A DNA stretch of 64,000 nucleotides, from the IMG/VR virus record IMGVR_UViG_3300032046_000001, positions 186,001-250,000 of that record; one strand, given 5' to 3'. The translations under genes were made by a program, and so were the position numbers. Under the pieces are notes generated by a model. The model had not been told where the DNA came from. It made no database searches and worked only from the letters and a program-made list of their open reading frames with translations. Each line of letters opens with the position of its first letter. Positions within the stretch are counted from its first letter, which is position 1. Below are positions 1-64,000 of this stretch, piece after piece.

Positions 1-1
1 T

Positions 2-178
2 TTTAAGAAACTTATTCAAAAAGATGGTTGGGACACTGTATCAAAACGAATCATCACTTTAAAAGTTTTCAATAAAAATAAAAATCCAAACTTAAGTTCT
101 CGGATGGATTCATTGCAGGCAAAACTGGCAAAATGGGTTGAAGATAAAAGGAAAAGTGATCCTGGTTTTGGTAAATAA
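2..178 (+). CDS. 3' end of a hypothetical protein (truncated by window edge)
   Basis: Open frame from position 2 (FKKLIQKDGW...PGFGK) to TAA at 176-178. Confidence 0.5.
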   Translation, partial: FKKLIQKDGWDTVSKRIITLKVFNKNKNPNLSSRMDSLQAKLAKWVEDKRKSDPGFGK

Positions 179-240
179 TTTAACGTTGATATTTACGTCA
201 TTATATTAACTGATCCGAATTTTTATATGAGGAAAACAAT

Positions 241-789
241 ATGGCTGATTTATGGAATAAAATTAAGAATGTAGTGGGAATATCTGCACCAGTATTAGGA
301 AATGCGATTGTTCCAGGAATAGGTGGTGCGGCTGGATCTTTAATAGCAAAAGCATTGGGATGTGAACCAAAACCAGAAGCAATAGAGACAGCTATTTCAA
401 AAGATCCTCAAGCAGCATTAAAATTAAAAGAACTTGAAACAAAGCATTCTGAATTTCTTATCAGTGCTGCACATGAGAATGATAAGATGTATTTGACCGA
501 TGTTCAAAGTGCCAGACAACGAGAGATTGAAGTTACCAGATCAACTGGCAAAATAAATTGGCCAATGTACCTGATTGCTCTTGTAATATTTTTGGGATTT
601 TTTATAGTTTTAGGTTTGTTATTTAAAATTCCATTAATTATGGCAAATAAAGATATTATTGTATATACCGTTGGTGGATTACAAACAGCATTCATTACTG
701 TAGTTGCTTACTTCTTTGGATCTTCTAAAGGTTCTTCAGAAAAAAATGATATTTTATCAAAAACCGCAACCAAAGGGGATACAAAATAA
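241..789 (+). CDS. Putative holin (3TM-holin-like membrane protein)
   Basis: N-terminal APVLGNAIVPGIGGAAG, a coiled segment, then two hydrophobic helices ending YFFGSS and a basic tail; architecture typical of phage 3TM holin-like proteins. Confidence 0.6.
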   Translation: MADLWNKIKNVVGISAPVLGNAIVPGIGGAAGSLIAKALGCEPKPEAIETAISKDPQAALKLKELETKHSEFLISAAHENDKMYLTDVQSARQREIEVTRSTGKINWPMYLIALVIFLGFFIVLGLLFKIPLIMANKDIIVYTVGGLQTAFITVVAYFFGSSKGSSEKNDILSKTATKGDTK

Positions 790-1464
790 ATGGATGATAC
801 GCAAAAACAAAATTTTCAAATCGAGATATTTGAACAATACGGAGAACATTGTTTAAAAGACTGTCTTGGTTTAGTTGAAACTTCAGATCGAAAACCCAAG
901 GGTTATGTAGAAATATATGAAATGACTCCTGAAGGTGAAAAGAAATTAGTTGGTAAATCTAATCTTGTACTTTATACAGGACGAGAATTTGTAGCACAAT
1001 CTATTTTTGGTGTTGACAATCCCGCCGTAACATCATCATATAATGATCATATTTTTTGGTTTGGTGTTGGTGATGGTGGTGCTCCGATATTAGATCCATT
1101 GACACCAACTGCACCTACAAATACAGATACAGGTTTGGGAAATGATGTTGTAATAAGTTCTGATAGTACAAATGCTGATTATCGGATAACTCCAGTTGCT
1201 GGTTATTATAAGAAACCAATTTATTCAGTTGAATATCAACAAGATGTTTATAATAACAATTCATATTTAATAGCAAAAGTTACTATGATATTAGATGCTG
1301 GTGATTCAGATGGTTATAATATAAGTGAAGCTGGATTATTTGCCTCACCTTCATCCGCAGGTGGATCTTCTGGACCGTTTACATGTTACGCTAGGGTAAC
1401 TTTTCCATCTATTGTCAAAACTACAGCAAGAATTTTAACTATTATTTGGTATGTATTTTGTTGA
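790..1464 (+). CDS. Putative virion tail/baseplate-associated protein
   Basis: NLVLYTGRE...FGVGDG...ISEAGLF motifs resemble tail-fibre/baseplate attachment domains; lies upstream of sheath. Confidence 0.45.
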   Translation: MDDTQKQNFQIEIFEQYGEHCLKDCLGLVETSDRKPKGYVEIYEMTPEGEKKLVGKSNLVLYTGREFVAQSIFGVDNPAVTSSYNDHIFWFGVGDGGAPILDPLTPTAPTNTDTGLGNDVVISSDSTNADYRITPVAGYYKKPIYSVEYQQDVYNNNSYLIAKVTMILDAGDSDGYNISEAGLFASPSSAGGSSGPFTCYARVTFPSIVKTTARILTIIWYVFC

Positions 1465-1472
1465 AAAAAATT

Positions 1473-2252
1473 ATGAATAGTTTTTATATCTATATTTATT
1501 TAGATCCAAGAAAATCTGGACAATATTGTTATGGTGATTTTTGTTTTTTATTTGAACCAATCTATGTTGGAAAAGGAAAGAATGAAAGATGGAAAGATAT
1601 ATATCACAGAACAAAATATTTTAAAAATATACTAAATAAAATTAAAAATTCTGGGTTAGAACATATTGTTTTTAAATTATATGAAAATTTGAATGAAGGA
1701 CAATCTTTTGAAAAAGAAATTGAATTAATAGAAGAAATTGGAAGAAAAAATATAAAAACTGGATTTCTTGTTAATGAAACTATTGGTGGAGACGGATGTA
1801 GTGGATGTAAACGTAATAAAGAATCTATAAAACTAAGTTCTGAAAAACGAAGAAAAAATTTTCAAGAGATTAAAAATGAATTTGAAAATAGAGAATATAT
1901 TTTATTAACAACAGAAATAGAATATAAAAACGCACACCAAAAATTGAAATATATTTGTTCAAAAGGACATAATGGTTCTATTAGATGGAATGATTTTCAA
2001 CAAGGACAAGGTTGTTATATTTGTAAATATGAATCACATTCTAAAAATCAGAGAAAAAACTTTGATGAGATTAAAAAAGAATTTGAAAATAGAGGTTATA
2101 AATTATTAACGAAAGAAGAAGAATATAAAAATAATAAACAAAAATTAGATTATATTTGTCCAAAAGGCCATAATGGTTTAATAGATTGGAGTCATTTTCA
2201 TCGAGGACAAGGTTGTTCAAATAATATTTGTTTAATAAAAAATAAATTATAA
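1473..2252 (+). CDS. Free-standing GIY-YIG-like homing endonuclease with ICxKGH zinc-ribbon repeats
   Basis: YIYIYLDPRK...YVGKGK..R N-terminus; two KLxYICxKGH...W..F.xGQGC repeats; ATG at 1473 matches paralog starts. Confidence 0.75.
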   Translation: MNSFYIYIYLDPRKSGQYCYGDFCFLFEPIYVGKGKNERWKDIYHRTKYFKNILNKIKNSGLEHIVFKLYENLNEGQSFEKEIELIEEIGRKNIKTGFLVNETIGGDGCSGCKRNKESIKLSSEKRRKNFQEIKNEFENREYILLTTEIEYKNAHQKLKYICSKGHNGSIRWNDFQQGQGCYICKYESHSKNQRKNFDEIKKEFENRGYKLLTKEEEYKNNKQKLDYICPKGHNGLIDWSHFHRGQGCSNNICLIKNKL

Positions 2253-2358
2253 AATTATTTATATATAGAAATAAAATAAAGGATATATATTATTTTATAT
2301 AATTTTTTGATTACTAGATGTAAATTTTAACCCTTTAAAAATTTAAAGGAATATAAAT

Positions 2359-4317
2359 ATGTGTGCAGTTAATATTTCACCGGGCGTGTATACTAAAATT
2401 ATTGACCTGAGTACTTACGTCCAAGCAGTCCCAGGTACTATTGGTTTTATCTGTGCTCTGACCGAGAAAGGTAGAGACAATGAATTAATATTCGTTGGTT
2501 CTCGAAGTGAGTTAATTAGCGAATTTGGGGAACCCAACATTAATACTTATGGTGTTTCTTATGGTCAAGGGCTTTACGAAGCTTATAATTATCTTGGTGA
2601 GTCTGGATCTCTTTATTTTATGAGATGCCTCCCAGATGATGCAGCTTACTCTAATTTAAGACTTGATGCCACATTAGCTTCCACTGACAGTAGTGCGAGT
2701 ATTACTATTAGTTATGTTGATGATATTAATAACAATACAACTGATATTACTACAGCACTAACAGCATCGGGTGACACAAAACGACTCTGTATATTCTATC
2801 CTATTGGTCGTGGACAGTACTATAACGGCCTTGGTATCAGAATTACAGATCACTCTAATCCATTACTGTTCGGTGTATATGTTCTTGATATATATGAAAG
2901 ACAAAGTGATGGAACTGATGTTATCATAGAATCTTTTGATATTTCATTTGATCCTACAGCCAAAGACAATTCTGGTGCATCAATTTATATTGAAGATGTT
3001 TTAAAAACATATTCTTCAGTATTGAGGGCACAAGTTGGTTCTTCTGGTTATGATCTGATTGCAAAAGTATATGATAAAAATATTGGTACTATTAGTGTTG
3101 AATTAACTTCTGGTTCAGCTTCATTAACCGATGATAAACAAGATTTTTCAGATTGGGAAAATGTGACTGAAACTGGGTGGTCAACTTATATTGTTATCGC
3201 TAAAGACGGTAAAGGTAAAACCATCTATGGTTGGGCTGGCGCAGCTACTGGATCTGATGATGATGAAATTAAAGTTTTTAATTACAGAAACATCGATTCT
3301 ACAAATGTCACGGTTATACAAGCATGGTCTGGTGATACAGATACATTCGATGTTGATTCTGAAATTACTTATATTATTAAGAAATCAAATACATCAGTTT
3401 CAACAGCTTTCTTGTCATCTACACCGAAACCTTTGAAAAAGGGGTCAGATGGTGCTATACTTGATGGTACTGGAGATATTGTTACCGCTGAGGCAACTGA
3501 AGTTTTGGCTAATGGTTATGCTGGTACAATATACCCTGATATTTTAGATACTGATAATATTTATTTTACACTTATATTTGATGCTGGTTATCCAACCGAT
3601 GTCAAAGCACAAATTGTAACTTTAGCTCAAACTCGTGCTGACTGTATTGCTATCTGTGATAATGGTGATAATTCATCTTATACTACTTCAATATACGCCA
3701 GACAAAATAGTCATAAATACAATACTTATCTTGCTGCTTTGTATGAAGAATATAACAAGGTATATGATATATTCACTGGAAAAGATGTTTGGTTTTCACC
3801 AATATTTCATATGTCATATTTACTTCCTCGAAATGATGCAGTGTCAGAACTTTGGTATGCTGCTGCTGGTTTCAACAGAGCTTCTATTAGTACAATTAAA
3901 GAACTGAGATTCAATCCTAGATTGGGTCAACGTGATCAAATGTATCTTAATCAGATTAATCCTATTGTTAAATTTACAGCAGGTTATGTTGTTTGGGGTC
4001 AGTTGACTACACAATCCAAAGCTTCAGCTTTACAAGATTTGAATATTGCCAGATTGGTTCTTTATATTAAACGAGCATTGGAGCAATATTGTAGAAACTT
4101 TCTATTCGAGCAAAATGACCAAGTTACTTGGGGTCAAGTAAGTAATGATGTAACTTCTTTTCTTGAGTCAGTAAAAAAGAAACGTGGTCTTTATAGTTAT
4201 ACGGTAGATGTTGGGGCAAGTGATTATGAAAAGAAGACTAAAACATTTCATTGTAACGTCACTCTTGAACCAGTTAGAACTGTAGAGAAAGTCGAACTTA
4301 ATTTTTATATAAAATAA
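2359..4317 (+). CDS. Tail sheath protein (compact paralog)
   Basis: SPGVY N-terminus; C-terminal WYAAAGFNR, QINPI, VWGQLT, LNIARL, FEQND, EKVELNF sheath motifs. Confidence 0.92.
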   Translation: MCAVNISPGVYTKIIDLSTYVQAVPGTIGFICALTEKGRDNELIFVGSRSELISEFGEPNINTYGVSYGQGLYEAYNYLGESGSLYFMRCLPDDAAYSNLRLDATLASTDSSASITISYVDDINNNTTDITTALTASGDTKRLCIFYPIGRGQYYNGLGIRITDHSNPLLFGVYVLDIYERQSDGTDVIIESFDISFDPTAKDNSGASIYIEDVLKTYSSVLRAQVGSSGYDLIAKVYDKNIGTISVELTSGSASLTDDKQDFSDWENVTETGWSTYIVIAKDGKGKTIYGWAGAATGSDDDEIKVFNYRNIDSTNVTVIQAWSGDTDTFDVDSEITYIIKKSNTSVSTAFLSSTPKPLKKGSDGAILDGTGDIVTAEATEVLANGYAGTIYPDILDTDNIYFTLIFDAGYPTDVKAQIVTLAQTRADCIAICDNGDNSSYTTSIYARQNSHKYNTYLAALYEEYNKVYDIFTGKDVWFSPIFHMSYLLPRNDAVSELWYAAAGFNRASISTIKELRFNPRLGQRDQMYLNQINPIVKFTAGYVVWGQLTTQSKASALQDLNIARLVLYIKRALEQYCRNFLFEQNDQVTWGQVSNDVTSFLESVKKKRGLYSYTVDVGASDYEKKTKTFHCNVTLEPVRTVEKVELNFYIK

Positions 4318-4337
4318 ATTTATATTCTTCTTAACAA

Positions 4338-4378
4338 ATAGGAAGTAGAGATAGAAATATCCTACTTCCTATATTTTT
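4338..4378 (+). terminator. Hairpin after sheath 1 (terminator and/or leader of the next endonuclease gene)
   Basis: ATAGGAAGTAG (4338-4348) / CTACTTCCTAT (4362-4372) 11-bp stem followed by a T-rich tract. Confidence 0.6.
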
Positions 4379-4399
4379 TAAAATTTTAAGGAGAATATA

Positions 4400-6430
4400 A
4401 TGTATAAATGTGAAATTTGTGGAAGAGAATTTAAAAATATATCGGCATTGGTTTCTCATATATCAAATCCAAATAAAAGTTGTAAAATATCAATAAAAGA
4501 ATACTATGATAAATATTTAAGAAAGGAAAATGAAGGATATTGTAAAATTTGTGGAAAAGAAACTGGTTTTCATAGTATCGTTAAAGGATATAAATATAAT
4601 ATATGTGGAGAATGTAAAAATATTAATCCAGAATATATAAAAAAACAAGTAAATTCTAGATATAAAACAATTAAAAAATTCAAATCAACTAAATTAGAAA
4701 AAAATTATCACAACTTTAATATTCAATGTAAAATATGTCATAAAAAATTTAAAAATTATAGTGGATTATCAAAACATATATACCAAATTCATAAAATTTC
4801 TATAGAAGATTATTATTTAAAATATATAAATTCAAATAAAAATATTTGTACTGTTTGTGATAAAGAAACCAATTTCGATTGTTTAGAAAGAGGATATTAT
4901 AAATTTCATAGAAATTGTTCCTCTAAAGATTTAGTAATAAGAAAAAAAATAAATAAAAGTTTTAAAGAAAGTTTCAAAAATATTAATCAAGAAAAAAGAA
5001 TTGAAAAATACAAAGAAACTAGAAATAAAAATAATGAAATTAAAATATTAAGAAAAAAATTAATTTTTATTTTAAAAATATTATCTATTAATAAAAGTAA
5101 TAAAAAACAATGTCAAATTTGTGGTGAAATATTCAATACATACAATGGTATAATTTCACATATACGTAAACATAAAATTGATTTAAAAAAATATTATGAT
5201 AAATTTTTTAAATTAGAAAATGAAGGAGTATGTTCAGTATCTGATTTAAAAACTAATTTTTCAAGTTTAGAAAACGGATATTGTCAATATTGTAAAAATT
5301 ATCAACAAAAAGATCTGAAATTAATAAATAATAATAAAATTTTACAATCTGGTAGACTAAGAGAAAAAATATTAAAATACCAAAATAATTTTAATATTGA
5401 ATTTATAAATATAGATAAAATACATAAAAATAATGATATGACAAATATTAAATGTTTGGATTGTGGTCATATATATCAAAATAGATGGTATAATGTAATA
5501 TTGGGATATGGTAAATGTCCAATATGTCATCCAAGAAATCAAAAAATTTCATCATATGAAATAGAAATATATAATTTTATAAGAGAAATAGATAAAGATA
5601 TAAAAATTTTAACTAGTTATTTTGGATTGATTAAAAATAAAAATAATAAAAGTTTAGAACTTGATATTTATATTCCAGAAAAAAATATAGCGATTGAATT
5701 TGATGGTCTATATTGGCATTCCGAAGAACAGGGAAAAGATAAAAATTATCATCTATTAAAAACAGACGAATGTAATAAAAAAGGAATAAGATTAATTCAT
5801 ATATTTGAGGATGAATGGGTTTTGAAACGTAATATATGTGAAAATAAATTAAAACAAATATTAAATTTTAATAAAAATATTAATCGAATTCATGCTCGTA
5901 AATGTGAAATAAAAGAAATTGATTCAAAATTAAAAAATGAATTTCTTAATAAATATCACTTACAAGGTTCAGATTCATCTAATATAAAATTAGGTGCTTT
6001 TTATAATAATGAATTAATATCAGTTATGACTTTTTCACATGGAAATATTTCAAAAGGTTCTAAAAATATTGAAGGAGTGTATGAATTAAATCGTTTTTGT
6101 TCTAATTATAATTATCATATTCCAGGTATAGCAAGTAAATTATTATCATATTTTAAGAAGAATTATGAGTGGAAAGAACTTTATTCTTATGCTGATAAAC
6201 GATGGAGTTTAGGAAATTTGTACTATAAACTTGGTTTTGAACTTGTTAGTGAATCATTACCAGAATATTGGTATGTAAGTAATAATGGAATAAAAAGAAT
6301 TCATAGATTCAATCTTCGTAAACGTCCAAATGAACCTAAAGATATTACAGAAGCAGTATTACGTTCTAAAGAAGGTTATCATAGAATATATGATTGTGGA
6401 CATTTAAAATTTAAGATGATTAAAACATAG
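4400..6430 (+). CDS. Hef-like homing endonuclease with C2H2 zinc-finger repeats and PD-(D/E)XK/Vsr-like domain
   Basis: Repeated CxxC...H...H fingers; ELDIYIPEKNIAIEFDGLYWH, IHIFEDEW, FLNKYHLQG, ELNRFC; free-standing between two sheath genes. Confidence 0.7.
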   Translation: MYKCEICGREFKNISALVSHISNPNKSCKISIKEYYDKYLRKENEGYCKICGKETGFHSIVKGYKYNICGECKNINPEYIKKQVNSRYKTIKKFKSTKLEKNYHNFNIQCKICHKKFKNYSGLSKHIYQIHKISIEDYYLKYINSNKNICTVCDKETNFDCLERGYYKFHRNCSSKDLVIRKKINKSFKESFKNINQEKRIEKYKETRNKNNEIKILRKKLIFILKILSINKSNKKQCQICGEIFNTYNGIISHIRKHKIDLKKYYDKFFKLENEGVCSVSDLKTNFSSLENGYCQYCKNYQQKDLKLINNNKILQSGRLREKILKYQNNFNIEFINIDKIHKNNDMTNIKCLDCGHIYQNRWYNVILGYGKCPICHPRNQKISSYEIEIYNFIREIDKDIKILTSYFGLIKNKNNKSLELDIYIPEKNIAIEFDGLYWHSEEQGKDKNYHLLKTDECNKKGIRLIHIFEDEWVLKRNICENKLKQILNFNKNINRIHARKCEIKEIDSKLKNEFLNKYHLQGSDSSNIKLGAFYNNELISVMTFSHGNISKGSKNIEGVYELNRFCSNYNYHIPGIASKLLSYFKKNYEWKELYSYADKRWSLGNLYYKLGFELVSESLPEYWYVSNNGIKRIHRFNLRKRPNEPKDITEAVLRSKEGYHRIYDCGHLKFKMIKT

Positions 6431-6498
6431 AAAAAATCAATAATTTTACATAAAAATTTTAGATGCTGGATTAACAATTTAACTTAAAAGAGAATAAA

Positions 6499-9400
6499 AT
6501 GGCAAATATATCAGCGGGTGTATATACCAAAATTATTGATCTCTCCACTTTCGTACAAATAGTTCCGAGTACTATTGGTTTTATTTGTGCGTTGACTGAG
6601 AAAGGTGAGGACAATAAACTTAAATTTCTTGGTTCAAGAAGTGAACTGGTTGATGAATTTGGTTCACCAAATATTTCAACATATGGACAACAATATGGGC
6701 AAGGTCCGTATGTTGCTTACAATTATTTAGGCGAGTCTGGTTCTTTATATTTTATGAGATGTCTTCCAGATGATGCTACATACTCCAATTTACGAATATA
6801 TGCGAATTCTGATACAACTACCGCACTTTTTATTGATTATGTTCCAAGTTTGAATTCTACTGCTGATATAACAACCGCAATGCAAGTATTTGGAAATAAT
6901 ACACCACTTGTTATTTTTTATCCGATAGGTAGAGGTACTTATTATAATAATATAGGAATTGAAATTACAGAAGATGAAACACATGCTGATGAGGGTGTTT
7001 ATAATATAGACATATATGAAACTCAATCTGATGGATCATATACTTTAATTGAATCTTTTAAAATATCATTTGATAGTTCCGCAATTAGTACAAATCCAGG
7101 TGAATCAATTTATGTTGAACATGTTTTAGAAACATATTCTAAAGTTCTTAGAGCTAAAGTTGGTAAAGATGGTTTTGATTTAATCGATAAAATATATACA
7201 ACAGAAGTTCATACAATAACTCCAACTGGACAAGATGTTACTGATGTAGATGTTTCTTCATCTGGATCTACTAGTTATATAGATAGTACGAGCATAATAA
7301 ATATAGACTCAACGGAAATAATAATTATTGATTCTACTACTGTTGAACATGTTCAAGTATATGATGGTTCTTCGTGGGCAACTACACCATCTTTAAATCA
7401 AGCAAGAAGAGGTTTGGCTGGTTGTGGTAGTACCGTTGGTGCCTTAAGTGTGGGTGGTGGAACTACGGCTGTAGTGGCTACTACAGAGAAGTGGAATAGC
7501 CATACTTTTGCTGGATTGTGGTTTACAACTTCAGCTTTAAATACTGCGAGATATTATTTAGCCGGATGTGGTACTGTAACTGCGAGTTTAAGTTTTGGTG
7601 GTGGAACTGTTGCCGTTGTAAATACAACTGAAAAATGGAATGGTTCTTCGTGGGCAACTACTGGTAGTTTAACTCAAACTAAAAGTAATGTGTCTGGATG
7701 TGGAACTACAACTGATGCGTTATGTATGGGTGGTGGAACTACGGCTGTAGTAAATACTACAGAGAAGTGGAACGGTTCTACTTGGGCAACCACAAATGCA
7801 CTAAATGTGGCTAAATATCGTTTAGCATCATGCGGAACAACTTCTGATGCTCTTAGTTTTGGTGGAAATACTAATAGTGCTTCTGATTCGGCTAGTACAA
7901 GTATAACAGAAATATGGAATGGTTCAACTTGGTATACAGGATCTAATTTAAATCAAGCTAGATATTATTTAGCTGGATGTGGAACTACATCAGACGCCTT
8001 AGCTTTTGGTGGTTGTTCAACAGCATCGTCTGCGTATGTTAATACTACTGAAAAGTATAGTGGTGCTACACTTGGTTATATTTGGGCAAGTACTTCTAGT
8101 TTAAATATTGTAAAACATCTTGCTGCCGGTTCTGGTAATATGACAGATGCTCTATCTTTTGGTGGATATAGTGGTTCAACTACTAGTATAACTGAAAAAT
8201 GGAATAATGTGGTGTGGAGCACTGTTAATAATTTAAATCAGGCAAGATTTTCTCTTTGTGGATGTGGAACTACAAGTGATTCGTTATCTTTTGGAGGAAG
8301 CACCACAAATGTAGTATTAAAAAATACAGAACGATGGAATGGATCATCGTGGTCAACTACAGCAAACATTAATACTGCACGTCATCTTGCTGCTGGTTGT
8401 GGAATAATTTCTTCTGCTCTCGTACTTGGTGGGAATACTAACGCTGCTGATGGTTCAAGTCAAAATGCATTAACAGAAGTTTGGACTGGATATTCTTGGT
8501 ATACTGCAACCAATTTAAATGAATCTAAATATTATATCGCTGCGTGTGGTACAACTTCTGGTGCTTTATGTTTTGGTGGTTCAACAGCAGAAACAAGTGC
8601 GTATGTAAATACAACTGAAAAATGGTCAACATCAGTATTTGATTATATTTGGACTACAACATCTGTTTTAAATCAAGGTAGATATCAAACATCAGGTTGT
8701 GGTGATTCAAACAATGCATTGGTTTTTGGTGGATATACTGGTGCTGTCATAAACACTACAGAAATATGGTCAGTATCTTCTTGGGCAACTACTACAAATA
8801 TGACACTAGGAAGAAATCATTTATCTGGTTGTGGTAATACAACAGATGCATTAAATTTTGGTGGTGTTAGTTCAACAACACGAGCAACAACTGAAATTTG
8901 GAATGGTTCTTCGTGGGCAACAACATCAAATTTAAATACTGCGAGATTTTCATTGACTGGATGTGGGGTTACATCAGGTGCATTAAGCATTGGTGGAGAA
9001 ACAGGAACAGCACCAGTTAATAATGTTGAAATATGGAATGGTTCTTCATGGGTAACTACAACGGCAATAAGTGTTGCTAAATATGGATTGGCTGGATGTG
9101 GTACAACAACTGACGCTTTAAGTTTTTGCGGTTGGACAGCATCCGTAACAGTTGCAACAACAGAAATATGGAATGGTTCTTCGTGGGCAACTACTACTTC
9201 ATCAACACAACAGAGATATTACTTAGCGGGTTGCGGAACCACTTTAGATGCTTTAAATTTTGGTGGTAGTACTAGTTTTAGTCAAAGACGAACAACAACT
9301 GAAAAATGGAACGGTTCATTATGGGCAACTGTAAATGGTTTAAATGTAGCTAAAGATTACTTGGCTGGATGTGGTGCTACTAATGCAGCATTAAGTTTTG

Positions 9401-12400
9401 GTGGTTCTTCTGGTTCATCACCATATGATATTACAGAAAAATATTTACAATTGGACATTGGATCGTGGGTAACAACATCTGCGTTAAATACCGCTAGAAG
9501 AGGTTTGGCTGGATGTGGAACTACTTCTAATGCCTTAAGTTTTGGTGGATATAGTGGTGCATCAATAAATGTAACCGAAATATGGAATGGATTGCTTTGG
9601 ACAACCGGAAATCCTTTAAATATTCCAAGATATAATTTATCAGGGTGTGGTGCCACTAATGCAGCATTAAGTTTTGGTGGATTTATGGGTTCAACAGTAT
9701 CAACTACAGAAAAATACGCAGAATTCTCAGTCGGGTCGTGGGTAACTACAACAGCGTTAACTTCTACAAAACGTTCTTTGGCTGGATGTGGAACAACTTC
9801 TGACGCTTTATGTTTTGGTGGATATACTGGTTCTGCAACTGGTATTAACGTAACTGAATTATGGAATGGTTCGTTATGGGCTACTACAAATATTTTAAAT
9901 CAAACTAGATATGGTTTGGCTGGTTCTGGTGATTCTCTTAACGCATTATCTTTTGGTGGATATACTGGAGCAGTAATCAATACAACTGAAATATGGACAC
10001 AAACCTATTTTGATTATTGGACATTAACTTCATCATTGAATCAAGCCAGAGAATACTTAGCCTCAAGTGGAGATACATCAGGTGCTTTAGCGTTTGGTGG
10101 TGGAACTACTGCTGTTGTTAATTCAACTGAAAAGTGGAGTGGTTCTTCTTGGGTTACTACCTCGGCTTTAAATACTGCTATAAGAGGTTTGGCTGGATGT
10201 GGAACTGTAACTGATACATTGTCTATTGGTGGTGGGACTACTACGGTTGTTAATACTACTGAAAAATGGAATGGAAGTTCTTGGACAACAACATATGGAT
10301 TAAATCAATCTCGATTTGATTTGGCGGCATGTGGTACTACATCAGACGCCCTATGTTTTGGTGGTGGAACTACTGCTGTTGTAAATACTACTGAAAAATA
10401 TTCTCAAGTTGTATCTAATATATGGGCTACTACAAATAGTATGACCGTTGGAAGAAAGAAACTTGTCGGTATTGGTACTGTTTATGATGCTTTGTCTATG
10501 AGCGGTTCAACTGGAACAAATAAAACAGAAATATGGAATGGTTCTTCTTGGGCAACTACAACTAATTTAAACTATGGTAGATATTTTGCAGCCGGTTCTG
10601 GAATAACTTCTGATGCGCTTATTTTTTCAGGTAATACAACACCGTCAACAGAAAAATGGAATGGTAGTACATGGAGCACTACAAATGATATTAATAATAT
10701 ATTGCTCGCTCCTGCTGGTGTTGGAACTACGAGTGCCACAATATCTTTTGGTGGTGGAACGACAACGGATGGTAGTGGTATTCCTATTACTTTTTCAAAA
10801 CCCGGTCAAATATGGTATGGATCTGGTTGGTATACTGCATCATTATTAAATGTTGGAAGAGCATTACTTGCTATGAGCGGAACAACATCTGATGCTCTCG
10901 CTTTTGGTGGAAATACAGCAGGTGGATATACAGCACCTACCACTGCAACAGAAAAATTTAGTATTGCAACCCAAAATAATATATGGGCAACAACATCTAA
11001 TATGGTTGTAGCTAAACAAGAACCTGAAGAATGTGGTGATGTTAATAGTAGTTTAGTATTTGGTGGATATACTACTGATGTATCTAATAAAACCGAAATA
11101 TGGAATGGTTCATCATGGGCAACTACAACCAATATGGTTGCTACAATACGAAAACATGCAGGTTGTGGTACAACTTCTAATGCTCTTAGTTTCGGTGGTC
11201 AAACTACAAATAAAACAGAAATATGGAATGGTTCTTCTTGGGCAACTACCAGCAATCTAGATCAAAATCGTATTGGTCTTGCTGGATGTGGAACAACATC
11301 TGATACTCTTGGTTTCGGTGGTGGTACTACTGTGGATGGATATGGTACAGTAATCGGATGGATCACTTCTTCAGTAATCTGGAATGGATCAGTTTGGACT
11401 ACAACTGCTGGACTAAATCAACCAAGATCTATGTTAGCTGGTTGTGGTAATACAACAGATGCTCTTTCTTTTGGTGGAACAACGGCTGGAGGATATACTG
11501 GTGAAGTTACGACTACTGAATTATGGAATGGATCATCATGGACTACAACAACTGCTACCACATTTGCAAGATTTTCAAATTCGGGTTCTGGTAATACATC
11601 ATCAGCATTATGTTTTGGTGGTGGTCCGGTATATTCAACACCAACAACTATCGTTGATTATTGGAATGGATCGATATGGGCAACAACATCAGTATTAAAT
11701 ATTGCACGAAATGATGGTGCTGGTAGTGGAACGGGATCAAATGCTCTTAGTTCTGGTGGTTATACTGGCAGTAGTGTAAATACTACGGAAAAATATACAC
11801 AGTTTTCTATTGGAGCATGGGCAACAACAAGTGCTTTAAATTTATCCCGTTATGGTTTGGCTGGTTGTGGAACTACAAATGCATCTCTTGCCTATGGAGG
11901 TTCAACAGGTACTGGTGTTCCAAGATTAAGTACGGAAATATGGAATGGTTCATCATGGGCGACTACAATGGATCAAACTGTAGCACGACAATATCAAGCT
12001 GGTTGTGGAACAACTGCTGCTGCTTTAAGTTTTGGTGGTGAAACATATGCAAGTTCGTCTTATAATACAACAGAAATTTGGCTTCCAGTTTTATATGGCG
12101 CGTGGGCAACTACAAGTGCTTTAAATCAAGCCAAATCTAAATTATCAGGTTGTGGAACTACTACAGACGCTTTAAGTTTTGGTGGTGATTCTAATAGTGG
12201 TAATGTTGTATCTACAACTGAAATATGGAATGGTTCTTCATGGGCTACTACATCAGCTTTAAATGTCGCTAGACAATATTTAGCAGGTTGTGGGACAACA
12301 TCCGACGCTCTAAGTTTTGGTGGTGGAACTACTGCTCAAGTAAATACTACTGAAAAATGGTATGCTACATATCATACTAACACAATAGTTCATCATATAG

Positions 12401-13647
12401 AAACACCGGAAATTATTCATGTTGTTACACCACATGTTATTCATACGATTACACCAGTCATTACTGATGTATTTCAATTAATTGATAATAATCAAGATTT
12501 TACTCCTTGGTCAACAGATCCAGAAACTGGTACTGCTCAATATATTGCAATTGTTAAAGATTCTTTCAACAGAACAATATGGGGATGGTTAGGATCTACA
12601 TCAGAATACGGAACAGTAGTTAATATATGGAAAAATAATAATTTAGATACTTCAGATAGAGGTTGGAATGGTGATACTTCAACTTTTGATTATAATGATG
12701 AAAATATAACTTATCAAATTAAAAAATCTGATGTTTCAATTCCAGATTTATTTTCAGTTAAGACTCTTAGAAAAGGTTCTGATGGATCATTAGTTCTAAA
12801 AGGGACTTTTGATGAAGATATTGCTACTCAAATATTATCACAAGGTTATGCTGGATTGATTGACAGTAATGTTCTTGATATTGATGGTACTTATTTTAGT
12901 TTGGTATATGATGCTGGTTATCCAAAAGATGTTAAAGATCAAATTGTAGGTTTAGCACAAGCCAGAGGTGACTGTGTAGCTATCATTGATAATGGTGACA
13001 ATATTTCAGTTAATAGTTCTATTTTATCACGTAAAAATAATTATCAATATAATACTTATTATGCCTCTATATTTGAATCATATAATAGAATATTTGATAT
13101 TTTTACAGAACGACAAATTTGGTTTTCACCATGTTATCACTTAGGTTATATATTACCAAGAAATGATAAGATAGGAGAACTTTGGTTTGCTGCTTCGGGT
13201 AATAATAGAGGTAGTTGTAGAGATATTAAAGAACTTAGATTCAGTCCAAATCAATCACAACGTGATATGTTATATGGTTATCAAATAAATCCGATAATTA
13301 AACAAAATACTGATTATGTTTTATGGGGTCAATTAACATCACAAAGTAAAGCATCAGCTTTACAAGATCTAAATATAGTTAGATTACTTCTTTATATTAA
13401 ACGTGGTGTTCAACAATATGCAAATAATTTTATATTTGATGACAATTCTCAATTAGTTTGGAACACTGTAAGGAACGATGTTACCGACTTCTTAGAACAA
13501 ATTAAAAAGAGACGTGGGTTAATTAATTACACAATCAATGTTGGTGCTACACTGTTAGAAATAAAAAATAAAACTTTTCATGTTGATATTATATTAGAAC
13601 CTACAGGTACTACGGAAAAAATTGAACTGAATTTTTATATCAAATAA
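6499..13647 (+). CDS. Second tail sheath paralog with a large Kelch-like beta-propeller insertion
   Basis: N- and C-terminal parts align with sheath 2359-4317 (SAGVYTKIIDLSTFVQ...; LWFAASGNNRG, QINPI, LWGQLTSQSKASALQDLNI, EKIELNFYIK); aa 293-1954 are repeats. Confidence 0.9.
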   Translation: MANISAGVYTKIIDLSTFVQIVPSTIGFICALTEKGEDNKLKFLGSRSELVDEFGSPNISTYGQQYGQGPYVAYNYLGESGSLYFMRCLPDDATYSNLRIYANSDTTTALFIDYVPSLNSTADITTAMQVFGNNTPLVIFYPIGRGTYYNNIGIEITEDETHADEGVYNIDIYETQSDGSYTLIESFKISFDSSAISTNPGESIYVEHVLETYSKVLRAKVGKDGFDLIDKIYTTEVHTITPTGQDVTDVDVSSSGSTSYIDSTSIINIDSTEIIIIDSTTVEHVQVYDGSSWATTPSLNQARRGLAGCGSTVGALSVGGGTTAVVATTEKWNSHTFAGLWFTTSALNTARYYLAGCGTVTASLSFGGGTVAVVNTTEKWNGSSWATTGSLTQTKSNVSGCGTTTDALCMGGGTTAVVNTTEKWNGSTWATTNALNVAKYRLASCGTTSDALSFGGNTNSASDSASTSITEIWNGSTWYTGSNLNQARYYLAGCGTTSDALAFGGCSTASSAYVNTTEKYSGATLGYIWASTSSLNIVKHLAAGSGNMTDALSFGGYSGSTTSITEKWNNVVWSTVNNLNQARFSLCGCGTTSDSLSFGGSTTNVVLKNTERWNGSSWSTTANINTARHLAAGCGIISSALVLGGNTNAADGSSQNALTEVWTGYSWYTATNLNESKYYIAACGTTSGALCFGGSTAETSAYVNTTEKWSTSVFDYIWTTTSVLNQGRYQTSGCGDSNNALVFGGYTGAVINTTEIWSVSSWATTTNMTLGRNHLSGCGNTTDALNFGGVSSTTRATTEIWNGSSWATTSNLNTARFSLTGCGVTSGALSIGGETGTAPVNNVEIWNGSSWVTTTAISVAKYGLAGCGTTTDALSFCGWTASVTVATTEIWNGSSWATTTSSTQQRYYLAGCGTTLDALNFGGSTSFSQRRTTTEKWNGSLWATVNGLNVAKDYLAGCGATNAALSFGGSSGSSPYDITEKYLQLDIGSWVTTSALNTARRGLAGCGTTSNALSFGGYSGASINVTEIWNGLLWTTGNPLNIPRYNLSGCGATNAALSFGGFMGSTVSTTEKYAEFSVGSWVTTTALTSTKRSLAGCGTTSDALCFGGYTGSATGINVTELWNGSLWATTNILNQTRYGLAGSGDSLNALSFGGYTGAVINTTEIWTQTYFDYWTLTSSLNQAREYLASSGDTSGALAFGGGTTAVVNSTEKWSGSSWVTTSALNTAIRGLAGCGTVTDTLSIGGGTTTVVNTTEKWNGSSWTTTYGLNQSRFDLAACGTTSDALCFGGGTTAVVNTTEKYSQVVSNIWATTNSMTVGRKKLVGIGTVYDALSMSGSTGTNKTEIWNGSSWATTTNLNYGRYFAAGSGITSDALIFSGNTTPSTEKWNGSTWSTTNDINNILLAPAGVGTTSATISFGGGTTTDGSGIPITFSKPGQIWYGSGWYTASLLNVGRALLAMSGTTSDALAFGGNTAGGYTAPTTATEKFSIATQNNIWATTSNMVVAKQEPEECGDVNSSLVFGGYTTDVSNKTEIWNGSSWATTTNMVATIRKHAGCGTTSNALSFGGQTTNKTEIWNGSSWATTSNLDQNRIGLAGCGTTSDTLGFGGGTTVDGYGTVIGWITSSVIWNGSVWTTTAGLNQPRSMLAGCGNTTDALSFGGTTAGGYTGEVTTTELWNGSSWTTTTATTFARFSNSGSGNTSSALCFGGGPVYSTPTTIVDYWNGSIWATTSVLNIARNDGAGSGTGSNALSSGGYTGSSVNTTEKYTQFSIGAWATTSALNLSRYGLAGCGTTNASLAYGGSTGTGVPRLSTEIWNGSSWATTMDQTVARQYQAGCGTTAAALSFGGETYASSSYNTTEIWLPVLYGAWATTSALNQAKSKLSGCGTTTDALSFGGDSNSGNVVSTTEIWNGSSWATTSALNVARQYLAGCGTTSDALSFGGGTTAQVNTTEKWYATYHTNTIVHHIETPEIIHVVTPHVIHTITPVITDVFQLIDNNQDFTPWSTDPETGTAQYIAIVKDSFNRTIWGWLGSTSEYGTVVNIWKNNNLDTSDRGWNGDTSTFDYNDENITYQIKKSDVSIPDLFSVKTLRKGSDGSLVLKGTFDEDIATQILSQGYAGLIDSNVLDIDGTYFSLVYDAGYPKDVKDQIVGLAQARGDCVAIIDNGDNISVNSSILSRKNNYQYNTYYASIFESYNRIFDIFTERQIWFSPCYHLGYILPRNDKIGELWFAASGNNRGSCRDIKELRFSPNQSQRDMLYGYQINPIIKQNTDYVLWGQLTSQSKASALQDLNIVRLLLYIKRGVQQYANNFIFDDNSQLVWNTVRNDVTDFLEQIKKRRGLINYTINVGATLLEIKNKTFHVDIILEPTGTTEKIELNFYIK
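7375..12360 (+). repeat. 36 tandem ~46-aa Kelch-like coding repeats
   Basis: Manual count of units WxTTxxLNxARxxLAGCGTxxxALxFGG...TExWNGSS; the GG doublet and W spacing are Kelch-like. Confidence 0.85.
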
Positions 13648-13659
13648 GGAGATAATTAA

Positions 13660-13839
13660 GTGAGCGAATATGATGAATTTTTAGAAAAGGTTGAAAAAAC
13701 ATTCAACAAATTTATGAAGAAAGCGAGAGCGATCAAGGTAAACGATAAGAGTCCAGAGAATATGTCAATTAAAAGTGAGGCGATTCGATATAATATCGAA
13801 TTACGATCACTTTTACAAAAATTCAGAGGAAATAGTTGA
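13660..13839 (+). CDS. Small hypothetical protein (59 aa, GTG start)
   Basis: AGGAG SD before GTG at 13660; open to TGA at 13837-13839. Confidence 0.5.
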   Translation: MSEYDEFLEKVEKTFNKFMKKARAIKVNDKSPENMSIKSEAIRYNIELRSLLQKFRGNS

Positions 13840-13893
13840 AGATGTTCTAAATAATTTTCTGGTTCAGAAAAAAAAAATAAAATAATTAAAAGA

Positions 13894-13923
13894 AGGAGGA
13901 ACAGGATTATTCCTGTTCCTCCT
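13894..13923. terminator. Intrinsic terminator at the convergence of the + and - blocks
   Basis: Perfect 13-bp stem AGGAGGAACAGGA-ttat-TCCTGTTCCTCCT; long T-rich tract follows on the - strand. Confidence 0.8.
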
Positions 13924-14146
13924 CAATTCTGTAATATTTTTGATTTGAATATTTAAGTTCTACATCTTTAAATATTTCAAAATGATACTCTGGCCTTTTT
14001 TCATCAATTAATCTTCTTTTTAGTTCCTTATCAAATACCATAGTATAAGTATTATCTGAAAAAATATGAAATTCTACTGTTATATAATGTTTATCGATTA
14101 ATTTAGAAATACATGCATACTTAATTTTATTTTGTACTAAAATATC
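13907..14146 (-). other. 79-codon open frame without a clear start, in frame behind a TGA
   Basis: DILVQNKIKYACISKLIDKH...RIEEEQE* directly follows the TGA at 14149-14147. Confidence 0.4.
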
Positions 14147-14332
14147 TCAAACTTCTTTTATTGAATTGGCATATAATTTATTTTGAATCCATTTTAAATA
14201 CCAACCATTATATATCCATTCGCCTTCGTCACGATCATAATTGTCTTCTTTACAAGCTACTTCAATTTTATATTTTAATTTCTCTGTTTTAATTTCAATG
14301 TCTTCACCACAATGTGGACATTTAAATATCAT
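14147..14332 (-). CDS. Small hypothetical protein with CPHC motif
   Basis: MIFKCPHCG...; internal ATG at 14332 of the ORF-track call 14147-14404 is the more plausible start. Confidence 0.55.
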   Translation of the reverse strand: MIFKCPHCGEDIEIKTEKLKYKIEVACKEDNYDRDEGEWIYNGWYLKWIQNKLYANSIKEV

Positions 14333-14472
14333 TGTTTCTTTTCCAATCATCAAGATTAACCGTGGTCTTACCTTTAGTCTTTGGTAAATCACGATATTCT
14401 TCATTGTTTATAAGCCATTCATTATATCGTGAATCTTCTTTTGGATTCTTTATTTTTGGAATAAATTCATAT

Positions 14473-14814
14473 TTATCTAAGGGATTCATCAACTTTAATT
14501 GAGACTAAATTAGTTACTAATTCATCTCTCATACAATAATCGAATATACGTCCTGCTACAGTATTATGTTCATCACCAAAAACTTCATAATTACTTCCAG
14601 GTTTTAATTCGAAGTGATAATCTTCTTCGAGGGATTTGATAAGATCTTCTTTCGTGTATTCTTTATGATATTCATAATAATCCATAATACTAAATAATCC
14701 ATTATGCCATAAATTCTCGACAAACTCTCTTGCTGTTAATATCTTATTTGTTTTATTAACAATAATAAAACTTGTAGAACTACTATTGGTAACAAAATCA
14801 TTTTTAAGTTTCAT
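14473..14814 (-). CDS. VTNSSS-motif family protein #1
   Basis: MKLKNDFVTNSSSTSF. Confidence 0.8.
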   Translation of the reverse strand: MKLKNDFVTNSSSTSFIIVNKTNKILTAREFVENLWHNGLFSIMDYYEYHKEYTKEDLIKSLEEDYHFELKPGSNYEVFGDEHNTVAGRIFDYCMRDELVTNLVSIKVDESLR

Positions 14815-14831
14815 TTAATTCCCTCCATATA

Positions 14832-15074
14832 TCAATCATCCTCATCTTCAGGCGATTCTTCTATTTTTAAAACATGACCATATTTATCATAGAATATTAA
14901 ACCAAAACTTCCTTTATCGCCTTGACAATCTCCACACACTGAAAGTACGTATAAAGCACCTTTAGGATCTGATTTTACTCTTGTTACTATATTAGATTCT
15001 CGACAAATAGGACATTCAAAAGTAATTTCTCGTTCATTCTCCGAATATTTAACTGTTGGTAGAAGTTGACTCAT
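14832..15074 (-). CDS. Zinc-ribbon protein, YDKYG family
   Basis: CPIC...CGDC...FYDKYG. Confidence 0.7.
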   Translation of the reverse strand: MSQLLPTVKYSENEREITFECPICRESNIVTRVKSDPKGALYVLSVCGDCQGDKGSFGLIFYDKYGHVLKIEESPEDEDD

Positions 15075-15267
15075 TCACCACACATCCATATTTATCATAA
15101 TATATTGTATCTTCATCATCACCACTTCGACAATCATTACATGTAAATAATGCGTAAATACTACTTGGTGGATCACAAGATAAACGACGATTTTCAACTA
15201 TTTTACGACATCTTGGACATAAGAGCATAATATGTTTTTCAGTTGGAAATTTGATTGTATCCAACAT
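15049..15267 (-). CDS. Zinc-ribbon protein, YDKYG family
   Basis: CPRC...CNDC...YYDKYG. Confidence 0.7.
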   Translation of the reverse strand: MLDTIKFPTEKHIMLLCPRCRKIVENRRLSCDPPSSIYALFTCNDCRSGDDEDTIYYDKYGCVVNESTSTNS

Positions 15268-15644
15268 TAGTTTAATCGAACAACTTTTCTTGATCGTTTA
15301 ACTTCAATGTCTGGATCATCATCATATTCATCATCTTCATAATCATTATAATATCCGATTGAAAAATTTGGAGTATTAACTTTTTGTAAATCGTTGTCCA
15401 TATAATATAATGTCTGCATTAAAGGACAATCACAATCTTCACTTGATATCTCTAATCTATATACAGTATTAGGTTCCATTGTTTTGACTTTATTATTTAA
15501 ACCCTCTTTGAATGATTTTTTAAAACTGTCGGCAAGATATCTCCATAGTTCATCAACAAAATCATCAAAAGTTAATGTGTTTTTCATCATGATCATAAAA
15601 CATGTTGAACTACTATTTGTAACAAAACTTGTTTTGGCTTTCAT
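15267..15644 (-). CDS. VTNSSS-motif family protein #2
   Basis: MKAKTSFVTNSSSTCF. Confidence 0.8.
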   Translation of the reverse strand: MKAKTSFVTNSSSTCFMIMMKNTLTFDDFVDELWRYLADSFKKSFKEGLNNKVKTMEPNTVYRLEISSEDCDCPLMQTLYYMDNDLQKVNTPNFSIGYYNDYEDDEYDDDPDIEVKRSRKVVRLN

Positions 15645-15862
15645 TATTCTTCCTCATATTTTAATAAATATCCATATTTATCATAAAATTGATATAGATC
15701 TTTTATTTTATTTCTATTTTGATGGCATCTCGCACACATGAGTATTAAAAGAATACTTCCTGATGGGTCATCTGAACACTTAGTTTCAATTTTTGTTTTG
15801 TGGCATTTCGGACACTTCACTAAGATCTCATTTTCTTGTGGAATTGGTATTGTTTCTAACAT
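15644..15862 (-). CDS. Zinc-ribbon protein, YDKYG family
   Basis: CPKC...CARC...FYDKYG. Confidence 0.7.
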   Translation of the reverse strand: MLETIPIPQENEILVKCPKCHKTKIETKCSDDPSGSILLILMCARCHQNRNKIKDLYQFYDKYGYLLKYEEE

Positions 15863-15865
15863 TCC

Positions 15866-16291
15866 TTAATAAGATGTTATGTCTTGATGAACAAGATTCA
15901 TGTGTTCATCATAACACAAAACACTAACTTCGAAATTTCCATCACCATCATAATCTTCTTCGAAATATTCCAAGTCATTATAACAATCATAACATATAAA
16001 AACTATAAATTTAATTTTCTTTTTGTTGATAATGTCATTATCAAAATCTGTGATATCAATATTCCATCCATCTTTATTAAATAAACCTTTATCAAATATT
16101 TTTCCACATATTGGACATTTCAAAAATACTTCATTTTCACTCGGTTTCTTATTATTAACAGGAAGATTTTCTTCGATGCTTTTTTTTCTATTGTGATGTA
16201 AACTAACATGATTTGACTTATTCATTAATTTAAAATTATTAATATTATTATTTTCTTTATTTTCATCTTTATGATGAATACATTGAAACAT
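15866..16291 (-). CDS. Zinc-ribbon protein, YDKYG family (long form)
   Basis: CPIC...CYDC...VLCYDEHMN; GAAGGAG SD before ATG at 16291. Confidence 0.65.
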   Translation of the reverse strand: MFQCIHHKDENKENNNINNFKLMNKSNHVSLHHNRKKSIEENLPVNNKKPSENEVFLKCPICGKIFDKGLFNKDGWNIDITDFDNDIINKKKIKFIVFICYDCYNDLEYFEEDYDGDGNFEVSVLCYDEHMNLVHQDITSY

Positions 16292-16616
16292 AAATACACT
16301 CTCCTTCAGAAATAACATTCATGTATTTGTCATAACATAATACAGGACATGTATACGAACATGTATAATATTCAGCATCAATAATTCCTTCAGTAAATAA
16401 ATTTAAATTATTATCATTTTCATAACAATCCAGACATATATAAATAATATATTTGATTTCTTTACCAAATTTAGAATCTTGATGAAGTTTCATATCATTA
16501 AGTGATTTTACATCTATTTTTCCACATACTGGACATCTTACACATATATGATTATCATCTAATTGAGTTAAATCTGGAAAAGTGTCCAAAATTTTAATAT
16601 AATTATACGGACTCAT
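16269..16616 (-). CDS. Zinc-ribbon protein, YDKYG family (long form)
   Basis: CPVC...CLDC...VLCYDKYMN. Confidence 0.7.
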   Translation of the reverse strand: MSPYNYIKILDTFPDLTQLDDNHICVRCPVCGKIDVKSLNDMKLHQDSKFGKEIKYIIYICLDCYENDNNLNLFTEGIIDAEYYTCSYTCPVLCYDKYMNVISEGECIYVSMYSS

Positions 16617-16815
16617 ATTTTCTTAATGGACAATTATTCGGCCATTTCCAGATAACTGTATTTCTTGATTGACAATGATGAATGAAACCAACATCACTCT
16701 CTGGAAATATACAATAATATCCACCATCGGCACGATTAGGATCTAAATCTTCATTACATTCACAAAATGGACAATCTCCACAACAAGTAATTTCAAGTTC
16801 GATATTAAATTTCAT
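16603..16815 (-). CDS. Small Cys-rich putative metal-binding protein
   Basis: CCGDCPFCEC...C...C...CPL; ATGA overlap with the upstream gene at 16812-16815. Confidence 0.65.
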   Translation of the reverse strand: MKFNIELEITCCGDCPFCECNEDLDPNRADGGYYCIFPESDVGFIHHCQSRNTVIWKWPNNCPLRKYESV

Positions 16816-17243
16816 CCATTGTACCAACATGCGGAAAAGAAGTGAACTAATTGTTTAAAACCTAAATTATTCAAAGTAGTTTGAACTTGTTCAATTATCT
16901 CATTTATTGTTTTATCTTTTGGTGCGTCATTTGGATGCAACGCTATATAAATAAGGTCATTACAATCAGAATGTTGTCTAATACCTATTTTAGTTCCTTC
17001 AAAAATTTCATTGAGATAATCTTCCCAGTAATATTCTTGAGATACTTCTTTAAATTCTTCAAATGATAATTGACATGAGGAAGCGTCACCATCAGTTGCA
17101 GTAGACTCATCTTTCATTATTTTATCAAATAATAATTTTTGAACATATTCAGGCAAATCATCAAATTCACCACGAAATTCAATTCCCCATCCTACAAAGC
17201 TTACACTACTACTATTCGTTACAAAACCAAGTTTTATTTTCAT
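16812..17243 (-). CDS. VTNSSS-motif family protein #3
   Basis: MKIKLGFVTNSSSVSFVGWG; C-terminal P...DKTI.E...L..LGF. Confidence 0.8.
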   Translation of the reverse strand: MKIKLGFVTNSSSVSFVGWGIEFRGEFDDLPEYVQKLLFDKIMKDESTATDGDASSCQLSFEEFKEVSQEYYWEDYLNEIFEGTKIGIRQHSDCNDLIYIALHPNDAPKDKTINEIIEQVQTTLNNLGFKQLVHFFSACWYNG

Positions 17244-17659
17244 TCATCGTCCTCATCTTCTGAAGTATAATCCTCCATTTCAAAAATCATAAACCTTAAT
17301 CCTCTATCAATATCAAGTTGTTTTAATTTTTCTATAATTGAATTTTTAAATTCTCTCAATGTTTGGTCATCATTCATGTTTTCTAAATGTTCACCGATAT
17401 AACATTCATCAAATTCTATGGCATACCCAAGTCCAGACTCATGAAGTATATGTATAATTGCATTTCTAAATTGTGATGGGTGTTCACTGAGACCTTCAAG
17501 AAAATTTTCATATGATATATTCTTATCATAGTATGTCACATATTCATTATATATAAGTTTCTTTAATTTTTCAGGAAATTTATCAACCGTCTGATAAATA
17601 CACCACATACAATATGATGTGCTACTACTGTTAGTAACAAAATCTGATTTTATTTTCAT
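17240..17659 (-). CDS. VTNSSS-motif family protein #4
   Basis: MKIKSDFVTNSSSTSYCMW; MNDDQTLREFK. Confidence 0.8.
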   Translation of the reverse strand: MKIKSDFVTNSSSTSYCMWCIYQTVDKFPEKLKKLIYNEYVTYYDKNISYENFLEGLSEHPSQFRNAIIHILHESGLGYAIEFDECYIGEHLENMNDDQTLREFKNSIIEKLKQLDIDRGLRFMIFEMEDYTSEDEDDE

Positions 17660-18135
17660 CTTTCAATTATAGTGAATATTTCACTCATCCTTTCTTTATC
17701 AAATCCCAATTTTTCTAATTTAGCCTTGATAAATTCCTTATAAAATCTTGCCGTCATATCATCTGGAATTTCTAAGGATGATTTACCAATAATAAATTCG
17801 CTACCAAAAGAATTAATTTCACAAAATAAATTATATTTTTCTGCAATGATTTTAAAAAATTCGAAGTACCATCTATTAATTTCAACTTCTTCTCCGTTGT
17901 CAACTAAATTCTCAAATGTTTCTCTATTATAAGCTCCGAGAGCTTGTGTACAAAAATCATCTATAGATAATTTTGAAATTTTATGTTTTTCACAATGTTC
18001 TAAATAATAATTATATACCTCATCTAAAAACTTTTTAGGTATATCATCATCATTAGAAAATTCAAATAATTCAATTCCCCATCCTGCAAAAGAAACAGAA
18101 GAACTGTTTGTAACATAATCAGATTTAACTTTCAT
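17656..18135 (-). CDS. VTNSSS-motif family protein #5 (frame stays open upstream to 18324)
   Basis: MKVKSDYVTNSSSVSFAGWG at an internal ATG (18135) with GGAGAGGG SD. Confidence 0.75.
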   Translation of the reverse strand: MKVKSDYVTNSSSVSFAGWGIELFEFSNDDDIPKKFLDEVYNYYLEHCEKHKISKLSIDDFCTQALGAYNRETFENLVDNGEEVEINRWYFEFFKIIAEKYNLFCEINSFGSEFIIGKSSLEIPDDMTARFYKEFIKAKLEKLGFDKERMSEIFTIIER

Positions 18136-18320
18136 TTCCCTCTCCAAACATTCGACGTACTCATGTTGTGCTAATTCATATTCATCTTTAAGTTTTTTCA
18201 CAAATTCATTTTCTTTTACTTTTTTATCTAATAAACTTTCGGATAGATCAATCCATCTTGGTCGGTATCTTTTTCTATAATCATCGAGCAACTTTTTCAT
18301 TTTATCACTCATTCGTGCTT

Positions 18321-18665
18321 TCATTTATCCTCCAAAATTATTTTACGTTTTTCAAACCACTCATCCAATGTCAAAATTTCATAATGAACATGTTTTTTAT
18401 AAGTATTATAATCAAAGTGAAGAAAGTCCCATGTTCGAAACCTATTATCTGAAATAGTAAATTCTGTTGGAACCATTTCTTTAGACCATTCTCTTATACC
18501 CCATGTCCAAGATGGTGGCATTTCAATAATTTTATTGACAAATTCTTCCAGAATTGGATTCAACATCTCTTTTATTTTTTCTTTTGATTCTGATTCAATT
18601 TTATAAATATTATAGGTTATATATCCGTCAATACTATTCGAGCATTCTATAATAAATTTATTCAT
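18321..18665 (-). CDS. Hypothetical protein, 'TLxEWF' paralog family
   Basis: Similar to 19477-19782 and 22515-22868 (YxIxxxS..., YEILTLDEWF). Confidence 0.65.
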   Translation of the reverse strand: MNKFIIECSNSIDGYITYNIYKIESESKEKIKEMLNPILEEFVNKIIEMPPSWTWGIREWSKEMVPTEFTISDNRFRTWDFLHFDYNTYKKHVHYEILTLDEWFEKRKIILEDK

Positions 18666-18910
18666 TTGAGTCTTTTATCCACACTTTTTTTATATTTCAT
18701 CCAAGAACATTCTTTTAGGTGTTTACTATAAAGTCCTTTTATAATATTTTTACCACAACCAGGACATACACGACAACAGGGAATACGGTGTTTTACCGTA
18801 CTCCCTGATATATGACAACGACAAGTACATTCTTCTAATGATTTAACCATCTCTTTCAATTTTTGTTTAGTTTCTTTTTTAATTTCTTTAACTCCTTTTA
18901 TTTTTTTCAA
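18662..18910 (-). CDS. Small basic Cys-rich hypothetical protein
   Basis: CTCRCH...CCRVCPGC...H..EC. Confidence 0.6.
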   Translation of the reverse strand: MKKIKGVKEIKKETKQKLKEMVKSLEECTCRCHISGSTVKHRIPCCRVCPGCGKNIIKGLYSKHLKECSWMKYKKSVDKRLK

Positions 18911-19346
18911 TAAAAACTTTCCTTTTTTTACTGATTATTTCTTTAGTTTTTTCTAAATGATGTTTTCCGAAGAATGGATTATTTTTACCTTTATTGTGAT
19001 CAACATTATGATTATATTTTGTTTTCTTTTCTAAATTTTCATAATAATTATTTAATTTAATATCATCTTTGTGATGAATACATTCATTTAATTTTAATTT
19101 ATCATTATAAAAAGTTTCATATACTAAAATGTGAACTCTTTTAGTTTTTTGTTTTTTATTCTTGCATAAAATAACTTGAAAATAACCCTTACTATCTATT
19201 CCTTGTTTTAGTATTCTTTCTTTTTTATATTTTAATGATTTAACTCTACCCAAGTTGCTAACACGATAGTCATTAAAATCTTGAATAATTTTCCATATTT
19301 CATTTTCTAAATCATCTATATCTAAATTTTTAAAAATTTTAATCAT
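18888..19346 (-). CDS. NUMOD4/HNH homing endonuclease
   Basis: EIWKII...YRVSNLGRVKS (NUMOD4), RVHILV, IHHKDD...NLE (HNH); SD before ATG at 19346. Confidence 0.8.
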   Translation of the reverse strand: MIKIFKNLDIDDLENEIWKIIQDFNDYRVSNLGRVKSLKYKKERILKQGIDSKGYFQVILCKNKKQKTKRVHILVYETFYNDKLKLNECIHHKDDIKLNNYYENLEKKTKYNHNVDHNKGKNNPFFGKHHLEKTKEIISKKRKVFIEKNKRS

Positions 19347-19381
19347 TATAATCTCCAATTATTATTCTCAAGTTTAAATTT

Positions 19382-19440
19382 AAAGAGAGAAGGAAGTTTG
19401 AGATCACTTCTTTTCAAGTCGTGATTCTCTATCTCTCTTT
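19382..19440 (-). promoter_or_regulatory. Candidate structured 5' leader upstream of the HNH gene
   Basis: Outer stem AAAGAGAG/CTCTCTTT; homologous to 58632-58689. Confidence 0.5.
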
Positions 19441-19476
19441 TATTATCATATAATGAAAAATAAATTTATAATAAAA

Positions 19477-19782
19477 TCATTCTTCGTCTTCAAATTTAAA
19501 ATCGTCCGTTTTCTTTTTAAAATCATCAAACCAATCATTTAATTCATAAATTGTAATTTCTGGAGAAAAACAAGGTTTTTGATTCCCATCTTCACCATAA
19601 TAGGCGAAATCATAAAACCTATAATATATACTACCACGAAATTCAAAATAATATGGTGGTTCTTTTAATTCACAAAATTGATTTATTAATGATTCCAATT
19701 CAGTTTTTACTTCTTCAACTGAATTGGCTATAATAGGATAAACACCACCAGGGGTATCAATTATAATTTTCATATCAATCAT
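19477..19782 (-). CDS. Hypothetical protein, 'TLxEWF' paralog family
   Basis: YPIIANSVEEVK...ITIYELNDWF. Confidence 0.6.
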   Translation of the reverse strand: MIDMKIIIDTPGGVYPIIANSVEEVKTELESLINQFCELKEPPYYFEFRGSIYYRFYDFAYYGEDGNQKPCFSPEITIYELNDWFDDFKKKTDDFKFEDEE

Positions 19783-20164
19783 CCCTCCAACTATCTTCTA
19801 CAATTCCACATTCTGATGAATCAAAACCAAGTTGTTCAAAAACTTTATCAAGTCTTTTTTCAAATTGTTTCTTAGTTTCATCATCATTCATATCACTGTA
19901 TTCTATGCCAATATAATTGGTATCATCCCAAGGATTAGAATGTACCTCAAGATCAACACTCATTGTTTTACAAGCTATATCGGCTACCATGTAAAGATCC
20001 ACACCTCTCTTAAATTTTTCATAAGTACAATCTGGAGCAAGTTTATCTTTCATAGCATCATAAGTTTTTTGAATAACCGACTCTGGAATTTTAGACATAG
20101 ATAACCCATACATACAAAAACTTACACTACTGCTGTTTGTCACATAATCAATTTTTACTTTCAT
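19775..20164 (-). CDS. VTNSSS-motif family protein #6
   Basis: MKVKIDYVTNSSSVSFCMYG; MNDDETKKQF...LGF. Confidence 0.8.
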   Translation of the reverse strand: MKVKIDYVTNSSSVSFCMYGLSMSKIPESVIQKTYDAMKDKLAPDCTYEKFKRGVDLYMVADIACKTMSVDLEVHSNPWDDTNYIGIEYSDMNDDETKKQFEKRLDKVFEQLGFDSSECGIVEDSWRDD

Positions 20165-20174
20165 TATTTTCCTT

Positions 20175-20577
20175 TTAGTAATTTACATTCTTCTTTGGGG
20201 TGACATCAGAATAATAACTTTCCTCAATATATTCAACATCACCATAAATTCCCAATAACATTAATAAATTTTCAATTCTTTTTATTAAATCATCTTCTGT
20301 TTCACCAGTTTCTTTATCGTATGATGATAAACCAATAACTACTTCATGTTCATTCTGAAGATATTTTAACTCCAATTTTCTACATTCACCTTTAAGATCA
20401 TTAAGCTGAGCTTGAAGATCTAATTTATACTCTTCAAATGTCCCAGTATACCTGGAAAATTTAAATAAGTTTTTGATAATACTCTCGTTTAATCCGTCAC
20501 GAATAAACACATAGGTGCCCCCAAACACAAAATGAAGTGCTACTACTATTCGTTACAAAACCCAATTTAATTTTCAT
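20175..20577 (-). pseudogene. VTNSSS-motif family protein #7, split by a +1 frameshift in a G5 run
   Basis: ATG 20577 gives MKIKLGFVTNSSSTSFCVWG; removing one G at 20518-20522 continues WGTY... as in paralog #10; span is 403 nt = 3n+1. Confidence 0.75.
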
Positions 20578-21014
20578 TCGTACCACTCCTTATCAATATA
20601 TTCGATTTTATTACAAAATTCTTTAAAATCAACAGCATTGGTTTCTTTAAACATTAATTCAAAGATCTCTTTGATTATATTTATATCACTGGAACAATCT
20701 TCATATATATATTCTCCGGTTCTACAATTATATTGTCCTCTGGCATACAAACCGATAAAAATTTCTTCAGTTTCACAACAATAACGAGCAATTAATTTGT
20801 GATCTTCAATAAAATCATAAAAAATCTCATTTATAGTACTAAGTACGAATTCTTCAAAACATTCAATCTTTCTCATATTATGATATCTATCTGATTTTTT
20901 AAAATAATCATATATTGGATGCCATAGACTTTCGGGAACATATTTAATCTTGATACCATAACCAGTGAATGATGTACTACTACTATTAGTTACGAAATCA
21001 AATTTTATTTTCAT
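20574..21014 (-). CDS. VTNSSS-motif family protein #8
   Basis: MKIKFDFVTNSSSTSFTGYG; ATGA overlap at 21011-21014; close duplicate of #9. Confidence 0.8.
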   Translation of the reverse strand: MKIKFDFVTNSSSTSFTGYGIKIKYVPESLWHPIYDYFKKSDRYHNMRKIECFEEFVLSTINEIFYDFIEDHKLIARYCCETEEIFIGLYARGQYNCRTGEYIYEDCSSDINIIKEIFELMFKETNAVDFKEFCNKIEYIDKEWYE

Positions 21015-21457
21015 TGATACCATTCCTTATCAATAAATTCAATTTTTTCGATCATTTCATTAAAATCAACAATTGCGGTTTCTGAAAATAGTACTTTAAA
21101 AATTTCTTTTACTTTTTCTGGATTTCTGGTTGATTCATCATAAATATATTTTTTTATTTTGACATCATAATGTCCTCGTTCTTTTATACCAATAAAAAAT
21201 ACACTTTCTTCTTGACAGTATTTAATATTTAAATTAAAATCTTCAATAAAATCTTGAAATACTCCACCAATACGACCGTTCAAAACAAATTCTTCAAAAT
21301 TCATATCTTCCATATCATAATTATTTTCTTCATTATGCGCCTTGGCATAGTTGTATAGAAGATGCCATAATCTCTCAGGAATATTTTTTAATTTGATACC
21401 ATATCCCGTGAATGATGTACTACTACTGTTTGTAACATAATCAAATTTAATTTTCAT
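21011..21457 (-). CDS. VTNSSS-motif family protein #9
   Basis: MKIKFDYVTNSSSTSFTGYG. Confidence 0.8.
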   Translation of the reverse strand: MKIKFDYVTNSSSTSFTGYGIKLKNIPERLWHLLYNYAKAHNEENNYDMEDMNFEEFVLNGRIGGVFQDFIEDFNLNIKYCQEESVFFIGIKERGHYDVKIKKYIYDESTRNPEKVKEIFKVLFSETAIVDFNEMIEKIEFIDKEWYQ

Positions 21458-21816
21458 ATAATTTCCCCATATGACTCGAATTTCCTTTCTCTCAACAGAT
21501 CAAAATCAACAAATTCAAGTTTAATAACATCTAAAAAACAATCCCATGCATCTAACTCTGATATAAAATCTTTTTGTACCATTGTATCGTCGTTTCCTGA
21601 AACAACAACAATAAATATTGAACTTCCATCCATGTCGTGACTTCTATTAAAACTGACTTCTACATAATCATGAATAATTTCTCTAACAACTTCATTATTA
21701 CAATATTCAGTAAATATTTTGACTTTAAAGTTTGGACACCATTCATCATGGGTTCTTTTAAGAACAGTAATATGTTGTGGAACTGATCGTTTATAACAAC
21801 CATTTTCATCTTTCAT
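21454..21816 (-). CDS. Hypothetical protein (paralog of 22228-22530)
   Basis: AGGAG SD before ATG 21816; C-terminal SG.DD...DF.SE.DA.DCF..(V/I)I.L.F shared with the paralog. Confidence 0.6.
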   Translation of the reverse strand: MKDENGCYKRSVPQHITVLKRTHDEWCPNFKVKIFTEYCNNEVVREIIHDYVEVSFNRSHDMDGSSIFIVVVSGNDDTMVQKDFISELDAWDCFLDVIKLEFVDFDLLRERKFESYGEII

Positions 21817-21820
21817 ACTT

Positions 21821-22024
21821 TTAATCAAACTCCTTATATAAATCTGATTTCCAATGATTTGGAATTGTTGATTGGGAAATATTAATAATCCCGCCACAAA
21901 CTTTACATATGATGTAGTCACCACTGAATTCTACAACATGGATATCATCTTTATATACACCAAGAACACTCTTACAGAATGGACAACTTTTTCTAATAAA
22001 ATCGTTATTTATTATAACATCCAT
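21821..22024 (-). CDS. Small zinc-ribbon protein
   Basis: CPFC...CKVC. Confidence 0.6.
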   Translation of the reverse strand: MDVIINNDFIRKSCPFCKSVLGVYKDDIHVVEFSGDYIICKVCGGIINISQSTIPNHWKSDLYKEFD

Positions 22025-22033
22025 ATCTATCTC

Positions 22034-22240
22034 CTATACAGATTTATATCGAGGATTCCTTTTTAAATTAATATGTCTTATACCAATTCGTTTCTTATGT
22101 TTTTCTATGTTAGCAGTATATGCAAGTACCATCTTTCTAAAATTTTCGGGATCTGTTAAGTCAACGAGTGGCATTTTCTCATATTTTTCTCTCAAATCAT
22201 CCATTATTTTTTTCTTTTCTTCTTCTGTCATTTTATACAC
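22034..22240 (-). CDS. Hypothetical protein
   Basis: ORF in a tightly packed operon. Confidence 0.55.
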   Translation of the reverse strand: MYKMTEEEKKKIMDDLREKYEKMPLVDLTDPENFRKMVLAYTANIEKHKKRIGIRHINLKRNPRYKSV

Positions 22241-22530
22241 ACCTTCAAAAAATTCATTTTTTCGAGATCTTTAAAATTTATAAATTTTAATTGAATTATA
22301 TTCATAAAACAATCTTTCGCGTCGGATTCTGTATCAAAATCATGCAACATTTTAATACCGTTACAACCGCCACCAGAAATAAATATTCTGAATTTTGGTT
22401 GATATGCAAACTCTCCCGTCAATAATTCTATAAGTTGTATCATAACTAATCCAAAATAACTTGATCGCCAATCATCACTCGTTGATTTAAATACTTCTAT
22501 ATATAATTTTTCACTCAATCTTCTGACCAT
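22228..22530 (-). CDS. Hypothetical protein (paralog of 21454-21816)
   Basis: HDFDTESDAKDCFMNIIQLKF. Confidence 0.6.
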   Translation of the reverse strand: MVRRLSEKLYIEVFKSTSDDWRSSYFGLVMIQLIELLTGEFAYQPKFRIFISGGGCNGIKMLHDFDTESDAKDCFMNIIQLKFINFKDLEKMNFLKVCIK

Positions 22531-22868
22531 CTATCTCTATGCTGAATTACAGCACTGTTTTCATCATCTTCTTCAAATAATTTTATTTCATCTCTAATAT
22601 ACCATTCATTAATAGTTATTATCTTATATTCAAACCATACTTTGCTTTGATACCAATCACAGTATATAAAATTAGATGCGAAAAATTCTATTCCATTAAT
22701 TTGAAATTCCCATTCATGAATAAAATTTGTACTGTCGCCTTTTTCCCAATAACCTTCGTCTATTATCTGTTGAAGTACAGGGTCTAATATATTTCTAATC
22801 TGTTGTTCAGATTTAGCAGTAATCCTATATATGTGGTCATTTGGACAAAGTATAATATATTTATTCAT
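22515..22868 (-). CDS. Hypothetical protein, 'TLxEWF' paralog family
   Basis: IYRITAKSEQQIR...YKIITINEWY. Confidence 0.65.
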   Translation of the reverse strand: MNKYIILCPNDHIYRITAKSEQQIRNILDPVLQQIIDEGYWEKGDSTNFIHEWEFQINGIEFFASNFIYCDWYQSKVWFEYKIITINEWYIRDEIKLFEEDDENSAVIQHRDRWSED

Positions 22869-23251
22869 CTATCCTCCCAAGAAGTTAATATAAATTCTGG
22901 TTCTTTGTTAATACCGATGATTTTTAATTTTTCTTTAATTTCATTTTTGAATTCATCCAGAGTTTGATCACCTCTCATTTTCTCAGGACTTCTTCCAAAT
23001 ATAATATACGATGTGCTAAACATATCACCTTTTTCTATAAAATCAAAATTATTATTACGACAAAATTCTCTAATATCATCATATTGACTATTTTTATTTT
23101 TAAAATATAATTCTATATTACCAATTCCACCCACATATTTATATAATTTTTCTGCGATATCTTTAGTGATATCGCAGAAATCAAGATATGTTCCCCATAC
23201 ACAAAAAGAGACTGAACTACTATTCGTAACAAACGATGTTTTTATTTTCAT
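22865..23251 (-). CDS. VTNSSS-motif family protein #10
   Basis: MKIKTSFVTNSSSVSFCVWGTY; GRSPEKMRGDQTLDEFK. Confidence 0.8.
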   Translation of the reverse strand: MKIKTSFVTNSSSVSFCVWGTYLDFCDITKDIAEKLYKYVGGIGNIELYFKNKNSQYDDIREFCRNNNFDFIEKGDMFSTSYIIFGRSPEKMRGDQTLDEFKNEIKEKLKIIGINKEPEFILTSWEDR

Positions 23252-23413
23252 TCTACACTATCCCACAACTTTTTAATCTGATCCTGTTCTTCTAAAGTAG
23301 ATTTCTTTTTAAATTGAAACCAACCAAATGTTTTTTCAAATAATTCCCATGTTGGTTCAAATCCAGCTTTTCTAATTTCATTTTTTAATTTTTTATTACC
23401 GTTTTGGTTTCAT
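23248..23413 (-). pseudogene. Small gene with an apparent +1 frameshift in its first five codons
   Basis: ATG directly follows the upstream TAA; the +1 frame is open to a TGA overlapping the next ATG; span 166 nt = 3n+1. Confidence 0.5.
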
Positions 23414-23752
23414 TTAATATCCAGGATCGAGATCAACATAATAATCAATCTCTGTATTATCAAATCCAATTTGTTTTAATTTATTTTTTATTTTTTCTTT
23501 AAATTCACGAAGAGTTTGATCTTCTTCCATATCACATGGATGTAAACCTATAAATATATTATCAATTTCATCTTTATGATATATCAACCCAAATGATTTA
23601 CATAATTCTTCAAGTTCATCATAAAATAATACTGAATATTTTTTATAGTCATCAATAGTTTTAAATATTTGATATTCACTATTAAATAATATTTCTAAAG
23701 TTTTACTTGGAAGATCTCTTTTGGATGTTTCAATTCCCCAAATTGTCAACAT
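23414..23752 (-). CDS. VTNSSS-family homolog lacking the N-terminal motif
   Basis: Starts MLTIWG; keeps IGLHP.DMEEDQTLREFK...L..IGF. Confidence 0.7.
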   Translation of the reverse strand: MLTIWGIETSKRDLPSKTLEILFNSEYQIFKTIDDYKKYSVLFYDELEELCKSFGLIYHKDEIDNIFIGLHPCDMEEDQTLREFKEKIKNKLKQIGFDNTEIDYYVDLDPGY

Positions 23753-24162
23753 TGAATTATTCCATTACAAAATTCGATTTGATCTGCCCAAAATACACAA
23801 TCCTTTTTTGGTATAAGTCCTGTTTTATTAATTTCATCAACAATTCGTATCTTAAAATCTTTTAAAGTTTCATTATCTTTCATCTTATCTGGACTCATAC
23901 CAACTATCTTTTCACCATCGTCTGTGTATATAATTTCGAGAACATCTTCCAATTTTTCCATTATATAATTAAAACAATCATAATCTTCCATGAAATATTC
24001 ACGAGTGATTGGTTTTGATCGTGTTGAATTGTAACCTCTATCATATTCTTCCCACGCCTTCTGTTTCATTTCTTCAGTAATATTATCTCTTGTTATAACA
24101 ACACCCCAAAGACAATAAGCGCAACTACTACTATTTGTTACGAAACCCAATTTTACTTTCAT
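23746..24162 (-). CDS. VTNSSS-motif family protein #11
   Basis: MKVKLGFVTNSSSCAYCLWG; VGMSPDKMKDNETLKDFK. Confidence 0.8.
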   Translation of the reverse strand: MKVKLGFVTNSSSCAYCLWGVVITRDNITEEMKQKAWEEYDRGYNSTRSKPITREYFMEDYDCFNYIMEKLEDVLEIIYTDDGEKIVGMSPDKMKDNETLKDFKIRIVDEINKTGLIPKKDCVFWADQIEFCNGIIQC

Positions 24163-24657
24163 GTATTTATTTCCTCACATATTGAATCCAAACGTATAGA
24201 ATCTTTATCAAAACCAGCTTCAATAAACGCTGTCTTAATTGATTCTTTATAATCTTTTAAAGTTTCATCTTCCTTCATACTGAATGGGGATTTTCCAATA
24301 AGTACTAACTCACATTCATGAGAAAAAATAACATCAAGTCCATGATCGCATAAATAACGAATTATATATTCTGTGAAATTATAATCAAATTCTCTTACTT
24401 TTCTACGAAAAAAATCATAAGTTACTTTTTTTGATTCTATTGGATGACCTGTACTATAATAATTATATGTCTCACGATAAAAAACCACCATCTTTATTAT
24501 TATCCAAGTAATATTGATAAGATCTTCTTAGTACTTCTTCTGGTAAATAATCTGGTGTAATTCCATTATCATCACAATCTTTAGCATGAAACTCCATTCC
24601 CCACACACAAAATGAAGTGCTACTACTGTTTGTAACAAAACCTAATTTTATTTTCAT
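24159..24657 (-). pseudogene. VTNSSS-motif family protein #12, split by a +1 frameshift in a T6 run
   Basis: 5' part MKIKLGFVTNSSSTSFCVWG; 3' part carries IGKSPFSMKEDETLKDYK; deleting one T at 24479-24484 joins them; span 499 nt = 3n+1. Confidence 0.75.
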
Positions 24658-24863
24658 ATCTCGAAATAATACTCCTCATTTATTTTAATATCTGGACCAC
24701 TATCGTGGCAACCTTCAAATACGAAATTACCCTTATTTGTCTTAATTACTAATCGATATGAACAATACTGTCCGATATAATCTCCTTCTTGAACATCATC
24801 ATCATCATAAATATTTATTTCTTCGATTATTGCGCCATTGAGATTTTTGGGTATTAATTTCAT
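24654..24863 (-). CDS. Hypothetical protein
   Basis: GGAG SD; ATGA overlap with the downstream gene. Confidence 0.6.
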   Translation of the reverse strand: MKLIPKNLNGAIIEEINIYDDDDVQEGDYIGQYCSYRLVIKTNKGNFVFEGCHDSGPDIKINEEYYFEI

Positions 24864-24887
24864 TTTATTTACTCTCCAAAAAAAATT

Positions 24888-24916
24888 AAGACCTCACCCA
24901 ATTTGAGTGAGGTCTT
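24888..24916 (-). terminator. Intrinsic terminator
   Basis: AAGACCTCAC / GTGAGGTCTT 10-bp stem; T tract follows on the - strand. Confidence 0.7.
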
Positions 24917-24921
24917 TTATA

Positions 24922-25302
24922 CTAACTAATCCAAACTTCATTGATAAGATATGGTTCTTGAGTAAATCCGAGTTCTTTTAACTCATTTTGGATTCTATTT
25001 TTTAATTCTCCAAGTGTCATATCATTTTTCAAATAGTCTGGACCTAATCCCAAACAATAGGTAAAACCTCTTTGTATACAACGTAAATTTAAATTTGAAA
25101 AACTTTCAAATTCACTTTGATAAAATTTATTATCTATATATTCACGATATCCGTTACAGATATTTGTAGAATTTATTCGGTTGTGTCTCTCATACATCTT
25201 AACAAGAACTTCATATGGTAATGATCGAACATCTACATAAATACCCCACATACAAACGCTATTTATAGTTATGGGTTGTTTAAAATGATACGTGTTATCC
25301 AC
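24922..25302 (-). CDS. VTNSSS-family homolog with a degenerate N-terminal motif
   Basis: ITINSVCMWG; LGLGPDYLKNDMTLGELK...LKELGF. Confidence 0.7.
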   Translation of the reverse strand: MDNTYHFKQPITINSVCMWGIYVDVRSLPYEVLVKMYERHNRINSTNICNGYREYIDNKFYQSEFESFSNLNLRCIQRGFTYCLGLGPDYLKNDMTLGELKNRIQNELKELGFTQEPYLINEVWIS

Positions 25303-26311
25303 AATTCTCCTCTATCGTTTCAGATATATCTTCCAATTGAAACGGACAACTTGTATTATGATTTCTCAAAAACTCACGACATCCAATAAATGATTCAGAT
25401 TCATTCCAAATCTTTTGAATTGGATTATCATCTGTTATTTGGACTCCGTGAGACGAATAGCAGGCGAATGAACAAGGAACAACCTTACCATCAGGAGTAA
25501 TATACATACTCGCTCTACTGGCCTCACAGGTATCTAAACAGACATCTTCTATACCTGTCAGTTCAGTTATCCTTTTAATCCGATTTACCAAACAAGAATC
25601 AACACCCATCTTGAATTGAGTTTTACCAGCTCTCAATTTATCGATAAATATTTTTATTTGATCATCACTTGGAATAAGATCATAACGATTCTTTGATCTT
25701 CCTTGCGGTTTGAATAACAAAAATACAACAGCATTCAATTTGGAAATATCAAACTGACCATTCCAAATATCTTCACCATCTAATAACCGACACGCTCTTT
25801 CAAATCTCTCAGTTGAAAGAATGAAATGAATATTGGTCTTGATACCAGAGTCAATAAATCTGTTAATCGCGCTATAGGTGAATGGGCGATCATAATCCGA
25901 TACAGCACATGCTCCACATATTTTGGAGAGTTCAATTTGTCCATCAGTCAGACTATTACCCGATGTTGTATAATTTGGAACAACACCATTTGTTCTGGCA
26001 TATGAAATAATTTCTCCAAAATTTGGATGAAGATTGGGATCACCACGTCCACCAAGAGCGATTTGAGTGACGTGATTTTTAGCCTGATCGATAATTTTCT
26101 TAAATGTCTCTAATTCCATATGAGGTTGTTCATCATCTCCCTGATAACAAACAGGACATCGATTTAAACAATGTCCCATAATACCGATATCGAGGAGACT
26201 TGGAAAATCCAAACTGAATGGATCAGGATTTCCATTAACACCTTGTAAAATTTCAAATCCCGTTTCACTATTAAACATGATAACATATGTACTACCCTTA
26301 ATAATTTTCAT
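25295..26311 (-). CDS. Radical SAM protein with SPASM/Twitch-like C-terminus
   Basis: CxxxCxxC (CLNRCPVC), QIALGGRGDPNLHP, NYTTSG, CEASRASMYITPDGKVVPCSF. Confidence 0.92.
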   Translation of the reverse strand: MKIIKGSTYVIMFNSETGFEILQGVNGNPDPFSLDFPSLLDIGIMGHCLNRCPVCYQGDDEQPHMELETFKKIIDQAKNHVTQIALGGRGDPNLHPNFGEIISYARTNGVVPNYTTSGNSLTDGQIELSKICGACAVSDYDRPFTYSAINRFIDSGIKTNIHFILSTERFERACRLLDGEDIWNGQFDISKLNAVVFLLFKPQGRSKNRYDLIPSDDQIKIFIDKLRAGKTQFKMGVDSCLVNRIKRITELTGIEDVCLDTCEASRASMYITPDGKVVPCSFACYSSHGVQITDDNPIQKIWNESESFIGCREFLRNHNTSCPFQLEDISETIEENCG

Positions 26312-26837
26312 TGAATCGTTTTCTCCTCATATAATAAAGTTCTTCGAGATCCTTCTGCGGAATTCGTCTTACAAGTTTAATTTTTTTAGAAACAAGAACA
26401 AGATTTTTATATCCGTCTTTTCCAATTTCATATCCCTCGACTATTATCTCATCAATCTGGACTTTAAATGCCCAATACTTAGTTTCATCATCAAAATCAG
26501 TATTTATTAATTCAACTGGATAATTGTCTACTAATGAGTATAGATGTTTATATGAGTGAAAACCACTAAAATAAGTATCATTGGTTTTCACTTCATGTTC
26601 ATTCCATATGGTTATTTGACATTGAGGAAAATTAGTTCCATCATCATCGAGTTCTGAATTCATCCATTTATTGAGGGTATAACAATAAAAATAATCACCT
26701 CTGCGAAAGAGTCCAACGGCAGATCCAGAATACATACTATAGAATCCATACATATCTTCCTGAATTATTTTATAACCAAATGTGGCTTTCTTAGTAACTG
26801 GTTCATTATAAATATTTCGAATAATATGGAGACACAT
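26298..26837 (-). CDS. Hypothetical protein, 'YK...SGFHSY' paralog family
   Basis: MCLHII start; GYKII...YFSGFHSY...SKKIKLVRRI. Confidence 0.65.
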   Translation of the reverse strand: MCLHIIRNIYNEPVTKKATFGYKIIQEDMYGFYSMYSGSAVGLFRRGDYFYCYTLNKWMNSELDDDGTNFPQCQITIWNEHEVKTNDTYFSGFHSYKHLYSLVDNYPVELINTDFDDETKYWAFKVQIDEIIVEGYEIGKDGYKNLVLVSKKIKLVRRIPQKDLEELYYMRRKRFNENY

Positions 26838-26839
26838 AA

Positions 26840-27169
26840 CTAAAACATCGAATTCAAAAAGTTTATTAGAAAGTCTTGTCGATAACAATTAAATTTCAAA
26901 TTTACAATATCTGACAATGTTGATCTAAAAAGTTTGTTATAATCAATTTTTGATTCGTGATGAGATCTTGGATGATGATGATGATATTTTGCTTTATAAA
27001 CATCACTATATTGAACATTCACAGTATATGCGTTATTTACTGTATTATTGTTAGTTGCTTGAGTTGTAGTCGTGATATTATTATTAATTACAGGATCTAT
27101 TGGAGTATTATCTTCTGGTGGATTATTTTTCTCATTTTTAACATAACCAGGAACATGACTGATTTTCAT
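26840..27169 (-). CDS. Hypothetical low-complexity protein
   Basis: GGAGG SD; N/T-rich with an HHHH run. Confidence 0.5.
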   Translation of the reverse strand: MKISHVPGYVKNEKNNPPEDNTPIDPVINNNITTTTQATNNNTVNNAYTVNVQYSDVYKAKYHHHHPRSHHESKIDYNKLFRSTLSDIVNLKFNCYRQDFLINFLNSMF

Positions 27170-27177
27170 ATTTCCTC

Positions 27178-27660
27178 CTACATAAATTTTTTCAATTCTT
27201 CAGGTAATATTTTACGTATTAATTTAATTTTCTGGGAAACCGTAACTGTATGTAAAGTTCCATAATTCGGAAGTAATGCTGAACATTCTAATCTCTCACA
27301 TCCACGAGCAAGAATCTGTCCAGCCTCTACTTCATAAACTACGAAAAGTCCATGATTGTGAAGAATTTCATTTATGAGAAAATTTCGATGTATTTGATAT
27401 AAACTACTGAGAGTTAAATATGAATGAAAACCAGATTGATACTCTTTATCATCAGATGATCTAATCATGACTTTATTAAATTTATTACCTTTTACATCAA
27501 CCGTACAATCTAGTTCTTCTCCAATATTAAAATAGTATTCTCCAATCTGAATTGATGCATAATTAATTATATTTTCGTTATGAAATTGAAATATTTTATA
27601 TCGTTTCTGAGTTAAATCCAAGTGTGGACTATATGATTTTTCAAGTATTGTTAGACACAT
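27178..27660 (-). CDS. Hypothetical protein, 'YK...SGFHSY' paralog family
   Basis: MCLTIL start; RYKIFQ...YQSGFHSY...SQKIKLIRKI. Confidence 0.65.
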   Translation of the reverse strand: MCLTILEKSYSPHLDLTQKRYKIFQFHNENIINYASIQIGEYYFNIGEELDCTVDVKGNKFNKVMIRSSDDKEYQSGFHSYLTLSSLYQIHRNFLINEILHNHGLFVVYEVEAGQILARGCERLECSALLPNYGTLHTVTVSQKIKLIRKILPEELKKFM

Positions 27661-28641
27661 TTAATCTTCCTCATGATCTTCTAATATCTCATCAATTTCT
27701 TTATCTGATAATTTTTTATAAAGCTGTAATCTTGATGTTCGGATTTCACCGTCAGTCTCATATGGAACGACAATTCCAGGAAACCATTCCCGTCGAATAT
27801 AACATTCCCATATATCTTTTACTCCCCGACCATGTTTTGGATCTGTATTAGTTTTTATATAATTCGCTAACCACTTTTCAGATCCTACATATATGCCACA
27901 TCCATGATAATCGGTTCTATCTGGATTAACAATATCTGTTATGATCGAATCTTCTTTTATTATCCACTTTGGATTTGGTTTATGATAATCACCAAAGATC
28001 TTATATACAATAAGTCCAGACGCATCTTCACAAAAATTAGCATCTATATATTCAATAGGATCTAAAAATCCCGACGATCCTGAAAAATTAGTTCCAATTA
28101 AACTCACACGACGTAATCCAGATCTTATAAATCTCAGATTAGTCATTATGGCATTTTTTAATGTAGAATTTTCAAAAACGTTAAAAAGTATTTCAGACTC
28201 ATCCCAATCAGAATCATCTAAATCAACTTTATCAAATGAAACTGTATTTGGTTTTGATTTTTTAAAAATACATCCTCCCATTTTATTATTTCCGAATTTA
28301 CAGAGTAATAATTTACACGAATCAAATCTTGAATATTCCATATTACAGAAATTGAAACGAGTGTATTTCAAATCTGACTGACTAAAATTAGTATCATTTA
28401 TGTCACATCCAATGAATTCAACTTTGTCTAATTCGGTATGGGTGAATAAACATTTGTTGAGATTGCAGTTCTCAAATATCAACCCGCTAAGTTTCTTTCC
28501 AGCAAAATTAAATTGATCAAGATGAATGTTTTGAAAGCCATAAATAGTGTGACCACTTGAATTCCAGGATTCTGGATTATTCAAATAGTACTCTATTAAT
28601 CCGTGGGTTAACTTATTTCTTGAATACATAACATCGCTCAT
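27661..28641 (-). CDS. Pentapeptide-repeat protein with a C-terminal phage domain
   Basis: 5-residue periodic F/L repeats (FENCNLNKCLFTHTEL, FENSTLKNAIM); C-terminal YKIFG...GCGIYV...KIR-like segment. Confidence 0.8.
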   Translation of the reverse strand: MSDVMYSRNKLTHGLIEYYLNNPESWNSSGHTIYGFQNIHLDQFNFAGKKLSGLIFENCNLNKCLFTHTELDKVEFIGCDINDTNFSQSDLKYTRFNFCNMEYSRFDSCKLLLCKFGNNKMGGCIFKKSKPNTVSFDKVDLDDSDWDESEILFNVFENSTLKNAIMTNLRFIRSGLRRVSLIGTNFSGSSGFLDPIEYIDANFCEDASGLIVYKIFGDYHKPNPKWIIKEDSIITDIVNPDRTDYHGCGIYVGSEKWLANYIKTNTDPKHGRGVKDIWECYIRREWFPGIVVPYETDGEIRTSRLQLYKKLSDKEIDEILEDHEED

Positions 28642-28648
28642 AATTCAC

Positions 28649-28671
28649 CTCTCATATATTAATATATATAC
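28649..28671 (-). promoter_or_regulatory. Candidate phage promoter motif TATATATATTAATnnATGA(G/T)AG
   Basis: Same motif at 34624-34646 and 35784-35808, each upstream of - strand genes. Confidence 0.5.
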
Positions 28672-28889
28672 TCGAAACCACAATTCTTACAAATATATTT
28701 TATATTGAAACTCCAAAATTTTTTTGATTTTTTTAAATTTTTACTATCACAACTTGGACAATATCCGTTTCTTAAGAAACGTCTGATTTTACAATCTTGT
28801 ACACATTCTTCCAATTCTTTTTTATATAGAAAGTCATCGCGTTCTTTGTTCATTTTTAATAATATTTTTCTATATATAGATTTCCACAT
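28659..28889 (-). CDS. Small zinc-ribbon protein
   Basis: CPSC...CKNC. Confidence 0.55.
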   Translation of the reverse strand: MWKSIYRKILLKMNKERDDFLYKKELEECVQDCKIRRFLRNGYCPSCDSKNLKKSKKFWSFNIKYICKNCGFEYIY

Positions 28890-29074
28890 TTTTCACATTC
28901 ATGTGTGATATCATGATTTAAAAAATTTCTCTTTTTAATAATTCTCATTTTACCGCCACATTTTTGACAGACATTATAGCTTAGACAAAGTTGTCTAAAT
29001 TTTCTTTCTCTTTCTTCCTGTCTACGGCGTTCTTTAAGTTGTTTATATAATTCTTCATTTATCATATCAATCAA
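28856..29074 (-). CDS. Small zinc-ribbon protein (INEELYK family)
   Basis: MINEELYK...LCL...CQKC...CEKC. Confidence 0.65.
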   Translation of the reverse strand: MIDMINEELYKQLKERRRQEERERKFRQLCLSYNVCQKCGGKMRIIKKRNFLNHDITHECEKCGNLYIEKYY

Positions 29075-29252
29075 CCTTTATGTAATCACATTCTTCACAT
29101 CTAAAATTACCACTGACTTCAAGTGGGATTAATGGACTACCACAAACAGGACAAACTTTATTTTTTAGACATAATTTTATATATTTTTTTTCTTTCTTTT
29201 CAGTTTTCTCTTTCTCAATTAAATTTTTGTAGAGTTCTTCATTGATTACCAT
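29067..29252 (-). CDS. Small zinc-ribbon protein (INEELYK family)
   Basis: MVINEELYK...LCL...CPVC...CEEC. Confidence 0.65.
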   Translation of the reverse strand: MVINEELYKNLIEKEKTEKKEKKYIKLCLKNKVCPVCGSPLIPLEVSGNFRCEECDYIKVD

Positions 29253-29260
29253 ATATTTAT

Positions 29261-29674
29261 TTAAATCTCCTTTATTATTTTTAATCCACGAGATATTAAT
29301 ATTCTTGTTTGAATGATATCATTCTCAAATTTATAATTTTTTAAAATTTCATACATACGATATTTTATGTGGCATTTACAAAGAACATAGTTTGGTAGGT
29401 TATATAGTTTTTCAAATATAATTTTTGAGTCTTCTAATGATAAAAATGAACAAAAACCAGTATGGTATTCTATATTATTATCTTTTATAATAATGTCATC
29501 CCATCTATTTTTATCATAACTCCAATAACAACTAATCCATTCATTTATTGGTGGGAATTGAAAAAATTTATTATTATATTCATTAATATTATAGTAACAA
29601 TCGTCTATTTTTTGAAATATTTTATAACTAATAATTTCTTTTTTATTAGGCAATAAAAATTTTTTTATTATCAT
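29261..29674 (-). CDS. Hypothetical protein, 'YK...GFHS' paralog family
   Basis: SYKIFQ...YHTGFCSF...SRGLKIIKEI. Confidence 0.6.
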   Translation of the reverse strand: MIIKKFLLPNKKEIISYKIFQKIDDCYYNINEYNNKFFQFPPINEWISCYWSYDKNRWDDIIIKDNNIEYHTGFCSFLSLEDSKIIFEKLYNLPNYVLCKCHIKYRMYEILKNYKFENDIIQTRILISRGLKIIKEI

Positions 29675-29792
29675 AAATTACTCACAGAATAGTTTGGAAA
29701 GTCATAACAGACTTTCCAAACTTCACCATCTGAGTCATTAACATCTAAATTTTTATAAATTCCCATCTAAAATCTCCAGTTTATAATATTAA

Positions 29793-29990
29793 TTATTTAT
29801 TTGTTGAATTGTGAAAGTGTTCCCAATTCAATTTAAAACTGTTTTTACTAATAAGTTTGACTGTTTCTTCATCAAAAAATAGATCTTTTTTACACATATC
29901 ACAAAAGATAGTATCGGGTGGATCATTCAATGGATGTCGAACTTCTATAATATAACCGCAATTCTTACACCGATATTCATAAATTGGCAT
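29793..29990 (-). CDS. FmdB-family zinc-ribbon protein
   Basis: MPIYEYRCKNCG...CDMC...KLIS. Confidence 0.75.
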   Translation of the reverse strand: MPIYEYRCKNCGYIIEVRHPLNDPPDTIFCDMCKKDLFFDEETVKLISKNSFKLNWEHFHNSTNK

Positions 29991-30000
29991 TTTATTAACC

Positions 30001-30309
30001 TCAGTTAGTACAGATTTTTGATAATTTCTTATACATTACTTCTATCTCTGATATATCAACTTTTAATATAATCGGGGTATTAAGTACTGATATTGTCCTT
30101 TCTAAAATAAATGATTTTCCGTACTGTTGAATTTCACTTATATGAAACGAATCTCCAAAGATATCAATAAAATCGTCATGTTTCATATCAAAAATTAATT
30201 TTTGTCTATCAATATCAAAAATAATATTAATAGGTTTTAGATCTTGTTCACCAATAAATCTGATATGGTTTACTAATCCATCCATTAAAGATTCAAATTC
30301 TTTTGTCAT
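30001..30309 (-). CDS. Hypothetical protein
   Basis: GGAG SD; intact ORF. Confidence 0.6.
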   Translation of the reverse strand: MTKEFESLMDGLVNHIRFIGEQDLKPINIIFDIDRQKLIFDMKHDDFIDIFGDSFHISEIQQYGKSFILERTISVLNTPIILKVDISEIEVMYKKLSKICTN

Positions 30310-30394
30310 TATTATTCTCCAATTTTATATAACTCCAAGTTTTTCCAATTTTAATATGATAGATTGTCATTTCTAAATTTTCATAAATTTTCAT
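30293..30394 (-). pseudogene. Collapsed remnant of a NUMOD4/HNH homing endonuclease
   Basis: MKIYENL (24 nt identical to the start of 59914-60495) fused to TIYHIKIGKTWSYIKL, an endonuclease C-terminal HTH end. Confidence 0.65.
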
Positions 30395-30409
30395 TAAAAA
30401 TCTCCAAAA

Positions 30410-30658
30410 TTAATCTATTAAATTTAATTCAATTAACTCACTATATGTCAATTCGAATAAATCAGAAGACCAATAATCATCATTAATTAAATGTCGTAAA
30501 TTAACAAAATAATTCCACAATTTAAGATCTATCATTTCTTGTTTGGTGAGTCTGATTACTTTTTTCTTCGCTTCTTCATCACGAATTTCGTTAATTAAAA
30601 GACAATACTCAAAATAATCATTGTCATTATAAAATCTCATATAAATGCTTGACAACAT
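30410..30658 (-). CDS. Hypothetical protein
   Basis: ORF in operon. Confidence 0.5.
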   Translation of the reverse strand: MLSSIYMRFYNDNDYFEYCLLINEIRDEEAKKKVIRLTKQEMIDLKLWNYFVNLRHLINDDYWSSDLFELTYSELIELNLID

Positions 30659-30963
30659 TGTCCTTTATAACAATATAATAAATCCTTATCATTCAAATCT
30701 TTAAGTAACTTTATAAATGTCTCTAACCCTCCATTTAATAAAAATTCTGTTCGTTCTTCATATTTCATTTCACTAATTTTATCAGTAAAATTAACAAGTA
30801 TTTTATTAGATTCAATTTCTCTATCCATTGCCTCAGTGAATAGTGTATCATAACCACAATAATATGCCCTTGCTACTTTCTCAGTAATCAATTCTCTCAT
30901 TTTATCTTCTGATTCTTGGATTGTATCTCTAATAATATTTTCAACCTGTTCAGATGTTTTCAT
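30637..30963 (-). CDS. Hypothetical protein
   Basis: ORF in operon. Confidence 0.6.
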   Translation of the reverse strand: MKTSEQVENIIRDTIQESEDKMRELITEKVARAYYCGYDTLFTEAMDREIESNKILVNFTDKISEMKYEERTEFLLNGGLETFIKLLKDLNDKDLLYCYKGQCCQAFI

Positions 30964-30967
30964 TTTT

Positions 30968-31198
30968 TCAAATCTTCTCTATTAATTGACCTTCAATTTC
31001 AATTATTGGCCAATTGTGCTCATCCCAATCAGAATACTCATTAACTCTCATGATTATTTTATCATATTTTTTTTCATTTTCTTTTTTAATTTCTTCTAAT
31101 TTATTGATAACTTCTTGAATTGTACAACCATCTATATCATTAATTAAATCTACACTTTGAATATTACACGTTCCAGTGATAATCATTTTACCATCCAT
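30968..31198 (-). CDS. ETDEEY-array member 7 (C-terminally truncated)
   Basis: MDGK start; TIQE..KLEEIKKENEKKY shared with 31188-31550. Confidence 0.7.
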   Translation of the reverse strand: MDGKMIITGTCNIQSVDLINDIDGCTIQEVINKLEEIKKENEKKYDKIIMRVNEYSDWDEHNWPIIEIEGQLIEKI

Positions 31199-31550
31199 AT
31201 TGTTCTTTTAACCTCTTAAAAATCATTCTATCGATAACTTCTTTACCTCTACGTTTCTGGGAATCTTTTATTTTATCAAGTTCATCGTTTAATTTTTTTA
31301 ATTCACTCATTCTTTTTTCAAATTCTTCATCAGTTTCTTCTTTGACACCTTTAACTGAAATAAGTTCATGTGTCATTTCACGTTCTCTTTCATACCAAGA
31401 ATCTATATCTATAAATATTTCAGTATATTTATTTTCATTTTCTTTTTTAATTTTTTCAAAAATATCTATAAATTCTTGAATAGATAAACCGGATAATTTA
31501 TAACCTCTAATCTCTTCTATATAATTTATAGATCTTTGTTTAGACTCCAT
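31188..31550 (-). CDS. ETDEEY-array member 6
   Basis: KGVKEETDEEFEKR...FKRLKEQYGW*. Confidence 0.75.
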   Translation of the reverse strand: MESKQRSINYIEEIRGYKLSGLSIQEFIDIFEKIKKENENKYTEIFIDIDSWYEREREMTHELISVKGVKEETDEEFEKRMSELKKLNDELDKIKDSQKRRGKEVIDRMIFKRLKEQYGW

Positions 31551-31914
31551 ATTTATTTTTCAACCTTTCAAATTCTTGACGTTCCCATTCTTCGAATTCT
31601 TTCACCTGTTTTTGTCGTTCTTCTTCTTGTTTTATTTTTAATTCTTTTATTTTTCTTTCATTAATAAGTCGTTTTTCATACTCATCATCTGTTTCTAATC
31701 TATCACCATTAAAATAAATACCGGCTTCGGGATCACCATGATCATAATCACCATCGTTGGCATAACTATAAAAATCAACTGATATATTAGAATAGTCAGG
31801 ATTTTTTTCTTCTACATCATCAAATATCTTTCTAAGATCGGATATAAATATTGGTTCACCATATTTTAATTCAACTACTAAAAATTCTTTGTTTATAATT
31901 TTCTTACCATCCAT
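31540..31914 (-). CDS. ETDEEY-array member 5
   Basis: GDRLETDDEYEKR...FERLKNKYGV*. Confidence 0.75.
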   Translation of the reverse strand: MDGKKIINKEFLVVELKYGEPIFISDLRKIFDDVEEKNPDYSNISVDFYSYANDGDYDHGDPEAGIYFNGDRLETDDEYEKRLINERKIKELKIKQEEERQKQVKEFEEWERQEFERLKNKYGV

Positions 31915-32239
31915 ATTGTTTTCTCAACTTTTCAAAATTTTTTCGATCTTCATCTTTTTTGTGGGATTTCTCTAATTCTTTCATATTTTCCCAATGTTTT
32001 TCATACGCAATTCGTCGTTCATATTCTTCATCATTTTCTTCTCGTATACCTTGAAAATGAAATTCTATTTCACCATAATATGAATAGATTCTCATAGTTA
32101 TATCTTTATATTCTTTTTTATATAAATTTTTAATTTCATTTAATTTATCAGTTATTTTATCAACAGATAATTCATCAATATCATAATCATATAATATTAT
32201 ATCATCTAAATTTATTTGTATGTCTTTTTTACCAGCCAT
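31904..32239 (-). CDS. ETDEEY-array member 4
   Basis: GIREENDEEYERR...FEKLRKQYGW*. Confidence 0.75.
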   Translation of the reverse strand: MAGKKDIQINLDDIILYDYDIDELSVDKITDKLNEIKNLYKKEYKDITMRIYSYYGEIEFHFQGIREENDEEYERRIAYEKHWENMKELEKSHKKDEDRKNFEKLRKQYGW

Positions 32240-32615
32240 ATTTTTCTTTTAATCTCTCAAATGTTTGTTTATCAAAATCTTTTTGATGATCTTGTCTAAT
32301 TTTTTCTCGTTCAGCTTCTTCTTTATCAAGTTCTATTTTTCTCAACCGTTGTTTTTCTTCATATATTAATCGTTTTTGATATTCTTCATCAGTTTCTAAT
32401 CGTTCACCATAAAAAGTTGCTCTTGCTACAGGATTAAATCCCTGTTCTCGATTACCTCCCCATTCATCAAATTCAACGGTTAAATTTTCAAATTTTCCAA
32501 GATATTCTATCCTAATTCTATTAAACATTGTTTCAACTTCTGTGAGTGTTAATGGTTTACCATAAATTAATGGAATCTCAACGAGTTCACAATTTATATA
32601 TTTTTTACCATCCAT
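32229..32615 (-). CDS. ETDEEY-array member 3
   Basis: GERLETDEEYQKR...FERLKEKYGW*. Confidence 0.75.
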   Translation of the reverse strand: MDGKKYINCELVEIPLIYGKPLTLTEVETMFNRIRIEYLGKFENLTVEFDEWGGNREQGFNPVARATFYGERLETDEEYQKRLIYEEKQRLRKIELDKEEAEREKIRQDHQKDFDKQTFERLKEKYGW

Positions 32616-33036
32616 ACTGTTTTTTCATCCTCTCAAATTCAGCTCGATCCTTTTCAACTTTCTTTGACAATGTTTCACTTTCATCTTTCTTCTTTTTTTC
32701 TTCTTGTTTTCTTTTAAGATCATCTAATTTCTTTTGATAATCTTCTTCCCATTTAATTCTTGAATTATATTCTTCATCCGTTTCATCACGTCTACCTCTA
32801 AAAGTTATTTCACTATGTGGTTCATCTTCGTCATTTTGATCATAATCATAATATGAGCTTACTTGAATAAAAATATCATCATATTTTCCTTTATACATTC
32901 TTAATATACCACACAAATATCCCATATGATCTCTTATGGTTGTGTTGTGAAGATCCTCACTATATATAATCCCCTCTAAATCATCAAATTTTTTTATTCG
33001 ATTTCTATTCACTTCGAATTCTTTTTTCGTATCCAT
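32605..33036 (-). CDS. ETDEEY-array member 2
   Basis: MDTKK start at 33036; GRRDETDEEYNSR...FERMKKQYGW*. Confidence 0.7.
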   Translation of the reverse strand: MDTKKEFEVNRNRIKKFDDLEGIIYSEDLHNTTIRDHMGYLCGILRMYKGKYDDIFIQVSSYYDYDQNDEDEPHSEITFRGRRDETDEEYNSRIKWEEDYQKKLDDLKRKQEEKKKKDESETLSKKVEKDRAEFERMKKQYGW

Positions 33037-33316
33037 ATTCCCTATACTTCCTTTCAAGTCTCAATCTTTCAGCTTTTTCTTCATTATTCTCTAATCTCAT
33101 AAAACCTATTCTCGGATATAAACTACCGTCACTATATTGACCATATCCAAGTTCTATTCTAATTTCATTATCTGGATATCCAGCTTGAATTTCATCTAAT
33201 TTATCTTTTAATTCTTGAATGGTAAAATTGTAAACATCATCACCAACAATTTCATCTTCTAACAAAACACCAACACTCAATAAATCATCTATATCTTCAA
33301 TCAAGACTTTCTCCAT
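33005..33316 (-). CDS. ETDEEY-array member 1
   Basis: FMRLENNEEKAER...YREYGY. Confidence 0.65.
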   Translation of the reverse strand: MEKVLIEDIDDLLSVGVLLEDEIVGDDVYNFTIQELKDKLDEIQAGYPDNEIRIELGYGQYSDGSLYPRIGFMRLENNEEKAERLRLERKYREYGYEKRIRSE

Positions 33317-34085
33317 TCATTGTTAGTTCATTATAATATCTATCAAGATCAGCATACTTCTCTTTTACTTCTAAAAATTTCCCACATGTACGTTTACCTT
33401 CATTACACTTACCACTATGTAGACATTTAGGACCAGCATTCTCAAAGATTGTAGGAGCTGCATCTTTCACAAGATATAACATCTTATCAACAATATCGTG
33501 TATTTCTTTTGAAGCTAAATTACAACACCTCAGACTAAAAATATGAAGTAACTCTCTGGCATTACACGTATGAATTATTTGAGTAGTACATGCTTCTGGT
33601 AAAACATATCTCCTATCATCATTTGGTATATCACCAGTCATCATATTATACAATCTCTGAGCAATTGCCATGAATCTTAGGTATCTTTTATGGTATTTTG
33701 AATTTTTTATTGTTTCTGGAATATAATAATCAAAGTGATCATGATTTACATATCGTTGGGATCTAACTGAAAATGAACAAATTCTATGTCTCGTAACCTG
33801 TGCCAACATTGATCGTGAAACACCTGAATATCCAAAGGTAAAACATGGATGTTCAAATGGTGATAGATGTCCAACTGTAAGTAACATCTTGACAAATTTT
33901 GACGTGTCAACTTCAACTGATTTTACAAATTCTTCGTATGTCATACTTTCTTTGTCATATTCACTCAAACTATAAAACTTTAATATCAAATCTTTTAGAT
34001 CTAAGGGTGAATAACAGTTCTTTGCCGCAGTAGCAACTAATCTGTCAGGATTGGGTGTGTGTGCTATTAAATAAACTTCAGACAT
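33297..34085 (-). CDS. thyX: FAD-dependent thymidylate synthase
   Basis: GHLSPFEH, QVTRHRICSFSVRSQRYV (RHRx7SxR), NAREL..F..LRCC..A..EI. Confidence 0.95.
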   Translation of the reverse strand: MSEVYLIAHTPNPDRLVATAAKNCYSPLDLKDLILKFYSLSEYDKESMTYEEFVKSVEVDTSKFVKMLLTVGHLSPFEHPCFTFGYSGVSRSMLAQVTRHRICSFSVRSQRYVNHDHFDYYIPETIKNSKYHKRYLRFMAIAQRLYNMMTGDIPNDDRRYVLPEACTTQIIHTCNARELLHIFSLRCCNLASKEIHDIVDKMLYLVKDAAPTIFENAGPKCLHSGKCNEGKRTCGKFLEVKEKYADLDRYYNELTMNGESLD

Positions 34086-34119
34086 TAAATACTCCTTAAA
34101 AAAAAATTAAAATGGGATT

Positions 34120-34145
34120 AAAGGGGGATTTTACAATCCCCCTTT
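34120..34145 (-). terminator. Intrinsic terminator
   Basis: AAAGGGGGATT-ttac-AATCCCCCTTT 11-bp stem. Confidence 0.65.
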
Positions 34146-34159
34146 ATCATCAAGATTGC

Positions 34160-34570
34160 TTAAGCAACCTTTTCTTCCGGTTTTTCTTCAGGTATTTCAG
34201 ATACTTCTACATTTCGTTGAATCGCGGTCAATAGTTGTAAATTAATTTCATTCAGGATTTGTTGTGAAATATTCATAGCATCAAAGAAGTCGGTTGCCTC
34301 AATATTAATAGAAACCATCCGATAGAGTTTGCTATTCAACATGACCAACTCACCCGATTGAAGTTGTCGTTCAAAAACAACTTCGGTGGTTAATTTTGGA
34401 TTGATCGTCAAGGTTTCTTTGTTGATAATAGGAATGAAAACAACGAGTTTGAAAATGAATTTTTTCTCGATGTCATTTAAATCAATTTTCCACCAATAGT
34501 CACCGAAAAAAGTTCCCTCGATCGTAAAATCAAAGATGTGTTTGAAAACATTAACCATACAACTACTCAT
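34160..34570 (-). CDS. Hypothetical protein
   Basis: GGAG SD; intact ORF. Confidence 0.6.
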   Translation of the reverse strand: MSSCMVNVFKHIFDFTIEGTFFGDYWWKIDLNDIEKKFIFKLVVFIPIINKETLTINPKLTTEVVFERQLQSGELVMLNSKLYRMVSINIEATDFFDAMNISQQILNEINLQLLTAIQRNVEVSEIPEEKPEEKVA

Positions 34571-34623
34571 AGTTTAAACTCCTTTTTTAACATGATTTTA
34601 AAAATAAAATTGATAGTTTATTA

Positions 34624-34646
34624 CTATCATACATTAATATATATAG
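34624..34646 (-). promoter_or_regulatory. Candidate phage promoter motif (CTATATATATTAATGTATGATAG)
   Basis: Intergenic; matches 28649 and 35784. Confidence 0.5.
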
Positions 34647-34662
34647 TTGCAGTTAATTATAA

Positions 34663-34881
34663 TTAAATCTCCTCTTCATTGTTCTTGTTCTTCTTCTTCT
34701 TAATTTTCTCAAATTTTTCTGATTTAAAAATTAATATTTTTCCTTTAACCATAACTTCTACTTTGTCTTCTTGTAAATCATCATCAAAATAAAAATCTTC
34801 AACCTGTTTATTACTTTGTTTCTTCACTTGGTAAATATCTCTCCCAATTAATATCTTCTGGATGATACTTTCTTTTGACAT
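34663..34881 (-). CDS. Hypothetical protein
   Basis: ORF in operon. Confidence 0.5.
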   Translation of the reverse strand: MSKESIIQKILIGRDIYQVKKQSNKQVEDFYFDDDLQEDKVEVMVKGKILIFKSEKFEKIKKKKNKNNEEEI

Positions 34882-35272
34882 TGTACCGTAAAAATCGTGC
34901 GGTCCATGCCGTTAAATATTTAAGTTCAATCGTATTAGCCTTCTTTTCATTACAGATATGACACATAGTCTGTAAGTTAAATAATCTACGTGGTCCACCC
35001 ATACTTTTTGGAATGATATGGTCCACAGTCATTAATACACCATGACCATCTTTAATGGCAAATAAATTAAGGTGTGGTGTTTCATTGGGATGATGACGCT
35101 GTAATTTAAATATACTACCGATTAAACCACATTCAACACAAACTAATGATCGTTTGAATGCTTTTAATCTTTCGGATATAACAGCAACATCCCAATCAAG
35201 TAAATGGGCTTTTTCACTCACTCCAATCAAAGGAAGTATCTCTTCAAGCGGATATATAGCAATTGTTTCCAT
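34811..35272 (-). CDS. HNH endonuclease-domain protein
   Basis: CVECG...MTVDHIIPKSMGG...NLQTMCHICNEKK; GGAG SD before ATG 35272. Confidence 0.8.
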   Translation of the reverse strand: METIAIYPLEEILPLIGVSEKAHLLDWDVAVISERLKAFKRSLVCVECGLIGSIFKLQRHHPNETPHLNLFAIKDGHGVLMTVDHIIPKSMGGPRRLFNLQTMCHICNEKKANTIELKYLTAWTARFLRYNVKRKYHPEDINWERYLPSEETK

Positions 35273-35733
35273 AGTAATTCTCTCCAATTAATTGTCCAAG
35301 TTTTCTCATGCCTTTACGTCCGAAAAACTGCATTCCCGCACCGCTATAAAATAATTTTTTAGCCAGATCATCATTCAAGTCTGCTAAGTCAATTTTATTA
35401 CCTCTTCTTACATTACAAGGAAAACACATGGTTCGTAAATTATTCATATCGTTCTTCCCACCTTTACTCTTAGGAATGATATGATCCACGGTCATCATAA
35501 CTTCAATGTCGGTAAGAGAAAATAAATTTAAAATTCGTCTTCCCTTTTCATTTTCCTGTAAATAAAATACTGTTCCTATACGACCACACTCGGCACACAC
35601 AAGTGATTTCTTAAAAACCAGTAATTTTTTTACTACCAACTCCTATACCTTTATATTCATTTAGATCGACAACGATATTTTTTTCAATGAGTGGTATAAT
35701 CTGTGATATGCTAAATGTGGCTATAGTTTTCAT
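35244..35733 (-). pseudogene. HNH paralog split by a +1 frameshift in an A7 run
   Basis: 5' part MKTIATFSISQIIPLI aligns with METIAIYPLEEILPLI of the neighbour; A7 at 35625-35631 needs A6; span 490 nt = 3n+1. Confidence 0.75.
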
Positions 35734-35783
35734 TATCTTCTCCATATTTTAAAAATTATTAATTCATAAAACCTCCGAAAAAT

Positions 35784-35808
35784 CTATCATCTATTAATAT
35801 ATATATAG
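35784..35808 (-). promoter_or_regulatory. Candidate phage promoter motif at the head of the - strand block
   Basis: CTATATATATATTAATAGATGATAG on the - strand, at the strand switch. Confidence 0.5.
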
Positions 35809-35829
35809 ATGAGCAAGCTTATTAAAACT

Positions 35830-35846
35830 GGGAACAAAATATTAAA
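35830..35846 (+). promoter_or_regulatory. Candidate late promoter GGGAACAAAATATTAAA
   Basis: Identical 17-mer at 38130-38146; variants at 36374-36390 and 58690-58702 (- strand). Confidence 0.5.
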
Positions 35847-35874
35847 CTATATATTTGTTATTGGGGTTAATGAA

Positions 35875-36393
35875 ATGAATATTGTCAAAAAATATTTAGA
35901 TAAAATTCAAAATGAAGTGTCGAGTGCATCTGGTATATCATGCCGTATGGATTATTTCCCACCAACTAAAACTGATGTAAAAAAAAATTTAATAAGTTTC
36001 AATGAACAAAGTCAATCTAAAAAAGATCGTATCATGATTGATTTTGATAAAACCATTCATAGCTATGACAAAGGTTGGCAGAATGGTGAAATATATGGTG
36101 ATATTCTCGAAGATGCAAAAGAATCAATAGAAACTCTACGAAAACTTTTTGATGTTGAGATATATATCTTTACAACAAGATTATCAGATGATAATAAAGA
36201 TAAAGATATACAGATTCAAAAAATAAATGAGTGGTTGGACAATTACGGTATACAAGTTGATGGTATAACATCTGATAAATTGGGCGCATTGATGTATATT
36301 GATGATAAAGGATTCAGATTATATAATTGGAAAGAAAATCTTCCACAAATAATCGAAATAATTAAAAGTGAGCGGGAACAAAATATAAAATGA
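35875..36393 (+). CDS. HAD-superfamily hydrolase (nucleotidase/phosphatase-like)
   Basis: IMIDFDKTIH (DxDxT), IFTTR, K...YIDDKG. Confidence 0.75.
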   Translation: MNIVKKYLDKIQNEVSSASGISCRMDYFPPTKTDVKKNLISFNEQSQSKKDRIMIDFDKTIHSYDKGWQNGEIYGDILEDAKESIETLRKLFDVEIYIFTTRLSDDNKDKDIQIQKINEWLDNYGIQVDGITSDKLGALMYIDDKGFRLYNWKENLPQIIEIIKSEREQNIK

Positions 36394-36431
36394 TTTAATA
36401 AATTAATAAATATTGAAAGGAGGTTCATTGA

Positions 36432-37346
36432 TTGAAGTGTAAAATATGTGAAAAAGAACTTAAAGATTCATTAAAATCTTTGGCACAACATATATTAAAT
36501 AATCATAAAGAAATTGGAATAAAAAATTATTATGATGAATATTTTAAAAAAGAAAAAGAGAATGTTTGTTTAGAATGTGGAAAAGAAACTAAATTTGAAG
36601 GTTTGAAAAAAGGTTATAGACAGTTTTGTTCAACCAAATGTTCAAATTCAAATAAAAATAAATTAGAAAAAACAAGAGAAATAAATTTAAATAAGTATGG
36701 TGGTACGGGATTTCAAGTCAAAGAACTTTCTGATAAATCGAGAAAAACAACCAAAGATAAATATGGAGTAGAATTTGGAAGTCAGTCTAAAGAAGTTCAA
36801 AAGAAACAAATAGAAACCTTTAGAAAAACTTTAGGTGTCGATTGGCCATCCCAAAATAGAGTGGTAAGAGAAAAACAAGTTAAAACATTACAACATAAAT
36901 ATAATACTGATAATCCAATGAAGGTTGAAAAAATTAAAAATAAACAACATGAAAGTATGTTGAAGAAGTATGGCGTAGAAACTTATTCTCAGACACAAGA
37001 GTGGAGAAATAAGATGTTAAATGGTTTTGCTTCTCATGTATATTCTTTTGTTAAAAATCCCTCAAAACCACAGGTTAAAACTTTTGAACTTGTAAAAAGT
37101 ATATTCGGAGAGGCTGTTTTAAATTTTCCTATATATGAAATAAATAGAATTATTGACGTTGCAATACCATCCTTAAAGATTGCGATTGAATATGATGGTT
37201 CTTACTGGCATAAAGATGAAAATTTAGATATAATTCGTCAAAGAGAAGTGGAAAATTTAGGATGGAAATTTATACGGTACAGAGATCGTATTCCGAGTTT
37301 AGAAGAACTTAAATACGACATTGATAAAATAACAAACATTAGCTAA
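36432..37346 (+). CDS. Putative homing endonuclease (zinc finger, KYG repeats, PD-(D/E)XK/Vsr-like domain)
   Basis: CKIC..H..H, repeated KYGVE..SQ, IDVAIPSLKIAIEYDGSYWH; TTG start with GGAGG SD. Confidence 0.7.
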   Translation: MKCKICEKELKDSLKSLAQHILNNHKEIGIKNYYDEYFKKEKENVCLECGKETKFEGLKKGYRQFCSTKCSNSNKNKLEKTREINLNKYGGTGFQVKELSDKSRKTTKDKYGVEFGSQSKEVQKKQIETFRKTLGVDWPSQNRVVREKQVKTLQHKYNTDNPMKVEKIKNKQHESMLKKYGVETYSQTQEWRNKMLNGFASHVYSFVKNPSKPQVKTFELVKSIFGEAVLNFPIYEINRIIDVAIPSLKIAIEYDGSYWHKDENLDIIRQREVENLGWKFIRYRDRIPSLEELKYDIDKITNIS

Positions 37347-37360
37347 AGGATTGAAAAATA

Positions 37361-38080
37361 ATGAAATACAGCTTCGCAGAATTAGGCCAGAACATCTCTA
37401 CCAGAAAATTTGGCGGTACTACAGTGGGTGTTGCGGACCCTTATATCTCTGGTTATTTTTTTGTATGGTTTGATAAATTACCAAATAATCTTATATCATA
37501 TGTATCATTGGGTAATGCAGGTATTGGAAGTAATTCCGAAATTAAGAATATTCTTGCAGCCTCATGTACAGGTGTTACACCTCCTGGTGGAACATTGAAT
37601 AAAATTGAGTTTGCTGGTTTAGGTGGAGTAAAATGGGCGGTGCCTGGAAATATTGATTATGGTAATAGTTTAACAGTGAAGTTCTTAGAATTTAATAAAA
37701 CACCAATTCTTGACATTATGCATGGTTGGATAAAGATGATTAGGGATTACAGAACAGGAGTTACTGGTCTTAATGATGGCGACGATGGTTCTGGTTATTC
37801 AAAAAATACTTATGCAGGTATAATGTACTACTGGACTACGGCACCTGACGGTAATAGTATTGAATACTATGCTGCATATGATGGTTTATTCCCAACTAAA
37901 GATCCTCAAGATTTATATTCCGGTGATGTTGAAAACGTGGCACGTCTTGATGTTGAAATCGAATTCAATGTAGATTATATCTGGCATGAACCGTGGGTTT
38001 ATGACAAATGTAAAGCTCTTTCTGATGGTATCTTTGCTTCTTCTAAAGCAGTTGTTGAAAATTATGGATTATCAATTTAA
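37361..38080 (+). CDS. Tail tube protein (T4 gp19-like)
   Basis: Size and motifs (VT.PG.TL..IEF.G.GG.K...PG.I.Y...LTV.F.E, W...I.DY.TG, G.FPT, IEF.VD); morphogenesis context. Confidence 0.7.
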   Translation: MKYSFAELGQNISTRKFGGTTVGVADPYISGYFFVWFDKLPNNLISYVSLGNAGIGSNSEIKNILAASCTGVTPPGGTLNKIEFAGLGGVKWAVPGNIDYGNSLTVKFLEFNKTPILDIMHGWIKMIRDYRTGVTGLNDGDDGSGYSKNTYAGIMYYWTTAPDGNSIEYYAAYDGLFPTKDPQDLYSGDVENVARLDVEIEFNVDYIWHEPWVYDKCKALSDGIFASSKAVVENYGLSI

Positions 38081-38129
38081 TTTTTTTTATTTATAATTTA
38101 TTATAAAAAACAAATTTTAAATTATTAAT

Positions 38130-38146
38130 GGGAACAAAATATTAAA
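38130..38146 (+). promoter_or_regulatory. Candidate late promoter GGGAACAAAATATTAAA
   Basis: Identical to 35830-35846. Confidence 0.5.
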
Positions 38147-38159
38147 GAAGGAACAAGAA

Positions 38160-38735
38160 ATGACATCGAAAGATCTTAAACTACTTGCTGGTTACTTAGT
38201 GATGGAGTCTGATTATTCAGACTCCGCTAAGAAACAATTACTAAATTTTATTAAAGAAGCGACTGATTATCAAATTAAAACATTTATTCTTGATGACACA
38301 ATTGAAAAATTGGATGAAGACGCATTTGATATAATTGATAAACGATTTAATGTCATTGAAGAATGTCTTATTCAAGATGATAATGTTGAATTACTCAATG
38401 AAGATATAGAAACGGTTGCTAAAGCTGCTATTGCTACTCTTATCGGTGGTCCTGCTGGATTAGCTGCATATGGCGCATATAAATTATATCAACGATATAT
38501 GACAAAGGCTGGTAGAGAATGTAGAAATGCCATAAATCGTAGAGCTTGTAGAAAGCAGTATAAAATCAATGCTATTAAAATTCTAATTAAGGATCTACAT
38601 AACAGTATGACTAAATGTGGTCAATCAAAGAATCCAGAAAAATGTAAATCAACACTGGAGAAAAGAATAAAACAATTAGAATCTAGATTGGCTGGAACCG
38701 CTCAGTCATCACAACAAAGAGCGAGAAAAGACTAA
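38160..38735 (+). CDS. Putative virion protein, four-Cys C-terminal family
   Basis: MTSKDLKLLAG...YSDSAKKQLLNFI; Gly/Ala hydrophobic segment; C..C..C..C tail. Confidence 0.55.
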   Translation: MTSKDLKLLAGYLVMESDYSDSAKKQLLNFIKEATDYQIKTFILDDTIEKLDEDAFDIIDKRFNVIEECLIQDDNVELLNEDIETVAKAAIATLIGGPAGLAAYGAYKLYQRYMTKAGRECRNAINRRACRKQYKINAIKILIKDLHNSMTKCGQSKNPEKCKSTLEKRIKQLESRLAGTAQSSQQRARKD

Positions 38736-38773
38736 TTTTTTTAAATAAATTATTTTTTTAAAGGAGTGTCATT

Positions 38774-40024
38774 ATGACATCAAAAGATGTAAAATTATTG
38801 GCTGGTAATATTGTACTTGAGTCTGAATATTCAGATTCTGCTAAGAAACAACTTTTAAATTTTATTGCCAATGAAGCAACTGAACATCAAATCAAGACTT
38901 TGATTCTTGACGGAAATATTGAAAATATTGCTGAAGATGCCAAGACCATTGTTGATAAAAGATTTGATCTTGTATCTGAAAGTGCTGTTTCTGAAGTTGT
39001 AGAAGATACCGTTGCTTTCTTATCAATTGGTCGTGATACAATATGTGAATTTATTGAGTCTCAGGGACACAATGGCAATCAGTTGAAAGAAATGAAAAAT
39101 TTTATAATGAATGAAGCTAGTGATTATCAGATTTTGTCAGTTCTTACTGATGATATTTTACCTGATGAAACTTCTAATCCAGTTGCTGAAGCTATGTTGT
39201 TTGAAGGTTTAAATATGGCAACTGGAACTAATTTTGTAGCTCTTTCAGAATATGGTATTTCTTCTATTCTTAATGAACAAGGTGGACACACGCCTATGAA
39301 TCCAAGATTGATCGGTATTTATAAGAAAATCGATTCAACAATGGATGAACTTAAGAGATGGACTGGTAAGAGTGTCAAAGGTCCAAAAGCTGCTGAACAT
39401 GTTAAAGACCTTAAAGATGAATTAAATTATCTTAAAGGAGAAGCGGGTAAAATTCGTGGTGCTGTAGCTCATGCTGCTGGTGCTGTTACTCCTGGTGCTA
39501 TGGCTGCTAAAGTTAGTGGTATTAAAAAACCTGAAAGAATTAGTGCTGGTGGTATGGCCAAGGCTGGTTATGAAAAAGGCAAAGAACTTGCTGGTAAAGC
39601 TGTATCTAAAGGAAAAGAAATAGCTGGTGTTGCGGCGGTCAAAGGTAAGGAAATTGCTGGTGCAGCAAAAGAAAAAATTTCTGGTTCTTTAAAAGGTCTT
39701 CCAAGTGCTGCTACTATCGGCGGAAAAATTTCTGCTGCTGCTACATCTCCTGCTGGAATGGCCGTTGGTGGTTTGGCTGCTGCTGCTCTGCTTGGTTATG
39801 GTGCTTATAAGATTTATAAAAACTATTTTAGTGCTGCTGCTAAAAAGTGTGCTGGTTCTCCCGATAAAGCCGCTTGTATGAAAGCTGCCAGATCTGGTGC
39901 TGTAAAAGCTCAAATTGCCGATCTTAGTAAAGGTGCTTCTGCTTGTTCGAAAGCTAAAGATCCTGCTAAGTGTAAAGCTGCTGTACAAAATAAAATCGCC
40001 AAGTTGAGATCAAAAATGGCGTAA
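38774..40024 (+). CDS. Putative virion protein, four-Cys family, with Ala/Gly/Lys repeats
   Basis: Duplicated N-domain, KGKE(L/I)AG repeats, GMAVGGLAAAALLGYGAY, four-Cys tail. Confidence 0.55.
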   Translation: MTSKDVKLLAGNIVLESEYSDSAKKQLLNFIANEATEHQIKTLILDGNIENIAEDAKTIVDKRFDLVSESAVSEVVEDTVAFLSIGRDTICEFIESQGHNGNQLKEMKNFIMNEASDYQILSVLTDDILPDETSNPVAEAMLFEGLNMATGTNFVALSEYGISSILNEQGGHTPMNPRLIGIYKKIDSTMDELKRWTGKSVKGPKAAEHVKDLKDELNYLKGEAGKIRGAVAHAAGAVTPGAMAAKVSGIKKPERISAGGMAKAGYEKGKELAGKAVSKGKEIAGVAAVKGKEIAGAAKEKISGSLKGLPSAATIGGKISAAATSPAGMAVGGLAAAALLGYGAYKIYKNYFSAAAKKCAGSPDKAACMKAARSGAVKAQIADLSKGASACSKAKDPAKCKAAVQNKIAKLRSKMA

Positions 40025-40032
40025 TTTAATTA

Positions 40033-40072
40033 TAATAGGTGGAATATAAAAATATTCCACCTATTATTTTTT
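40033..40072 (+). terminator. Intrinsic terminator
   Basis: TAATAGGTGGAATAT-aaaa-ATATTCCACCTATTA 15-bp stem followed by T6. Confidence 0.8.
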
Positions 40073-40140
40073 AAGGAAATTTATAAATTAGAGTTAAAAA
40101 TGTGAAAAAGTTTTGAATCAAAAAATAAATAAAAGGAGAA

Positions 40141-40920
40141 ATGATGTTTAAAGGATTTTCAATACAGTATCCATCATATGAAGTAATCACACCTCAAACA
40201 AAACAATCATTTTGTGTACAAACTCTCAACGTAATGAAGGAAGAACGTCTCAAGGGTTCTCTCGTAACACCTGTACAAGTTACTGATCACCTCAATACAA
40301 TTATTTGGGAATCAATTGTCAAGAAACCAGAAAATATTAAAACATTCGATGATTTCTTAAAACAAACCACGGTAAAAGATCGTGATGCCATTTTATATGG
40401 ATTATATCACATAACATATGAGGAAGTTCGCAATTATAATGTGAACTGTATTTCTTGTGGTAAAGATTTTCAAATCACAGTAGCTGCAAGTTCAACATTC
40501 GATTTTAATGGTTATCCAGATGATAATATTTTATCCGCTAAGATTAAAGTACCTCTTCCAAAATCACCATCTGTGTACGCGATTTTAAGACAACCTACTT
40601 TGTTTGATGAAATTAATTCTTTAAAAAATATATCGGCAAAAATTGATTTAATTACCATAACTCTTCCAATTGAACAGTTTGTTCAAGAAAAAGATGGAAT
40701 GGAACCTATTATATATAAAGAACGTGGTGATGTTCTTGATGCGTATCTTTCACTTCCTCCTCTTGATAAAAGAGCAATTTATAATCAATATTATGAAAAT
40801 TTTGGAAAATATTGTATTACCTTGAAATGTAAAACCTATTGTCCAAAATGTGGGAATGAAGAGGTGATAGACATCGATCTTGTCGATCAGTTTTTTAGGA
40901 TGGTATACACAATCAGATAA
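40141..40920 (+). CDS. Baseplate hub assembly protein (T4 gp26-like)
   Basis: YEVITP, KEEERL, DRDAILYGL, CISC and CPKC zinc motifs, terminal DQFF. Confidence 0.65.
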   Translation: MMFKGFSIQYPSYEVITPQTKQSFCVQTLNVMKEERLKGSLVTPVQVTDHLNTIIWESIVKKPENIKTFDDFLKQTTVKDRDAILYGLYHITYEEVRNYNVNCISCGKDFQITVAASSTFDFNGYPDDNILSAKIKVPLPKSPSVYAILRQPTLFDEINSLKNISAKIDLITITLPIEQFVQEKDGMEPIIYKERGDVLDAYLSLPPLDKRAIYNQYYENFGKYCITLKCKTYCPKCGNEEVIDIDLVDQFFRMVYTIR

Positions 40921-40921
40921 C

Positions 40922-41107
40922 ATGGAAAAATATAAAAAAAATTTACAACAAAATATTTTTCTTTGTATGGATATGATGAATATCGGATATTTAGATGTTA
41001 TGTTAATGCCAGTTAAAAGATTTTATGATTTGATTAAGTGGAAAATTGAAATAGAAGAAGAAAAAATAAAACAAATGGAAAAAATAAACACTGGTTCTAA
41101 AAGGTAA
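40922..41107 (+). CDS. Small baseplate/tail assembly chaperone-like protein
   Basis: Directly follows the gp26-like gene; DVMLMPVKRF..LIKW motif. Confidence 0.5.
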   Translation: MEKYKKNLQQNIFLCMDMMNIGYLDVMLMPVKRFYDLIKWKIEIEEEKIKQMEKINTGSKR

Positions 41108-41144
41108 CTAAACAACGATCTCATGTTAATTAAAGGAGAATAAA

Positions 41145-41573
41145 ATGAACCTTCTTGATCGCTTCAATCAACAGATTGTTGGTTCACAAAAAAAATTATT
41201 TGATTATATATCAATAATATCACCGTCTGGAGATTTTTCTAAGATTCAAGATATTGAAGTGATATTATCTTCTTGGAATAATATTTTATTAACCCCAACT
41301 GGAACATTTCCTTTTGATAAAGATTTTGGATCAAATCTAATGAATTTTATTTTCGAACCAGCAGATACTGGTACTGCTGAAATGATTAAAAGTGAAATTA
41401 GATCGAAGTTGAATAAGTATGATGATAGAGCTTCAATAACCAATATTCAAATAAATTTTTTAAACAATCAAAAAGGTTTTAACGTTGATATAGAAGTCAG
41501 TTATAATGGTGAAAAAGCTCTATTATCTGCTACAATTAGTGAATCATTATATTTTCAATTTCTCCGACAATAG
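41145..41573 (+). CDS. Baseplate wedge protein (T4 gp25/GPW-like)
   Basis: NNILLTPTGTFPFDKDFGSNL..FIFEP...I...L..YD.R. Confidence 0.85.
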   Translation: MNLLDRFNQQIVGSQKKLFDYISIISPSGDFSKIQDIEVILSSWNNILLTPTGTFPFDKDFGSNLMNFIFEPADTGTAEMIKSEIRSKLNKYDDRASITNIQINFLNNQKGFNVDIEVSYNGEKALLSATISESLYFQFLRQ

Positions 41574-41581
41574 GTGATAGT

Positions 41582-41890
41582 ATGGCTGAAGACGTAACAA
41601 AAAAATTAATAACACAATTATATAAAAAGATGGAAGCGGATGCATCTAACTCATGTAAAGCCAGAAGTAAAGATGAGATAGAACACAAAATTTGTTTTTA
41701 TCAAAAAATGTCAAATAATGCCAGAAATTTAATTTCCAAATTGAATGGACAAATGGGCGCATGTATTGGTTCAAAGAATCCTCTTTCTTGTAGAAAAAGA
41801 TTACAATCAATAATTGATTATTTAAGAACTAAAGAAGATAAATTCGATACAAACATCCAACAATTAAAAAATTTACAGTCTGAGGTATAA
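41582..41890 (+). CDS. Four-Cys domain-only family member
   Basis: C...C...CIGSKNPLSC pattern matches the C-termini of 38160, 38774 and 41896. Confidence 0.5.
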   Translation: MAEDVTKKLITQLYKKMEADASNSCKARSKDEIEHKICFYQKMSNNARNLISKLNGQMGACIGSKNPLSCRKRLQSIIDYLRTKEDKFDTNIQQLKNLQSEV

Positions 41891-41895
41891 GGTTA

Positions 41896-42375
41896 ATGAC
41901 AAAAAAAGAACTTAAAATATTTGTTGGAAAAATAGTATTATTATCTGAATATTCAGATTGTGCTAAAATAAATCTTTTAAAACTTATAATAGAATCTGAT
42001 ATTAATCAAATCAAAAATATAGCACTTGAAACTATTGATCATATTGATGAGAGTAATTTTATTGGTGTTGGAAGTAATATACTTTCTATGGCACAACAAA
42101 ATCCTGTTACTACATACTACTTAGTAACATCAATGATTGATATTGCTCATAAATTATATAAAAATATTTTTAGTCAATCTGCACAAGCATGTGTTGATGC
42201 GACTAATAAAGAAGAATGTATTAAAAAATATAAAATAAAAGCTCTTCAAGCCCAATTAAAAAAATTGACTGATGATATCCATTTATGTAAAAATGTCAAA
42301 GATCCAAATAAATGTTTTTATACAATCCAGAAAAAAATAAATAAATTAAAGTTCAAATTAAGGAAACTTAAATAA
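41896..42375 (+). CDS. Putative virion protein, four-Cys family
   Basis: MTKKELKIFVG...EYSDCAKINLL; CKNVKDPNKC. Confidence 0.55.
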   Translation: MTKKELKIFVGKIVLLSEYSDCAKINLLKLIIESDINQIKNIALETIDHIDESNFIGVGSNILSMAQQNPVTTYYLVTSMIDIAHKLYKNIFSQSAQACVDATNKEECIKKYKIKALQAQLKKLTDDIHLCKNVKDPNKCFYTIQKKINKLKFKLRKLK

Positions 42376-42377
42376 TT

Positions 42378-43031
42378 ATGTCAAACTTCCAATACTATAA
42401 TAGAATTTATGATTATGTACGTGATTATCAAAGACTTGTATATGATAAATATTCAAAACATGGTGTGGCGTTTCCTGTAACTTACTATAATATAAATAAA
42501 AATAAAACAGTATGGGAAGATGAAAAAATATTTGGTGGAGCATATGAAAGAACTGGAGATTTATCTGGTATAAAATGGGATAAATATTTATTGCTACCAG
42601 TTTATTTTAATGAAGATGTAACAACAATTTTTGACGGTTCAGAAATTGGTTATATTAAGGAAGGTATAGGAACAATAACGATTCCTAGTTCATATGGTAT
42701 TTTACCATATCCTGGAGATATAATAAAATTTGAACAAAGTTTTTTACAACCGACGAATGACGTTTTTCCAATATATATAGTCACTGGTGTTGAAACAGCC
42801 ACAAATTGTGAACTAACCTTTTGGAAATTAACCATTAATGTTTATCGATCAAGAACAATTAGTGATGTAGAAGAACAATTATCCGATAGTTATGTCTTTT
42901 TTGATTATACCAAAAAAATATATACGGTTCCCCAATCAACTTTCTTAACCAGGATGTTGATAAAAAATGAAGAAATTAAAAGTAGACTAAATAATATTTT
43001 TGACCAAAACAGCGGGTTCTACTTGTTATAG
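42378..43031 (+). CDS. Conserved-looking morphogenesis protein (possibly neck/tail completion)
   Basis: Context only; PYPGDII motif. Confidence 0.35.
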   Translation: MSNFQYYNRIYDYVRDYQRLVYDKYSKHGVAFPVTYYNINKNKTVWEDEKIFGGAYERTGDLSGIKWDKYLLLPVYFNEDVTTIFDGSEIGYIKEGIGTITIPSSYGILPYPGDIIKFEQSFLQPTNDVFPIYIVTGVETATNCELTFWKLTINVYRSRTISDVEEQLSDSYVFFDYTKKIYTVPQSTFLTRMLIKNEEIKSRLNNIFDQNSGFYLL

Positions 43032-43040
43032 GATTTAATA

Positions 43041-43865
43041 ATGAATAATTTTTATATTTATGTTTATTTAGATTCCAGAAAGCCTGGAAAACATTGTTAT
43101 GATAATATCTGTTTTTTATATGAACCAATTTATATTGGAAAAGGAAAAAATGATAGATGGAAAGTTATTAATGGAAGAACTCCAATTTTTATTAATAAAT
43201 TTAATAAAATTAAAAAATATGGGTTAAAACCAATTGTTATAAAGTTATATGAAAATTTAAATGAAAATTTATCTCTTGAACTAGAAAAAAAATTAATTAT
43301 TGAAATTGATAAAATAAATCCTGGAATTCTTATTAATATGACCAGTGGTGGTGAAGGAACGAGCGGGTATATACACACAGATGAAACAAAAAAAAGATTA
43401 TCAGAGATAAGGAAAAATAAACAAATATCATTAGGTCAAAATAATCCAATGTTTGATATTCATCGTTTTGGGAATAATGCACCACATTTTGGAAAAAAAC
43501 ATTCAGAAGAATCAAAAATTAAAATAAGTGAAAATAGAAAAGGAAAAAATACTGGAAAAGATAATCATAATTTTGGAAAACATCTTCCTAAAGAAACAAG
43601 AAATAAAATTAGTGAAAAACATAAAGGAAAATATATTTCACAAGAAACAAAAGTAAAACTATGTGAAAAACGTAAAAATAAAAAAGGAAATAATAGTCCA
43701 AACCATAAACTAACAGAACAACAAGTTATCCAAATAAAAATATTATTAAAAGAAGGAAATTTAACTCAACAAGAAATTGCCGATATGTTTGGAGTTAGTT
43801 CTATAACAATTTCAAAAATAAAAACAGGAAAAATTTGGTCGCATATTAAATTGGGAGAAAATTAA
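43041..43865 (+). CDS. GIY-YIG-like homing endonuclease with NUMOD3 repeats and HTH
   Basis: YIYVYLDSRK...YIGKGK; FGKKHSEESK repeats; LTQQEIADMFGV. Confidence 0.8.
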   Translation: MNNFYIYVYLDSRKPGKHCYDNICFLYEPIYIGKGKNDRWKVINGRTPIFINKFNKIKKYGLKPIVIKLYENLNENLSLELEKKLIIEIDKINPGILINMTSGGEGTSGYIHTDETKKRLSEIRKNKQISLGQNNPMFDIHRFGNNAPHFGKKHSEESKIKISENRKGKNTGKDNHNFGKHLPKETRNKISEKHKGKYISQETKVKLCEKRKNKKGNNSPNHKLTEQQVIQIKILLKEGNLTQQEIADMFGVSSITISKIKTGKIWSHIKLGEN

Positions 43866-46366
43866 TGGCAAATACACAAACATCATTATCATCTCAAATA
43901 TATTCAAGTAGAGATCAAATTCGTAATCAGATAATTGATTATGCTAGAACATATCTGGAACTTGAAAATATAAGTCTCGTAAAGGGTAGTTTTCTTAGTT
44001 TTCTTGTTGAAACTCTAAGTACTCTCACAAGTAATTTAATTTTTTATGAAAGTTCGGTTTATAAAGAATTTTTCCTCACTAAAGCTCAAATTCCCGAAAG
44101 CGTTTTCAATTTATCGGCTTTTTTGGGATACAATACTGTTGAAGCATCATACGCTACAGCCAATGTGATGATGACTATTCCACTTGATTTTAATAATAGT
44201 CCAATTACAATTAATATACCAGAAGGTTTTCAATTTCATGCGAAAACTGTTCCATTTACAACCTATTATAATACTGATATTGTCATTACCAACAACAATC
44301 AAGTTTCAATAACTGTGACCGAAGATAATAAAATAGTAAATATTCCATATATTATTGACACAACAGCTAACAATAATTTCATGTTTGTATTACCAGTTAG
44401 ACAATACGAAACTGTAACACAACAATTTCAAATAGATGAGGATCTTCAAACTTTTCAGTTTTCATATGTTGATGTGCCATTAACAGGAAAAGTATCAACA
44501 ATGACTGTTAGTGTGACAGATCCAGATGGGATAGCATCAACTTTATATACTGAGTATAATAGTCTATATTTGATGTCTGCTGATGACTATGGTTATGTTT
44601 CTCGTAGAACTGATTTTGGTAGAAGAATATATTTTGGTAATGGTTTAATCGGTGTTCAACCAACTCCTGGATCTACAGTTACAGTGGCTGTTCAACAAAC
44701 TTTAGGTTTAAATGGTAATGTTATTGGTGGTTCGATTGCCACTGGGGATAATTTATATACCTTAGATGGTACAATCAATAAAAATATAAGTTATACTATA
44801 ATAAATCCAGTTGCCGCAACTGGTGGTGAAGATGAAGAATCAGTAGAAGAAATTAGAAAAAATTCTATTGATAATTTAACATCATTACATAGACTTGTAT
44901 CTCAAAATGATTATGTCAATGCTAATATTGTAATGCCAGATTCGCCTATTACAGCCAATTCTCTCCCAGTTTTAAAACGTTCAGATCTTAGAGTTAATGA
45001 AATTCAATTATATACAAATTTAATATTTGGAACTAGTTCTGAAGAAACTGATAATTTAGTTCCAACTAGAAACGCTTATCATTCTTATCCTTCAGGAACC
45101 ACATATGTTCCACGTTTAAGTACTGTTAGTGTTGATGATACAGATTATTATACTATGTTTGATATGAGAATTGATTCAATATATAATAGTGCGGCATATT
45201 ATACCTATATTATGAATGAGATTTCTCAAACACCTACTTTGGTAAGAAGTTTTCTATTATCAACACCATATATTTTGACAGCAAATAATCTTGTCGTTTC
45301 AAAAACTGGTTCGTCGGCTGTTTTTGAATTAAGTTATAATTCAACCGAAGTTGATTATGATATGGCTGAATGTACTATGCAGATATTATCTACTGGATCA
45401 ACTTATACAATGACGAATGATTATTTAAATAAAAAATTTACTTATACATTCACAAATTATACTGATGTTCCAGAAGATGAACAAACATTCTATTTTACTT
45501 TGATAAATCCCTCAAGTCAGAGTATCTCTATATATTCAAATGTTTTCACATATAGAAAACCATTAGATTCGTTCATGTTAAGTAATCTTTCAACAGATGG
45601 TACAAGTATTGTAGTTTATGACATTCCGGTCATTCAACAATCTTATTATGATTCCATAAATCAAGATACATTTGAATTACAGGTTTTACAATCTATATTA
45701 ACCAATATGAATTTTATTAATTATAGGATGTTGACAGACTTTGTTAATCTTAAATTTGGTAATACAATTGGAAAATCAAGAGCAATGTTATTAAATAGTA
45801 CTACTAAATTACCAGTTATTGATATATCATCATTACCAATTAATCCAAGTTTAGGTGACAGATATATTGTGGCCGAGTGTGATACAGTGAACGAAACTTA
45901 TAAAAATCAGATTGCACAATGTATCACAGATACTACTAATGTAACTTGGGTTTATACAATACCAGTTTCAAATGATATAATATATGTTATGAATAAAGAT
46001 AAAAAATATTTATATACAGGTAAAGACTGGTTTAGTCCTGTTTGTGATATTCCTCTTGTAGTATCGTTGGAAGTATTTAAAGATGATCTTTATTCGGGTT
46101 CAGAAATAGATTTAACTAATTCAATACGATCTGGTTTGATAACTGAATTTGGTTCTAGATTTGGTTTAAACTGTCAAATTTACAGATCTGAAATTATTAA
46201 ATATGTGCAAGGAATAGACGGGGTTGCTTATTGTACATTAATTGAACCCAAATCAGATATATTTTTTAATTTTGACTTAGAAGATTTAACTCAAGATGAA
46301 TTACTTAAATATGGACCAGAATTCATATATTTCGATCAGAATTCAATTTCTATAATGATTTTATAA
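43865..46366 (+). CDS. Baseplate wedge subunit (T4 gp6 / baseplate J-like)
   Basis: EFFLTKAQ..SV..L...LGY; ATGGEDEESVEEIRKNS...RLVSQNDY. Confidence 0.85.
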   Translation: MANTQTSLSSQIYSSRDQIRNQIIDYARTYLELENISLVKGSFLSFLVETLSTLTSNLIFYESSVYKEFFLTKAQIPESVFNLSAFLGYNTVEASYATANVMMTIPLDFNNSPITINIPEGFQFHAKTVPFTTYYNTDIVITNNNQVSITVTEDNKIVNIPYIIDTTANNNFMFVLPVRQYETVTQQFQIDEDLQTFQFSYVDVPLTGKVSTMTVSVTDPDGIASTLYTEYNSLYLMSADDYGYVSRRTDFGRRIYFGNGLIGVQPTPGSTVTVAVQQTLGLNGNVIGGSIATGDNLYTLDGTINKNISYTIINPVAATGGEDEESVEEIRKNSIDNLTSLHRLVSQNDYVNANIVMPDSPITANSLPVLKRSDLRVNEIQLYTNLIFGTSSEETDNLVPTRNAYHSYPSGTTYVPRLSTVSVDDTDYYTMFDMRIDSIYNSAAYYTYIMNEISQTPTLVRSFLLSTPYILTANNLVVSKTGSSAVFELSYNSTEVDYDMAECTMQILSTGSTYTMTNDYLNKKFTYTFTNYTDVPEDEQTFYFTLINPSSQSISIYSNVFTYRKPLDSFMLSNLSTDGTSIVVYDIPVIQQSYYDSINQDTFELQVLQSILTNMNFINYRMLTDFVNLKFGNTIGKSRAMLLNSTTKLPVIDISSLPINPSLGDRYIVAECDTVNETYKNQIAQCITDTTNVTWVYTIPVSNDIIYVMNKDKKYLYTGKDWFSPVCDIPLVVSLEVFKDDLYSGSEIDLTNSIRSGLITEFGSRFGLNCQIYRSEIIKYVQGIDGVAYCTLIEPKSDIFFNFDLEDLTQDELLKYGPEFIYFDQNSISIMIL

Positions 46367-46396
46367 TAACTATGTTAACAAAAATAATAAAGGAGA

Positions 46397-47383
46397 TTGA
46401 ATTTGAATAATTATTATATTTATATTTATTTAGATCCTCGTAAATCAGGAAAATATTTATATGGAGAGTATGAATTTGAATACAAACCATTTTATATTGG
46501 TAAAGGTAAAAATAGAAGATATTTGGATAAATGTGGAAGAAATCCAATTTTTAAAAATAAAATAAATAAAATCAAAAAATCTGAATTAGAACCGATAATT
46601 ATAAAATTATATGAAAATTTGAATGAAAAAGAATCATTTGAAAAAGAAATTGAATTAATAGAAAAATTTGGAAGAATCGAATTAGGAACTGGTCCATTGG
46701 TTAATATGACGATTGGTGGTGACGGTAAAAGTGGAAATATTGTTTCTGAAGAAACAAAAAAGAAAATAAGAAAAGATTTTTCTGATATTAAAAAAGAATT
46801 CGAAAGAAGAAATTATATTTTATTATCAGAAGAAAAAGACTATAAAAATGCATTTACAAAATTAAAATATATTTGTAATGAAGGACATGAATGTTTTATT
46901 AGTTGGAGTAATTTTCAACGAGGATGTGGTTGTTCTGTTTGTGATAATGAAAAACAAAAAAAAATTTTTTATGATATAAAACAGGAATTTGAAAGAAGAA
47001 AATATAAATTATTAACGGAAGAAAAAGATTATAAAGATAACGATACAAAATTAAAATATATTTGTCCGAAAGGACACGAAGGTTATATTAGTTGGAATAG
47101 TTTTCAACAAGGACGAGGTTGTCCAATTGAAGGTAAAAAATCTGGTTCTAAAAAACTAAGAAAAAATTTTCAAGAAATTAAAAAAGAATTTGAAAGAAGA
47201 AATTATATTTTATTAACAGAAGAAAAAGATTATGAAAATATTTATACAAAATTAAATTATATTTGTCCAAAAGGACATGAAGGTTCTATTTGTTGGAATA
47301 ATTTTCAACAAGGAAGATGTTGCCCTATTTGTGGAAAAAAACATTTAAAACATATTAATATTAAATTAGGAGAAACAACATGA
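46397..47383 (+). CDS. GIY-YIG-like homing endonuclease with three ICxKGH repeats
   Basis: YIYIYLDPRK...YIGKGK; KLKYICPKGHEG.I.W..FQQG repeats. Confidence 0.8.
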   Translation: MNLNNYYIYIYLDPRKSGKYLYGEYEFEYKPFYIGKGKNRRYLDKCGRNPIFKNKINKIKKSELEPIIIKLYENLNEKESFEKEIELIEKFGRIELGTGPLVNMTIGGDGKSGNIVSEETKKKIRKDFSDIKKEFERRNYILLSEEKDYKNAFTKLKYICNEGHECFISWSNFQRGCGCSVCDNEKQKKIFYDIKQEFERRKYKLLTEEKDYKDNDTKLKYICPKGHEGYISWNSFQQGRGCPIEGKKSGSKKLRKNFQEIKKEFERRNYILLTEEKDYENIYTKLNYICPKGHEGSICWNNFQQGRCCPICGKKHLKHINIKLGETT

Positions 47384-48507
47384 AATTATTATTGGATAAA
47401 TCAAAAGTTAATGGTGTTGTTCTCAAAAAATTTTTATTAAAAATTGTATCAGAAGAATTATTAAATTTAAGTGAACCATGTTATTATCCAGCTATCAAGA
47501 AATATTATTATAATTTATTAAATTTCACTGGACAAACAGAAAGCAGTTCAAAAGAACTTACAAAGAATTTTTATGAGCAAGTTAAATTAGAGAAATCAAC
47601 TTATTTAATGAGAATTCACGATGACCCAATTACCAATCTTATTGTTTTTATAATGAATTATTTTTTAATAGAAGAAGATATTATGGGTTATTCAACAGCT
47701 ACTGTATATTTTGTAATTCGTACATATGCCAATCTTCTACATCGCCAAATAAGATTTTGTGATCCCAACGCATTTCGCTATGCAATGGAACACTTAGCGA
47801 AAACTCATTTATTTATTAGAGAACGAACATTACCCAATTCATTATATTTTATGGCTAAAGAAATAATGAAAAAATATTCTGAGGGTATTGCTGATGGTAA
47901 TCCAGTTGAAATTGCAAAAATGATTACTGAAACAAGAACAAGAATTCAACAAAGTCTTAGAAGTTTTGCAGAGATATACTATAAATCAAAAGAGTCTAAT
48001 GCGGTTATTAAAAATCCATATGAATCAGAAAATGATACTGAGGATAAAAAGTATCAAGAACAATCTCAAGATCGATTTGACAGGGTTGTTGATGTTATTT
48101 CAAAAAAAATAACAGTATATAAATTTGTAGATAAAAAGGCAATTATTGATGCTAAAACTATAACTAAAATAAATATTTCATTAGCAACTTTATTGTCTAA
48201 TACTTTGACTGATGTTCGATATCTTGATAATGTCAAATTAATTTTAAAATTATTTATAAAAGATATGACAAGTGTTAAAACTATTTGTGGTAAAGAATAT
48301 ATAAATTATTTAAGAAATCTCATGTCAATTAAAAGAACAACATCAGTTATTTATTTTAAACAACAGATTGCCGAGATCGTTGAAAAAATAATTGATGATA
48401 TTAATTACAGAGAAAAATATGACAATCTATCTAATCAGTCAAAATTTATGATAAATCTTTATATTGCCCTATATTTAACAATGATCTTAAAAAATACTCT
48501 ATGTTAA
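47380..48507 (+). CDS. Hypothetical protein (helical)
   Basis: Long intact ORF; no motif recognised. Confidence 0.6.
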   Translation: MKLLLDKSKVNGVVLKKFLLKIVSEELLNLSEPCYYPAIKKYYYNLLNFTGQTESSSKELTKNFYEQVKLEKSTYLMRIHDDPITNLIVFIMNYFLIEEDIMGYSTATVYFVIRTYANLLHRQIRFCDPNAFRYAMEHLAKTHLFIRERTLPNSLYFMAKEIMKKYSEGIADGNPVEIAKMITETRTRIQQSLRSFAEIYYKSKESNAVIKNPYESENDTEDKKYQEQSQDRFDRVVDVISKKITVYKFVDKKAIIDAKTITKINISLATLLSNTLTDVRYLDNVKLILKLFIKDMTSVKTICGKEYINYLRNLMSIKRTTSVIYFKQQIAEIVEKIIDDINYREKYDNLSNQSKFMINLYIALYLTMILKNTLC

Positions 48508-48533
48508 ACTTATGTTACCAGTTTTTCTTTTTT

Positions 48534-49724
48534 TTAAAATGCTGGATTTTCAGCTACTAATTGATAATAATCACGAACATCTTGTTGTGATACTCTAGCA
48601 TCTGGTTCACCAGATACATTACCAACTTCTTGTGTACGTCGTACTGAATTTGCAGTAACTCGTCTAAGACGTATTAATTCTGGTTCTGCATATGTTCCAA
48701 GTGTATTTATCGGAACTGGTGGTTCTCTACCAGTTTCGAGTTCTTTAATATATTCCTTTAATGATGGCCTACCACTTATTTCATTACCACCCTCATCAGC
48801 AACGAGAGTATCAAATAAACATCCAAATTCTATTCTTACATCACACATTCCCATATTTTGTTTATATGAAATAACTTGTTGATCTCCACCTTTTACTACA
48901 GTAATATTTCCAATATATGATTCTGGTAAATTTAATAGTCCAGGAACTCGAATTTTATGAAAAAATGGCCAACTATAAAATACACCATCTGAACTTTTCG
49001 GTAAAGCCAATAATAATAATGCACATAATGGTCCTGTAATATATTTCTTTGTAACCTCTAAATTTCCAGGATTTGGATTAAATAATCTTATTGTTATTGT
49101 GTATGATGGTGCAAAACCACTATTTTTCCAAATCTGCGGTAAATCAATTCTTCCACCAAGAGTTTTGTTTGCTAATGATACCGTGTTTTGTATAACAGAT
49201 CCTACTGGTCCCATTTTAGAAGTGACATCATTAAAACCTTTTGCTACAGTTTCTGCCATACCACCAATACCACCAACTACAGCTCCCATTACGTCTGAAC
49301 CAGCGGTGGATATAGGACGAATCGCTTTTCCAAATCTTCCCATTTCACCTAAAATTTTTTTTCCTGCCTGAGACCATGTTTTTGCCCCTAACATCTGTCC
49401 AAGTTGTGCTGCTTCTTCAGAAACAACTTGTAATCCACTTCCTAAAAAACTCTCAGCATAAAAGTTAGAAAAATTATCAGTTGGGAAGTTGTCTGATAAA
49501 AAAGCAACTTTCAGTGAATTTCCAGTTATACTATAACCATAATTATTTAAAATTTTTTTATAGGTTTCGATATCTGGATCTATTGTAAATAAGTTTTGAG
49601 ATAAATCACCTGGTTTAGATGGTATAATCTCCATGACTGGAAATGTACTTTTTATAATAACATCAGTCTCAGGTGTTGATGGAGGCAAACCGATTATTTC
49701 TGGTAGTGCTGTTAATTGTGGCAT
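48534..49724 (-). CDS. Putative baseplate/tail-tube initiator protein
   Basis: Follows the tape-measure-like gene; tube-like motifs (YTITIRLFNP, CDVRIEF); weak. Confidence 0.35.
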   Translation of the reverse strand: MPQLTALPEIIGLPPSTPETDVIIKSTFPVMEIIPSKPGDLSQNLFTIDPDIETYKKILNNYGYSITGNSLKVAFLSDNFPTDNFSNFYAESFLGSGLQVVSEEAAQLGQMLGAKTWSQAGKKILGEMGRFGKAIRPISTAGSDVMGAVVGGIGGMAETVAKGFNDVTSKMGPVGSVIQNTVSLANKTLGGRIDLPQIWKNSGFAPSYTITIRLFNPNPGNLEVTKKYITGPLCALLLLALPKSSDGVFYSWPFFHKIRVPGLLNLPESYIGNITVVKGGDQQVISYKQNMGMCDVRIEFGCLFDTLVADEGGNEISGRPSLKEYIKELETGREPPVPINTLGTYAEPELIRLRRVTANSVRRTQEVGNVSGEPDARVSQQDVRDYYQLVAENPAF

Positions 49725-52700
49725 TAATATAAATCTCCTTTTAATATTGATTCAATAATGGGATCAGTAGTAGTAGAAATTGGTGAATTACCACCAGACA
49801 CAGTTGATGTACTATTATTGAGATTATTTTTAATAACATTTATTATTTCATTTCTATTACCTATATTAGAACCATGTACAATCCTATTAAAATTTTCTTT
49901 CGCTTTCAATAAATCTTCACGATATTGTTCATCGTTTTTGTGTTTATTTTTTAACACTGCATCTATTGTATTTTTAATGCCATTATTTTTAATTATTTCT
50001 TTTTTAATTTCCATTCCAATAATTTTTGAATTTTCAATTACAGGAGTAATTTGTTCTTTCATTTCTGATGTATTTTCTTTAAAACTACCCCAAAAATTTT
50101 CACCAATTTCAGATAACTGAGAAGAAAATGGTTGATTTTCCCTTTTAATACTTTTTAAATAATCCTGAGTTGATTTATCTTGTTCAGCAGATTGCATCAT
50201 ATCAGCATATGAATACGCTCCAGCTTGTTTTTCCAAAACATCGCTGTATCTCATTGTTGGATCATGTAACATTGTCAATTCTCTATTAACCCTATCATTC
50301 ATTACATGTTCAGCTTCTTCTTTATATACTGATGCTTTAATTCCCAATAAATTTATTAAGTCACTAGGTGGAATATTTCTCGCACCAAACATATATTTCA
50401 ATCTATCTTCAAAAGAAAGTTTTCCAGTTTTATCTAAAACTTGATATGCTGTACTGATTTTACCTTGATATTCATATAATTGATTATTCGCCACCATCGA
50501 ACTAAATTTTTCAGAAATATTATCCTTTCCAAATCTAGTTAACATACTATACGCTTCAGGCGTCAAATTTTTCTTTATAGTTTCAGCAAATGCCTTGTTT
50601 TGTACATCACGAGCTTCTTCGGCTTTTAAACCATGAATACGTGCTTCTTTAATTTGTGCCCCCAAACCAATTTTTTCAAAAGCACCAACTTCTAATTTTG
50701 TTAATAAAGGAGCTTCAACTTCAAAATATTCATCTTTAAGTACCCATTTTTTATGTTTATTTTGAATTATTTGTCCTGTTTGTTGTAAATATAAAAATCT
50801 ATCTGCAACACCGACTGGATTATTAGGATCTAATAATTTAAATGCCTCACCACTCATATGTTTTTTCTTATTTTTTAAATATATTGATCCAGTCTCCTCA
50901 GCAACGTTTCTGTGTGCTTCTCTTGTTTGCTCTACTTGATTTCTTAACCAGGTTTCTCTATCATATCCAAATAGTTTAAGTGGTTTTGATGCCATTAATT
51001 GTGCAGATGTAATAAGTTTTTCAGTTGCTGTTATTTTTTGACCAGGAACACCAAATTTGGCCTCAAATTCTTTACCAAAAACATTACTATACATTTCACC
51101 CAATAATCCCCAACTTTCAGACATTTTCATCCTTTCGACAAGTGATGCTTTTTCGTATGCCTCAAGTCTTTTTTCCCTACGTTTTTTATCTTCTTCTTCA
51201 AATTCAAATGCCTTCTTTTTACCACCGCCTCCGAGTGTTGCTTTTATTGAGTCAATTATTTTTGGAAAATATTCATTTAATTTTTCACCAATTTTATTAC
51301 CCACATACAAAGCTATACCTGTACCTAATGCTGCTTTTACTGGATCTGGTATAAGACCCCATGCAGTGGTGAGTAATCCTACTAATGAACCACCAAGCCA
51401 CTTTATCGCATCCCAAATATAACTACCAGCTCTTTTAACATAATTTTTAAATTTGATTCCTAAATCGAATATACTGTCTTTAATATGTTTTAAAAATTTC
51501 AAAGCTTTTTGGGCATATGGCGATTCTGAAATATTTTTACGTACAGATGATAGATCTTTCTTGACAGATTTTAAAATAGTTGTATTTTTTCTATTATCTT
51601 CTTGTTGTATATAACTGCCTTTTAATAATTTTTTCTGAAATTCTTTTTCACGATTCATATATATTTCATAAACGTCTTTATTTACAGACTGTTTTACAAG
51701 AATTTCAATTTGATATAACATTTTCATTTGAATATCAATTAATGTGGCAAATCGATCAGTAATATTCAATAAACTTATTTCTTGTGATGGAAGATGAGCA
51801 CCAGTTTTCCCACCTTTACCAAACATCTTCTTAACACCACGATATTCCCAAGCAGCAATCTTACCAATACCTTTTGCTCCTCGACCAAGAAGTCTCATAA
51901 ACGCACCAGCAATCGTATATTCAGGATACGTTTTATGAAGAGCTGTTTTATATTTTTTTCCTGTAAATGCCGATGCCATATCTTGTGTGGCTGTTAGTTG
52001 TTGTGTTAATAGTTGGATTATTGTATCATATTTATCCATTGAAAAAACAAAAGTAGTATTAAGAATATCTCTCGTTGCGTTAAAAGCGTTTGGATCTTTA
52101 GAAAGAAACTTTTTATAACCACCTCTTCTGGTAAATGGAAAATTAATTAATCCTCTTGCTCTCCCAATAAACCAACTACTCATTGAATATACAAATCTAA
52201 GTGCTGGATGTTTCAGTAAAAAATCTTGAAACATACTGGAAATCCACTCACGAAATCCCTTAGTATATCCAGCTAAAGCAATACGAATTTCAACTAAACT
52301 CTCAAGAATCTCTCTATTATATACTCTATTACTTGTATCTAATTTCTGAACACTCTTTGATACTCTATCAGTTTGTTGAATATTAAATTTTTTGAACATC
52401 GTATTGAATTTATCTTCATATTTTTCATCAATACGATCTAATAGTTTATCAATTGGCATTACAACTTCAGCAGCATGTAATCTTGTTAAACCACCTTTGG
52501 AAACATAGCCACCTTTTGCCATTTTTGGAATTTTTTCATCAAACGATTCTTTCTTTTTTAAACCAACTACTCTTTTCAATCCACCCCAAGTACCTGTTAT
52601 TATTCCTCGAAGTTTATCAACAACACTTCTAATAGCAGTGATAAAACCATCTTTTATTTTTTTCATAGTATTTTGAAACGCTTCAGTTTCAAAAAATTTA

Positions 52701-53032
52701 CTTACGAAGTATCCAAATACTGGACTGGCTTGGGTTATTGATAATGCCATCAAATTTTTTTTATTGACACTAATATCTTGTCCGATTTGTTTACTATATT
52801 GATCGAGTGTTTCTTTTGTATAGCGAACAGCATTACTTGCAACCTTTTCTATACTACTAGTCGCAGCTTCAACAGCACCAGCGAGTTTTCCCAGAACTTT
52901 ATTGGTTGTTGAGACAATTTGTTGTTGTCCTTCAACCTTATTTTCTAGTTTATTCAGAGTTGCGCTCATAGAATTTATTCTTTTCGCTTGATTCCGAACT
53001 TCACTATCGGCAACAAATTTTTTGTCTGCCAT
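49724..53032 (-). CDS. Tape-measure-like protein
   Basis: 1102 aa, helical/coiled with Gly-rich amphipathic segments; AKGGYV..GG..RLHAAEVVMP motif. Confidence 0.55.
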   Translation of the reverse strand: MADKKFVADSEVRNQAKRINSMSATLNKLENKVEGQQQIVSTTNKVLGKLAGAVEAATSSIEKVASNAVRYTKETLDQYSKQIGQDISVNKKNLMALSITQASPVFGYFVSKFFETEAFQNTMKKIKDGFITAIRSVVDKLRGIITGTWGGLKRVVGLKKKESFDEKIPKMAKGGYVSKGGLTRLHAAEVVMPIDKLLDRIDEKYEDKFNTMFKKFNIQQTDRVSKSVQKLDTSNRVYNREILESLVEIRIALAGYTKGFREWISSMFQDFLLKHPALRFVYSMSSWFIGRARGLINFPFTRRGGYKKFLSKDPNAFNATRDILNTTFVFSMDKYDTIIQLLTQQLTATQDMASAFTGKKYKTALHKTYPEYTIAGAFMRLLGRGAKGIGKIAAWEYRGVKKMFGKGGKTGAHLPSQEISLLNITDRFATLIDIQMKMLYQIEILVKQSVNKDVYEIYMNREKEFQKKLLKGSYIQQEDNRKNTTILKSVKKDLSSVRKNISESPYAQKALKFLKHIKDSIFDLGIKFKNYVKRAGSYIWDAIKWLGGSLVGLLTTAWGLIPDPVKAALGTGIALYVGNKIGEKLNEYFPKIIDSIKATLGGGGKKKAFEFEEEDKKRREKRLEAYEKASLVERMKMSESWGLLGEMYSNVFGKEFEAKFGVPGQKITATEKLITSAQLMASKPLKLFGYDRETWLRNQVEQTREAHRNVAEETGSIYLKNKKKHMSGEAFKLLDPNNPVGVADRFLYLQQTGQIIQNKHKKWVLKDEYFEVEAPLLTKLEVGAFEKIGLGAQIKEARIHGLKAEEARDVQNKAFAETIKKNLTPEAYSMLTRFGKDNISEKFSSMVANNQLYEYQGKISTAYQVLDKTGKLSFEDRLKYMFGARNIPPSDLINLLGIKASVYKEEAEHVMNDRVNRELTMLHDPTMRYSDVLEKQAGAYSYADMMQSAEQDKSTQDYLKSIKRENQPFSSQLSEIGENFWGSFKENTSEMKEQITPVIENSKIIGMEIKKEIIKNNGIKNTIDAVLKNKHKNDEQYREDLLKAKENFNRIVHGSNIGNRNEIINVIKNNLNNSTSTVSGGNSPISTTTDPIIESILKGDLY

Positions 53033-53044
53033 TATTCAAACTCC

Positions 53045-53968
53045 TTATGAAAGTAATTTAAAAACTTTATAAACATCAGCCATATCAGTTCCTGGAATTT
53101 CAGAATAAACTGAAATTACTTCTGATGGAAAAAGTAATTCCTGAACCGCTACATTTTTTACATCTATACCTCCAAAAACATTTTTATATGATCTATCAAT
53201 TGATGATAAAATATGACTAAAAGTACTAATATTTTTTATAAATATACTAACACTCTTAGTAAATAATTTAATTAAGACAATATATTGATTCGCTAATGTG
53301 TCGAATGCTTTGGAATCTAAAGTAGAATATGATTTTAATGACATTAATTTTTTATGATACTTGGTTAATATCTTGTTATCAATATTTTTTTCTTTTTCTA
53401 CTTTTTCAAATAAAAATTTTATTATTGATTCTATTTCAAGATCAAATACACCTTTTAATTTAAACGTATCTTGAAAATAAAAATAATAAAAATCAAATAA
53501 TTTTTTTCTGAATATACTTATAAATTTATCTGGATGATTTGCCGCAAACATATGCATAGTTTCATGAACTAATATTTCACTTAATAGATTGTTATCAACA
53601 AATCCATATTTATTTATTGAATTACTAATCAGTATATAAATTTTATTACTGTCAATTTCATAGAAACCAAATACTTGTCGAAATTCTTCTCTAAAATATT
53701 GTTCTTCTGAACGAATTCTGTCCGTTGGATGTAATCTATATAATATTGTTGATACGATTCCTTTTGTTAAAAAACACGGTACAACAATATTATTATTAAC
53801 AAGTTTTGTTAAACTTTCAATTATTGGTTTCATCTTATTAGTTTTATACATCGATTTAAGAAATGAGTTTCTGATATGATTTGATGTATATAACTTTAAA
53901 TTTCCAAATATTGGTATAGAGTGTAATCCAACGGGAGGAGCAAATAACTCACTGATATTATTATTCAA
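53045..53968 (-). CDS. Putative zincin-like metallopeptidase
   Basis: ILVHETMHMF (HExxH). Confidence 0.5.
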   Translation of the reverse strand: MNNNISELFAPPVGLHSIPIFGNLKLYTSNHIRNSFLKSMYKTNKMKPIIESLTKLVNNNIVVPCFLTKGIVSTILYRLHPTDRIRSEEQYFREEFRQVFGFYEIDSNKIYILISNSINKYGFVDNNLLSEILVHETMHMFAANHPDKFISIFRKKLFDFYYFYFQDTFKLKGVFDLEIESIIKFLFEKVEKEKNIDNKILTKYHKKLMSLKSYSTLDSKAFDTLANQYIVLIKLFTKSVSIFIKNISTFSHILSSIDRSYKNVFGGIDVKNVAVQELLFPSEVISVYSEIPGTDMADVYKVFKLLS

Positions 53969-53979
53969 TATATCACCTC

Positions 53980-55653
53980 CTAATCTTTGTTAATTATATC
54001 AAATACATCTATCACAGAATAATTACCGTATTTAGTGACTTTTGAATTTGTTATTTGATCTTTTATCTTTTTAATAATAGAAAAATTATCAACTTCTCTT
54101 ATACCACTATTATCGAATGGATTATTATCATCATTATTTAATCTAAGAATATTATCAAAATCCATCAATTCTTCATATCTAGTGTCAGCTTCAATGATCA
54201 ATGGAGGATCATATTTACGAACAAAATAACAAAATGCCGCAGCCATAACTAAATCATCATGGCATCCCTCGTCTGCTTCAACTTTCCCACTTGGTTTTGT
54301 TATTAAACCTATTAATTCTAGAGCTAAATTTTTTGATTTTATAGTTGTTGGAAATTGACTAACATATGAATATAATGCATCAATAACCAATGGTCTGTTC
54401 TGTCTATCTAAAAAAATACCTGGAATAATATTTGTTATTTCTCCTGCTTTATTTCTTTTTTTCTCTTTATATAACATGGTGTGATATGTACTTCTATTAA
54501 GAGTCTCCATTACTTGATTTCCAACACCATTATTCTCTATCACTAACGTTCCTGGATATGTTGCACAAGCAAGTTCTACTATTTTACACAAATCGATAAC
54601 TTCACATTTAGAGTGATATTCCCAAACTTGTGTCATTGAAATATAATCAAAAATTACTATAGTCGATTTATCTTCACCATTCAAAGTTGCAGTATCAACA
54701 CCAATTATATAATGCCTATTGGGTACTGGTTTTTCATAAATTCTTATTTCACCATTGAATATTTTATGAATTTCAATTGGATCAACAGGATTATCCTGTA
54801 GAACAATATTTGTTTTTTCATCAAAGAATGAACCCGATGTCGGTAAAAATTTTAACTCTAATTCTTGCTGGATTTTTCTAAGATCATTATCAAAGAGTCT
54901 GCATTGCGTTTGATACCATTCTTCATTTAGTTCCTTAATCATCTTCCAATGGATTATGAAAGGTTTGAAGATATCATTACCTGCAACGGCATTTTGATAT
55001 CTGCTATAAAAAAACTTTCCAGTACCAACTGTTTTATTTGGTGTACTCAAAATTATTGTTCCATATGGTACATCATTTTCTTTGGCAGATTTTTGATTAG
55101 TTGCTAAAGCTGGCACCATTCCTGTCCAAGCATCATCTAATTTTTGAACAAATGCCGCTTCATCAATAACTAAAAAAGTAATACTTTCACCACGAAAACA
55201 ATTCATAGGATTTTTGGGGTCAATTGGAGAGTTATATACTTTGCTACCATTTTTTAATATAAAAGATCGTTCATTTCTCTTTTCAAATTTTGGTCGCATC
55301 CATGAAGGTAATTTATCAATAAATCCAGCTATAAATCTTGAAAATTTTGTTGCTGCTGGTCCATCTTTGGAAATTATTCCAACAACAGCATTATCATGAA
55401 AAACTACTAACCATGAAATATATGCTTGAATTATTGTACTAATACCAATTTGTCGAGATTTTACAACTATAACATAATGTTCTTCATTTATAGTTTTAAT
55501 TAATTCTAATTGTTTATCATATGGTTTTATTTTTACATCACCACCAGGAAGTTCCAAAAGAATGTCGTTGGAAATATAATGATTAAAATTATTTTTACAT
55601 TTCAAATATTCACTGACATTATCCTCCATTATTTTTATTTTTTCATTTTTCAT
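53980..55653 (-). CDS. terL: Terminase large subunit (T4 gp17-like)
   Basis: KSRQIGIST, FLVIDEAAF (Walker B), ILSTPN, IIGVDTA, HDDLVMA. Confidence 0.92.
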   Translation of the reverse strand: MKNEKIKIMEDNVSEYLKCKNNFNHYISNDILLELPGGDVKIKPYDKQLELIKTINEEHYVIVVKSRQIGISTIIQAYISWLVVFHDNAVVGIISKDGPAATKFSRFIAGFIDKLPSWMRPKFEKRNERSFILKNGSKVYNSPIDPKNPMNCFRGESITFLVIDEAAFVQKLDDAWTGMVPALATNQKSAKENDVPYGTIILSTPNKTVGTGKFFYSRYQNAVAGNDIFKPFIIHWKMIKELNEEWYQTQCRLFDNDLRKIQQELELKFLPTSGSFFDEKTNIVLQDNPVDPIEIHKIFNGEIRIYEKPVPNRHYIIGVDTATLNGEDKSTIVIFDYISMTQVWEYHSKCEVIDLCKIVELACATYPGTLVIENNGVGNQVMETLNRSTYHTMLYKEKKRNKAGEITNIIPGIFLDRQNRPLVIDALYSYVSQFPTTIKSKNLALELIGLITKPSGKVEADEGCHDDLVMAAAFCYFVRKYDPPLIIEADTRYEELMDFDNILRLNNDDNNPFDNSGIREVDNFSIIKKIKDQITNSKVTKYGNYSVIDVFDIINKD

Positions 55654-56446
55654 TTTTTGTTTCCCTACAATTTAATTTTTTTAATTTTATATTTGATATT
55701 GTTGATATACAAACATTATGTTTTTTAGCCATCTGCCTATAATTTAATTCTTTTTTTTCTATCTCAATTTGAATATCTATAATTTTTTGATCCGTTAATT
55801 TAAAATTTGGATTGTCTTTACAGAAAAGACCTTTACCAAAATTAGGATTATTTTCACCAATATATTTTCCTTTTTTGGACTCACTCATTTTATTTTTTGA
55901 TTTTTCTGAAAAAAATTTTCCCTTTTTAGATTCACTCATCTTCTTTTTTGATTCTTCTGAATGATGTTTACCAAAATTTGATGATTTTTCTCCTTTTTGT
56001 TTTTCACTTATTATTTTTTTTATTTCTTTACTATGTTGTTTTTTAAAAAATGGATTATTTTCACCTTTTACTTTTTCACTTATTTTTTTTCTTGTTTGGT
56101 ATGAAGTAATTTTACCACTGCTTCCTTCACCGCCATTGGTCATATTTAAAAGTGAACCAGTTCCTAAATCAATTCTTCCTATTTCTTGGATCAATTTTAT
56201 TTCAAGTTCAAAAGATTCTTCTTCATTTAAATTTTCATATAATTTAAAAACTACTGATTGTAATTTAGATTGTTTGATTTTATTTATTTTATTTTTAAAA
56301 AATAAATTTCTTCCATGTTCAATTGAATATCTTCTATCTTTACCTTTTCCAATATAAAATGGTTCGAATAAGAAACAAATATCTTCATAACAATACTTTC
56401 CAGATTTTCTTGGATCAAGATAAATATAAATATAAAAATTATTCAT
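55643..56446 (-). CDS. GIY-YIG-like homing endonuclease with NUMOD3 repeats
   Basis: YIYIYLDPRK...YIGKGK; GKHHSEESKKKMSESKKG. Confidence 0.8.
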   Translation of the reverse strand: MNNFYIYIYLDPRKSGKYCYEDICFLFEPFYIGKGKDRRYSIEHGRNLFFKNKINKIKQSKLQSVVFKLYENLNEEESFELEIKLIQEIGRIDLGTGSLLNMTNGGEGSSGKITSYQTRKKISEKVKGENNPFFKKQHSKEIKKIISEKQKGEKSSNFGKHHSEESKKKMSESKKGKFFSEKSKNKMSESKKGKYIGENNPNFGKGLFCKDNPNFKLTDQKIIDIQIEIEKKELNYRQMAKKHNVCISTISNIKLKKLNCRETKNEK

Positions 56447-56473
56447 CTTTTAAAATTTCCTTTATCAAATTAT

Positions 56474-57718
56474 TCATACAGTATATCTATTCGATCTAAT
56501 CAGATAAAGAACGGCTACTAAGTTCCAATCTCTTGTTCTATGAAAATTTAATAATACTGATTTCATAATATATTTTCCAACAAGATTAATATATTCTGAT
56601 GTTTCAGTATTAAATTTCACACACTCACCAACAGAATCAATCAATGTTAAAAAATTAATATCTCGTTCCAAACGAAAATTAATATTTGCCATATTTGCTA
56701 TGATTTTAGACATAGTTGAGATTACAAATGTATTATCTTTATTATATCCAGTATGTTGAACATAATATCTTGTTCGATCATCAATATTTGGATCTAATTT
56801 AATCTGTTTATTTTTATCAATTAACCCATACTTGGTTGCTATATTTTCTAAATCTTCTTCTATTTTATAATATAAAGTGTCAACTGGTTTTGATATATAT
56901 TTAATATTTTTTGAAAATATAGAAAATTTTGTATTGTCAGAATTATCGATGTTGATTGCATCATAAGTATAGAATGTTTTTCCGTCACTTGTTTTCTTTA
57001 TTTTTTCTAAATTATTAGAATCACTAGCTAATTGATAAAAAGTACATTTTGGAGTTTCATTCATTTTCTGCGTCAAATTATTAACATGTACTTCATTATT
57101 ATAACGACAATGACTATGTGTGATTCCTTTAAAAATACCGAATGTTTCATCAAGAGAATTAATAGCATTAGTCAATGTAGTTGGTGGAATAATTACTTGA
57201 TCAATCACAGTATTATTTAGATTTGCTGAATCTAAAACTAATTTAGAATTTGTTTTTGTTGATTTTACAAGATCTTGTAAAATATTACTGATTGTTTTTC
57301 CAATGAAAATTTTATTAACAAGCGAAGACATTGTTTTAAAAGGTTTTCTTGTTACACATGTTAATGGGAATGATACGCGCTCAGTTTGTTTATCTGTATA
57401 TATCTGGGGGCTGATTGGTATAGAATATTCAGATTTTAAAAACATCAATTCTAAATCTATTCGTTGTCCGGCCATCCCTTCTCCTTCACCAACATTAATA
57501 ATTGAAAGTTTTATTGGATCTTCGCCATTTATGTTTGTGATAATATCTCTTGCATCAACAAATATTGTCATTTTTACTATAGTGTATATAGAATTGATTG
57601 TTTCAATGACTTGACAATCAACAAGATCGTTAGAATAATCAGTATTCTTAATATGTAGTTGGATATCATATTTTCTACTTGGGACAAATTGTCTTTTATC
57701 TATTTGATTTGGCAACAC
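56474..57718 (-). CDS. Putative baseplate hub protein (gp27-like)
   Basis: Size and context; weak motif similarity. Confidence 0.4.
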   Translation of the reverse strand: MLPNQIDKRQFVPSRKYDIQLHIKNTDYSNDLVDCQVIETINSIYTIVKMTIFVDARDIITNINGEDPIKLSIINVGEGEGMAGQRIDLELMFLKSEYSIPISPQIYTDKQTERVSFPLTCVTRKPFKTMSSLVNKIFIGKTISNILQDLVKSTKTNSKLVLDSANLNNTVIDQVIIPPTTLTNAINSLDETFGIFKGITHSHCRYNNEVHVNNLTQKMNETPKCTFYQLASDSNNLEKIKKTSDGKTFYTYDAINIDNSDNTKFSIFSKNIKYISKPVDTLYYKIEEDLENIATKYGLIDKNKQIKLDPNIDDRTRYYVQHTGYNKDNTFVISTMSKIIANMANINFRLERDINFLTLIDSVGECVKFNTETSEYINLVGKYIMKSVLLNFHRTRDWNLVAVLYLIRSNRYTV

Positions 57719-57725
57719 CGTTCTC

Positions 57726-58595
57726 CTATATTTTGATATGATTCCACGTTATACCAGTTTTTATATTTGAGATTGTTTTTCGATTAACTCCAAATATATC
57801 AGCAATTTCTCTTTGTAATAATTTTCCTTCTTTTAATAATAATTTTATCTGAATAACATCTTGTGATATTAATATTGAATTATAATTTTTTTCACCTTTT
57901 TGATTTAATTCTCCATTTTTATATTTTTCTTTTATTGTTTCACTAATTTTTTTTCTTGCATCTTCATCTACACAAATAGAACAACTACATCCTTGTTGAA
58001 AATGATTCCAGTTAATAGAACCTTTATGTCCTTTTGGACATGTATATTCTAATATTGTTTCATTATTTTTATAATCTTTTTCTTCTGATAGTAAAATATA
58101 TTTTCTTTTTTCAAATTCATTTTTTATATAAGAGAAATTTTTTCTATTTTTCTCACCTATTTTATTTTTAGTTTCTTTTAATAAATGTTTTCCAAAATTC
58201 GGATGATTTTCACCTCTATTTATTTCGCTTAATTTTTGTTTTGTTTCTTCTGTATGTTTATAACCACTTATTCCTTCACCACCATCTGTAATATTAACTA
58301 GAATTCCTGGATTTTTTATATTAATTTCATTTATCAATTCAACTTCTTTTTCAAATGATTTTTCTTCATTTAAATTCTCATATAATTTAAAAAAAATTAG
58401 TTCCAATCCAGATGATTTTATTTTATTAATTTTTCTTATAAAATAATCACTTCTTCTGTTTTCACCAATTTCTTTCCATCTTTCATTACTTCCCTTACCG
58501 ACATACATTGGTTTATATAAAAAACTAAAATTTTCATAACAATACTGTCCCGATGTTCTCGGATCTAAGTAAATATAAATATAAAATTCATTCAT
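57726..58595 (-). CDS. GIY-YIG-like homing endonuclease (NUMOD3 + TCPKGH + HTH)
   Basis: YIYIYLDPR...YVGKG; HTEETKQKLSE; YTCPKGH; QREIADIFGV. Confidence 0.8.
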   Translation of the reverse strand: MNEFYIYIYLDPRTSGQYCYENFSFLYKPMYVGKGSNERWKEIGENRRSDYFIRKINKIKSSGLELIFFKLYENLNEEKSFEKEVELINEINIKNPGILVNITDGGEGISGYKHTEETKQKLSEINRGENHPNFGKHLLKETKNKIGEKNRKNFSYIKNEFEKRKYILLSEEKDYKNNETILEYTCPKGHKGSINWNHFQQGCSCSICVDEDARKKISETIKEKYKNGELNQKGEKNYNSILISQDVIQIKLLLKEGKLLQREIADIFGVNRKTISNIKTGITWNHIKI

Positions 58596-58631
58596 TTCAA
58601 ACTCCTTGTTTGTTTATTCCCTTGAATTTTT

Positions 58632-58689
58632 AAAGAGAGCAGGATAATCAAGGTTTTATCTTTTCGATTCGCGTAATCTATCTCTCTTA
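58632..58689 (-). promoter_or_regulatory. Candidate structured 5' leader upstream of the endonuclease gene
   Basis: Outer stem AAGAGAG/CTCTCTT; homologous to 19382-19440. Confidence 0.5.
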
Positions 58690-58702
58690 TTAATTTGTTC
58701 CC
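58690..58702 (-). promoter_or_regulatory. Candidate late promoter GGGAACAAATTAA
   Basis: Head of the - strand morphogenesis block; same core as 35830 and 38130. Confidence 0.45.
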
Positions 58703-58741
58703 ATATAAAAGACAAAAAAAAAATAAAGTGATAAAATAGAA

Positions 58742-58777
58742 TAACTACCATAACATCTTCGGGTGTTATGGTAGTTA
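58742..58777 (-). terminator. Intrinsic terminator
   Basis: TAACTACCATAACA / TGTTATGGTAGTTA 14-bp stem; T tract follows on the - strand. Confidence 0.75.
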
Positions 58778-58806
58778 AATATCAATAGAATTAATATAAT
58801 ATCATT

Positions 58807-58992
58807 TCATTTTGAAAATAGAAGTAATCCATAAATAATAGTGTTAATTACAACGACAACAAGTCCTAATGATTCTTCTTTACTTATTCCTTTTCTGAGT
58901 CCACCAATGGCACAAAGTACCATAAAGATTGTTAATATAATGAACCATCCGTAATAAAGCGTGTTCATCGAGATCGTCATAGTCATAATCAT
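58807..58992 (-). CDS. Small membrane protein
   Basis: GGAG SD; two hydrophobic helices. Confidence 0.55.
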   Translation of the reverse strand: MIMTMTISMNTLYYGWFIILTIFMVLCAIGGLRKGISKEESLGLVVVVINTIIYGLLLFSK

Positions 58993-59770
58993 TCTCCTTT
59001 TTTAATCTTTTATTCACCAATTCAAGTGATTTTTCTAATAATATTTTTTCGGCTTGATGACACCCAAATTGTGTACCAGACATTCCAGGAAAATAAAATT
59101 TATTCATTCCAAACATTGCCCATTCGAATATTCTGAATTTGATGAATTCTTCTTTAAATCGACCATCTAAGAAAGTTTCAAAATATATTTTTTTCATTGA
59201 TCTATGAAAATCTAATTTAAAACTTGACGATTCAATATGACCCAATTCATAATCTTGAAAATGTTCATATGAACGTTTAATACCATCTTGATATATCTGA
59301 TATTCTTTTTCTAGTTGTTCTCGATAGTTACAAATTCTACCACAATCATCTATACAAAAATTTGTCATCATTTCATAAATTTCTCGAAGAACAAACATAC
59401 CAGAACCTATAGTTTTTAAATCAAGTCCATCTTCTCTACTACAAACAAATGGTTTATCATAACAACTATCATAATGAGATATTTCAGTTATATTTTCTAA
59501 TTTATATCCAGTTTTGTTTTCGAGAAAATTTACGTGTTCAAGACAAGATGGATCTTTACGATCAATATCAATAGTTCCATAATCACCATAATCACCGTAT
59601 ATTGGTAAAGTGATTGGTGAATAGATACACCAAGGATATATCAAAATATTATTTGAATCACCAATTATATGATTTGGATACTTGGTTTTTTCTAATGGAA
59701 AATATACAACTTCGTCACCACAATGAATACTTAATCCTGATATAGAGCAGGTAACATTGAATGAACCCAT
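58880..59770 (-). CDS. Hypothetical phage protein
   Basis: MGSFNVTCSISGLSI start; 3' end overlaps the next gene by 113 nt. Confidence 0.6.
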   Translation of the reverse strand: MGSFNVTCSISGLSIHCGDEVVYFPLEKTKYPNHIIGDSNNILIYPWCIYSPITLPIYGDYGDYGTIDIDRKDPSCLEHVNFLENKTGYKLENITEISHYDSCYDKPFVCSREDGLDLKTIGSGMFVLREIYEMMTNFCIDDCGRICNYREQLEKEYQIYQDGIKRSYEHFQDYELGHIESSSFKLDFHRSMKKIYFETFLDGRFKEEFIKFRIFEWAMFGMNKFYFPGMSGTQFGCHQAEKILLEKSLELVNKRLKKENDYDYDDLDEHALLRMVHYINNLYGTLCHWWTQKRNK

Positions 59771-59913
59771 TATTCTTCTTCCTCTCTAATTTTCTTTTTT
59801 CTATTATAAATTTTTTTATTTGGTACTATTTTAGTTGTTGGATCTCTAGTCCATATTCTTCTAATCTTTTTAATAATCTCAAGTTCTGATATTTTATTTT
59901 TCATATTTTATAT

Positions 59914-60495
59914 TTAAACCTTGATATGATTCCAATATTTTTCAGTTCTTATGTTCGATATCATATTTGATGAAATATTATATATTTTGGAGATCTCTAT
60001 ATTTTTAAAATTTAATTTAAATAACATTTTTATTTGAATAATTTTTAAATTTGTTAATTTATGATTTCCCGATTTTTCACCAGATCTTTTAATACCAAAC
60101 ATTGGATTATTTTTTCCAATATAATTTCCTTTTGGATTATGATTATATGAATGTATTGGATGAAATTTCGATTCTAAGTTATCAACAAAATTATTTTTTT
60201 TATTCTCATCGACATGATGAATATCATAATCTTTTTTTAATTTTTCTTTAAAAGTTTCATAAATCAATCTATGAATATAAATTGTTTTTCGTTTATTATT
60301 ATTATTAAATAATCCTATTTTTAAATATCCATCTTTATTTTTATTTTGTTTTAATATTTTACAACAAATACCTCGACACTTTTTAAAACTTTTTATTCTA
60401 CCGAAATTACTTACTAAATAATCAGGAAAATTTTTTATAACTTTCCAGAACTCTCCTTCTAAATTATTAATATCTAAATTTTCATAAATTTTCAT
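59914..60495 (-). CDS. NUMOD4/HNH homing endonuclease with HTH
   Basis: EFWKVI...YLVSNFGRIKS; IHRLI; IHHVDENKKNN...NLE. Confidence 0.85.
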   Translation of the reverse strand: MKIYENLDINNLEGEFWKVIKNFPDYLVSNFGRIKSFKKCRGICCKILKQNKNKDGYLKIGLFNNNNKRKTIYIHRLIYETFKEKLKKDYDIHHVDENKKNNFVDNLESKFHPIHSYNHNPKGNYIGKNNPMFGIKRSGEKSGNHKLTNLKIIQIKMLFKLNFKNIEISKIYNISSNMISNIRTEKYWNHIKV

Positions 60496-60517
60496 TTTAA
60501 ATCTCCAAAAAAATAAA

Positions 60518-60600
60518 CGGAGAGGGTGGGATTCAAACCCACGGACCTTTCAGCCACTGATTTTCAAGATCAGTATCATAAATCACTCGATCACCTCTCC
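60518..60600 (-). tRNA. tRNA-Ser(UGA)
   Basis: GGAGAGG/CCTCTCC acceptor; CTGAT-ct TGA aa-ATCAG; long variable arm; no encoded CCA. Confidence 0.85.
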
Positions 60601-60607
60601 TTAAATC

Positions 60608-60811
60608 TTAATAAGTCACAAAACCATCTGGATCAACACCCAGATCATCAACTTCGATTTCAGTTTCTTCATAATCTCGATCATCCTGAATTTCAGGATG
60701 TAGTTTATAATATTTTTCCAAACCTTCTTCAGTAAATACACCAACAATGTTGGTTCCAGGAGCAATGTATGGATCATCAGGTATAGTTTTCGTTAAAAGA
60801 ATCAATTTCAT
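60608..60811 (-). CDS. Hypothetical protein
   Basis: AAAGGTGA SD; intact ORF. Confidence 0.55.
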   Translation of the reverse strand: MKLILLTKTIPDDPYIAPGTNIVGVFTEEGLEKYYKLHPEIQDDRDYEETEIEVDDLGVDPDGFVTY

Positions 60812-61007
60812 TCACCTTTCTAATATTTAATTTTAACGATTTTATCTTTGATTTATTCCGATCTTAATCGATTTAAATATACTAATTAAATTTCTAATTG
60901 ATTGAATAGTCAAAATAATCATAAGTATGCCAATTATCATCAATAATATTCCAATTATATAATCAAACATTAATTGTGCCCTTTCGAAATAAAAAAATAA
61001 AAACATT

Positions 61008-61084
61008 CGAGACGGATCGGAACAATCGCTATTTAACCACCACCCATTATGGGAATAGTGCGATTTTATTTCCGATCCGTCTCG
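61008..61084. repeat. Long GC-rich inverted repeat/hairpin
   Basis: CGAGACGGATCGGAA (61008-61022) / TTCCGATCCGTCTCG (61070-61084), perfect 15 bp plus inner pairing. Confidence 0.8.
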
Positions 61085-61108
61085 TCATCATTCGAATTCA
61101 CAATCTTC

Positions 61109-61125
61109 GAGATCCCCAAATCTCA
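61109..61125. repeat. Left inverted repeat flanking the secreted-protein gene
   Basis: GAGATCCCCAAATCTCA; reverse complement matches 62032-62047 with one indel. Confidence 0.7.
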
Positions 61126-61141
61126 ATTCAGTGAAGGAACC

Positions 61142-61990
61142 TTAGTGGTTCAGAAGATATTCATACGCAGTGGCGAGTTCATCACCCAGGATATCAACCG
61201 GAGGCACACCAGGATACCTTCTCAATGTATATTCAATATCCTGGAAGAAAATCTTCCGGTAGTCATCGGGATCAATCGTTCCGAAGAAGCGCAGCGAATC
61301 AATTATCGGATGTACATATGGTATCACCGGATTTATTTCCATACCAATTATCAAAAATGGGAGAACCGATCGCCGGGCAAATTTGTATTGTGGGATAATT
61401 GCGCCCAACTGACCTTTTGTACAGTATATGTACATATCGAGAAGTTTTTCCTGGCCTCGATATTGAAGAGGTGTCTGGCCGAGAGTACATGTGTATTGGG
61501 TATAGTTGTTATAGTAGGACCAGAAATGGGACAATTCGTGGTCGATCATGCCGATGAGTATATCATCATCACAACCACAGAATGATGTCAGGAAATCGGT
61601 ATTCATTACCCAATAGATATTGTATGGACCATCATATAAGATGTGTGGAATAGTCCATGATGGTTCGCCTTCAGCAAATGTAACGGTACTTGGCCATGCG
61701 GGAGACATAACATATACATTGTCTTCACTGGATGTTAATCCATACTCGGCCAGCCGATATGCGGCATTATTGGTGGTCATATCATTTGTTACCAGGATGA
61801 CCTTGATCTTATGTTGCCATGTTGGGAATTCGATACTCCAATACTTAACAAGAGCATGTTTCCATGCTTTTTCAGCCGATTCGACAGTCAGAGGAAAGTA
61901 CTGGCTATCAGCGAAACTGGTATTAACTATACCGAAAATCAAAGCCAATGTTAAAAATACCATTGCGAACTTCACAGTAAAAATTTTCAT
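61142..61990 (-). CDS. Secreted zincin-like (HExxH) protein
   Basis: Signal peptide MKIFTVKFAMVFLTLALIFGIVNTSFA; IDHELSHF; elevated GC. Confidence 0.6.
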   Translation of the reverse strand: MKIFTVKFAMVFLTLALIFGIVNTSFADSQYFPLTVESAEKAWKHALVKYWSIEFPTWQHKIKVILVTNDMTTNNAAYRLAEYGLTSSEDNVYVMSPAWPSTVTFAEGEPSWTIPHILYDGPYNIYWVMNTDFLTSFCGCDDDILIGMIDHELSHFWSYYNNYTQYTCTLGQTPLQYRGQEKLLDMYIYCTKGQLGAIIPQYKFARRSVLPFLIIGMEINPVIPYVHPIIDSLRFFGTIDPDDYRKIFFQDIEYTLRRYPGVPPVDILGDELATAYEYLLNH

Positions 61991-62031
61991 GCTTTTTCTC
62001 CCTTTTCAATATAGGTGTTAAATAATATAAG

Positions 62032-62048
62032 TGAGATTGGGGATCTCA
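62032..62048. repeat. Right inverted repeat
   Basis: TGAGATTGGGGATCTCA. Confidence 0.7.
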
Positions 62049-62055
62049 GATAAAT

Positions 62056-62136
62056 TGGGAGGTCATATCGGATTCGAACCGATGCCTTCGAATTCGCGCG
62101 TAACCCGAAACTCTGGCCACTGAGTTTAATGACCTC
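62056..62136 (-). ncRNA. Aberrant tRNA-like RNA (His-type G-1:C73 acceptor, extended anticodon arm)
   Basis: G-AGGTCAT/ATGACCT-C-CCA; canonical T arm ATCGG-TTCGAAT-CCGAT; 7-bp anticodon stem with loop ACGCGCG. Confidence 0.6.
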
Positions 62137-62152
62137 ATAAAAATTCAAATAG

Positions 62153-62226
62153 GGTGAGGTACGAGATTCGAACTCGTATATCTGGATTCACAGTCCAGCA
62201 CCTGTCTCCGTTCGGTTAACCCCACC
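62153..62226 (-). tRNA. tRNA-His(GUG)
   Basis: CTGGA-ct GTG aa-TCCAG; encoded G-1 opposite C73. Confidence 0.85.
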
Positions 62227-62233
62227 ATAAAAA

Positions 62234-62306
62234 TGAGCTGTACTGGATTCGAACCAGTGACGACTTCATTAAAAGTGAAGTGCTCTACCAACTGAGCTAA
62301 CAGCCC
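62234..62306 (-). tRNA. tRNA-Lys(UUU)
   Basis: GGGCTGT/ACAGCTC; CTTCA-ct TTT aa-TGAAG. Confidence 0.92.
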
Positions 62307-62317
62307 GTAATTTCAAG

Positions 62318-62389
62318 CGACACTATGGAGAATCGAACTCCAGTTAGATGATCGACAGTCATCTGTCCTAACCACTGGACGATAGTGCC
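62318..62389 (-). tRNA. tRNA-Asp(GUC)
   Basis: GGCACTA/TAGTGTC; GATGA-ct GTC ga-TCATC. Confidence 0.9.
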
Positions 62390-62399
62390 ATTTTATAAT

Positions 62400-62456
62400 C
62401 GAACTGAAGGAATCGAACCTCCATTCACCAGAAGCAAGAATGGAATTGAACCATTA
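62400..62456 (-). pseudogene. Two tRNA T-arm remnants
   Basis: GGAGG-TTCGATT-CCTTC and AATGG-TTCAATT-CCATT without recognisable D or anticodon arms. Confidence 0.45.
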
Positions 62457-62485
62457 ATGATATGCCTATCACCATTACTCGATAA

Positions 62486-62559
62486 CAGGTCAGAGAGGAT
62501 TTGAACCCCCGATCTTCGGATTTGGAGTCCGATGTTCTACCAAATTGAACTACTGACCT
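62486..62559 (-). tRNA. tRNA-Trp(CCA)
   Basis: AGGTCAG/CTGACCT; TCGGA-ct CCA aa-TCCGA. Confidence 0.92.
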
Positions 62560-62662
62560 ATTTGAGATTTCAGAAATGATATCCAATCAATATTCCATAA
62601 TTATAACCACCAATATCGACTTTTTCACTAAAAATTAAAATAACATTTGGATCGGTATCAGA

Positions 62663-62855
62663 TTAAAATAATGGAACTATATGAAAATTAATAGGAATAC
62701 CACATCCGGTACACCCTTCAATACATGAACTTTTTTCAGGCATCAGATCGAAAAATTCCAATGCCTTTCTCACTTTATGGCACTTCTCAGGGGGTTGGTA
62801 CGTCAAATGTAATATATTCATTTAGTACAGTTCCTTCAACATGTAATACATCCAT
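62663..62855 (-). pseudogene. Paralog of 63706-63945 with a +1 frameshift in a C5 run
   Basis: GGAGG SD; MDVLHVEGT...FDVPTP|EKC...SSCIEGCTGCG; C5 at 62790-62794 gives ACC CCC TGA; span 193 nt = 3n+1. Confidence 0.7.
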
Positions 62856-63071
62856 TTTGATTCCTCCTAATTAGAAATCGATTTGTAAACTTATTGTATC
62901 TTTTTCAATTCCGTCATCATCTGTTTCTTCGAACACAATTTCTTCAATTTCAGTTTGACTTGCAAAACCATCATCATAAACCAAAACTTCTACATCACCA
63001 TGTTTTTTAATAATTTTTTCAATCCTATCAATTAATTCTGATGCTAACATAAATACCCCTTTTTAAAAAAT

Positions 63072-63201
63072 TGGTCGCACCGTGGAGATTTGAACTCCAA
63101 TCCGAATAGCCGATCAAGCTATCCAATCCTTTGATTAAACTCTGCCCATATACAACTATGGCGGACTTTATTTAATCAGATCCCTATTAGACGACGGTGC
63201 T
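63072..63201 (-). ncRNA. 130-nt tRNA-like RNA with a hairpin insertion in the D loop
   Basis: AGCACCG/CGGTGCG-A-CCA; T arm TGGAG-TTCAAAT-CTCCA; D stem GTCT/GGAT interrupted by ~50 nt; 7-bp anticodon stem with loop TTGATCG. Confidence 0.6.
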
Positions 63202-63208
63202 AAATAAG

Positions 63209-63282
63209 TTGACGTGAAAGGACTTGAACCTTTGACCTAACGCTTATAAGGCGTTTGCTCTAACCAACTGAGCTACACGTCA
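63209..63282 (-). tRNA. tRNA-Ile(UAU)
   Basis: TGACGTG/CACGTCA-A; AACGC-ct TAT aa-GCGTT. Confidence 0.88.
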
Positions 63283-63299
63283 AACTATGATACTAAAAA

Positions 63300-63761
63300 T
63301 TAACCACCGAATGTTTGTCTGAATATTTCCCTAAATTCATTATATGGAATCATATTTTTTCCTTGTGATCCCTGGACACAAGTCATACCACAAAATTTTG
63401 AAATTTTGAGATTTTCAGTTGAATCTACTTGAAGCGGATTCTTTTCAAACACTGTTTGAGCTAAAGTTATACAAAAATCAGTATCTCTACCAATTCCTGC
63501 ATTATATGCAGCTTGATATATGGCGTATAAATTACCACACGCCTTTTCAAACTGTTCATTTTTTTGCTGTGTCTGTTCCAATTGGTTCTGACCTTGACTT
63601 GGAACTGGTGGAGCAACCGGATAATTTCTGGTACAACCAAAGAGTAATACCATCAACACAATTGAAAAAAGTTTTGCGTATCCCCTTTTCTTTGAATAAT
63701 TTAAATTAAAATGGCTGGAGAAGATCGATATCAATATTGAATCCGCATCCAGTGCATCCAT
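63300..63761 (-). CDS. Putative lipoprotein (true start probably downstream of 63706)
   Basis: Hydrophobic stretch ending in lipobox-like LLFGC, then a Pro/Gln linker. Confidence 0.5.
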   Translation of the reverse strand: MDALDADSILISIFSSHFNLNYSKKRGYAKLFSIVLMVLLFGCTRNYPVAPPVPSQGQNQLEQTQQKNEQFEKACGNLYAIYQAAYNAGIGRDTDFCITLAQTVFEKNPLQVDSTENLKISKFCGMTCVQGSQGKNMIPYNEFREIFRQTFGG

Positions 63762-63945
63762 CCGTGCAGGAGCTATTCACAGGAATGATGCTAAAGAATC
63801 CCAACGAGTCTCGTACTCGTGTACATATCGCAGGTGTAGGAACATTGAAGGTAATATGTTCGCCTGTGTCCATAGTACCTTCAACATGCAACGTTTCTTC
63901 AAATATGGAAAGATGTTTTACCTTATCTCTTTGAGATGAATTCAT
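63706..63945 (-). CDS. Small Cys-rich hypothetical protein
   Basis: GGAGG SD before ATG 63945; C...SSCTDGCTGCG. Confidence 0.6.
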   Translation of the reverse strand: MNSSQRDKVKHLSIFEETLHVEGTMDTGEHITFNVPTPAICTRVRDSLGFFSIIPVNSSCTDGCTGCGFNIDIDLLQPF

Positions 63946-63981
63946 TATAATTTCCTCCATTTAAAGTGTGATAAAAAATAG

Positions 63982-64000
63982 TGGCACTATGGAGGATCGA
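63982..64000 (-). tRNA. 3' end of a tRNA truncated by the window edge
   Basis: ...TCGATC-CTCCA-TAGTGCC-A: T loop, T stem and acceptor 3' strand. Confidence 0.5.

What the first reader, a model, noticed from the sequence alone, without database searches (positions are those of the whole stretch)
6499..13647. Second tail sheath gene carries a ~1660-aa insertion of 36 Kelch-like repeats
Seen: two sheath paralogs in tandem, separated only by a homing endonuclease. The second has complete sheath N- and C-terminal parts but, where sheath 1 reads KVYDKNIG...DDKQDFSDW, it has 36 repeats of ~46 aa (aa 293-1954). Established: Kelch repeats form 6-bladed beta-propellers, so 36 repeats would give six propellers; sheath insertion domains usually face outward. 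Inference: a minor sheath subunit that displays a chain of propellers on the tail surface for adhesion or receptor/glycan binding.
Basis: partly seen in the sequence, partly recalled or inferred. Interest (0 to 1): 0.8.

Follow-up and report, generated by a model that had tools for sequence, protein, structure and literature searches.

The report
Tail sheath subunit carrying six Kelch propellers
An uncultured 312-kb sediment phage has, next to its normal tail-sheath gene, a second complete sheath gene with 36 Kelch blades (six six-bladed propellers) spliced into its outward-facing part, most likely giving the contractile tail built-in adhesive "hairs".

Summary
ORF 6499-13647 (2382 aa) is an intact paralogue of sheath 1 (2359-4317). 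Its N part is 63% and its C part 53% identical to sheath 1, and it is interrupted by 36 repeats of 41-51 aa (aa 284-1950) between two beta-rich linkers.

The repeats fail Pfam's Kelch thresholds. A profile of them nevertheless hits only six-bladed Kelch domains in the PDB (KLHL17, E 2e-27). An AlphaFold model of 12 repeats (pLDDT 89) superposes on six-bladed Kelch propellers at Z 35. In homologues the repeats come in blocks of exactly six.

The array is not a misassembly. DNA copies are only 60-75% alike, and an independent assembly tiles the region at even depth.

The insertion splits the part that matches the surface-exposed protease-resistant fragments of the T4 and phiKZ sheaths.

It is a lineage trait. 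Relatives carry sheath-Kelch fusions with 6, 12 or about 36 blades, and one contig has three tandem sheath paralogues.

The paralogue keeps the N- and C-terminal ends, which in solved sheaths link subunits, but diverges and recombines far faster than sheath 1.

The adhesin role, the copy number per tail and the position in the tail are inferred, not shown. I rate it a new variant of a known kind.

The parts
2359..4317 (+). Sheath 1: the plain 652-aa tail sheath, presumed major subunit
   Evidence: PHROG tail sheath E 4e-74 and Pfam Phage_sheath_1C. 685 hits at E <= 0.001; the 120 listed are 59-96% identical. Strong purifying selection against the closest relative (dN/dS 0.07).
4338..4381 (+). 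Terminator-like hairpin plus U-run directly after the sheath 1 stop codon
   Evidence: RNA fold -19.2 kcal/mol, z -5.0. Equivalent hairpins follow sheath 1 in L001 (z -6.6) and, with a different stem sequence, in L002 (z -4.4). Its function is inferred.
4400..6430 (+). Homing endonuclease (C2H2 zinc fingers plus HNH-family), inserted between the two sheath genes
   Evidence: phrog_3339 E 7e-92, phrog_559 E 2e-88, zf-C2H2. GC is 17-22%. The 91%-identical relative L001 keeps only a short remnant of about 200 nt.
6499..13647 (+). Sheath 2: 2382-aa sheath paralogue with the Kelch insertion (whole gene)
6499..7221 (+). Sheath 2 N part (aa 1-241): the N-terminal end (the subunit-linking arm in solved sheaths), core and first outer domain
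   Evidence: 63% identity to sheath 1. The first 40 aa are 82% identical.
7207..7347 (+). N-side linker or stalk (aa 237-283), rich in Thr/Ile/Asp/Ser, with short tandem units
   Evidence: It is 16 aa shorter in L001. In the third paralogue of L072 it is expanded to about 25 hexapeptide repeats.
7348..8190 (+). Kelch blades 1-6 (aa 284-564): propeller 1
   Evidence: AlphaFold pLDDT >90. NS1-BP Kelch aligns to model residues 26-303 at Z 34.7.
8191..9024 (+). Kelch blades 7-12 (aa 565-842): propeller 2
   Evidence: Same model. The model's pTM of 0.67 is what two rigid domains with a loose relative orientation would give.
9025..9852 (+). Kelch blades 13-18 (aa 843-1118): propeller 3, by extrapolation
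   Evidence: Repeat segmentation and the six-blade module seen in homologues.
9853..10647 (+). Kelch blades 19-24 (aa 1119-1383): propeller 4, by extrapolation
10648..11514 (+). Kelch blades 25-30 (aa 1384-1672): propeller 5, by extrapolation. It spans the second copy of the 44-nt exact repeat (11206-11249); the first copy (10516-10559) lies in blade 24.
11515..12348 (+). Kelch blades 31-36 (aa 1673-1950): propeller 6, by extrapolation
12349..12477 (+). Closing strand and C-side linker or stalk (aa 1951-1993), rich in Ile/Val/His/Thr/Pro
12478..13647 (+). Sheath 2 C part (aa 1994-2382): second outer beta-barrel domain, core and the C-terminal end (the subunit-linking arm in solved sheaths)
   Evidence: 53% identity to sheath 1. 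Phage_sheath_1C hit. The last 12 aa are 83% identical to sheath 1.

Best explanation
Sheath 2 is a genuine, assembly-competent paralogue of the tail sheath protein. It is built into the contractile sheath together with the plain sheath 1, probably in fewer copies.

From a loop of its outer beta-barrel domain it projects a two-stranded, beta-rich stalk. The stalk carries six six-bladed Kelch propellers of about 180 kDa in all; at a typical propeller size this would be a string of beads roughly 20-30 nm long (my estimate, not computed).

The propellers act as accessory adhesins. They would bind host-surface or matrix glycans or proteins reversibly and so raise the chance of productive adsorption, giving a genetically hard-wired 'hairy tail'.

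Shown: the fusion, the Kelch six-blade modules, the retained sheath core and terminal ends, the insertion within the outer region, conservation across a lineage, copy numbers of 6, 12 and about 36 blades, and fast mosaic evolution. Inferred: incorporation into the virion, stoichiometry, position in the tail, and binding function.
For: Fusion and intact ORF.

Sheath identity: PHROG and Pfam hits. 156 of 185 family-invariant residues are kept, and the N-terminal 40 aa and C-terminal 12 aa are the parts most like sheath 1 at 82-83% identity. In the AlphaFold model of the 12-blade orthologue the sheath core is confident and matches solved sheaths (P1 at Z 16, KP1, pyocin, eCIS).

Outward placement: the protease-resistant outer fragments of phiKZ gp29 (Z 13) and T4 gp18 (Z 9.3) align to model ranges 19-914 and 17-921, which bracket the insertion at 160-800. 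A small beta-barrel is formed by a strand just before the insertion plus about 95 residues after it. A published survey finds that extra sheath domains lie away from the tube (PMC9230969).

Kelch and six blades: the profile hits only six-bladed Kelch domains in the PDB, best E 2.3e-27. The AlphaFold model of 12 repeats has pLDDT 89.2. Superposition gives Z 34-35 and rmsd about 2.2 A over about 257 of 285 residues of six-bladed Kelch propellers. Homologues carry the repeats in blocks of exactly six. The complete third paralogue in L072 has five blocks of six detected blades and one of five, separated by linkers.

Lineage trait: fusions with 6 (P0170), 12 (L002/L003/L004, P0169) and 36 or about 36 blades. 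All repeat-bearing paralogues form one clade with support 1.0.

Accessory, host-range-like behaviour: between two phages whose sheath 1 is 96% identical (dS 0.34), the sheath 2 N part is 75% identical (dS 1.05) and the first blades are 45% identical. One orthologue is frameshifted. Sister clades build tails with sheath 1 alone.

Lower dosage: a conserved hairpin plus U-run lies between sheath 1 and sheath 2.

Adhesin context: some homologous propeller chains carry Peptidase_S74, Phage_fiber_2, LamG, PKD or tail-fibre PHROG signals. Kelch proteins are virion components of jumbo phages, including the hairy-tailed CBB.
Against: There is no direct evidence that the protein is in virions, and none on its copy number or position.

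The insertion itself could not be modelled in the context of the sheath (pLDDT about 30). The outward direction therefore rests on domain equivalence, not on a lattice fit.

No ligand or binding site was identified, and Kelch propellers can also be enzymes.

Sheath 2 carries its own conserved substitutions at about 20 positions that are invariant in the sheath 1 family. It may therefore not be freely interchangeable with sheath 1 in the lattice.

My rough volume estimate (not a tool result) does not exclude full occupancy, so 'minor' rests only on the hairpin and on dispensability arguments.
Confidence: 0.55

Rival explanations
1. Specialised ring model. Sheath 2 (and sheath 3 in relatives) does not mix along the sheath. 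It forms one or a few defined hexameric layers at the baseplate or neck end, as Pvc3/Pvc4 and Afp4 do in extracellular contractile injection systems. The tail would then carry six (or 12) discrete propeller fibres that work as tail fibres or whiskers, rather than a coat of hairs.
For: Tandem sets of two or three sheath paralogues resemble the eCIS arrangement, and eCIS entries with several sheath chains are among the matches. Sheath 2 shares about 20 paralogue-specific substitutions at otherwise invariant core and outer positions with its 12-blade orthologue, which suggests its own contact surfaces. The distinct s2-type and s3-type subclades suggest distinct roles.
Against: Both terminal ends of sheath 2 are nearly identical to those of sheath 1, so nothing marks it as an end-specific subunit. 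No partner such as an initiator or terminator variant was identified. The layer-specific placement in eCIS is recalled from the literature and was not tested here.
Confidence: 0.25
2. Enzymatic decoration. The propellers are catalytic, like galactose-oxidase- or mutarotase-type Kelch enzymes, or they degrade surface polymers. The tail surface would then modify or digest capsule or biofilm matrix rather than merely bind it.
For: Some phage Kelch propellers found by structure search are annotated 'galactose oxidase'. Phage virion proteins often carry depolymerases (general knowledge).
Against: The best sequence and structure matches are protein-binding BTB-Kelch domains and designed propellers, not enzymes. 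Thirty-six near-equivalent blades with no extra catalytic domain and no conserved metal-site motif were seen. The most variable columns lie just after the conserved Arg and in the segment that follows the GG doublet. Assigning these to the binding-face loops is my inference from Kelch topology; if right, it is typical of binding surfaces.
Confidence: 0.08
3. Sole or major sheath builder. Sheath 2 polymerises on its own or dominates the lattice, producing a dense bottlebrush tail, perhaps in a subset of virions.
For: It has a complete core and both terminal ends. My rough volume estimate (inference, not a tool result) does not forbid full occupancy.
Against: Sheath 1 is retained and strongly conserved in every relative. 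Sheath 2 is absent from sister clades and is frameshifted in one relative. A terminator-like hairpin precedes it. The synthesis cost would be very high.
Confidence: 0.07
4. Artefact or dead gene: the repeat block is an assembly expansion, or the ORF is a decaying duplicate that is not used.
For: One 44-nt exact repeat, 690 nt apart, leaves a formal ambiguity of five blades in short-read graphs.
Against: Depth is even, and the independent Logan contigs have no mismatches. The repeat node has twice the depth and the 706-nt piece between the two copies (10530-11235) about single depth. DNA copies are only 60-75% identical. A 7.1-kb ORF stays open. The sheath 2 N part has dN/dS 0.18 and the first blades 0.41. 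The same architecture occurs in several other contigs.
Confidence: 0.02

Closest known systems
Phage tail sheath proteins with extra outer domains (T4 gp18, phiKZ gp29, and the multi-domain 'type 3' sheaths of large phages; Evseev et al. 2022, PMC9230969)
   Same: The core is made of the N- and C-terminal parts, with additional domains inserted in the middle and facing away from the tube. Larger genomes tend to have larger sheaths. An adhesion role for the extra domains has been proposed.
   Different: The extra domains described are Ig-like sandwiches or small helical domains. Among the sheath relatives recovered here, the largest without this insertion is 1566 aa. Here the insertion is a chain of one, two or six Kelch propellers (up to 1750 aa) on a stalk, carried by a second paralogue while a plain sheath gene is kept.
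Duplicated sheath genes: Pseudomonas jumbo phage PaBG (two sheath proteins, 38% identical; PMC7412058) and eCIS with Afp2/3/4 or Pvc2/3/4
   Same: Several sheath paralogues arose by duplication and are encoded together. In eCIS they co-assemble in one sheath (recalled from the literature; the multi-chain PDB entries appear).
   Different: None of those paralogues carries a propeller chain. Whether the paralogues here occupy defined layers is unknown.
Six-bladed Kelch beta-propellers (Keap1, KLHL2/3/12/17/20, NS1-BP; designed SAKe6 proteins)
   Same: Repeats of about 46 aa with a GG doublet, paired aromatic residues, a conserved Arg and four strands per blade, forming a closed six-blade ring. 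Profile E 2e-27 and structural Z 35.
   Different: They fall below every Pfam Kelch threshold. The propellers are joined head to tail without BTB/BACK partners. A Cys sits in an xCG motif in 27 of 36 blades. The host protein is a viral structural protein.
Kelch proteins and hair-like tail appendages of jumbo phages (CBB, PhiPA3, Noxifer, Erwinia phage Y3)
   Same: Kelch propellers are virion components in jumbo phages. Some jumbo phages have hairs along the contractile tail whose genes are not identified (PMC5259590, PMC13282480).
   Different: There the Kelch proteins are separate polypeptides, and no link to the sheath gene has been reported. Here the anchor is the sheath subunit itself. No micrograph exists for this uncultured phage.
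Giant stand-alone propeller-chain proteins of metagenomic contigs (P0001-P0047, phrog_27227)
   Same: Same repeat family (up to 48% identity) and the same six-blade modules, with 6 to 42 blades. They often occur as tandem giant genes.
   Different: They have no sheath N or C parts. Some instead end in Peptidase_S74, Phage_fiber_2, LamG or PKD domains.

Membership tests
Contractile tail sheath protein (gp18-like; Pfam Phage_sheath_1 / Phage_sheath_1C) | C-terminal sheath domain recognised by curated models | tested here: met
   Phage_sheath_1C scores 27.3 bits against a cut-off of 26.9 at aa 2284-2382. PHROG tail sheath families score E 2.6e-59 and 3.4e-35.
Contractile tail sheath protein (gp18-like; Pfam Phage_sheath_1 / Phage_sheath_1C) | Conserved core formed jointly by the N- and C-terminal parts, including the terminal ends that link subunits in solved sheaths | tested here: met
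   N part 63% and C part 53% identical to sheath 1. 156 of 185 family-invariant residues are kept, and the termini are 82-83% identical. The model of the orthologue's core matches solved sheaths at Z 12-16.
Contractile tail sheath protein (gp18-like; Pfam Phage_sheath_1 / Phage_sheath_1C) | Polymerises around the tail tube in the virion and contracts | not testable with these tools
   The phage is uncultured, and no proteome or micrograph exists.
Kelch-repeat beta-propeller | Match to curated Kelch repeat models at their thresholds | tested here: not met
   No Kelch family at E <= 0.01 for the whole protein. Only faint Kelch_6 hits (E 0.24-2.9) on fragments.
Kelch-repeat beta-propeller | Sequence homology to proven Kelch domains | tested here: met
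   The profile of 66 twelve-blade segments against PDB sequences finds 83 matches at E <= 1. All 60 shown are Kelch domains or designed Kelch propellers, the best being KLHL17 at E 2.3e-27, with motifs aligned in register.
Kelch-repeat beta-propeller | Four-stranded blades closing into a six- (or seven-) bladed ring | tested here: met
   In the AlphaFold model (pLDDT 89.2) there are four strands per repeat. Superposition gives Z 34-35 and rmsd about 2.2 A over about 257 residues of six-bladed Kelch propellers. Homologues carry blocks of six. This is a prediction, not a solved structure.
Multi-paralogue sheaths (eCIS Afp2/3/4, Pvc2/3/4; phage PaBG) | Two or more diverged sheath genes in one tail gene cluster | tested here: met
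   The window has sheath 1 and sheath 2. L002/L072 has three: 649 aa, 1262-1274 aa depending on the start codon called, and 2565 aa.
Multi-paralogue sheaths (eCIS Afp2/3/4, Pvc2/3/4; phage PaBG) | Paralogues co-assemble, each at a defined place in the sheath | not testable with these tools
   This needs virion structure or proteomics.
Phage receptor-binding or adhesin module | Rapid, mosaic evolution relative to neighbouring structural genes | tested here: met
   Sheath 1 is 96% identical with dS 0.34. The sheath 2 N part is 75% identical with dS 1.05, and the blades are 45% identical, in the same pair of genomes.
Phage receptor-binding or adhesin module | Demonstrated binding to a host surface ligand | not tested
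   Host and ligand are unknown.

The most novel reading that the evidence does not exclude
A lineage of jumbo phages builds a heteropolymeric contractile sheath from two or three paralogues. The enlarged ones place Kelch-propeller fibres of programmed length (one, two or six propellers) at defined positions on the tail. The sheath itself would then become the scaffold of the host-recognition apparatus, with the blade number, changed in units of six, tuning reach and avidity. This would be the first molecular explanation of hair-like appendages on contractile tails, and a phage counterpart of the multi-sheath architecture of extracellular injection systems.
Probability: 0.3. Interest if true: 0.8.

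Novelty: new variant of a known kind. Interest (0 to 1): 0.66.

Why it matters
Sheath proteins are usually treated as a uniform contractile polymer whose extra domains are small Ig-like decorations. Here a sheath subunit serves as the anchor for a fibre of about 180 kDa, in a gene family whose propeller number changes in whole six-blade modules (6, 12, 36) and which evolves like a receptor-binding protein.

If the protein is in the virion, three things follow. It gives a simple genetic route to 'hairy' contractile tails, whose molecular basis is still open in cultured jumbo phages. It shows that phage sheaths, like eCIS sheaths, can be heteropolymers. And it marks a natural, permissive display site on a contractile sheath that tolerates more than 1700 inserted residues.

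At 2382 aa (2565 aa in a relative) these are by far the largest sheath proteins seen in the searches made here.

Tried and rejected
- Megablast of the gene and tblastn of a 700-aa repeat block against 50,697 phage records found nothing. The lineage has no cultured or deposited relative. The nearest isolates, phiR1-37, BpSp and the Staphylococcus jumbo phages, share only 24-28% identity in the sheath.
- Pfam gave no significant Kelch hit even at E 10 on fragments. This was overturned by the profile and structure tests, so Pfam's silence was a sensitivity limit.
- The whole-length search of the word-index protein collection (about 5.8 billion sequences) found 47 giant repeat proteins, none with sheath parts. 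A C-part search restricted to proteins of at least 1310 aa found only one unrelated large sheath, P0048, without Kelch repeats. The 968-1274-aa fusions were missed because of the length window. They turned up later through gene neighbourhoods and the exhaustive search.
- In the AlphaFold run on the nearly whole 12-blade orthologue, the insertion came out at pLDDT about 30, so no model shows sheath core and propellers together.
- The metagenome scan with sheath 2-specific peptides returned only the two contigs already known.
- I looked for a period of six in blade-to-blade identity within the window's protein and found none; mean identity is about 0.47 at all lags. The six-blade phase therefore rests on the model, on homologues, and on the count being 6 x 6.
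- I considered that the two linkers pair as an equal-length antiparallel ribbon, because both are 16 aa longer in the window than in L001 or L002. The third paralogue weakens this: its N linker is about 165 aa and its C linker about 70 aa.
- A steric argument for 'minor subunit' was dropped, because my rough volume estimate does not exclude full occupancy.
- The sigma-70 promoter scan was at background level, 71 sites against 71.9 expected, and was not used.
Full report
**What is there**

The window is part of a 312,420-bp viral contig, IMGVR_UViG_3300032046_000001 (100% match; also Ga0315289_10000013). It comes from a sediment metagenome.

On the + strand lie three ORFs:
- a 652-aa tail sheath gene at 2359-4317 ('sheath 1');
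- a 676-aa zinc-finger/HNH homing endonuclease at 4400-6430, with GC 17-22%;
- an intact 2382-aa ORF at 6499-13647 ('sheath 2').

BLASTP aligns sheath 1 aa 4-246 with sheath 2 aa 2-241 (63% identity) and sheath 1 aa 256-652 with sheath 2 aa 1994-2382 (53%, E 2e-137). About 1750 residues therefore replace roughly ten residues of sheath 1.

The window also holds baseplate hub and wedge genes, a large terminase and many more homing endonucleases. The nearest cultured phages share only 24-28% identity in the sheath: phiR1-37, Bacillus BpSp and the Staphylococcus jumbo phages.

**The repeats**

Segmentation gives 36 tandem repeats of 41-51 aa (mean 46.3) from aa 284 to 1950, followed by one extra closing strand. 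The consensus is TE-k-W-N-G-S ... W-a-T-T ... L-N ... R ... L-A-G-C-G-T-T ... A-L-s-F-G-G. The most variable columns lie just after the conserved Arg and in the segment that follows the GG doublet, which also varies in length.

**Is the array real?**

At the DNA level the copies are only 60-75% identical, and Tandem Repeats Finder sees almost nothing.

Logan's independent contigs of the probable source run tile 7000-12900 with zero mismatches at a depth of 14.5-15.5. They break only at a 44-nt exact repeat (10516-10559 and 11206-11249). That node has a depth of 30.9, about double, and the 706-nt piece between the two copies (10530-11235) has 11.9. This is the pattern expected if the repeat is crossed twice and the loop once.

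A run from a different study carries contigs covering 10530-12750: 10530-11189 with 4 differences and 11220-12750 at about 96.5% identity (54 differences in 1531). I regard misassembly as excluded, apart from a formal five-blade ambiguity that long reads would settle.

**Kelch or not?**

Pfam does not call the repeats Kelch. The only strong family hit is phrog_27227, of unknown function (E 4e-257).

A profile built from 66 twelve-blade segments was searched against all PDB chain sequences. It found 83 matches at E <= 1, and all 60 shown are Kelch domains or designed Kelch propellers: KLHL17 at E 2.3e-27, then KLHL12/2/3/20, Keap1, NS1-BP and the designed SAKe6 proteins. The Arg, GG and aromatic motifs align in register.

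AlphaFold2 on aa 270-860 (12 blades), using that alignment, gave a mean pLDDT of 89.2 and pTM of 0.67, with four strands per repeat. Structural alignment gave Z 34-35 and rmsd about 2.2 A over about 257 of about 285 residues of six-bladed Kelch propellers. NS1-BP aligns to model residues 26-303, which is blades 1-6 plus the first strand of blade 7.

Comparative evidence agrees. In 47 giant homologues the repeats occur in blocks of exactly six: 6, 12, 18, 24, 30 or 42 blades, separated by linkers or by a gap about 10 aa longer at every sixth repeat.

I found no period of six in blade similarity inside the window's own protein. The 6 x 6 partition of blades 13-36 is therefore an extrapolation.

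**Where the insertion sits**

AlphaFold2 on the nearly complete 12-blade orthologue (L002, aa 63-1262) modelled the sheath core with confidence but left the insertion at pLDDT about 30.

The core matches solved sheaths: P1 at Z 16, plus KP1, pyocin and several extracellular injection systems. The protease-resistant, surface-exposed fragments of phiKZ gp29 (Z 13, rmsd 2.7-2.9 A) and T4 gp18 (Z 9.3) align to model ranges 19-914 and 17-921. Both ranges bracket the insertion at 160-800.

A small beta-barrel is formed by a strand just before the insertion plus the roughly 95 residues after it. The insertion is therefore an excursion from a loop of an outer domain. This fits the published rule that extra sheath domains lie away from the tube (PMC9230969). 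A fit into a sheath lattice could not be done here.

**A lineage trait**

Sheath 1 belongs to a large, uncultured family; 685 hits at E <= 0.001, of which the 120 listed are 59-96% identical.

In the closest subclade, a second sheath gene follows sheath 1:
- L001 (91% DNA identity) has it directly downstream, with only a remnant of the endonuclease between them.
- L002/L003/L004 carry a paralogue of 1262-1274 aa (depending on the start codon called) with 12 blades.
- The same contig (L072) then encodes a complete third paralogue of 2565 aa. Thirty-five full blades were detected, in five blocks of six and one of five, with linkers between the blocks. Its N-side linker is expanded to about 25 hexapeptide repeats.
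- The exhaustive search of 1.84 billion representatives added a complete 968-aa sheath with exactly six blades (P0170) and a 12-blade one split by a frameshift (P0169).

The copy numbers seen are 6, 12, 36 and about 36.

On a tree of the N part, all repeat-bearing paralogues form one clade (support 1.0). It divides into s2-type and s3-type groups, and the window's gene is s2-type.

More distant relatives (66% identity or less) show a single sheath gene within 10 kb. None of the 47 giant stand-alone propeller proteins has sheath parts.

**Signs of function**

Sheath 2 keeps 156 of 185 positions that are at least 95% conserved in the sheath 1 family. Its N-terminal 40 and C-terminal 12 residues are the segments most like sheath 1 (82-83% identity); in solved sheaths these ends link neighbouring subunits (general knowledge of sheath structures). 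About 20 of its departures from family-invariant residues are shared with the 12-blade orthologue, forming a paralogue-specific signature.

Between the window and L001:
- sheath 1 is 96% identical (dN/dS 0.07, dS 0.34);
- the sheath 2 N part is 75% identical (dS 1.05, dN/dS 0.18);
- the first blades are 45% identical.

The higher dS points to exchange between phages, as is usual for host-range determinants.

A strong hairpin followed by a U-run lies directly after the sheath 1 stop codon in the window, in L001 and, with a different stem sequence, in L002 (z -4.4 to -6.6). I read it as a partial terminator that lowers the dosage of the downstream paralogue. This is inference.

Homologous propeller chains occur in proteins with Peptidase_S74, Phage_fiber_2, LamG, PKD or weak tail-fibre signals. 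Kelch propellers are virion proteins in several jumbo phages, including CBB, whose contractile tail bears hairs of unknown genetic origin. A 2026 review still lists such hairs without naming a gene for them.

**Most likely mechanism and rivals**

- Most likely (0.55): sheath 2 enters the sheath lattice with sheath 1 and displays six Kelch propellers on a stalk as an accessory adhesin.
- Main rival (0.25): the enlarged paralogues form defined rings, as the minor sheath proteins of extracellular injection systems do, giving six or twelve discrete fibres.
- Less likely: a catalytic role for the propellers (0.08), sheath 2 as the dominant builder (0.07), and artefact or dead gene (0.02).

Virion incorporation, stoichiometry, position and ligand are all untested.

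**Comparison and novelty**

Three things are already known: extra outward domains on sheaths (Ig-like or helical), duplicated sheath genes (PaBG; eCIS), and Kelch virion proteins in jumbo phages.

Their combination appears to be unreported. Here a sheath paralogue serves as the anchor for a modular chain of one, two or six Kelch propellers, conserved across a lineage, with up to three paralogues in tandem. My literature searches found no such report. I rate it a new variant of a known kind.

Noticed in passing
window 1446-2252, 4400-6430, 36432-37346, 43041-43865, 46397-47383, 55643-56446, 57726-58595: At least seven homing-endonuclease ORFs (HNH, GIY-YIG-like or zinc-finger types) lie in 64 kb, several wedged between structural genes (sheath, baseplate wedge, terminase). 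The one between the sheath genes has only 17-22% GC.
   Followed up: partly
L001:3960-4180 compared with window 4400-6430: The closest relative keeps only a remnant of about 200 nt of the endonuclease between sheath 1 and sheath 2, with the same 'YKCEICG' zinc-finger start. This looks like a snapshot of the homing-endonuclease gain and decay cycle. Other relatives (L009, L013, L073) also have an endonuclease or a gap of 2-3 kb at this junction.
   Followed up: partly
L072:11277-18974 (aa about 235-395 of the 2565-aa third sheath paralogue): The N-side linker is expanded to about 25 tandem hexapeptides (D-T/S-T-S/A/C-I/L-I/V). The pattern is reminiscent of left-handed beta-helix hexapeptide repeats and could form a rigid rod. 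Pfam finds nothing.
   Followed up: partly
L074:132-3930: A 12-blade sheath-Kelch orthologue is split into 1020-aa and 248-aa ORFs by a frameshift, which is either a sequencing error or a decaying gene.
   Followed up: no
P0131: A sheath 62% identical to sheath 1 lies on a 255,557-bp contig deposited in a MAG named Candidatus Thorarchaeota archaeon. This is either a misbinned jumbo phage or a hint about the hosts of this phage group.
   Followed up: no
window 7348-12348: 27 of 36 blades carry a Cys in an xCG motif (consensus A-G-C-G). This is unusual for Kelch blades. A possible structural, redox or metal role was not examined.
   Followed up: no
L070 and the contig of P0007: Other metagenomic contigs encode three giant propeller-chain proteins in tandem (2516, 1428 and 2730 aa) without sheath parts. 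This is a parallel expansion of the same module in a different context.
   Followed up: partly
L002:1761-3392: The relative's contig encodes an RtcB RNA ligase interrupted by an intein (precomputed Pfam hits).
   Followed up: no
window 13893-13924 (- strand): A strong terminator-like hairpin (14 pairs) lies where the + strand sheath genes meet the - strand gene block.
   Followed up: no

What the first reader, a model, noticed from the sequence alone, without database searches (positions are those of the whole stretch)
14473..26311. Radical SAM/SPASM enzyme upstream of 12 genes sharing an N-terminal MKxKxx(F/Y)VTNSSS motif: candidate phage post-translational modification system
Seen: twelve co-oriented genes (starts 14814, 15644, 17243, 17659, 18135, 20164, 20577, 21014, 21457, 23251, 24162, 24657) begin MK(I/V/L/A)Kxx(F/Y)VTNSSSx(S/C/A)(F/Y). 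VTNSSS is invariant while the downstream 100-150 aa diverge strongly and fall into at least two body types. Its codons vary synonymously (AAT/AAC; AGT/AGC/TCT/TCA), which indicates protein-level selection. A CxxxCxxC radical SAM protein with a SPASM/Twitch-like tail (25295-26311) lies upstream on the same strand. Established: SPASM/Twitch radical SAM enzymes often modify peptides or proteins (anSME Ser/Cys-to-formylglycine, RiPP maturases) and recognise conserved leaders. Inference: the motif is a recognition or modification tag, and one enzyme matures a diversified panel of phage proteins. I recall similar NSSS N-termini in unannotated phage proteins but cannot verify this or whether a function is published.
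Basis: partly seen in the sequence, partly recalled or inferred. Interest (0 to 1): 0.88.

Follow-up and report, generated by a model that had tools for sequence, protein, structure and literature searches.

The report
Radical SAM enzyme with tagged proteins
A giant phage carries one iron-sulfur "radical SAM" enzyme followed by a dozen small proteins that all start with the same 16-residue tag; the same enzyme-plus-tag pairing recurs in hundreds of uncultured phages and in bacterial Avs2-type antiviral operons, which points to an undescribed protein-maturation system.

Summary
Twelve minus-strand genes between 14.4 and 24.7 kb start with MK.K..(F/Y)VTNSSS (0 expected by chance). Ten are intact and two are split by frameshifts. 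A radical SAM enzyme (25295-26311) heads the array.

The pairing holds well beyond this window:
- A tag-only scan of viral contigs kept 120 loci. In 49 a close homologue of this enzyme lay in the fetched piece, always on the same strand and almost always just upstream. Another 14 had a second radical SAM family.
- In the reverse test, about 62 of 79 enzyme-selected viral loci carry tag genes.
- In cellular genomes, 52 of 65 tag loci have the enzyme adjacent. Most of those are four-gene operons: Avs2-like STAND NTPase, a ~130-aa protein, the tag protein, then the rSAM.

The tag sits on at least 13 sequence-unrelated bodies. An AlphaFold model shows it as a flexible tail, not a buried strand. 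The enzyme's closest solved folds are peptide maturases (SuiB, SkfB, PqqE). The phage clade keeps only four auxiliary cysteines, so it is Twitch-like.

Best reading: the tag is the docking or modification site of the enzyme. The chemistry and the biological role are not known. No profile library or paper I could search describes this. The closest known case is the uncharacterised Avap1/Avap2 pair of the KpAvs2 defence operon.

The parts
25295..26311 (-). Radical SAM enzyme with a Twitch-like C-terminal cluster domain (338 aa). It is the first gene of the array as transcribed.
   Evidence: CX3CX2C at C48/C52/C55. Pfam Radical_SAM and SPASM, and phrog_7293 at 4e-30. Four conserved auxiliary Cys: C240, C262, C280, C322. 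AF2 pLDDT 94; best PDB matches are SuiB, SkfB and PqqE. 944 homologues at E<=1e-10.
24922..25302 (-). Paralog of the main body type with a decayed tag (YHFKQPITINSVCMWG), directly after the enzyme.
   Evidence: Aligns with the tag proteins over the whole body. Has no FVTNSSS.
24472..24657 (-). Tag gene 12, N-terminal piece (61 aa). The gene is split by a frameshift.
   Evidence: Pattern match at 24620-24657. The 61-aa ORF overlaps the body ORF in another frame.
24159..24491 (-). Body piece of split tag gene 12 (110 aa).
   Evidence: Aligns with the C-terminal two thirds of the paralogs, including D.TLK.YK..I...F...GF.
23746..24162 (-). Tag gene 11 (138 aa), main body type.
23414..23752 (-). 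Paralog of the main body type without a tag (112 aa).
   Evidence: Aligns from the WG motif onwards.
22865..23251 (-). Tag gene 10 (128 aa), main body type. This is the protein that was modelled.
   Evidence: AF2 pLDDT 90.4. Residues 13-126 are folded; the first ~10-12 residues have pLDDT ~54 and no secondary structure.
21011..21457 (-). Tag gene 9 (148 aa).
   Evidence: It and gene 8 form a 79%-identical DNA pair over 111 nt (D2).
20574..21014 (-). Tag gene 8 (146 aa from the tag ATG).
20497..20577 (-). Tag gene 7, N-terminal piece (26 codons, then a stop). The frameshift lies in a G run.
20175..20528 (-). Body piece of split tag gene 7 (117 aa).
   Evidence: Aligns with the paralog bodies. 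It overlaps the tag piece in another frame.
19775..20164 (-). Tag gene 6 (129 aa), main body type.
17656..18135 (-). Tag gene 5 (159 aa from the tag ATG; the ORF stays open up to 18324).
   Evidence: A GGAGAGGG ribosome-binding site lies directly before the ATG at 18135..
17240..17659 (-). Tag gene 4 (139 aa), main body type.
   Evidence: 17 homologues at E<=1e-3 in the word-indexed 5.8-billion-protein search..
16812..17243 (-). Tag gene 3 (143 aa), main body type.
15267..15644 (-). Tag gene 2 (125 aa), a different body.
   Evidence: It does not join the main BLAST cluster.
14473..14814 (-). Tag gene 1 (113 aa), a third body type shared with 14 proteins from other viral contigs.
   Evidence: Cluster 4..

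Best explanation
The region encodes a maturase-plus-clients module. It has one radical SAM enzyme of the SPASM/Twitch peptide-maturase type and an array of small proteins. Each protein's first ~16 residues, MK(I/V)KxDFVTNSSSx(S/N/A/C)(F/Y), form a portable, exposed tag.

**Shown:**
- The tag and the enzyme are a conserved, co-oriented, usually abutting gene pair in hundreds of uncultured phages.
- The pair also occurs in two kinds of cellular operon.
- The tag is under protein-level selection.
- The tag is attached to many unrelated bodies.

**Inferred:**
- The tag docks as an extended peptide into the enzyme, possibly against its small N-terminal three-stranded sheet.
- The 5'-deoxyadenosyl radical abstracts a hydrogen from a residue in the invariant T-N-S-S-S stretch. 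That yields a covalent change, for example oxidation, epimerisation or a cross-link. Which one cannot be told from sequence.
- One enzyme therefore matures the whole panel.

**More speculative:** in bacteria the pair is an accessory module of Avs2-like STAND antiviral sensors. The expanded phage panels may therefore be matured effectors used in the phage-host conflict, either as counter-defence against STAND-type immunity or for host takeover.
For: **Linkage in viral contigs**
- The window has 12 tags against 0 expected.
160 of the 173 matches read FVTNSSS, although the pattern allowed other residues.
- 49 loci hold a homologue of the window enzyme at E<1e-50. All 58 tag ORFs there are on the same strand, 57 are downstream and 23 start within 27 nt.
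- 14 more loci hold a second rSAM family with a tag gene directly upstream.
- Among enzyme-selected loci, 55 of 79 have tag ORFs by regex. Seven more have variant or upstream tags. None is on the opposite strand.

**Linkage in cellular genomes**
- 52 of 65 tag loci have the rSAM adjacent.
- 42 of them have an Avs2-like STAND gene. In 40 of the 41 loci where STAND and tag gene could both be placed, a conserved ~353-481-nt slot for a third small gene separates them.
- The same four-gene order occurs on the Agrobacterium pAt plasmid.

**The tag is modular and exposed**
- 255 unique tag proteins fall into 39 body clusters.
- hhalign aligns only the N-terminus between phage and bacterial types.
- The AF2 model shows a disordered tag on a confidently folded body.
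- Codons vary synonymously, including changes between the two serine codon boxes.

**The enzyme resembles peptide maturases**
- Best Foldseek hit is SuiB at E 1.6e-12, TM 0.64, followed by SkfB, PqqE and CteB.
- The only sequence hit in the PDB is PqqE.
- rSAMs in the three contexts form three well-supported clades.

**Precedents for folded-protein substrates and for defence roles**
- HxsA maturation by HxsB/HxsC (PMC13128918).
- Protein thioether cross-links in methanogens (PMC13692751, title and abstract only).
- An rSAM accessory protein of unknown role in the KpAvs2 operon (PMC11564622).
Against: - No biochemical evidence of any modification exists.
- Adjacency is equally compatible with a non-covalent enzyme-partner complex.
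- About 17 of 79 enzyme-selected viral loci have no tag gene within 6 kb.
- Many tag-selected pieces show no rSAM, although most of those are short or truncated.
- The window holds paralogs whose tag is lost or decayed while the ORF stays open (23414-23752, 24922-25302). The body may therefore work without the tag.
- Pfam finds no RiPP recognition element in the enzyme.
- Only one body type was modelled, and low pLDDT at a terminus is not proof of exposure.
- In the KpAvs2 operon the rSAM was dispensable against one phage (PMC11564622).
- I could not show that Avap2 carries this tag.
Confidence: 0.6

Rival explanations
1. The tag proteins are not substrates. They are interchangeable partner or adaptor subunits. 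The shared tag docks each onto the radical SAM enzyme, and the variable body brings a different third-party target (a host protein, nucleic acid or small molecule) to the active site, or regulates the enzyme.
For: The same linkage data apply. The bodies are highly diverse while the tag is invariant. In the KpAvs2 operon the small accessory protein binds the STAND protein and is needed even when the rSAM is inactivated (PMC11564622).
Against: The nearest structural relatives of the enzyme act on the peptide that they bind. The enzyme is small (338 aa), with little room for a second macromolecular substrate. No third conserved component travels with the phage module.
Confidence: 0.2
2. The tag serves a function unrelated to the enzyme, such as an N-terminal targeting signal for packaging into the capsid, for export, or for controlled degradation. 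This would be like the shared capsid-targeting sequence of the diversified T4 internal proteins (my own knowledge). The enzyme would merely share a hypervariable gene cassette with these genes.
For: A shared N-terminal sequence on diversified small phage proteins is the pattern seen for T4 internal proteins. The array sits in a region full of other small paralog families.
Against: The pairing with the rSAM persists in chromosomal and plasmid operons that have no virion. It persists with two different rSAM families, often with overlapping or abutting reading frames. I did not look for a protease gene travelling with the tag genes, and the tag was not checked for a cleavage site.
Confidence: 0.07
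3. The motif is simply the conserved first strand or active-site loop of one ancient protein fold. All tag proteins would then be divergent members of a single family that happens to be syntenic with an rSAM gene.
For: Residues right after the tag (xSF followed by hydrophobics) begin the first beta strand of the body. Most window copies are true paralogs over their full length.
Against: There are 39 BLAST-level body clusters, with lengths from ~90 to ~530 aa. They include a type with a hydrophobic, membrane-like segment and a long coiled coil. hhalign finds no similarity beyond the N-terminus between two large types. In the model the tag itself has no secondary structure and low confidence.
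Confidence: 0.05

Closest known systems
RiPP radical SAM-SPASM/Twitch maturases with leader-bearing precursors (SuiB/streptide, SkfB, PqqE, CteB)
   Same: These are the best structural matches of the enzyme and the only PDB sequence hit (PqqE). In both cases the enzyme gene sits next to genes whose products share a conserved N-terminal recognition sequence, and auxiliary Fe-S cysteines are present.
   Different: Here the clients are folded 90-530-aa proteins, not short peptides. The conserved part is the extreme N-terminus itself, and nothing else is shared. No PqqD-like recognition element was found by Pfam. Whether a protease or exporter gene travels with the module was not examined systematically. 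The phage clade keeps only four auxiliary Cys. No NCBIfam maturase model comes near its cut-off.
Avap1 (radical SAM) and Avap2 (DUF6375-like) accessory proteins of the Klebsiella KpAvs2 defence operon (Bechon et al. 2024, PMC11564622)
   Same: An Avs2-type STAND NTPase is encoded with a radical SAM protein and a small protein of unknown function. The paper lists homologous operons in Nitrospirae and Syntrophobacterales, taxa where I also find the tag operons. It found no viperin-like products, which fits a non-nucleotide substrate.
   Different: That operon is described with three genes; the operons found here have four (STAND, ~130-aa protein, tag protein, rSAM). I could not obtain the Avap2 sequence, so I do not know whether it bears the tag. 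The tag proteins give no HMMER match to DUF6375. The window itself has no STAND gene.
HXS anti-phage system: HxsA effector matured by the rSAM enzymes HxsB/HxsC (Li et al. 2026, PMC13128918)
   Same: [quoted passage not shown] Some phage contigs here also carry two different rSAMs.
   Different: There are no His-Xaa-Ser repeats. The HxsC model scores 25.9 bits against a cut-off of 267.9. The operon content differs, and here the module is carried mainly by phages.
Anaerobic sulfatase-maturing enzyme (anSME) and its sulfatase clients
   Same: A SPASM radical SAM enzyme oxidises a Ser or Cys in a short motif near the N-terminus of many different full-length proteins. One enzyme serves many clients. 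anSMEcpe is a structural match at E 4e-6.
   Different: The client motif (C/S)-x-(P/A)-x-R is absent from the tag. The clients are not sulfatases. The phage enzyme lacks the second auxiliary cluster that anSME has.
T4 internal proteins with a shared capsid-targeting sequence (my own knowledge, not tested here)
   Same: A locus of diversified small phage proteins that share only a short N-terminal sequence.
   Different: That tag is a packaging and cleavage signal recognised by the prohead protease. Here the tag is coupled to a radical SAM enzyme and also occurs in cellular operons.

Membership tests
Radical SAM superfamily (PF04055) | CX3CX2C motif binding the SAM-cleaving [4Fe-4S] cluster, in a partial TIM barrel | tested here: met
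   C48/C52/C55 are invariant in 45 phage and 31 Avs-type homologues. Pfam scores 29.2 bits against a cut-off of 29.5. The AF2 model matches the rSAM cores of SuiB, PqqE and viperin.
SPASM subfamily (two auxiliary clusters) | Seven-cysteine motif including the CX2CX5CX3C block | tested here: not met
   Pfam SPASM matches at 27 bits (cut-off 21.5). However, the phage clade conserves only C240, C262, C280 and C322. The extra C-x3-C-x5-C-x3-C...C block is present in 97-100% of the bacterial relatives and in 0-2% of the phage ones. The phage enzyme is therefore Twitch-like, and its bacterial cousins are full SPASM.
RiPP biosynthetic cluster | Short precursor peptide with leader and core regions | tested here: not met
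   The clients have a median length of 128 aa, ranging from 59 to 234 aa in viral loci and up to 530 aa in genome loci. The modelled body is a confidently folded domain.
RiPP biosynthetic cluster | RiPP recognition element (PqqD-like) in the maturase or a partner | tested here: inconclusive
   No Pfam hit other than Radical_SAM and SPASM. The model has a three-stranded N-terminal sheet at residues 2-24 whose role is unknown.
anSME / formylglycine system | Client motif (C/S)-x-(P/A)-x-R | tested here: not met
   The tag is MK.K.DFVTNSSS.SF and has no P/A-x-R.
KpAvs2 accessory module (Avap1/Avap2) | Encoded next to an Avs2-type STAND NTPase | tested here: not met
   No STAND homologue was found in any of the 120 tag-selected viral loci, and no Avs2-sized gene adjoins the array in the window. 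The bacterial relatives of the module do meet the criterion: PADLOC Avs2 at 2e-24, NCBIfam Avs2 at 3e-15, and 42 of 65 loci with the STAND gene.
KpAvs2 accessory module (Avap1/Avap2) | Small partner protein with similarity to DUF6375 | tested here: inconclusive
   No HMMER hit to PF19902 for the tag proteins or for the ~130-aa partner, even at E<=10. The paper's assignment used HHpred. The Avap2 sequence could not be obtained.
Prokaryotic viperin (pVip) | Match to the viperin models above threshold, with a nucleotide-triphosphate pocket | tested here: not met
   The PADLOC pVip hit is only 8e-7, over residues 44-127. NCBIfam viperin scores 17.7 bits against a cut-off of 180. Peptide maturases outrank viperins in the fold search.
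HXS system | HxsB/HxsC maturases and an HxS-repeat client | tested here: not met
   HxsC scores 25.9 bits against 267.9 for the bacterial relative and is absent from the window enzyme's hit list. The clients contain no HxS repeats.

The most novel reading that the evidence does not exclude
Phages have taken the maturase-plus-tag logic that accompanies Avs2-like STAND immune sensors and expanded it into an arsenal. A single phage radical SAM enzyme installs an unusual modification on the N-terminal T-N-S-S-S tag of many unrelated small proteins. The matured proteins act as decoys or inhibitors of host STAND-type immunity, or as other takeover effectors. This would be a new class of post-translationally armed phage effectors and would explain what the Avs2 accessory rSAM does.
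Probability: 0.2. Interest if true: 0.92.

Novelty: new variant of a known kind. Interest (0 to 1): 0.8.

Why it matters
If the enzyme really modifies the tag, this is a large, unannotated protein-maturation system.
- The profile of one body type alone finds 3,728 protein clusters.
- The enzyme has more than 900 relatives.
- At least 384 stretches in IMG/VR viral contigs encode a relative of it.

It joins two active fields. For radical SAM enzymology it offers a compact enzyme with a fixed, synthesisable 16-residue substrate and probably new chemistry on Thr, Asn or Ser. For phage-bacteria conflict it makes an open question directly testable, namely what the radical SAM accessory protein of Avs2 operons does. 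It also suggests that uncultured phages, jumbo phages among them, deploy panels of enzyme-matured proteins. A portable tag recognised by one enzyme could also become a protein-engineering handle.

Tried and rejected
- **Profile libraries.** Pfam, PHROGs, NCBIfam and PADLOC gave nothing meaningful for the tag proteins.
- **Literature.** A search for the motif string returned only unrelated hits. Four further searches found no description of the tag.
- **Alignment-based locus search.** It failed on the paralog alignment for lack of a conserved block, so I used a DNA pattern instead.
- **Cultured phages.** There are no close relatives. The enzyme has only 27-28% identical homologues in Slopekvirus and other T4-like phages, and Klebsiella phage Miro has no tag genes next to its copy. 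A tag protein gave no tblastn hit in 50,697 phage records.
- **Fold search of the tag-protein body.** No significant PDB match (best E 0.01, TM 0.39). Only weak matches to uncharacterised giant-virus proteins.
- **Avap2 and DUF6375.** I tried to link the tag protein or the ~130-aa partner to them. There were no HMMER hits, the paper's supplement is not held, and the cluster names are all 'hypothetical protein'. This stays unresolved.
- **Viperin-like nucleotide chemistry.** Considered and rejected.
- **DNA-level repeat or RNA element.** Considered and rejected as the cause of the conservation.

Full report
**1. The observation**

The window comes from a 312,420-bp IMG/VR contig. It is a tailed jumbo phage, with tail sheath, baseplate, large terminase and thymidylate synthase genes, and about 28% G+C.

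On the minus strand between 14,473 and 24,657 there are exactly twelve matches to a back-translated MK.K..[FY]VTN + three WSN-codon pattern. None occurred in 100 shuffles, and there are no other tag-like sequences in the 64 kb.

The invariant residues are encoded by varying codons. Thr9 uses four, Asn10 uses two, and Ser12 and Ser13 use both the AGY and TCN boxes. The DNA copies are only 60-85% identical over 67 nt. Selection therefore acts on the protein. Most starts have a GGAG-like ribosome-binding site.

Ten genes are intact. Two are split by frameshifts:
- a tag piece at 20577 with its body at 20175-20528, the shift lying in a G run;
- a tag piece at 24472-24657 with its body at 24159-24491.

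Two further paralogs have an open body but no tag or a decayed one (23414-23752 and 24922-25302).

Most copies in the window are true paralogs over their full length, sharing WG, PE, IG and D.TL.EFK..I..KL..LGF. Genes 14473-14814 and 15267-15644 have other bodies.

**2. The enzyme**

ORF 25295-26311(-) heads the array.
- It has CX3CX2C and matches Pfam Radical_SAM and SPASM, and phrog_7293, a family of unknown function.
- No NCBIfam maturase model comes near its cut-off.
- It has at least 944 relatives at E<=1e-10, mostly 50-57% identical. All carry generic names or none.
- An alignment of 86 relatives shows the three SAM-cluster cysteines and four further cysteines (C240, C262, C280, C322) conserved everywhere.
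- The block C-x3-C-x5-C-x3-C...C, which completes a SPASM domain, is present in the bacterial relatives and absent from the phage clade. The phage enzyme is thus Twitch-like, probably with one auxiliary cluster.
- The AlphaFold model (pLDDT 94) is closest to SuiB with its bound precursor peptide (E 1.6e-12, TM 0.64). SkfB, PqqE and CteB follow, ahead of DesII, viperins, BtrN, EpeE and anSME.
- Three short strands (residues 2-24) precede the barrel.

**3. The linkage is general**

- 160 of 173 matches read FVTNSSS, although the pattern allowed Thr, Cys, Trp, Arg or stop at the serine positions.
- In 49 loci the fetched piece also holds a close homologue of the window enzyme (E 1e-100 to 1e-128 among the best 40 listed).
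- All 58 tag ORFs there are on its strand, 57 are downstream, and 23 start within 27 nt of its end.
- Fourteen other loci hold a second radical SAM family (LLTRKCNLxCxYCAIV) that phmmer does not connect to the first. There a tag gene lies directly upstream.
- At least four contigs carry both families.

*Enzyme-selected viral loci.* Among 79 such loci, taken from the best 80 of 384 relatives found in IMG/VR:
- 55 have one to six tag ORFs downstream.
- Seven more have variant tags (MKIITDF..., ...DHITNSSS) or upstream tags.
- None has a tag gene on the other strand.
- About 17 have none within 6 kb. Many of those carry another pair of genes instead.

*Cultured phages.* They lack the system.

**4. 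The tag is a module**

Without their first 20 residues, 255 unique tag proteins fall into 39 BLAST clusters, 13 of them with five or more members. Lengths run from about 90 to 530 aa.

A profile of the window's body type finds 3,728 cluster representatives among 1.84 billion. The bacterial type finds 607 in the word-indexed search. Profile-profile comparison of these two types aligns only the N-terminus.

The AlphaFold model of 22865-23251 (pLDDT 90.4) has a compact alpha/beta body from residue 13. The first ten residues average pLDDT 54 and have no secondary structure. The body has no significant PDB neighbour.

**5. Cellular relatives**

The same pattern scanned over one genome for each of 185,579 species gave 65 loci. 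Nearly all are MAGs from rumen, gut, sediment and digester samples, spanning Bacteroidales, Clostridia, Desulfobacterota, Nitrospirota, Omnitrophota and others. One is the isolate Tissierella praeacuta. In 52 of them an rSAM homologue is adjacent.

The main architecture has these features:
- It is STAND NTPase, a ~130-aa protein, a ~135-aa tag protein, then the rSAM.
- The STAND gene is present in 42 loci.
- In 40 of the 41 loci where it could be measured, a 353-481-nt slot for the second small gene separates STAND and tag gene.
- The NTPase matches Avs2 models (PADLOC 2e-24, NCBIfam 3e-15).
- In Tissierella the NTPase is fused to a trypsin-like domain and preceded by an MBL-fold gene, which is the Avs2-trypsin-MBL layout (bioRxiv 10.64898/2026.08.25.746987).
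- On the Agrobacterium Ach5 pAt plasmid the NTPase carries a SMEK domain and the tag reads MKLKMDFVSNSSS.

A second cellular architecture, in Clostridia, is membrane protein, then an rSAM with an unusual first-cluster spacing, then a ~500-aa tag protein with a hydrophobic, membrane-like segment and a long coiled coil.

A quick tree puts the rSAMs of the three contexts into three well-supported clades. The one Asgard-MAG copy nests inside the phage clade, so that contig is probably viral.

**6. What is known**

Bechon et al. (PMC11564622) showed three things about a Klebsiella Avs2 operon:
- It needs a small accessory protein, Avap2, which has an HHpred hit to DUF6375 and binds Avs2.
- It contains a radical SAM protein, Avap1, needed against phage T2 but not against SECphi18.
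- Avap1 makes no viperin-type products.

The roles of both are stated to be unknown. I could not get the Avap2 sequence, and no HMMER link to DUF6375 exists for either small protein here. Homology with that module is therefore plausible but untested.

The HXS system (PMC13128918) is a precedent for an rSAM-matured protein effector in defence. Kaur et al. (PMC7159879) predicted rSAM-SPASM modification of C-terminal peptide effectors in other STAND-linked systems. None of these describes an N-terminal TNSSS tag or phage arrays. No curated model exists for the tag proteins or this rSAM clade.

**7. Interpretation**

- *Firmly supported:* the tag and the enzyme are a functional pair.
- *Best-supported mechanism (inference):* the exposed tag is the peptide the enzyme binds and modifies, and the modified residue lies in the only shared part, most likely T9-S13.
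- *Main rival:* the tag proteins are docking partners rather than substrates.
- *Biological role in phages:* open. The kinship with Avs2 accessory modules makes a role in the immune conflict the most attractive guess, but nothing here tests it.

**8. Verdict**

The finding is real, widespread and, as far as I could search, undescribed. It is a new variant of a known kind, namely a radical SAM maturase with tagged clients. It can be tested directly with a synthetic peptide and one enzyme.

Noticed in passing
window 6499-13647 (+): A 2,382-aa ORF whose start resembles a tail sheath protein by eye. In between are roughly fifty Kelch-like 'TTEKWNGSSWATT...GCG' repeats. An ordinary 652-aa sheath gene (2359-4317) and an HNH/homing endonuclease (4400-6430) lie just upstream. 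The sheath resemblance and the repeat count were read by eye and not tested.
   Followed up: no
window 14832-16830 (-): Five or six small CxxC...CxxC zinc-ribbon paralogs (most with a 'YDKYG' motif) are interleaved with the tag genes. Other small paralog families (18321-18665 / 22515-22868 / 19477-19782, and 21454-21924 / 22228-22530) sit in the same array.
   Followed up: no
window 26298-28641 (-): Two paralogs sharing an 'SGFHSY' motif (26298-26888, 27178-27660) lie just upstream of the rSAM gene. Next to them is a 326-aa pentapeptide-repeat protein (27661-28641, Pfam 1.7e-27). Such repeat proteins can be DNA mimics (own knowledge).
   Followed up: no
L007, L011, L013, L023, L051, L067, L078, L079, L083, L087, L089, L110, L112 (viral) and L162: A second radical SAM family (LLTRKCNLxCxYCAIV, about 350 aa, with a Cys-rich tail) is unconnected to the window enzyme by phmmer. 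It has a tag gene directly upstream. At least four viral contigs carry both rSAM families at distant sites.
   Followed up: partly
L153, L156, L157, L165, L173, L178, L179, L181, L189, L193, L199, L200: In Clostridia and Erysipelotrichaceae MAGs the order is multi-pass membrane protein, then an rSAM whose first cluster motif is C-x8-C-x6-C instead of CX3CX2C, then a ~500-aa tag protein (MKIKVDYVTNSSSE...) with a hydrophobic, membrane-like segment and a long coiled coil. The L179 operon, the one I read, has no STAND gene, and the STAND search hit none of these loci.
   Followed up: partly
L127, L141, L257-L259, L269, L273, L279, L281, L282: Close homologues of the window enzyme with no tag gene within 6 kb. 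Most are followed by a ~203-aa ORF ('GNMNDDDPEDHR...EVVAVPP') and a ~160-aa ORF with a signal-peptide-like start. This may be a different client set.
   Followed up: no
L142:158-1001, L143: A 32%-identical rSAM with two upstream ORFs that carry an internal, variant motif 'HSFVDLITNSSTEIYV' about 14 residues from the start. This hints that the family extends beyond the strict N-terminal form.
   Followed up: no
window 22865-23251 (model m4d614c9ec4ba): The best viral-structure matches of the tag-protein body are uncharacterised proteins of giant eukaryotic viruses (Catovirus, Pithovirus, medusavirus), with E 8e-4 to 3e-2 and TM 0.36-0.49. I could not check whether they carry the tag.
   Followed up: no
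L144 (Klebsiella phage Miro 91043-92197) and 171 other cultured phage records: T4-like Klebsiella, Enterobacter, Citrobacter and Cronobacter phages encode an rSAM/SPASM protein 27-28% identical to the window enzyme over its full length. In phage Miro, the one region inspected, the neighbouring genes carry no tag, so the substrate is unknown.
   Followed up: partly
L172, L198, L192, L151 (Promethearchaeota and Thermoplasmatales MAG contigs): Archaeal MAG contigs carry phage-type tag arrays. On the one contig with an rSAM (L172), the enzyme nests inside the phage clade. These contigs are probably viruses binned with the MAGs and could hint at archaeal hosts.
   Followed up: no

What the first reader, a model, noticed from the sequence alone, without database searches (positions are those of the whole stretch)
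19382..58689. Homologous ~60-nt structured leader upstream of two unrelated homing endonuclease genes
Seen (- strand): 19440-19382 AAAGAGAG-ATAG-AGAATCACGACTT-GAAAAG-AAGTGATCTCAAACTT-CCTT-CTCTCTTT precedes an HNH gene. 58689-58632 (T)AAGAGAG-ATAG-ATTACGCGAATC-GAAAAG-ATAAAACCTTGATTAT-CCTG-CTCTCTTT precedes a GIY-YIG gene. The outer stem, ATAG, the CG-containing loop and GAAAAG are conserved, while the distal hairpin differs in sequence but still pairs (AAGT/ACTT vs ATAA/TTAT). The hairpin before the Hef-like gene (4338-4372) also contains GAGATAG. Established: T4 homing endonuclease genes are regulated by 5' hairpins. Inference: a mobile cis-regulatory RNA or DNA motif shared across endonuclease families.
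Basis: partly seen in the sequence, partly recalled or inferred. Interest (0 to 1): 0.6.

Follow-up and report, generated by a model that had tools for sequence, protein, structure and literature searches.

The report
Known RNA leader before phage endonucleases
The two look-alike stretches are real copies of a folded RNA leader already catalogued as the orphan motif 'int-alpA'. In this giant phage and in other phages it sits directly in front of selfish DNA-cutting enzyme genes, and it looks built to control their translation.

Summary
Both sites exist as described and are homologous. They are 2 of 14 copies in a 312-kb AR9/phiKZ-like jumbo phage. All 14 lie 75-105 nt upstream of, and co-oriented with, homing-endonuclease-type ORFs: NUMOD4-HNH, GIY-YIG, and one zinc-finger relic.

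The fold is a three-way junction, P1/AUA/P2/GAAAA/P3/CUK/P1', well supported by covariation (95.5% paired, 12 of 16 pairs with double changes). It is not new: it belongs to Rfam RF02996 'int-alpA', typed as an sRNA of unknown function. Two genome copies and several other phage copies pass Rfam's threshold. The two window copies do not.

What is new:
- Phage copies precede endonuclease genes of at least four families.
- The P3 loop is complementary both to a nearby upstream 'decoy' and to the true Shine-Dalgarno (SD) region, which a small hairpin displays. All three covary, also in bacterial int-alpA copies (permutation 0/2000).
- The P2 apex is almost always self-complementary.

Best reading: a portable cis-acting translational control leader, not an sRNA.

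The parts
19382..19440 (-). Leader copy A, three-way-junction core. P1 19433-19440 pairs with 19382-19389. J1/2 AUA 19430-19432. P2 19416-19429. J2/3 GAAAA 19411-19415. P3 19393-19410 with loop L3 19398-19405. J3/1 CUU 19390-19392.
   Evidence: Read. R1 hit at G000:205381-205440(-), 73.4 bits. Pair counts.
19366..19371 (-). Copy A segment X (UUGAGA), a decoy complementary to L3
19348..19365 (-). Copy A hairpin P4. It displays the Shine-Dalgarno region (19352-19358), which is also complementary to L3.
18888..19346 (-). HNH/NUMOD4/NUMOD3 homing-endonuclease ORF, 152 aa from ATG 19346. It is the shortest of the family in this genome.
58694..58702 (-). GGGAACAAA promoter-like motif. It fits the AR9 late promoter AACA-6N-T(A/G), which predicts a transcript start at 58688, the first base of P1.
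   Evidence: The start site is inferred.
58633..58688 (-). Leader copy B core. P1 58682-58688 pairs with 58633-58639. AUA 58679-58681. P2 58666-58678. GAAAA 58661-58665. P3 58643-58660 with loop L3 58648-58655. CUG 58640-58642.
   Evidence: Read. R1 hit at G000:244631-244689(-), 71.8 bits. Pair counts.
58620..58625 (-). Copy B segment X (UCAAGG), a decoy complementary to L3
58598..58612 (-). Copy B hairpin P4 (CAAAC/GUUUG). The Shine-Dalgarno region 58602-58608 lies in and beside the loop and is complementary to L3.
57726..58595 (-). GIY-YIG/NUMOD3 homing-endonuclease ORF, 289 aa
58745..58774 (-). 11-bp hairpin followed by a T-rich run, after the upstream ORF (58880-59770). It looks like a terminator, which would make promoter + leader + GIY-YIG a separate unit.
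   Evidence: Read directly. No tool was run on it.

Best explanation
The two sites are copies of a roughly 95-nt 5' leader RNA that belongs to the Rfam family int-alpA (RF02996). The conserved core is a three-way junction: P1, J1/2 (A/C)UA, P2, J2/3 GAAAA, P3, J3/1 CU(G/U), P1'. The loop of P3 (L3) acts as an anti-Shine-Dalgarno sequence. About 8-12 nt after P1' lies a decoy, X, with 6-8 nt complementary to L3. Another 13-17 nt downstream, a small hairpin (P4) displays the real Shine-Dalgarno region, whose 5 nt including the bases 5' of GGA are also complementary to L3. The start codon follows 5-9 nt later. I propose that L3 pairs either with X (a pseudoknot that leaves the ribosome binding site free) or with the P4 loop (a kissing contact that blocks the ribosome binding site). 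The leader would then set or switch translation of the nuclease gene behind it. It travels with such genes as a self-contained module. Shown here: homology, fold, covariation of L3, X and SD, position and orientation, and family membership. Inferred: that the pairings occur in vivo, that they control translation, and what shifts the balance.
For: Family: cmscan places two genome copies at 36.6 bits (cut-off 35.8), matching the full model. Leaders before GIY-YIG, NUMOD4-HNH, phrog_374 HNH and DUF559-type genes in other viral contigs score 41-53 bits. Thirteen bacterial loci score 49-72 bits. Fold: one search gives 95.5% paired, 12 of 16 pairs with double changes, 0/500 shuffles and slid controls near 50%. 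Position: 14 of 14 genome copies lie 75-105 nt upstream of, and co-oriented with, endonuclease-type ORFs, out of about 36 such ORFs in roughly 690 ORFs. Six of 80 HEG-homologue loci from IMG/VR carry it 40-100 nt before the start codon. L3/X/SD: at least 9 different L3 sequences in the phage clade each have a matching X and matching bases 5' of GGA. Over 46 distinct L3 sequences (phage plus bacterial), the summed complementarity is 486 against 375 +/- 10 in permutations, 0/2000. Duplex energies of L3:X and L3:SD are similar, about -5 to -9 kcal/mol. Bacterial int-alpA copies show the same X, SD-in-hairpin and start codon. In an Aeromonas island the order is integrase, leader, 271-aa ORF, AlpA, all on one strand. 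Modularity: a GIY-YIG leader and an HNH leader are near-identical up to the ATG. RNA rather than DNA: G-U pairs occur on the sense strand, and the reverse strand scores 16 bits against 73.
Against: L3:SD is only about 5 bp, and X pairs slightly better, so the default state may simply be 'on'; no trigger is known. Part of the similarity between SD and X could be a by-product of duplication. P4 is weak in the AT-rich copies (0 to -4.7 kcal/mol), and single-sequence folds are not significant (z -0.7 to -2.3). About 22 endonuclease genes in the same genome lack the leader. The conserved junction bases are not explained by the switch alone.
Confidence: 0.6

Rival explanations
1. The same leader, but ligand-, protein- or dimer-controlled. 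The invariant junction (UA, GAAAA, CU) would bind a small molecule or a universal factor, or the self-complementary P2 apex would pair two leaders. That event would decide whether L3 takes X or the SD.
For: The junction bases are the same from 29% GC phage copies to 65-70% GC Burkholderiales copies. The P2 apex is a 4-6 nt palindrome in 13 of 15 distinct phage P2 sequences, with at least 9 different palindromes. A palindrome-to-palindrome swap occurs in otherwise identical leaders. P2 alone is predicted unstable as a hairpin (about 0 kcal/mol) but -7 to -12 kcal/mol as a self-duplex.
Against: No ligand or partner is indicated by gene context, since the downstream genes are nucleases or unknown cargo. 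One P2 class (GACG loop) is not palindromic. The cofold energies ignore concentration.
Confidence: 0.15
2. A constitutive 5' structure. A compact junction plus L3:X pseudoknot at the extreme 5' end would stabilise or insulate the mRNA and present the SD, without any switching.
For: The predicted late-promoter start falls on the first base(s) of P1 in 4 copies. X pairs with L3 at least as well as the SD does. The element accompanies cargo of unrelated sequence.
Against: It does not explain why the bases 5' of GGA in the real SD covary with L3, nor why the SD is held in a hairpin loop.
Confidence: 0.13
3. A trans-acting small RNA, as Rfam types the family. P1 plus the U-rich tail would act as its terminator, and the neighbouring genes would be incidental.
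For: Rfam labels it 'Gene; sRNA'. A U-rich run follows P1' in many copies.
Against: X, P4/SD and a start codon follow at fixed distance and in fixed orientation in the 14 genome copies, 6 related phage copies, about 13 copies on other viral contigs, and 43 of 48 bacterial copies. L3 covaries with the SD of its own downstream gene. Fourteen different 'sRNAs' in one phage, each matching only its neighbour, is not parsimonious.
Confidence: 0.07
4. A DNA-level element, for example a cassette boundary, a recombination site or an endonuclease target.
For: It marks the 5' edge of exchangeable endonuclease cassettes. P2 is a DNA palindrome.
Against: G-T pairs are tolerated on one strand only, and the reverse-strand score is negligible. 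It covaries with a ribosome binding site. The palindromes differ between copies, so no single DNA-binding protein fits.
Confidence: 0.05

Closest known systems
Rfam RF02996 int-alpA RNA (Weinberg et al. 2017, PMC5737381; orphan motif typed as sRNA)
   Same: Same three-way junction, same junction bases (UAG, CGAAAAG, CCUG), and the same 3' tail complementary to the P3 loop. Two genome copies and several phage copies exceed the curated score.
   Different: The context here is a virulent-type jumbo phage and endonuclease genes, not the integrase/alpA islands of Proteobacteria. The sequence is AT-rich, so 12 of 14 copies, including both window copies, fall below Rfam's cut-off. I read it as a cis leader rather than an sRNA. 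The only mentions found in the searchable literature are list entries.
RBS-sequestering hairpins of T4 homing endonuclease genes (I-TevI, I-TevII, I-TevIII, segB, Aeh1 mobE; review PMC2988022)
   Same: Both are 5' RNA structures in front of phage homing endonuclease genes that are thought to limit translation.
   Different: In T4 a simple stable hairpin contains the RBS, and a late promoter inside it yields transcripts that cannot fold. Here the conserved fold lies upstream of the RBS. The RBS sits in a separate small loop and is matched by a distant loop and a decoy. The predicted promoter lies before the whole fold. There is no sequence homology.
Translational riboswitches and toxin-mRNA leaders with anti-SD / anti-anti-SD logic (own knowledge: type I toxin mRNAs such as hok, tisB, aapA1)
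   Same: Alternative pairings of an anti-SD element decide ribosome access. They are used for genes that are harmful if over-expressed.
   Different: No ligand, antisense RNA or processing step is evident. The anti-SD is a hairpin loop presented by a conserved junction.
Kissing-loop dimerisation hairpins (own knowledge: HIV-1 DIS; guanidine-II riboswitch)
   Same: The P2 apex is a 4-6 nt self-complementary loop flanked by an unpaired base.
   Different: Dimerisation is only inferred from sequence. One P2 class lacks the palindrome.

Membership tests
Rfam RF02996 int-alpA | Covariance-model score at or above the gathering cut-off (35.8 bits) | tested here: inconclusive
   Met by 2 of 14 genome copies (36.6 bits each; a third scores 33.4) and by related phage leaders at 41-53 bits. 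The two window copies did not reach the cut-off and did not appear at E<=10. They are linked to the family through model R1 and the intermediate copies.
Rfam RF02996 int-alpA | Three-way junction P1/P2/P3 with conserved UAG, CGAAAAG and CCUG at the junction | tested here: met
   Alignments. Pair counts. Copy A has CCUU and copy B has CCUG.
Rfam RF02996 int-alpA | 3' tail (consensus AAGGG) complementary to the P3 loop (CCUU) | tested here: met
   Segment X is present in all copies and covaries with L3.
Rfam RF02996 int-alpA | Location between integrase and alpA in prophage-like islands of Proteobacteria | tested here: not met
   Here the leader precedes HNH or GIY-YIG genes of a jumbo phage. 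The canonical context was confirmed in Aeromonas locus L236. This is a naming context, not a structural criterion.
Rfam RF02996 int-alpA | Acts in trans as a small RNA (Rfam type) | not testable with these tools
   The sequence evidence argues for cis action.
T4-type RBS-sequestering hairpin of homing endonuclease genes | RBS lies inside a stable hairpin, and a late promoter within the hairpin gives unfolded transcripts | tested here: not met
   The SD lies in the loop of the weak P4 hairpin, outside the conserved fold. The promoter-like motif lies upstream of P1. T4 description.
Hammerhead ribozyme (three-way junction with GAAA) | Core CUGANGA ... GAAA ... cleavage-site H | tested here: not met
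   J1/2 is AUA, not CUGANGA. No ribozyme family matched at E<=10.
tRNA-like element | Match to the tRNA model | tested here: not met
   The Rfam tRNA model hits only the true tRNA cluster at 60518-63282. It does not match the leaders at E<=10.
Riboswitch | Ligand-dependent fold, and gene context pointing to a metabolite | not testable with these tools
   The downstream genes are nucleases or unknown cargo.

The most novel reading that the evidence does not exclude
int-alpA is not an sRNA. It would be a widespread, host-independent and portable translational switch that selfish nuclease genes in phages and variable cargo genes in integrative islands carry with them. A junction-presented anti-SD loop chooses between a decoy and the real ribosome binding site. 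The choice is set by homodimerisation through the self-complementary P2 apex, so that the leader senses the concentration of its own mRNA, or alternatively by a still unknown universal ligand.
Probability: 0.2. Interest if true: 0.75.

Novelty: new member of a known kind. Interest (0 to 1): 0.5.

Why it matters
It assigns a testable function and mechanism to an orphan Rfam motif. The motif would be a cis-acting translational control leader built from an anti-SD loop, an SD decoy and a displayed SD. The same RNA module accompanies at least four unrelated endonuclease families in phages and variable cargo genes in bacterial islands. That suggests a general way for mobile, potentially harmful genes to bring their own host-independent expression control. 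It also shows that Rfam's threshold misses the AT-rich phage branch, and that the 'sRNA' label probably misleads annotation.

Tried and rejected
- Megablast of both loci against isolated phages found nothing.
- tblastn of the sheath protein and of an HNH protein found only distant relatives, below 37% identity.
- A single-protein locus search found nothing.
- A loose 15-base pattern scan of viral contigs returned almost only chance hits, 1 weak hit in 80 loci and that one inside coding sequence.
- Model R1 is too AT-biased to recover the bacterial copies, so those were handled by pattern plus Rfam.
No read evidence was obtained and read laying was not used.
- Pfam, PADLOC and Atlas gave no function for the bacterial downstream ORFs.
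- The supplement of the paper describing the motif is not held.
- Rejected readings: hammerhead ribozyme, tRNA mimic, group I intron fragment (no Rfam support), T4-type hairpin, DNA operator.
- The 4338-4372 hairpin was rejected as a third copy.
Full report
OBSERVATION

The downstream ORFs are an HNH/NUMOD4/NUMOD3 protein (ATG 19346, 152 aa) and a GIY-YIG/NUMOD3 protein (ATG 58595, 289 aa).

The window is G000:186001-250000 of a 312,420-bp virus record with direct terminal repeats and 28.6% GC. The record encodes two sets of RNA polymerase beta and beta' homologues. Its tail sheath is distantly related to those of Bacillus phage BpSp, Yersinia phage phiR1-37 and Staphylococcus phage S6. It is therefore an AR9/phiKZ-like jumbo phage.

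HOW MANY COPIES, AND BEFORE WHAT

A regex scan followed by a covariance model (R1, built from 13 copies) finds 14 copies in the genome, at 54-79 bits. The next best hit is a reverse-strand artefact at 16 bits.

An in-genome jackhmmer census gives about 36 endonuclease-type ORFs, roughly 24 NUMOD4-HNH and 12 GIY-YIG. All 14 leaders lie 75-105 nt upstream of such an ORF and in the same orientation:
- 10 precede HNH genes.
- 2 precede GIY-YIG genes.
- 1 precedes a truncated GIY-YIG pseudogene.
- 1 precedes a 50-aa C2H2 zinc-finger ORF. This ORF matches the N-terminus of the zinc-finger/MTES_1575 nuclease at window 4400-6430 and abuts a 552-aa ORF.

Most endonuclease genes without a leader abut or overlap the preceding ORF.

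FOLD

The core is a three-way junction. In order: P1 (7-8 bp), J1/2 AUA, P2 (3-4 bp plus apex), J2/3 GAAAA, P3 (4-5 bp with a 6-9 nt loop, L3), J3/1 CU(G/U), P1'.

I aligned 19 copies to the model: the 14 genome copies plus 5 from other viral contigs. The results are:
- 95.5% of cells pair, against 79.7% in shuffles and 46-62% in slid controls.
- 12 of 16 pairs carry changes on both sides.
- No shuffle out of 500 reaches the observed values.

This alignment was fitted to the model, which favours the structure somewhat. Single-sequence folding is not significant in this AT-rich RNA.

IT IS A KNOWN FAMILY

Rfam in E-value mode matches two genome copies to RF02996 int-alpA over the whole model, at 36.6 bits against a cut-off of 35.8. 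A third copy scores 33.4. The Rfam consensus has the same junction bases and a 3' tail complementary to the P3 loop.

The two window copies do not reach the threshold. A stricter pattern scan of IMG/VR recovered leaders in other phage contigs that score 41-53 bits for int-alpA, so the family is continuous.

Thirteen bacterial loci, fetched with a consensus-derived pattern, score 49-72 bits. In Aeromonas locus L236 the order is tmRNA, integrase, int-alpA, an unknown 271-aa ORF, then AlpA, all on one strand.

Rfam types the motif 'Gene; sRNA'. The searchable literature holds only list mentions. The supplement of the paper that described the motif is not held.

WHAT LIES DOWNSTREAM OF THE CORE

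In every phage copy three things follow:
- A segment X, 8-12 nt after P1', is complementary to L3 over 5-8 nt, mostly 6-8.
- A small hairpin P4, 13-17 nt further on, presents the Shine-Dalgarno region. Its GGA plus the 2-3 bases 5' of it are again complementary to L3.
- The start codon comes 5-9 nt after P4.

At least nine different L3 sequences each have a matching X and a matching SD flank. Bacterial int-alpA copies have the same layout, with GC-rich P4 stems. Of 48 bacterial copies with the upstream UAG signature, 43 have an ORF of at least 50 aa starting in the 15-120 nt window scanned after CCUG, mostly 20-45 nt after it.

Over 46 distinct L3 sequences the summed complementarity to the two sites is 486. 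It is 375 +/- 10 when L3 is permuted among sequences, and 0 of 2000 permutations reach the observed value. The duplex energies of L3:X and L3:SD are comparable.

Because the bases 5' of GGA are not needed for ribosome binding, their covariation with L3 is the main argument that L3 contacts the real ribosome binding site.

ASSOCIATION WITH NUCLEASES BEYOND THIS PHAGE

Among 80 IMG/VR loci that encode relatives of the HNH protein, the six closest carry the leader 40-100 nt before the start codon.

The pattern scan gave about 14 further leader matches on other contigs, 13 of them with a downstream ORF. Those ORFs are:
- phrog_374 HNH endonucleases (6)
- NUMOD4-HNH (2)
- GIY-YIG (3)
- a DUF559/MTES_1575-type nuclease (1)
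- one unknown ORF

The bacterial downstream ORFs are hypervariable and unannotated.

MODULARITY

The leader of GIY-YIG gene g74641 and that of HNH gene g1207 are near-identical from P1 to the ATG, where similarity ends. The one block that differs is the P2 apex, where one 6-nt palindrome is replaced by another.

P2 APEX

In 13 of 15 distinct phage P2 sequences the apex is a self-complementary 4-6-mer, and at least nine different palindromes occur. Many bacterial and other viral copies show the same feature. A second class has a GACG loop instead.

P2 alone is predicted unstable as a hairpin but stable as a self-duplex, with a mean difference of -9 kcal/mol against -3 for P3. This suggests loop-loop or duplex homodimers, but it is inference only. 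Window copy A lacks the palindrome and precedes the shortest HNH ORF, so it may be decaying.

PROMOTER

GGGAACAAA, usually followed by ATAT, occurs 18 times in the genome where about 1-2 occurrences would be expected. Nearly all copies are intergenic and point at genes.

The motif fits the AR9 late-promoter consensus AACA-6N-T(A/G), in which the last base is the transcript start (PMC5312081). For four leaders, including window copy B, this puts the start on the first base(s) of P1. The whole fold would then be at the 5' end of the mRNA. This differs from the T4 arrangement (PMC2988022). It is inferred, not mapped.

MECHANISM

The most likely mechanism is a cis-acting translational control leader. 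L3 alternates between X, which leaves the ribosome binding site free, and the P4 loop, which blocks it.

It is open whether this sets a fixed low level of translation or is switched by a ligand, a protein, the ribosome or dimerisation. The invariant junction bases and the P2 palindromes hint at an additional input.

The rival readings are less consistent with the fixed geometry, the strand specificity and the covariation with the SD. They are:
- a constitutive stabiliser or insulator
- a trans-acting sRNA that uses P1 plus a U-run as terminator
- a DNA-level element

THE THIRD SITE

The hairpin at 4338-4372 lies on the plus strand after the sheath gene, is followed by a U-run, and is not matched by R1. 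It is nested in a long stem that pairs with the AAGGAG in front of the zinc-finger nuclease gene at 4400 (-30 kcal/mol, z = -7.3). That is a different, T4-like way of hiding a ribosome binding site.

VERDICT

It is a new, AT-rich, endonuclease-associated branch of Rfam int-alpA, and the data argue for revising the family's functional label.

Noticed in passing
window 4320-4400 (+): A long stem pairs the region just after the sheath gene with the AAGGAG in front of the zinc-finger/MTES_1575 nuclease gene (4400-6430). It encloses a terminator-like hairpin (4338-4372). Predicted -30 kcal/mol, z = -7.3. This is a separate, T4-like RBS-sequestering structure, not a copy of the leader.
   Followed up: partly
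window 35830, 36374, 38130 (+) and 58702 (-); 18 sites genome-wide: GGGAACAAA(ATAT) is a strongly over-represented intergenic motif that points at genes. It fits the AR9 late-promoter consensus AACA-6N-T(A/G). The phage has two sets of RNA polymerase beta and beta' homologues.
   Followed up: partly
P2 of all leader copies, e.g. window 58666-58678; G000:69418-69430: The P2 apex is a self-complementary 4-6-mer in most copies, with many different palindromes. One palindrome is swapped for another between otherwise identical leaders. This suggests RNA homodimerisation.
   Followed up: partly
G000:C1:40119-40178 (-) and downstream (locus L338): An intact leader, with one extra A in GAAAA, precedes a GIY-YIG gene truncated after 17 codons. 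The leader has outlived its gene.
   Followed up: partly
G000:C1:151328-153240 (locus L339 227-2038): One leader precedes a 50-aa C2H2 zinc-finger ORF, a relic of the nuclease family found at window 4400. Its stop abuts the ATG of a 552-aa ORF with weak glycosyltransferase similarity. The leader may have been co-opted for a gene that is not a nuclease.
   Followed up: partly
G000:C1:74600-74626 (+): Just upstream of the promoter and leader of GIY-YIG gene g74641 lies a fragment resembling the X-plus-P4 part of another leader. It looks like a scar of a nested cassette insertion.
   Followed up: no
window, whole: Endonuclease genes are very dense: about 36 in the 312-kb genome and about 10 in this window (1446-2252, 4400-6430, 15866-16318, 18888-19346, 36432-37346, 43041-43865, 46397-47383, 55643-56446, 57726-58595, 59914-60495). 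Only two of those in the window have the leader.
   Followed up: partly
window 53980-56446 (-): The large terminase gene (53980-55653) is overlapped at its start by a leaderless GIY-YIG gene (55643-56446).
   Followed up: no
window 60518-63282 (-): A cluster of seven tRNA genes. An HNH gene (59914-60495) starts 22 nt after one of them.
   Followed up: no
window 25295-26311 and 27661-28641 (-): A radical SAM/SPASM protein and a pentapeptide-repeat protein are encoded among small unknown ORFs.
   Followed up: no
loci L222, L223, L235, L236, L270: Bacterial int-alpA copies lie 1.5-5 kb from a tRNA or tmRNA gene, as expected for integrative islands. L236 also carries C4 antisense RNA and isrK.
   Followed up: no
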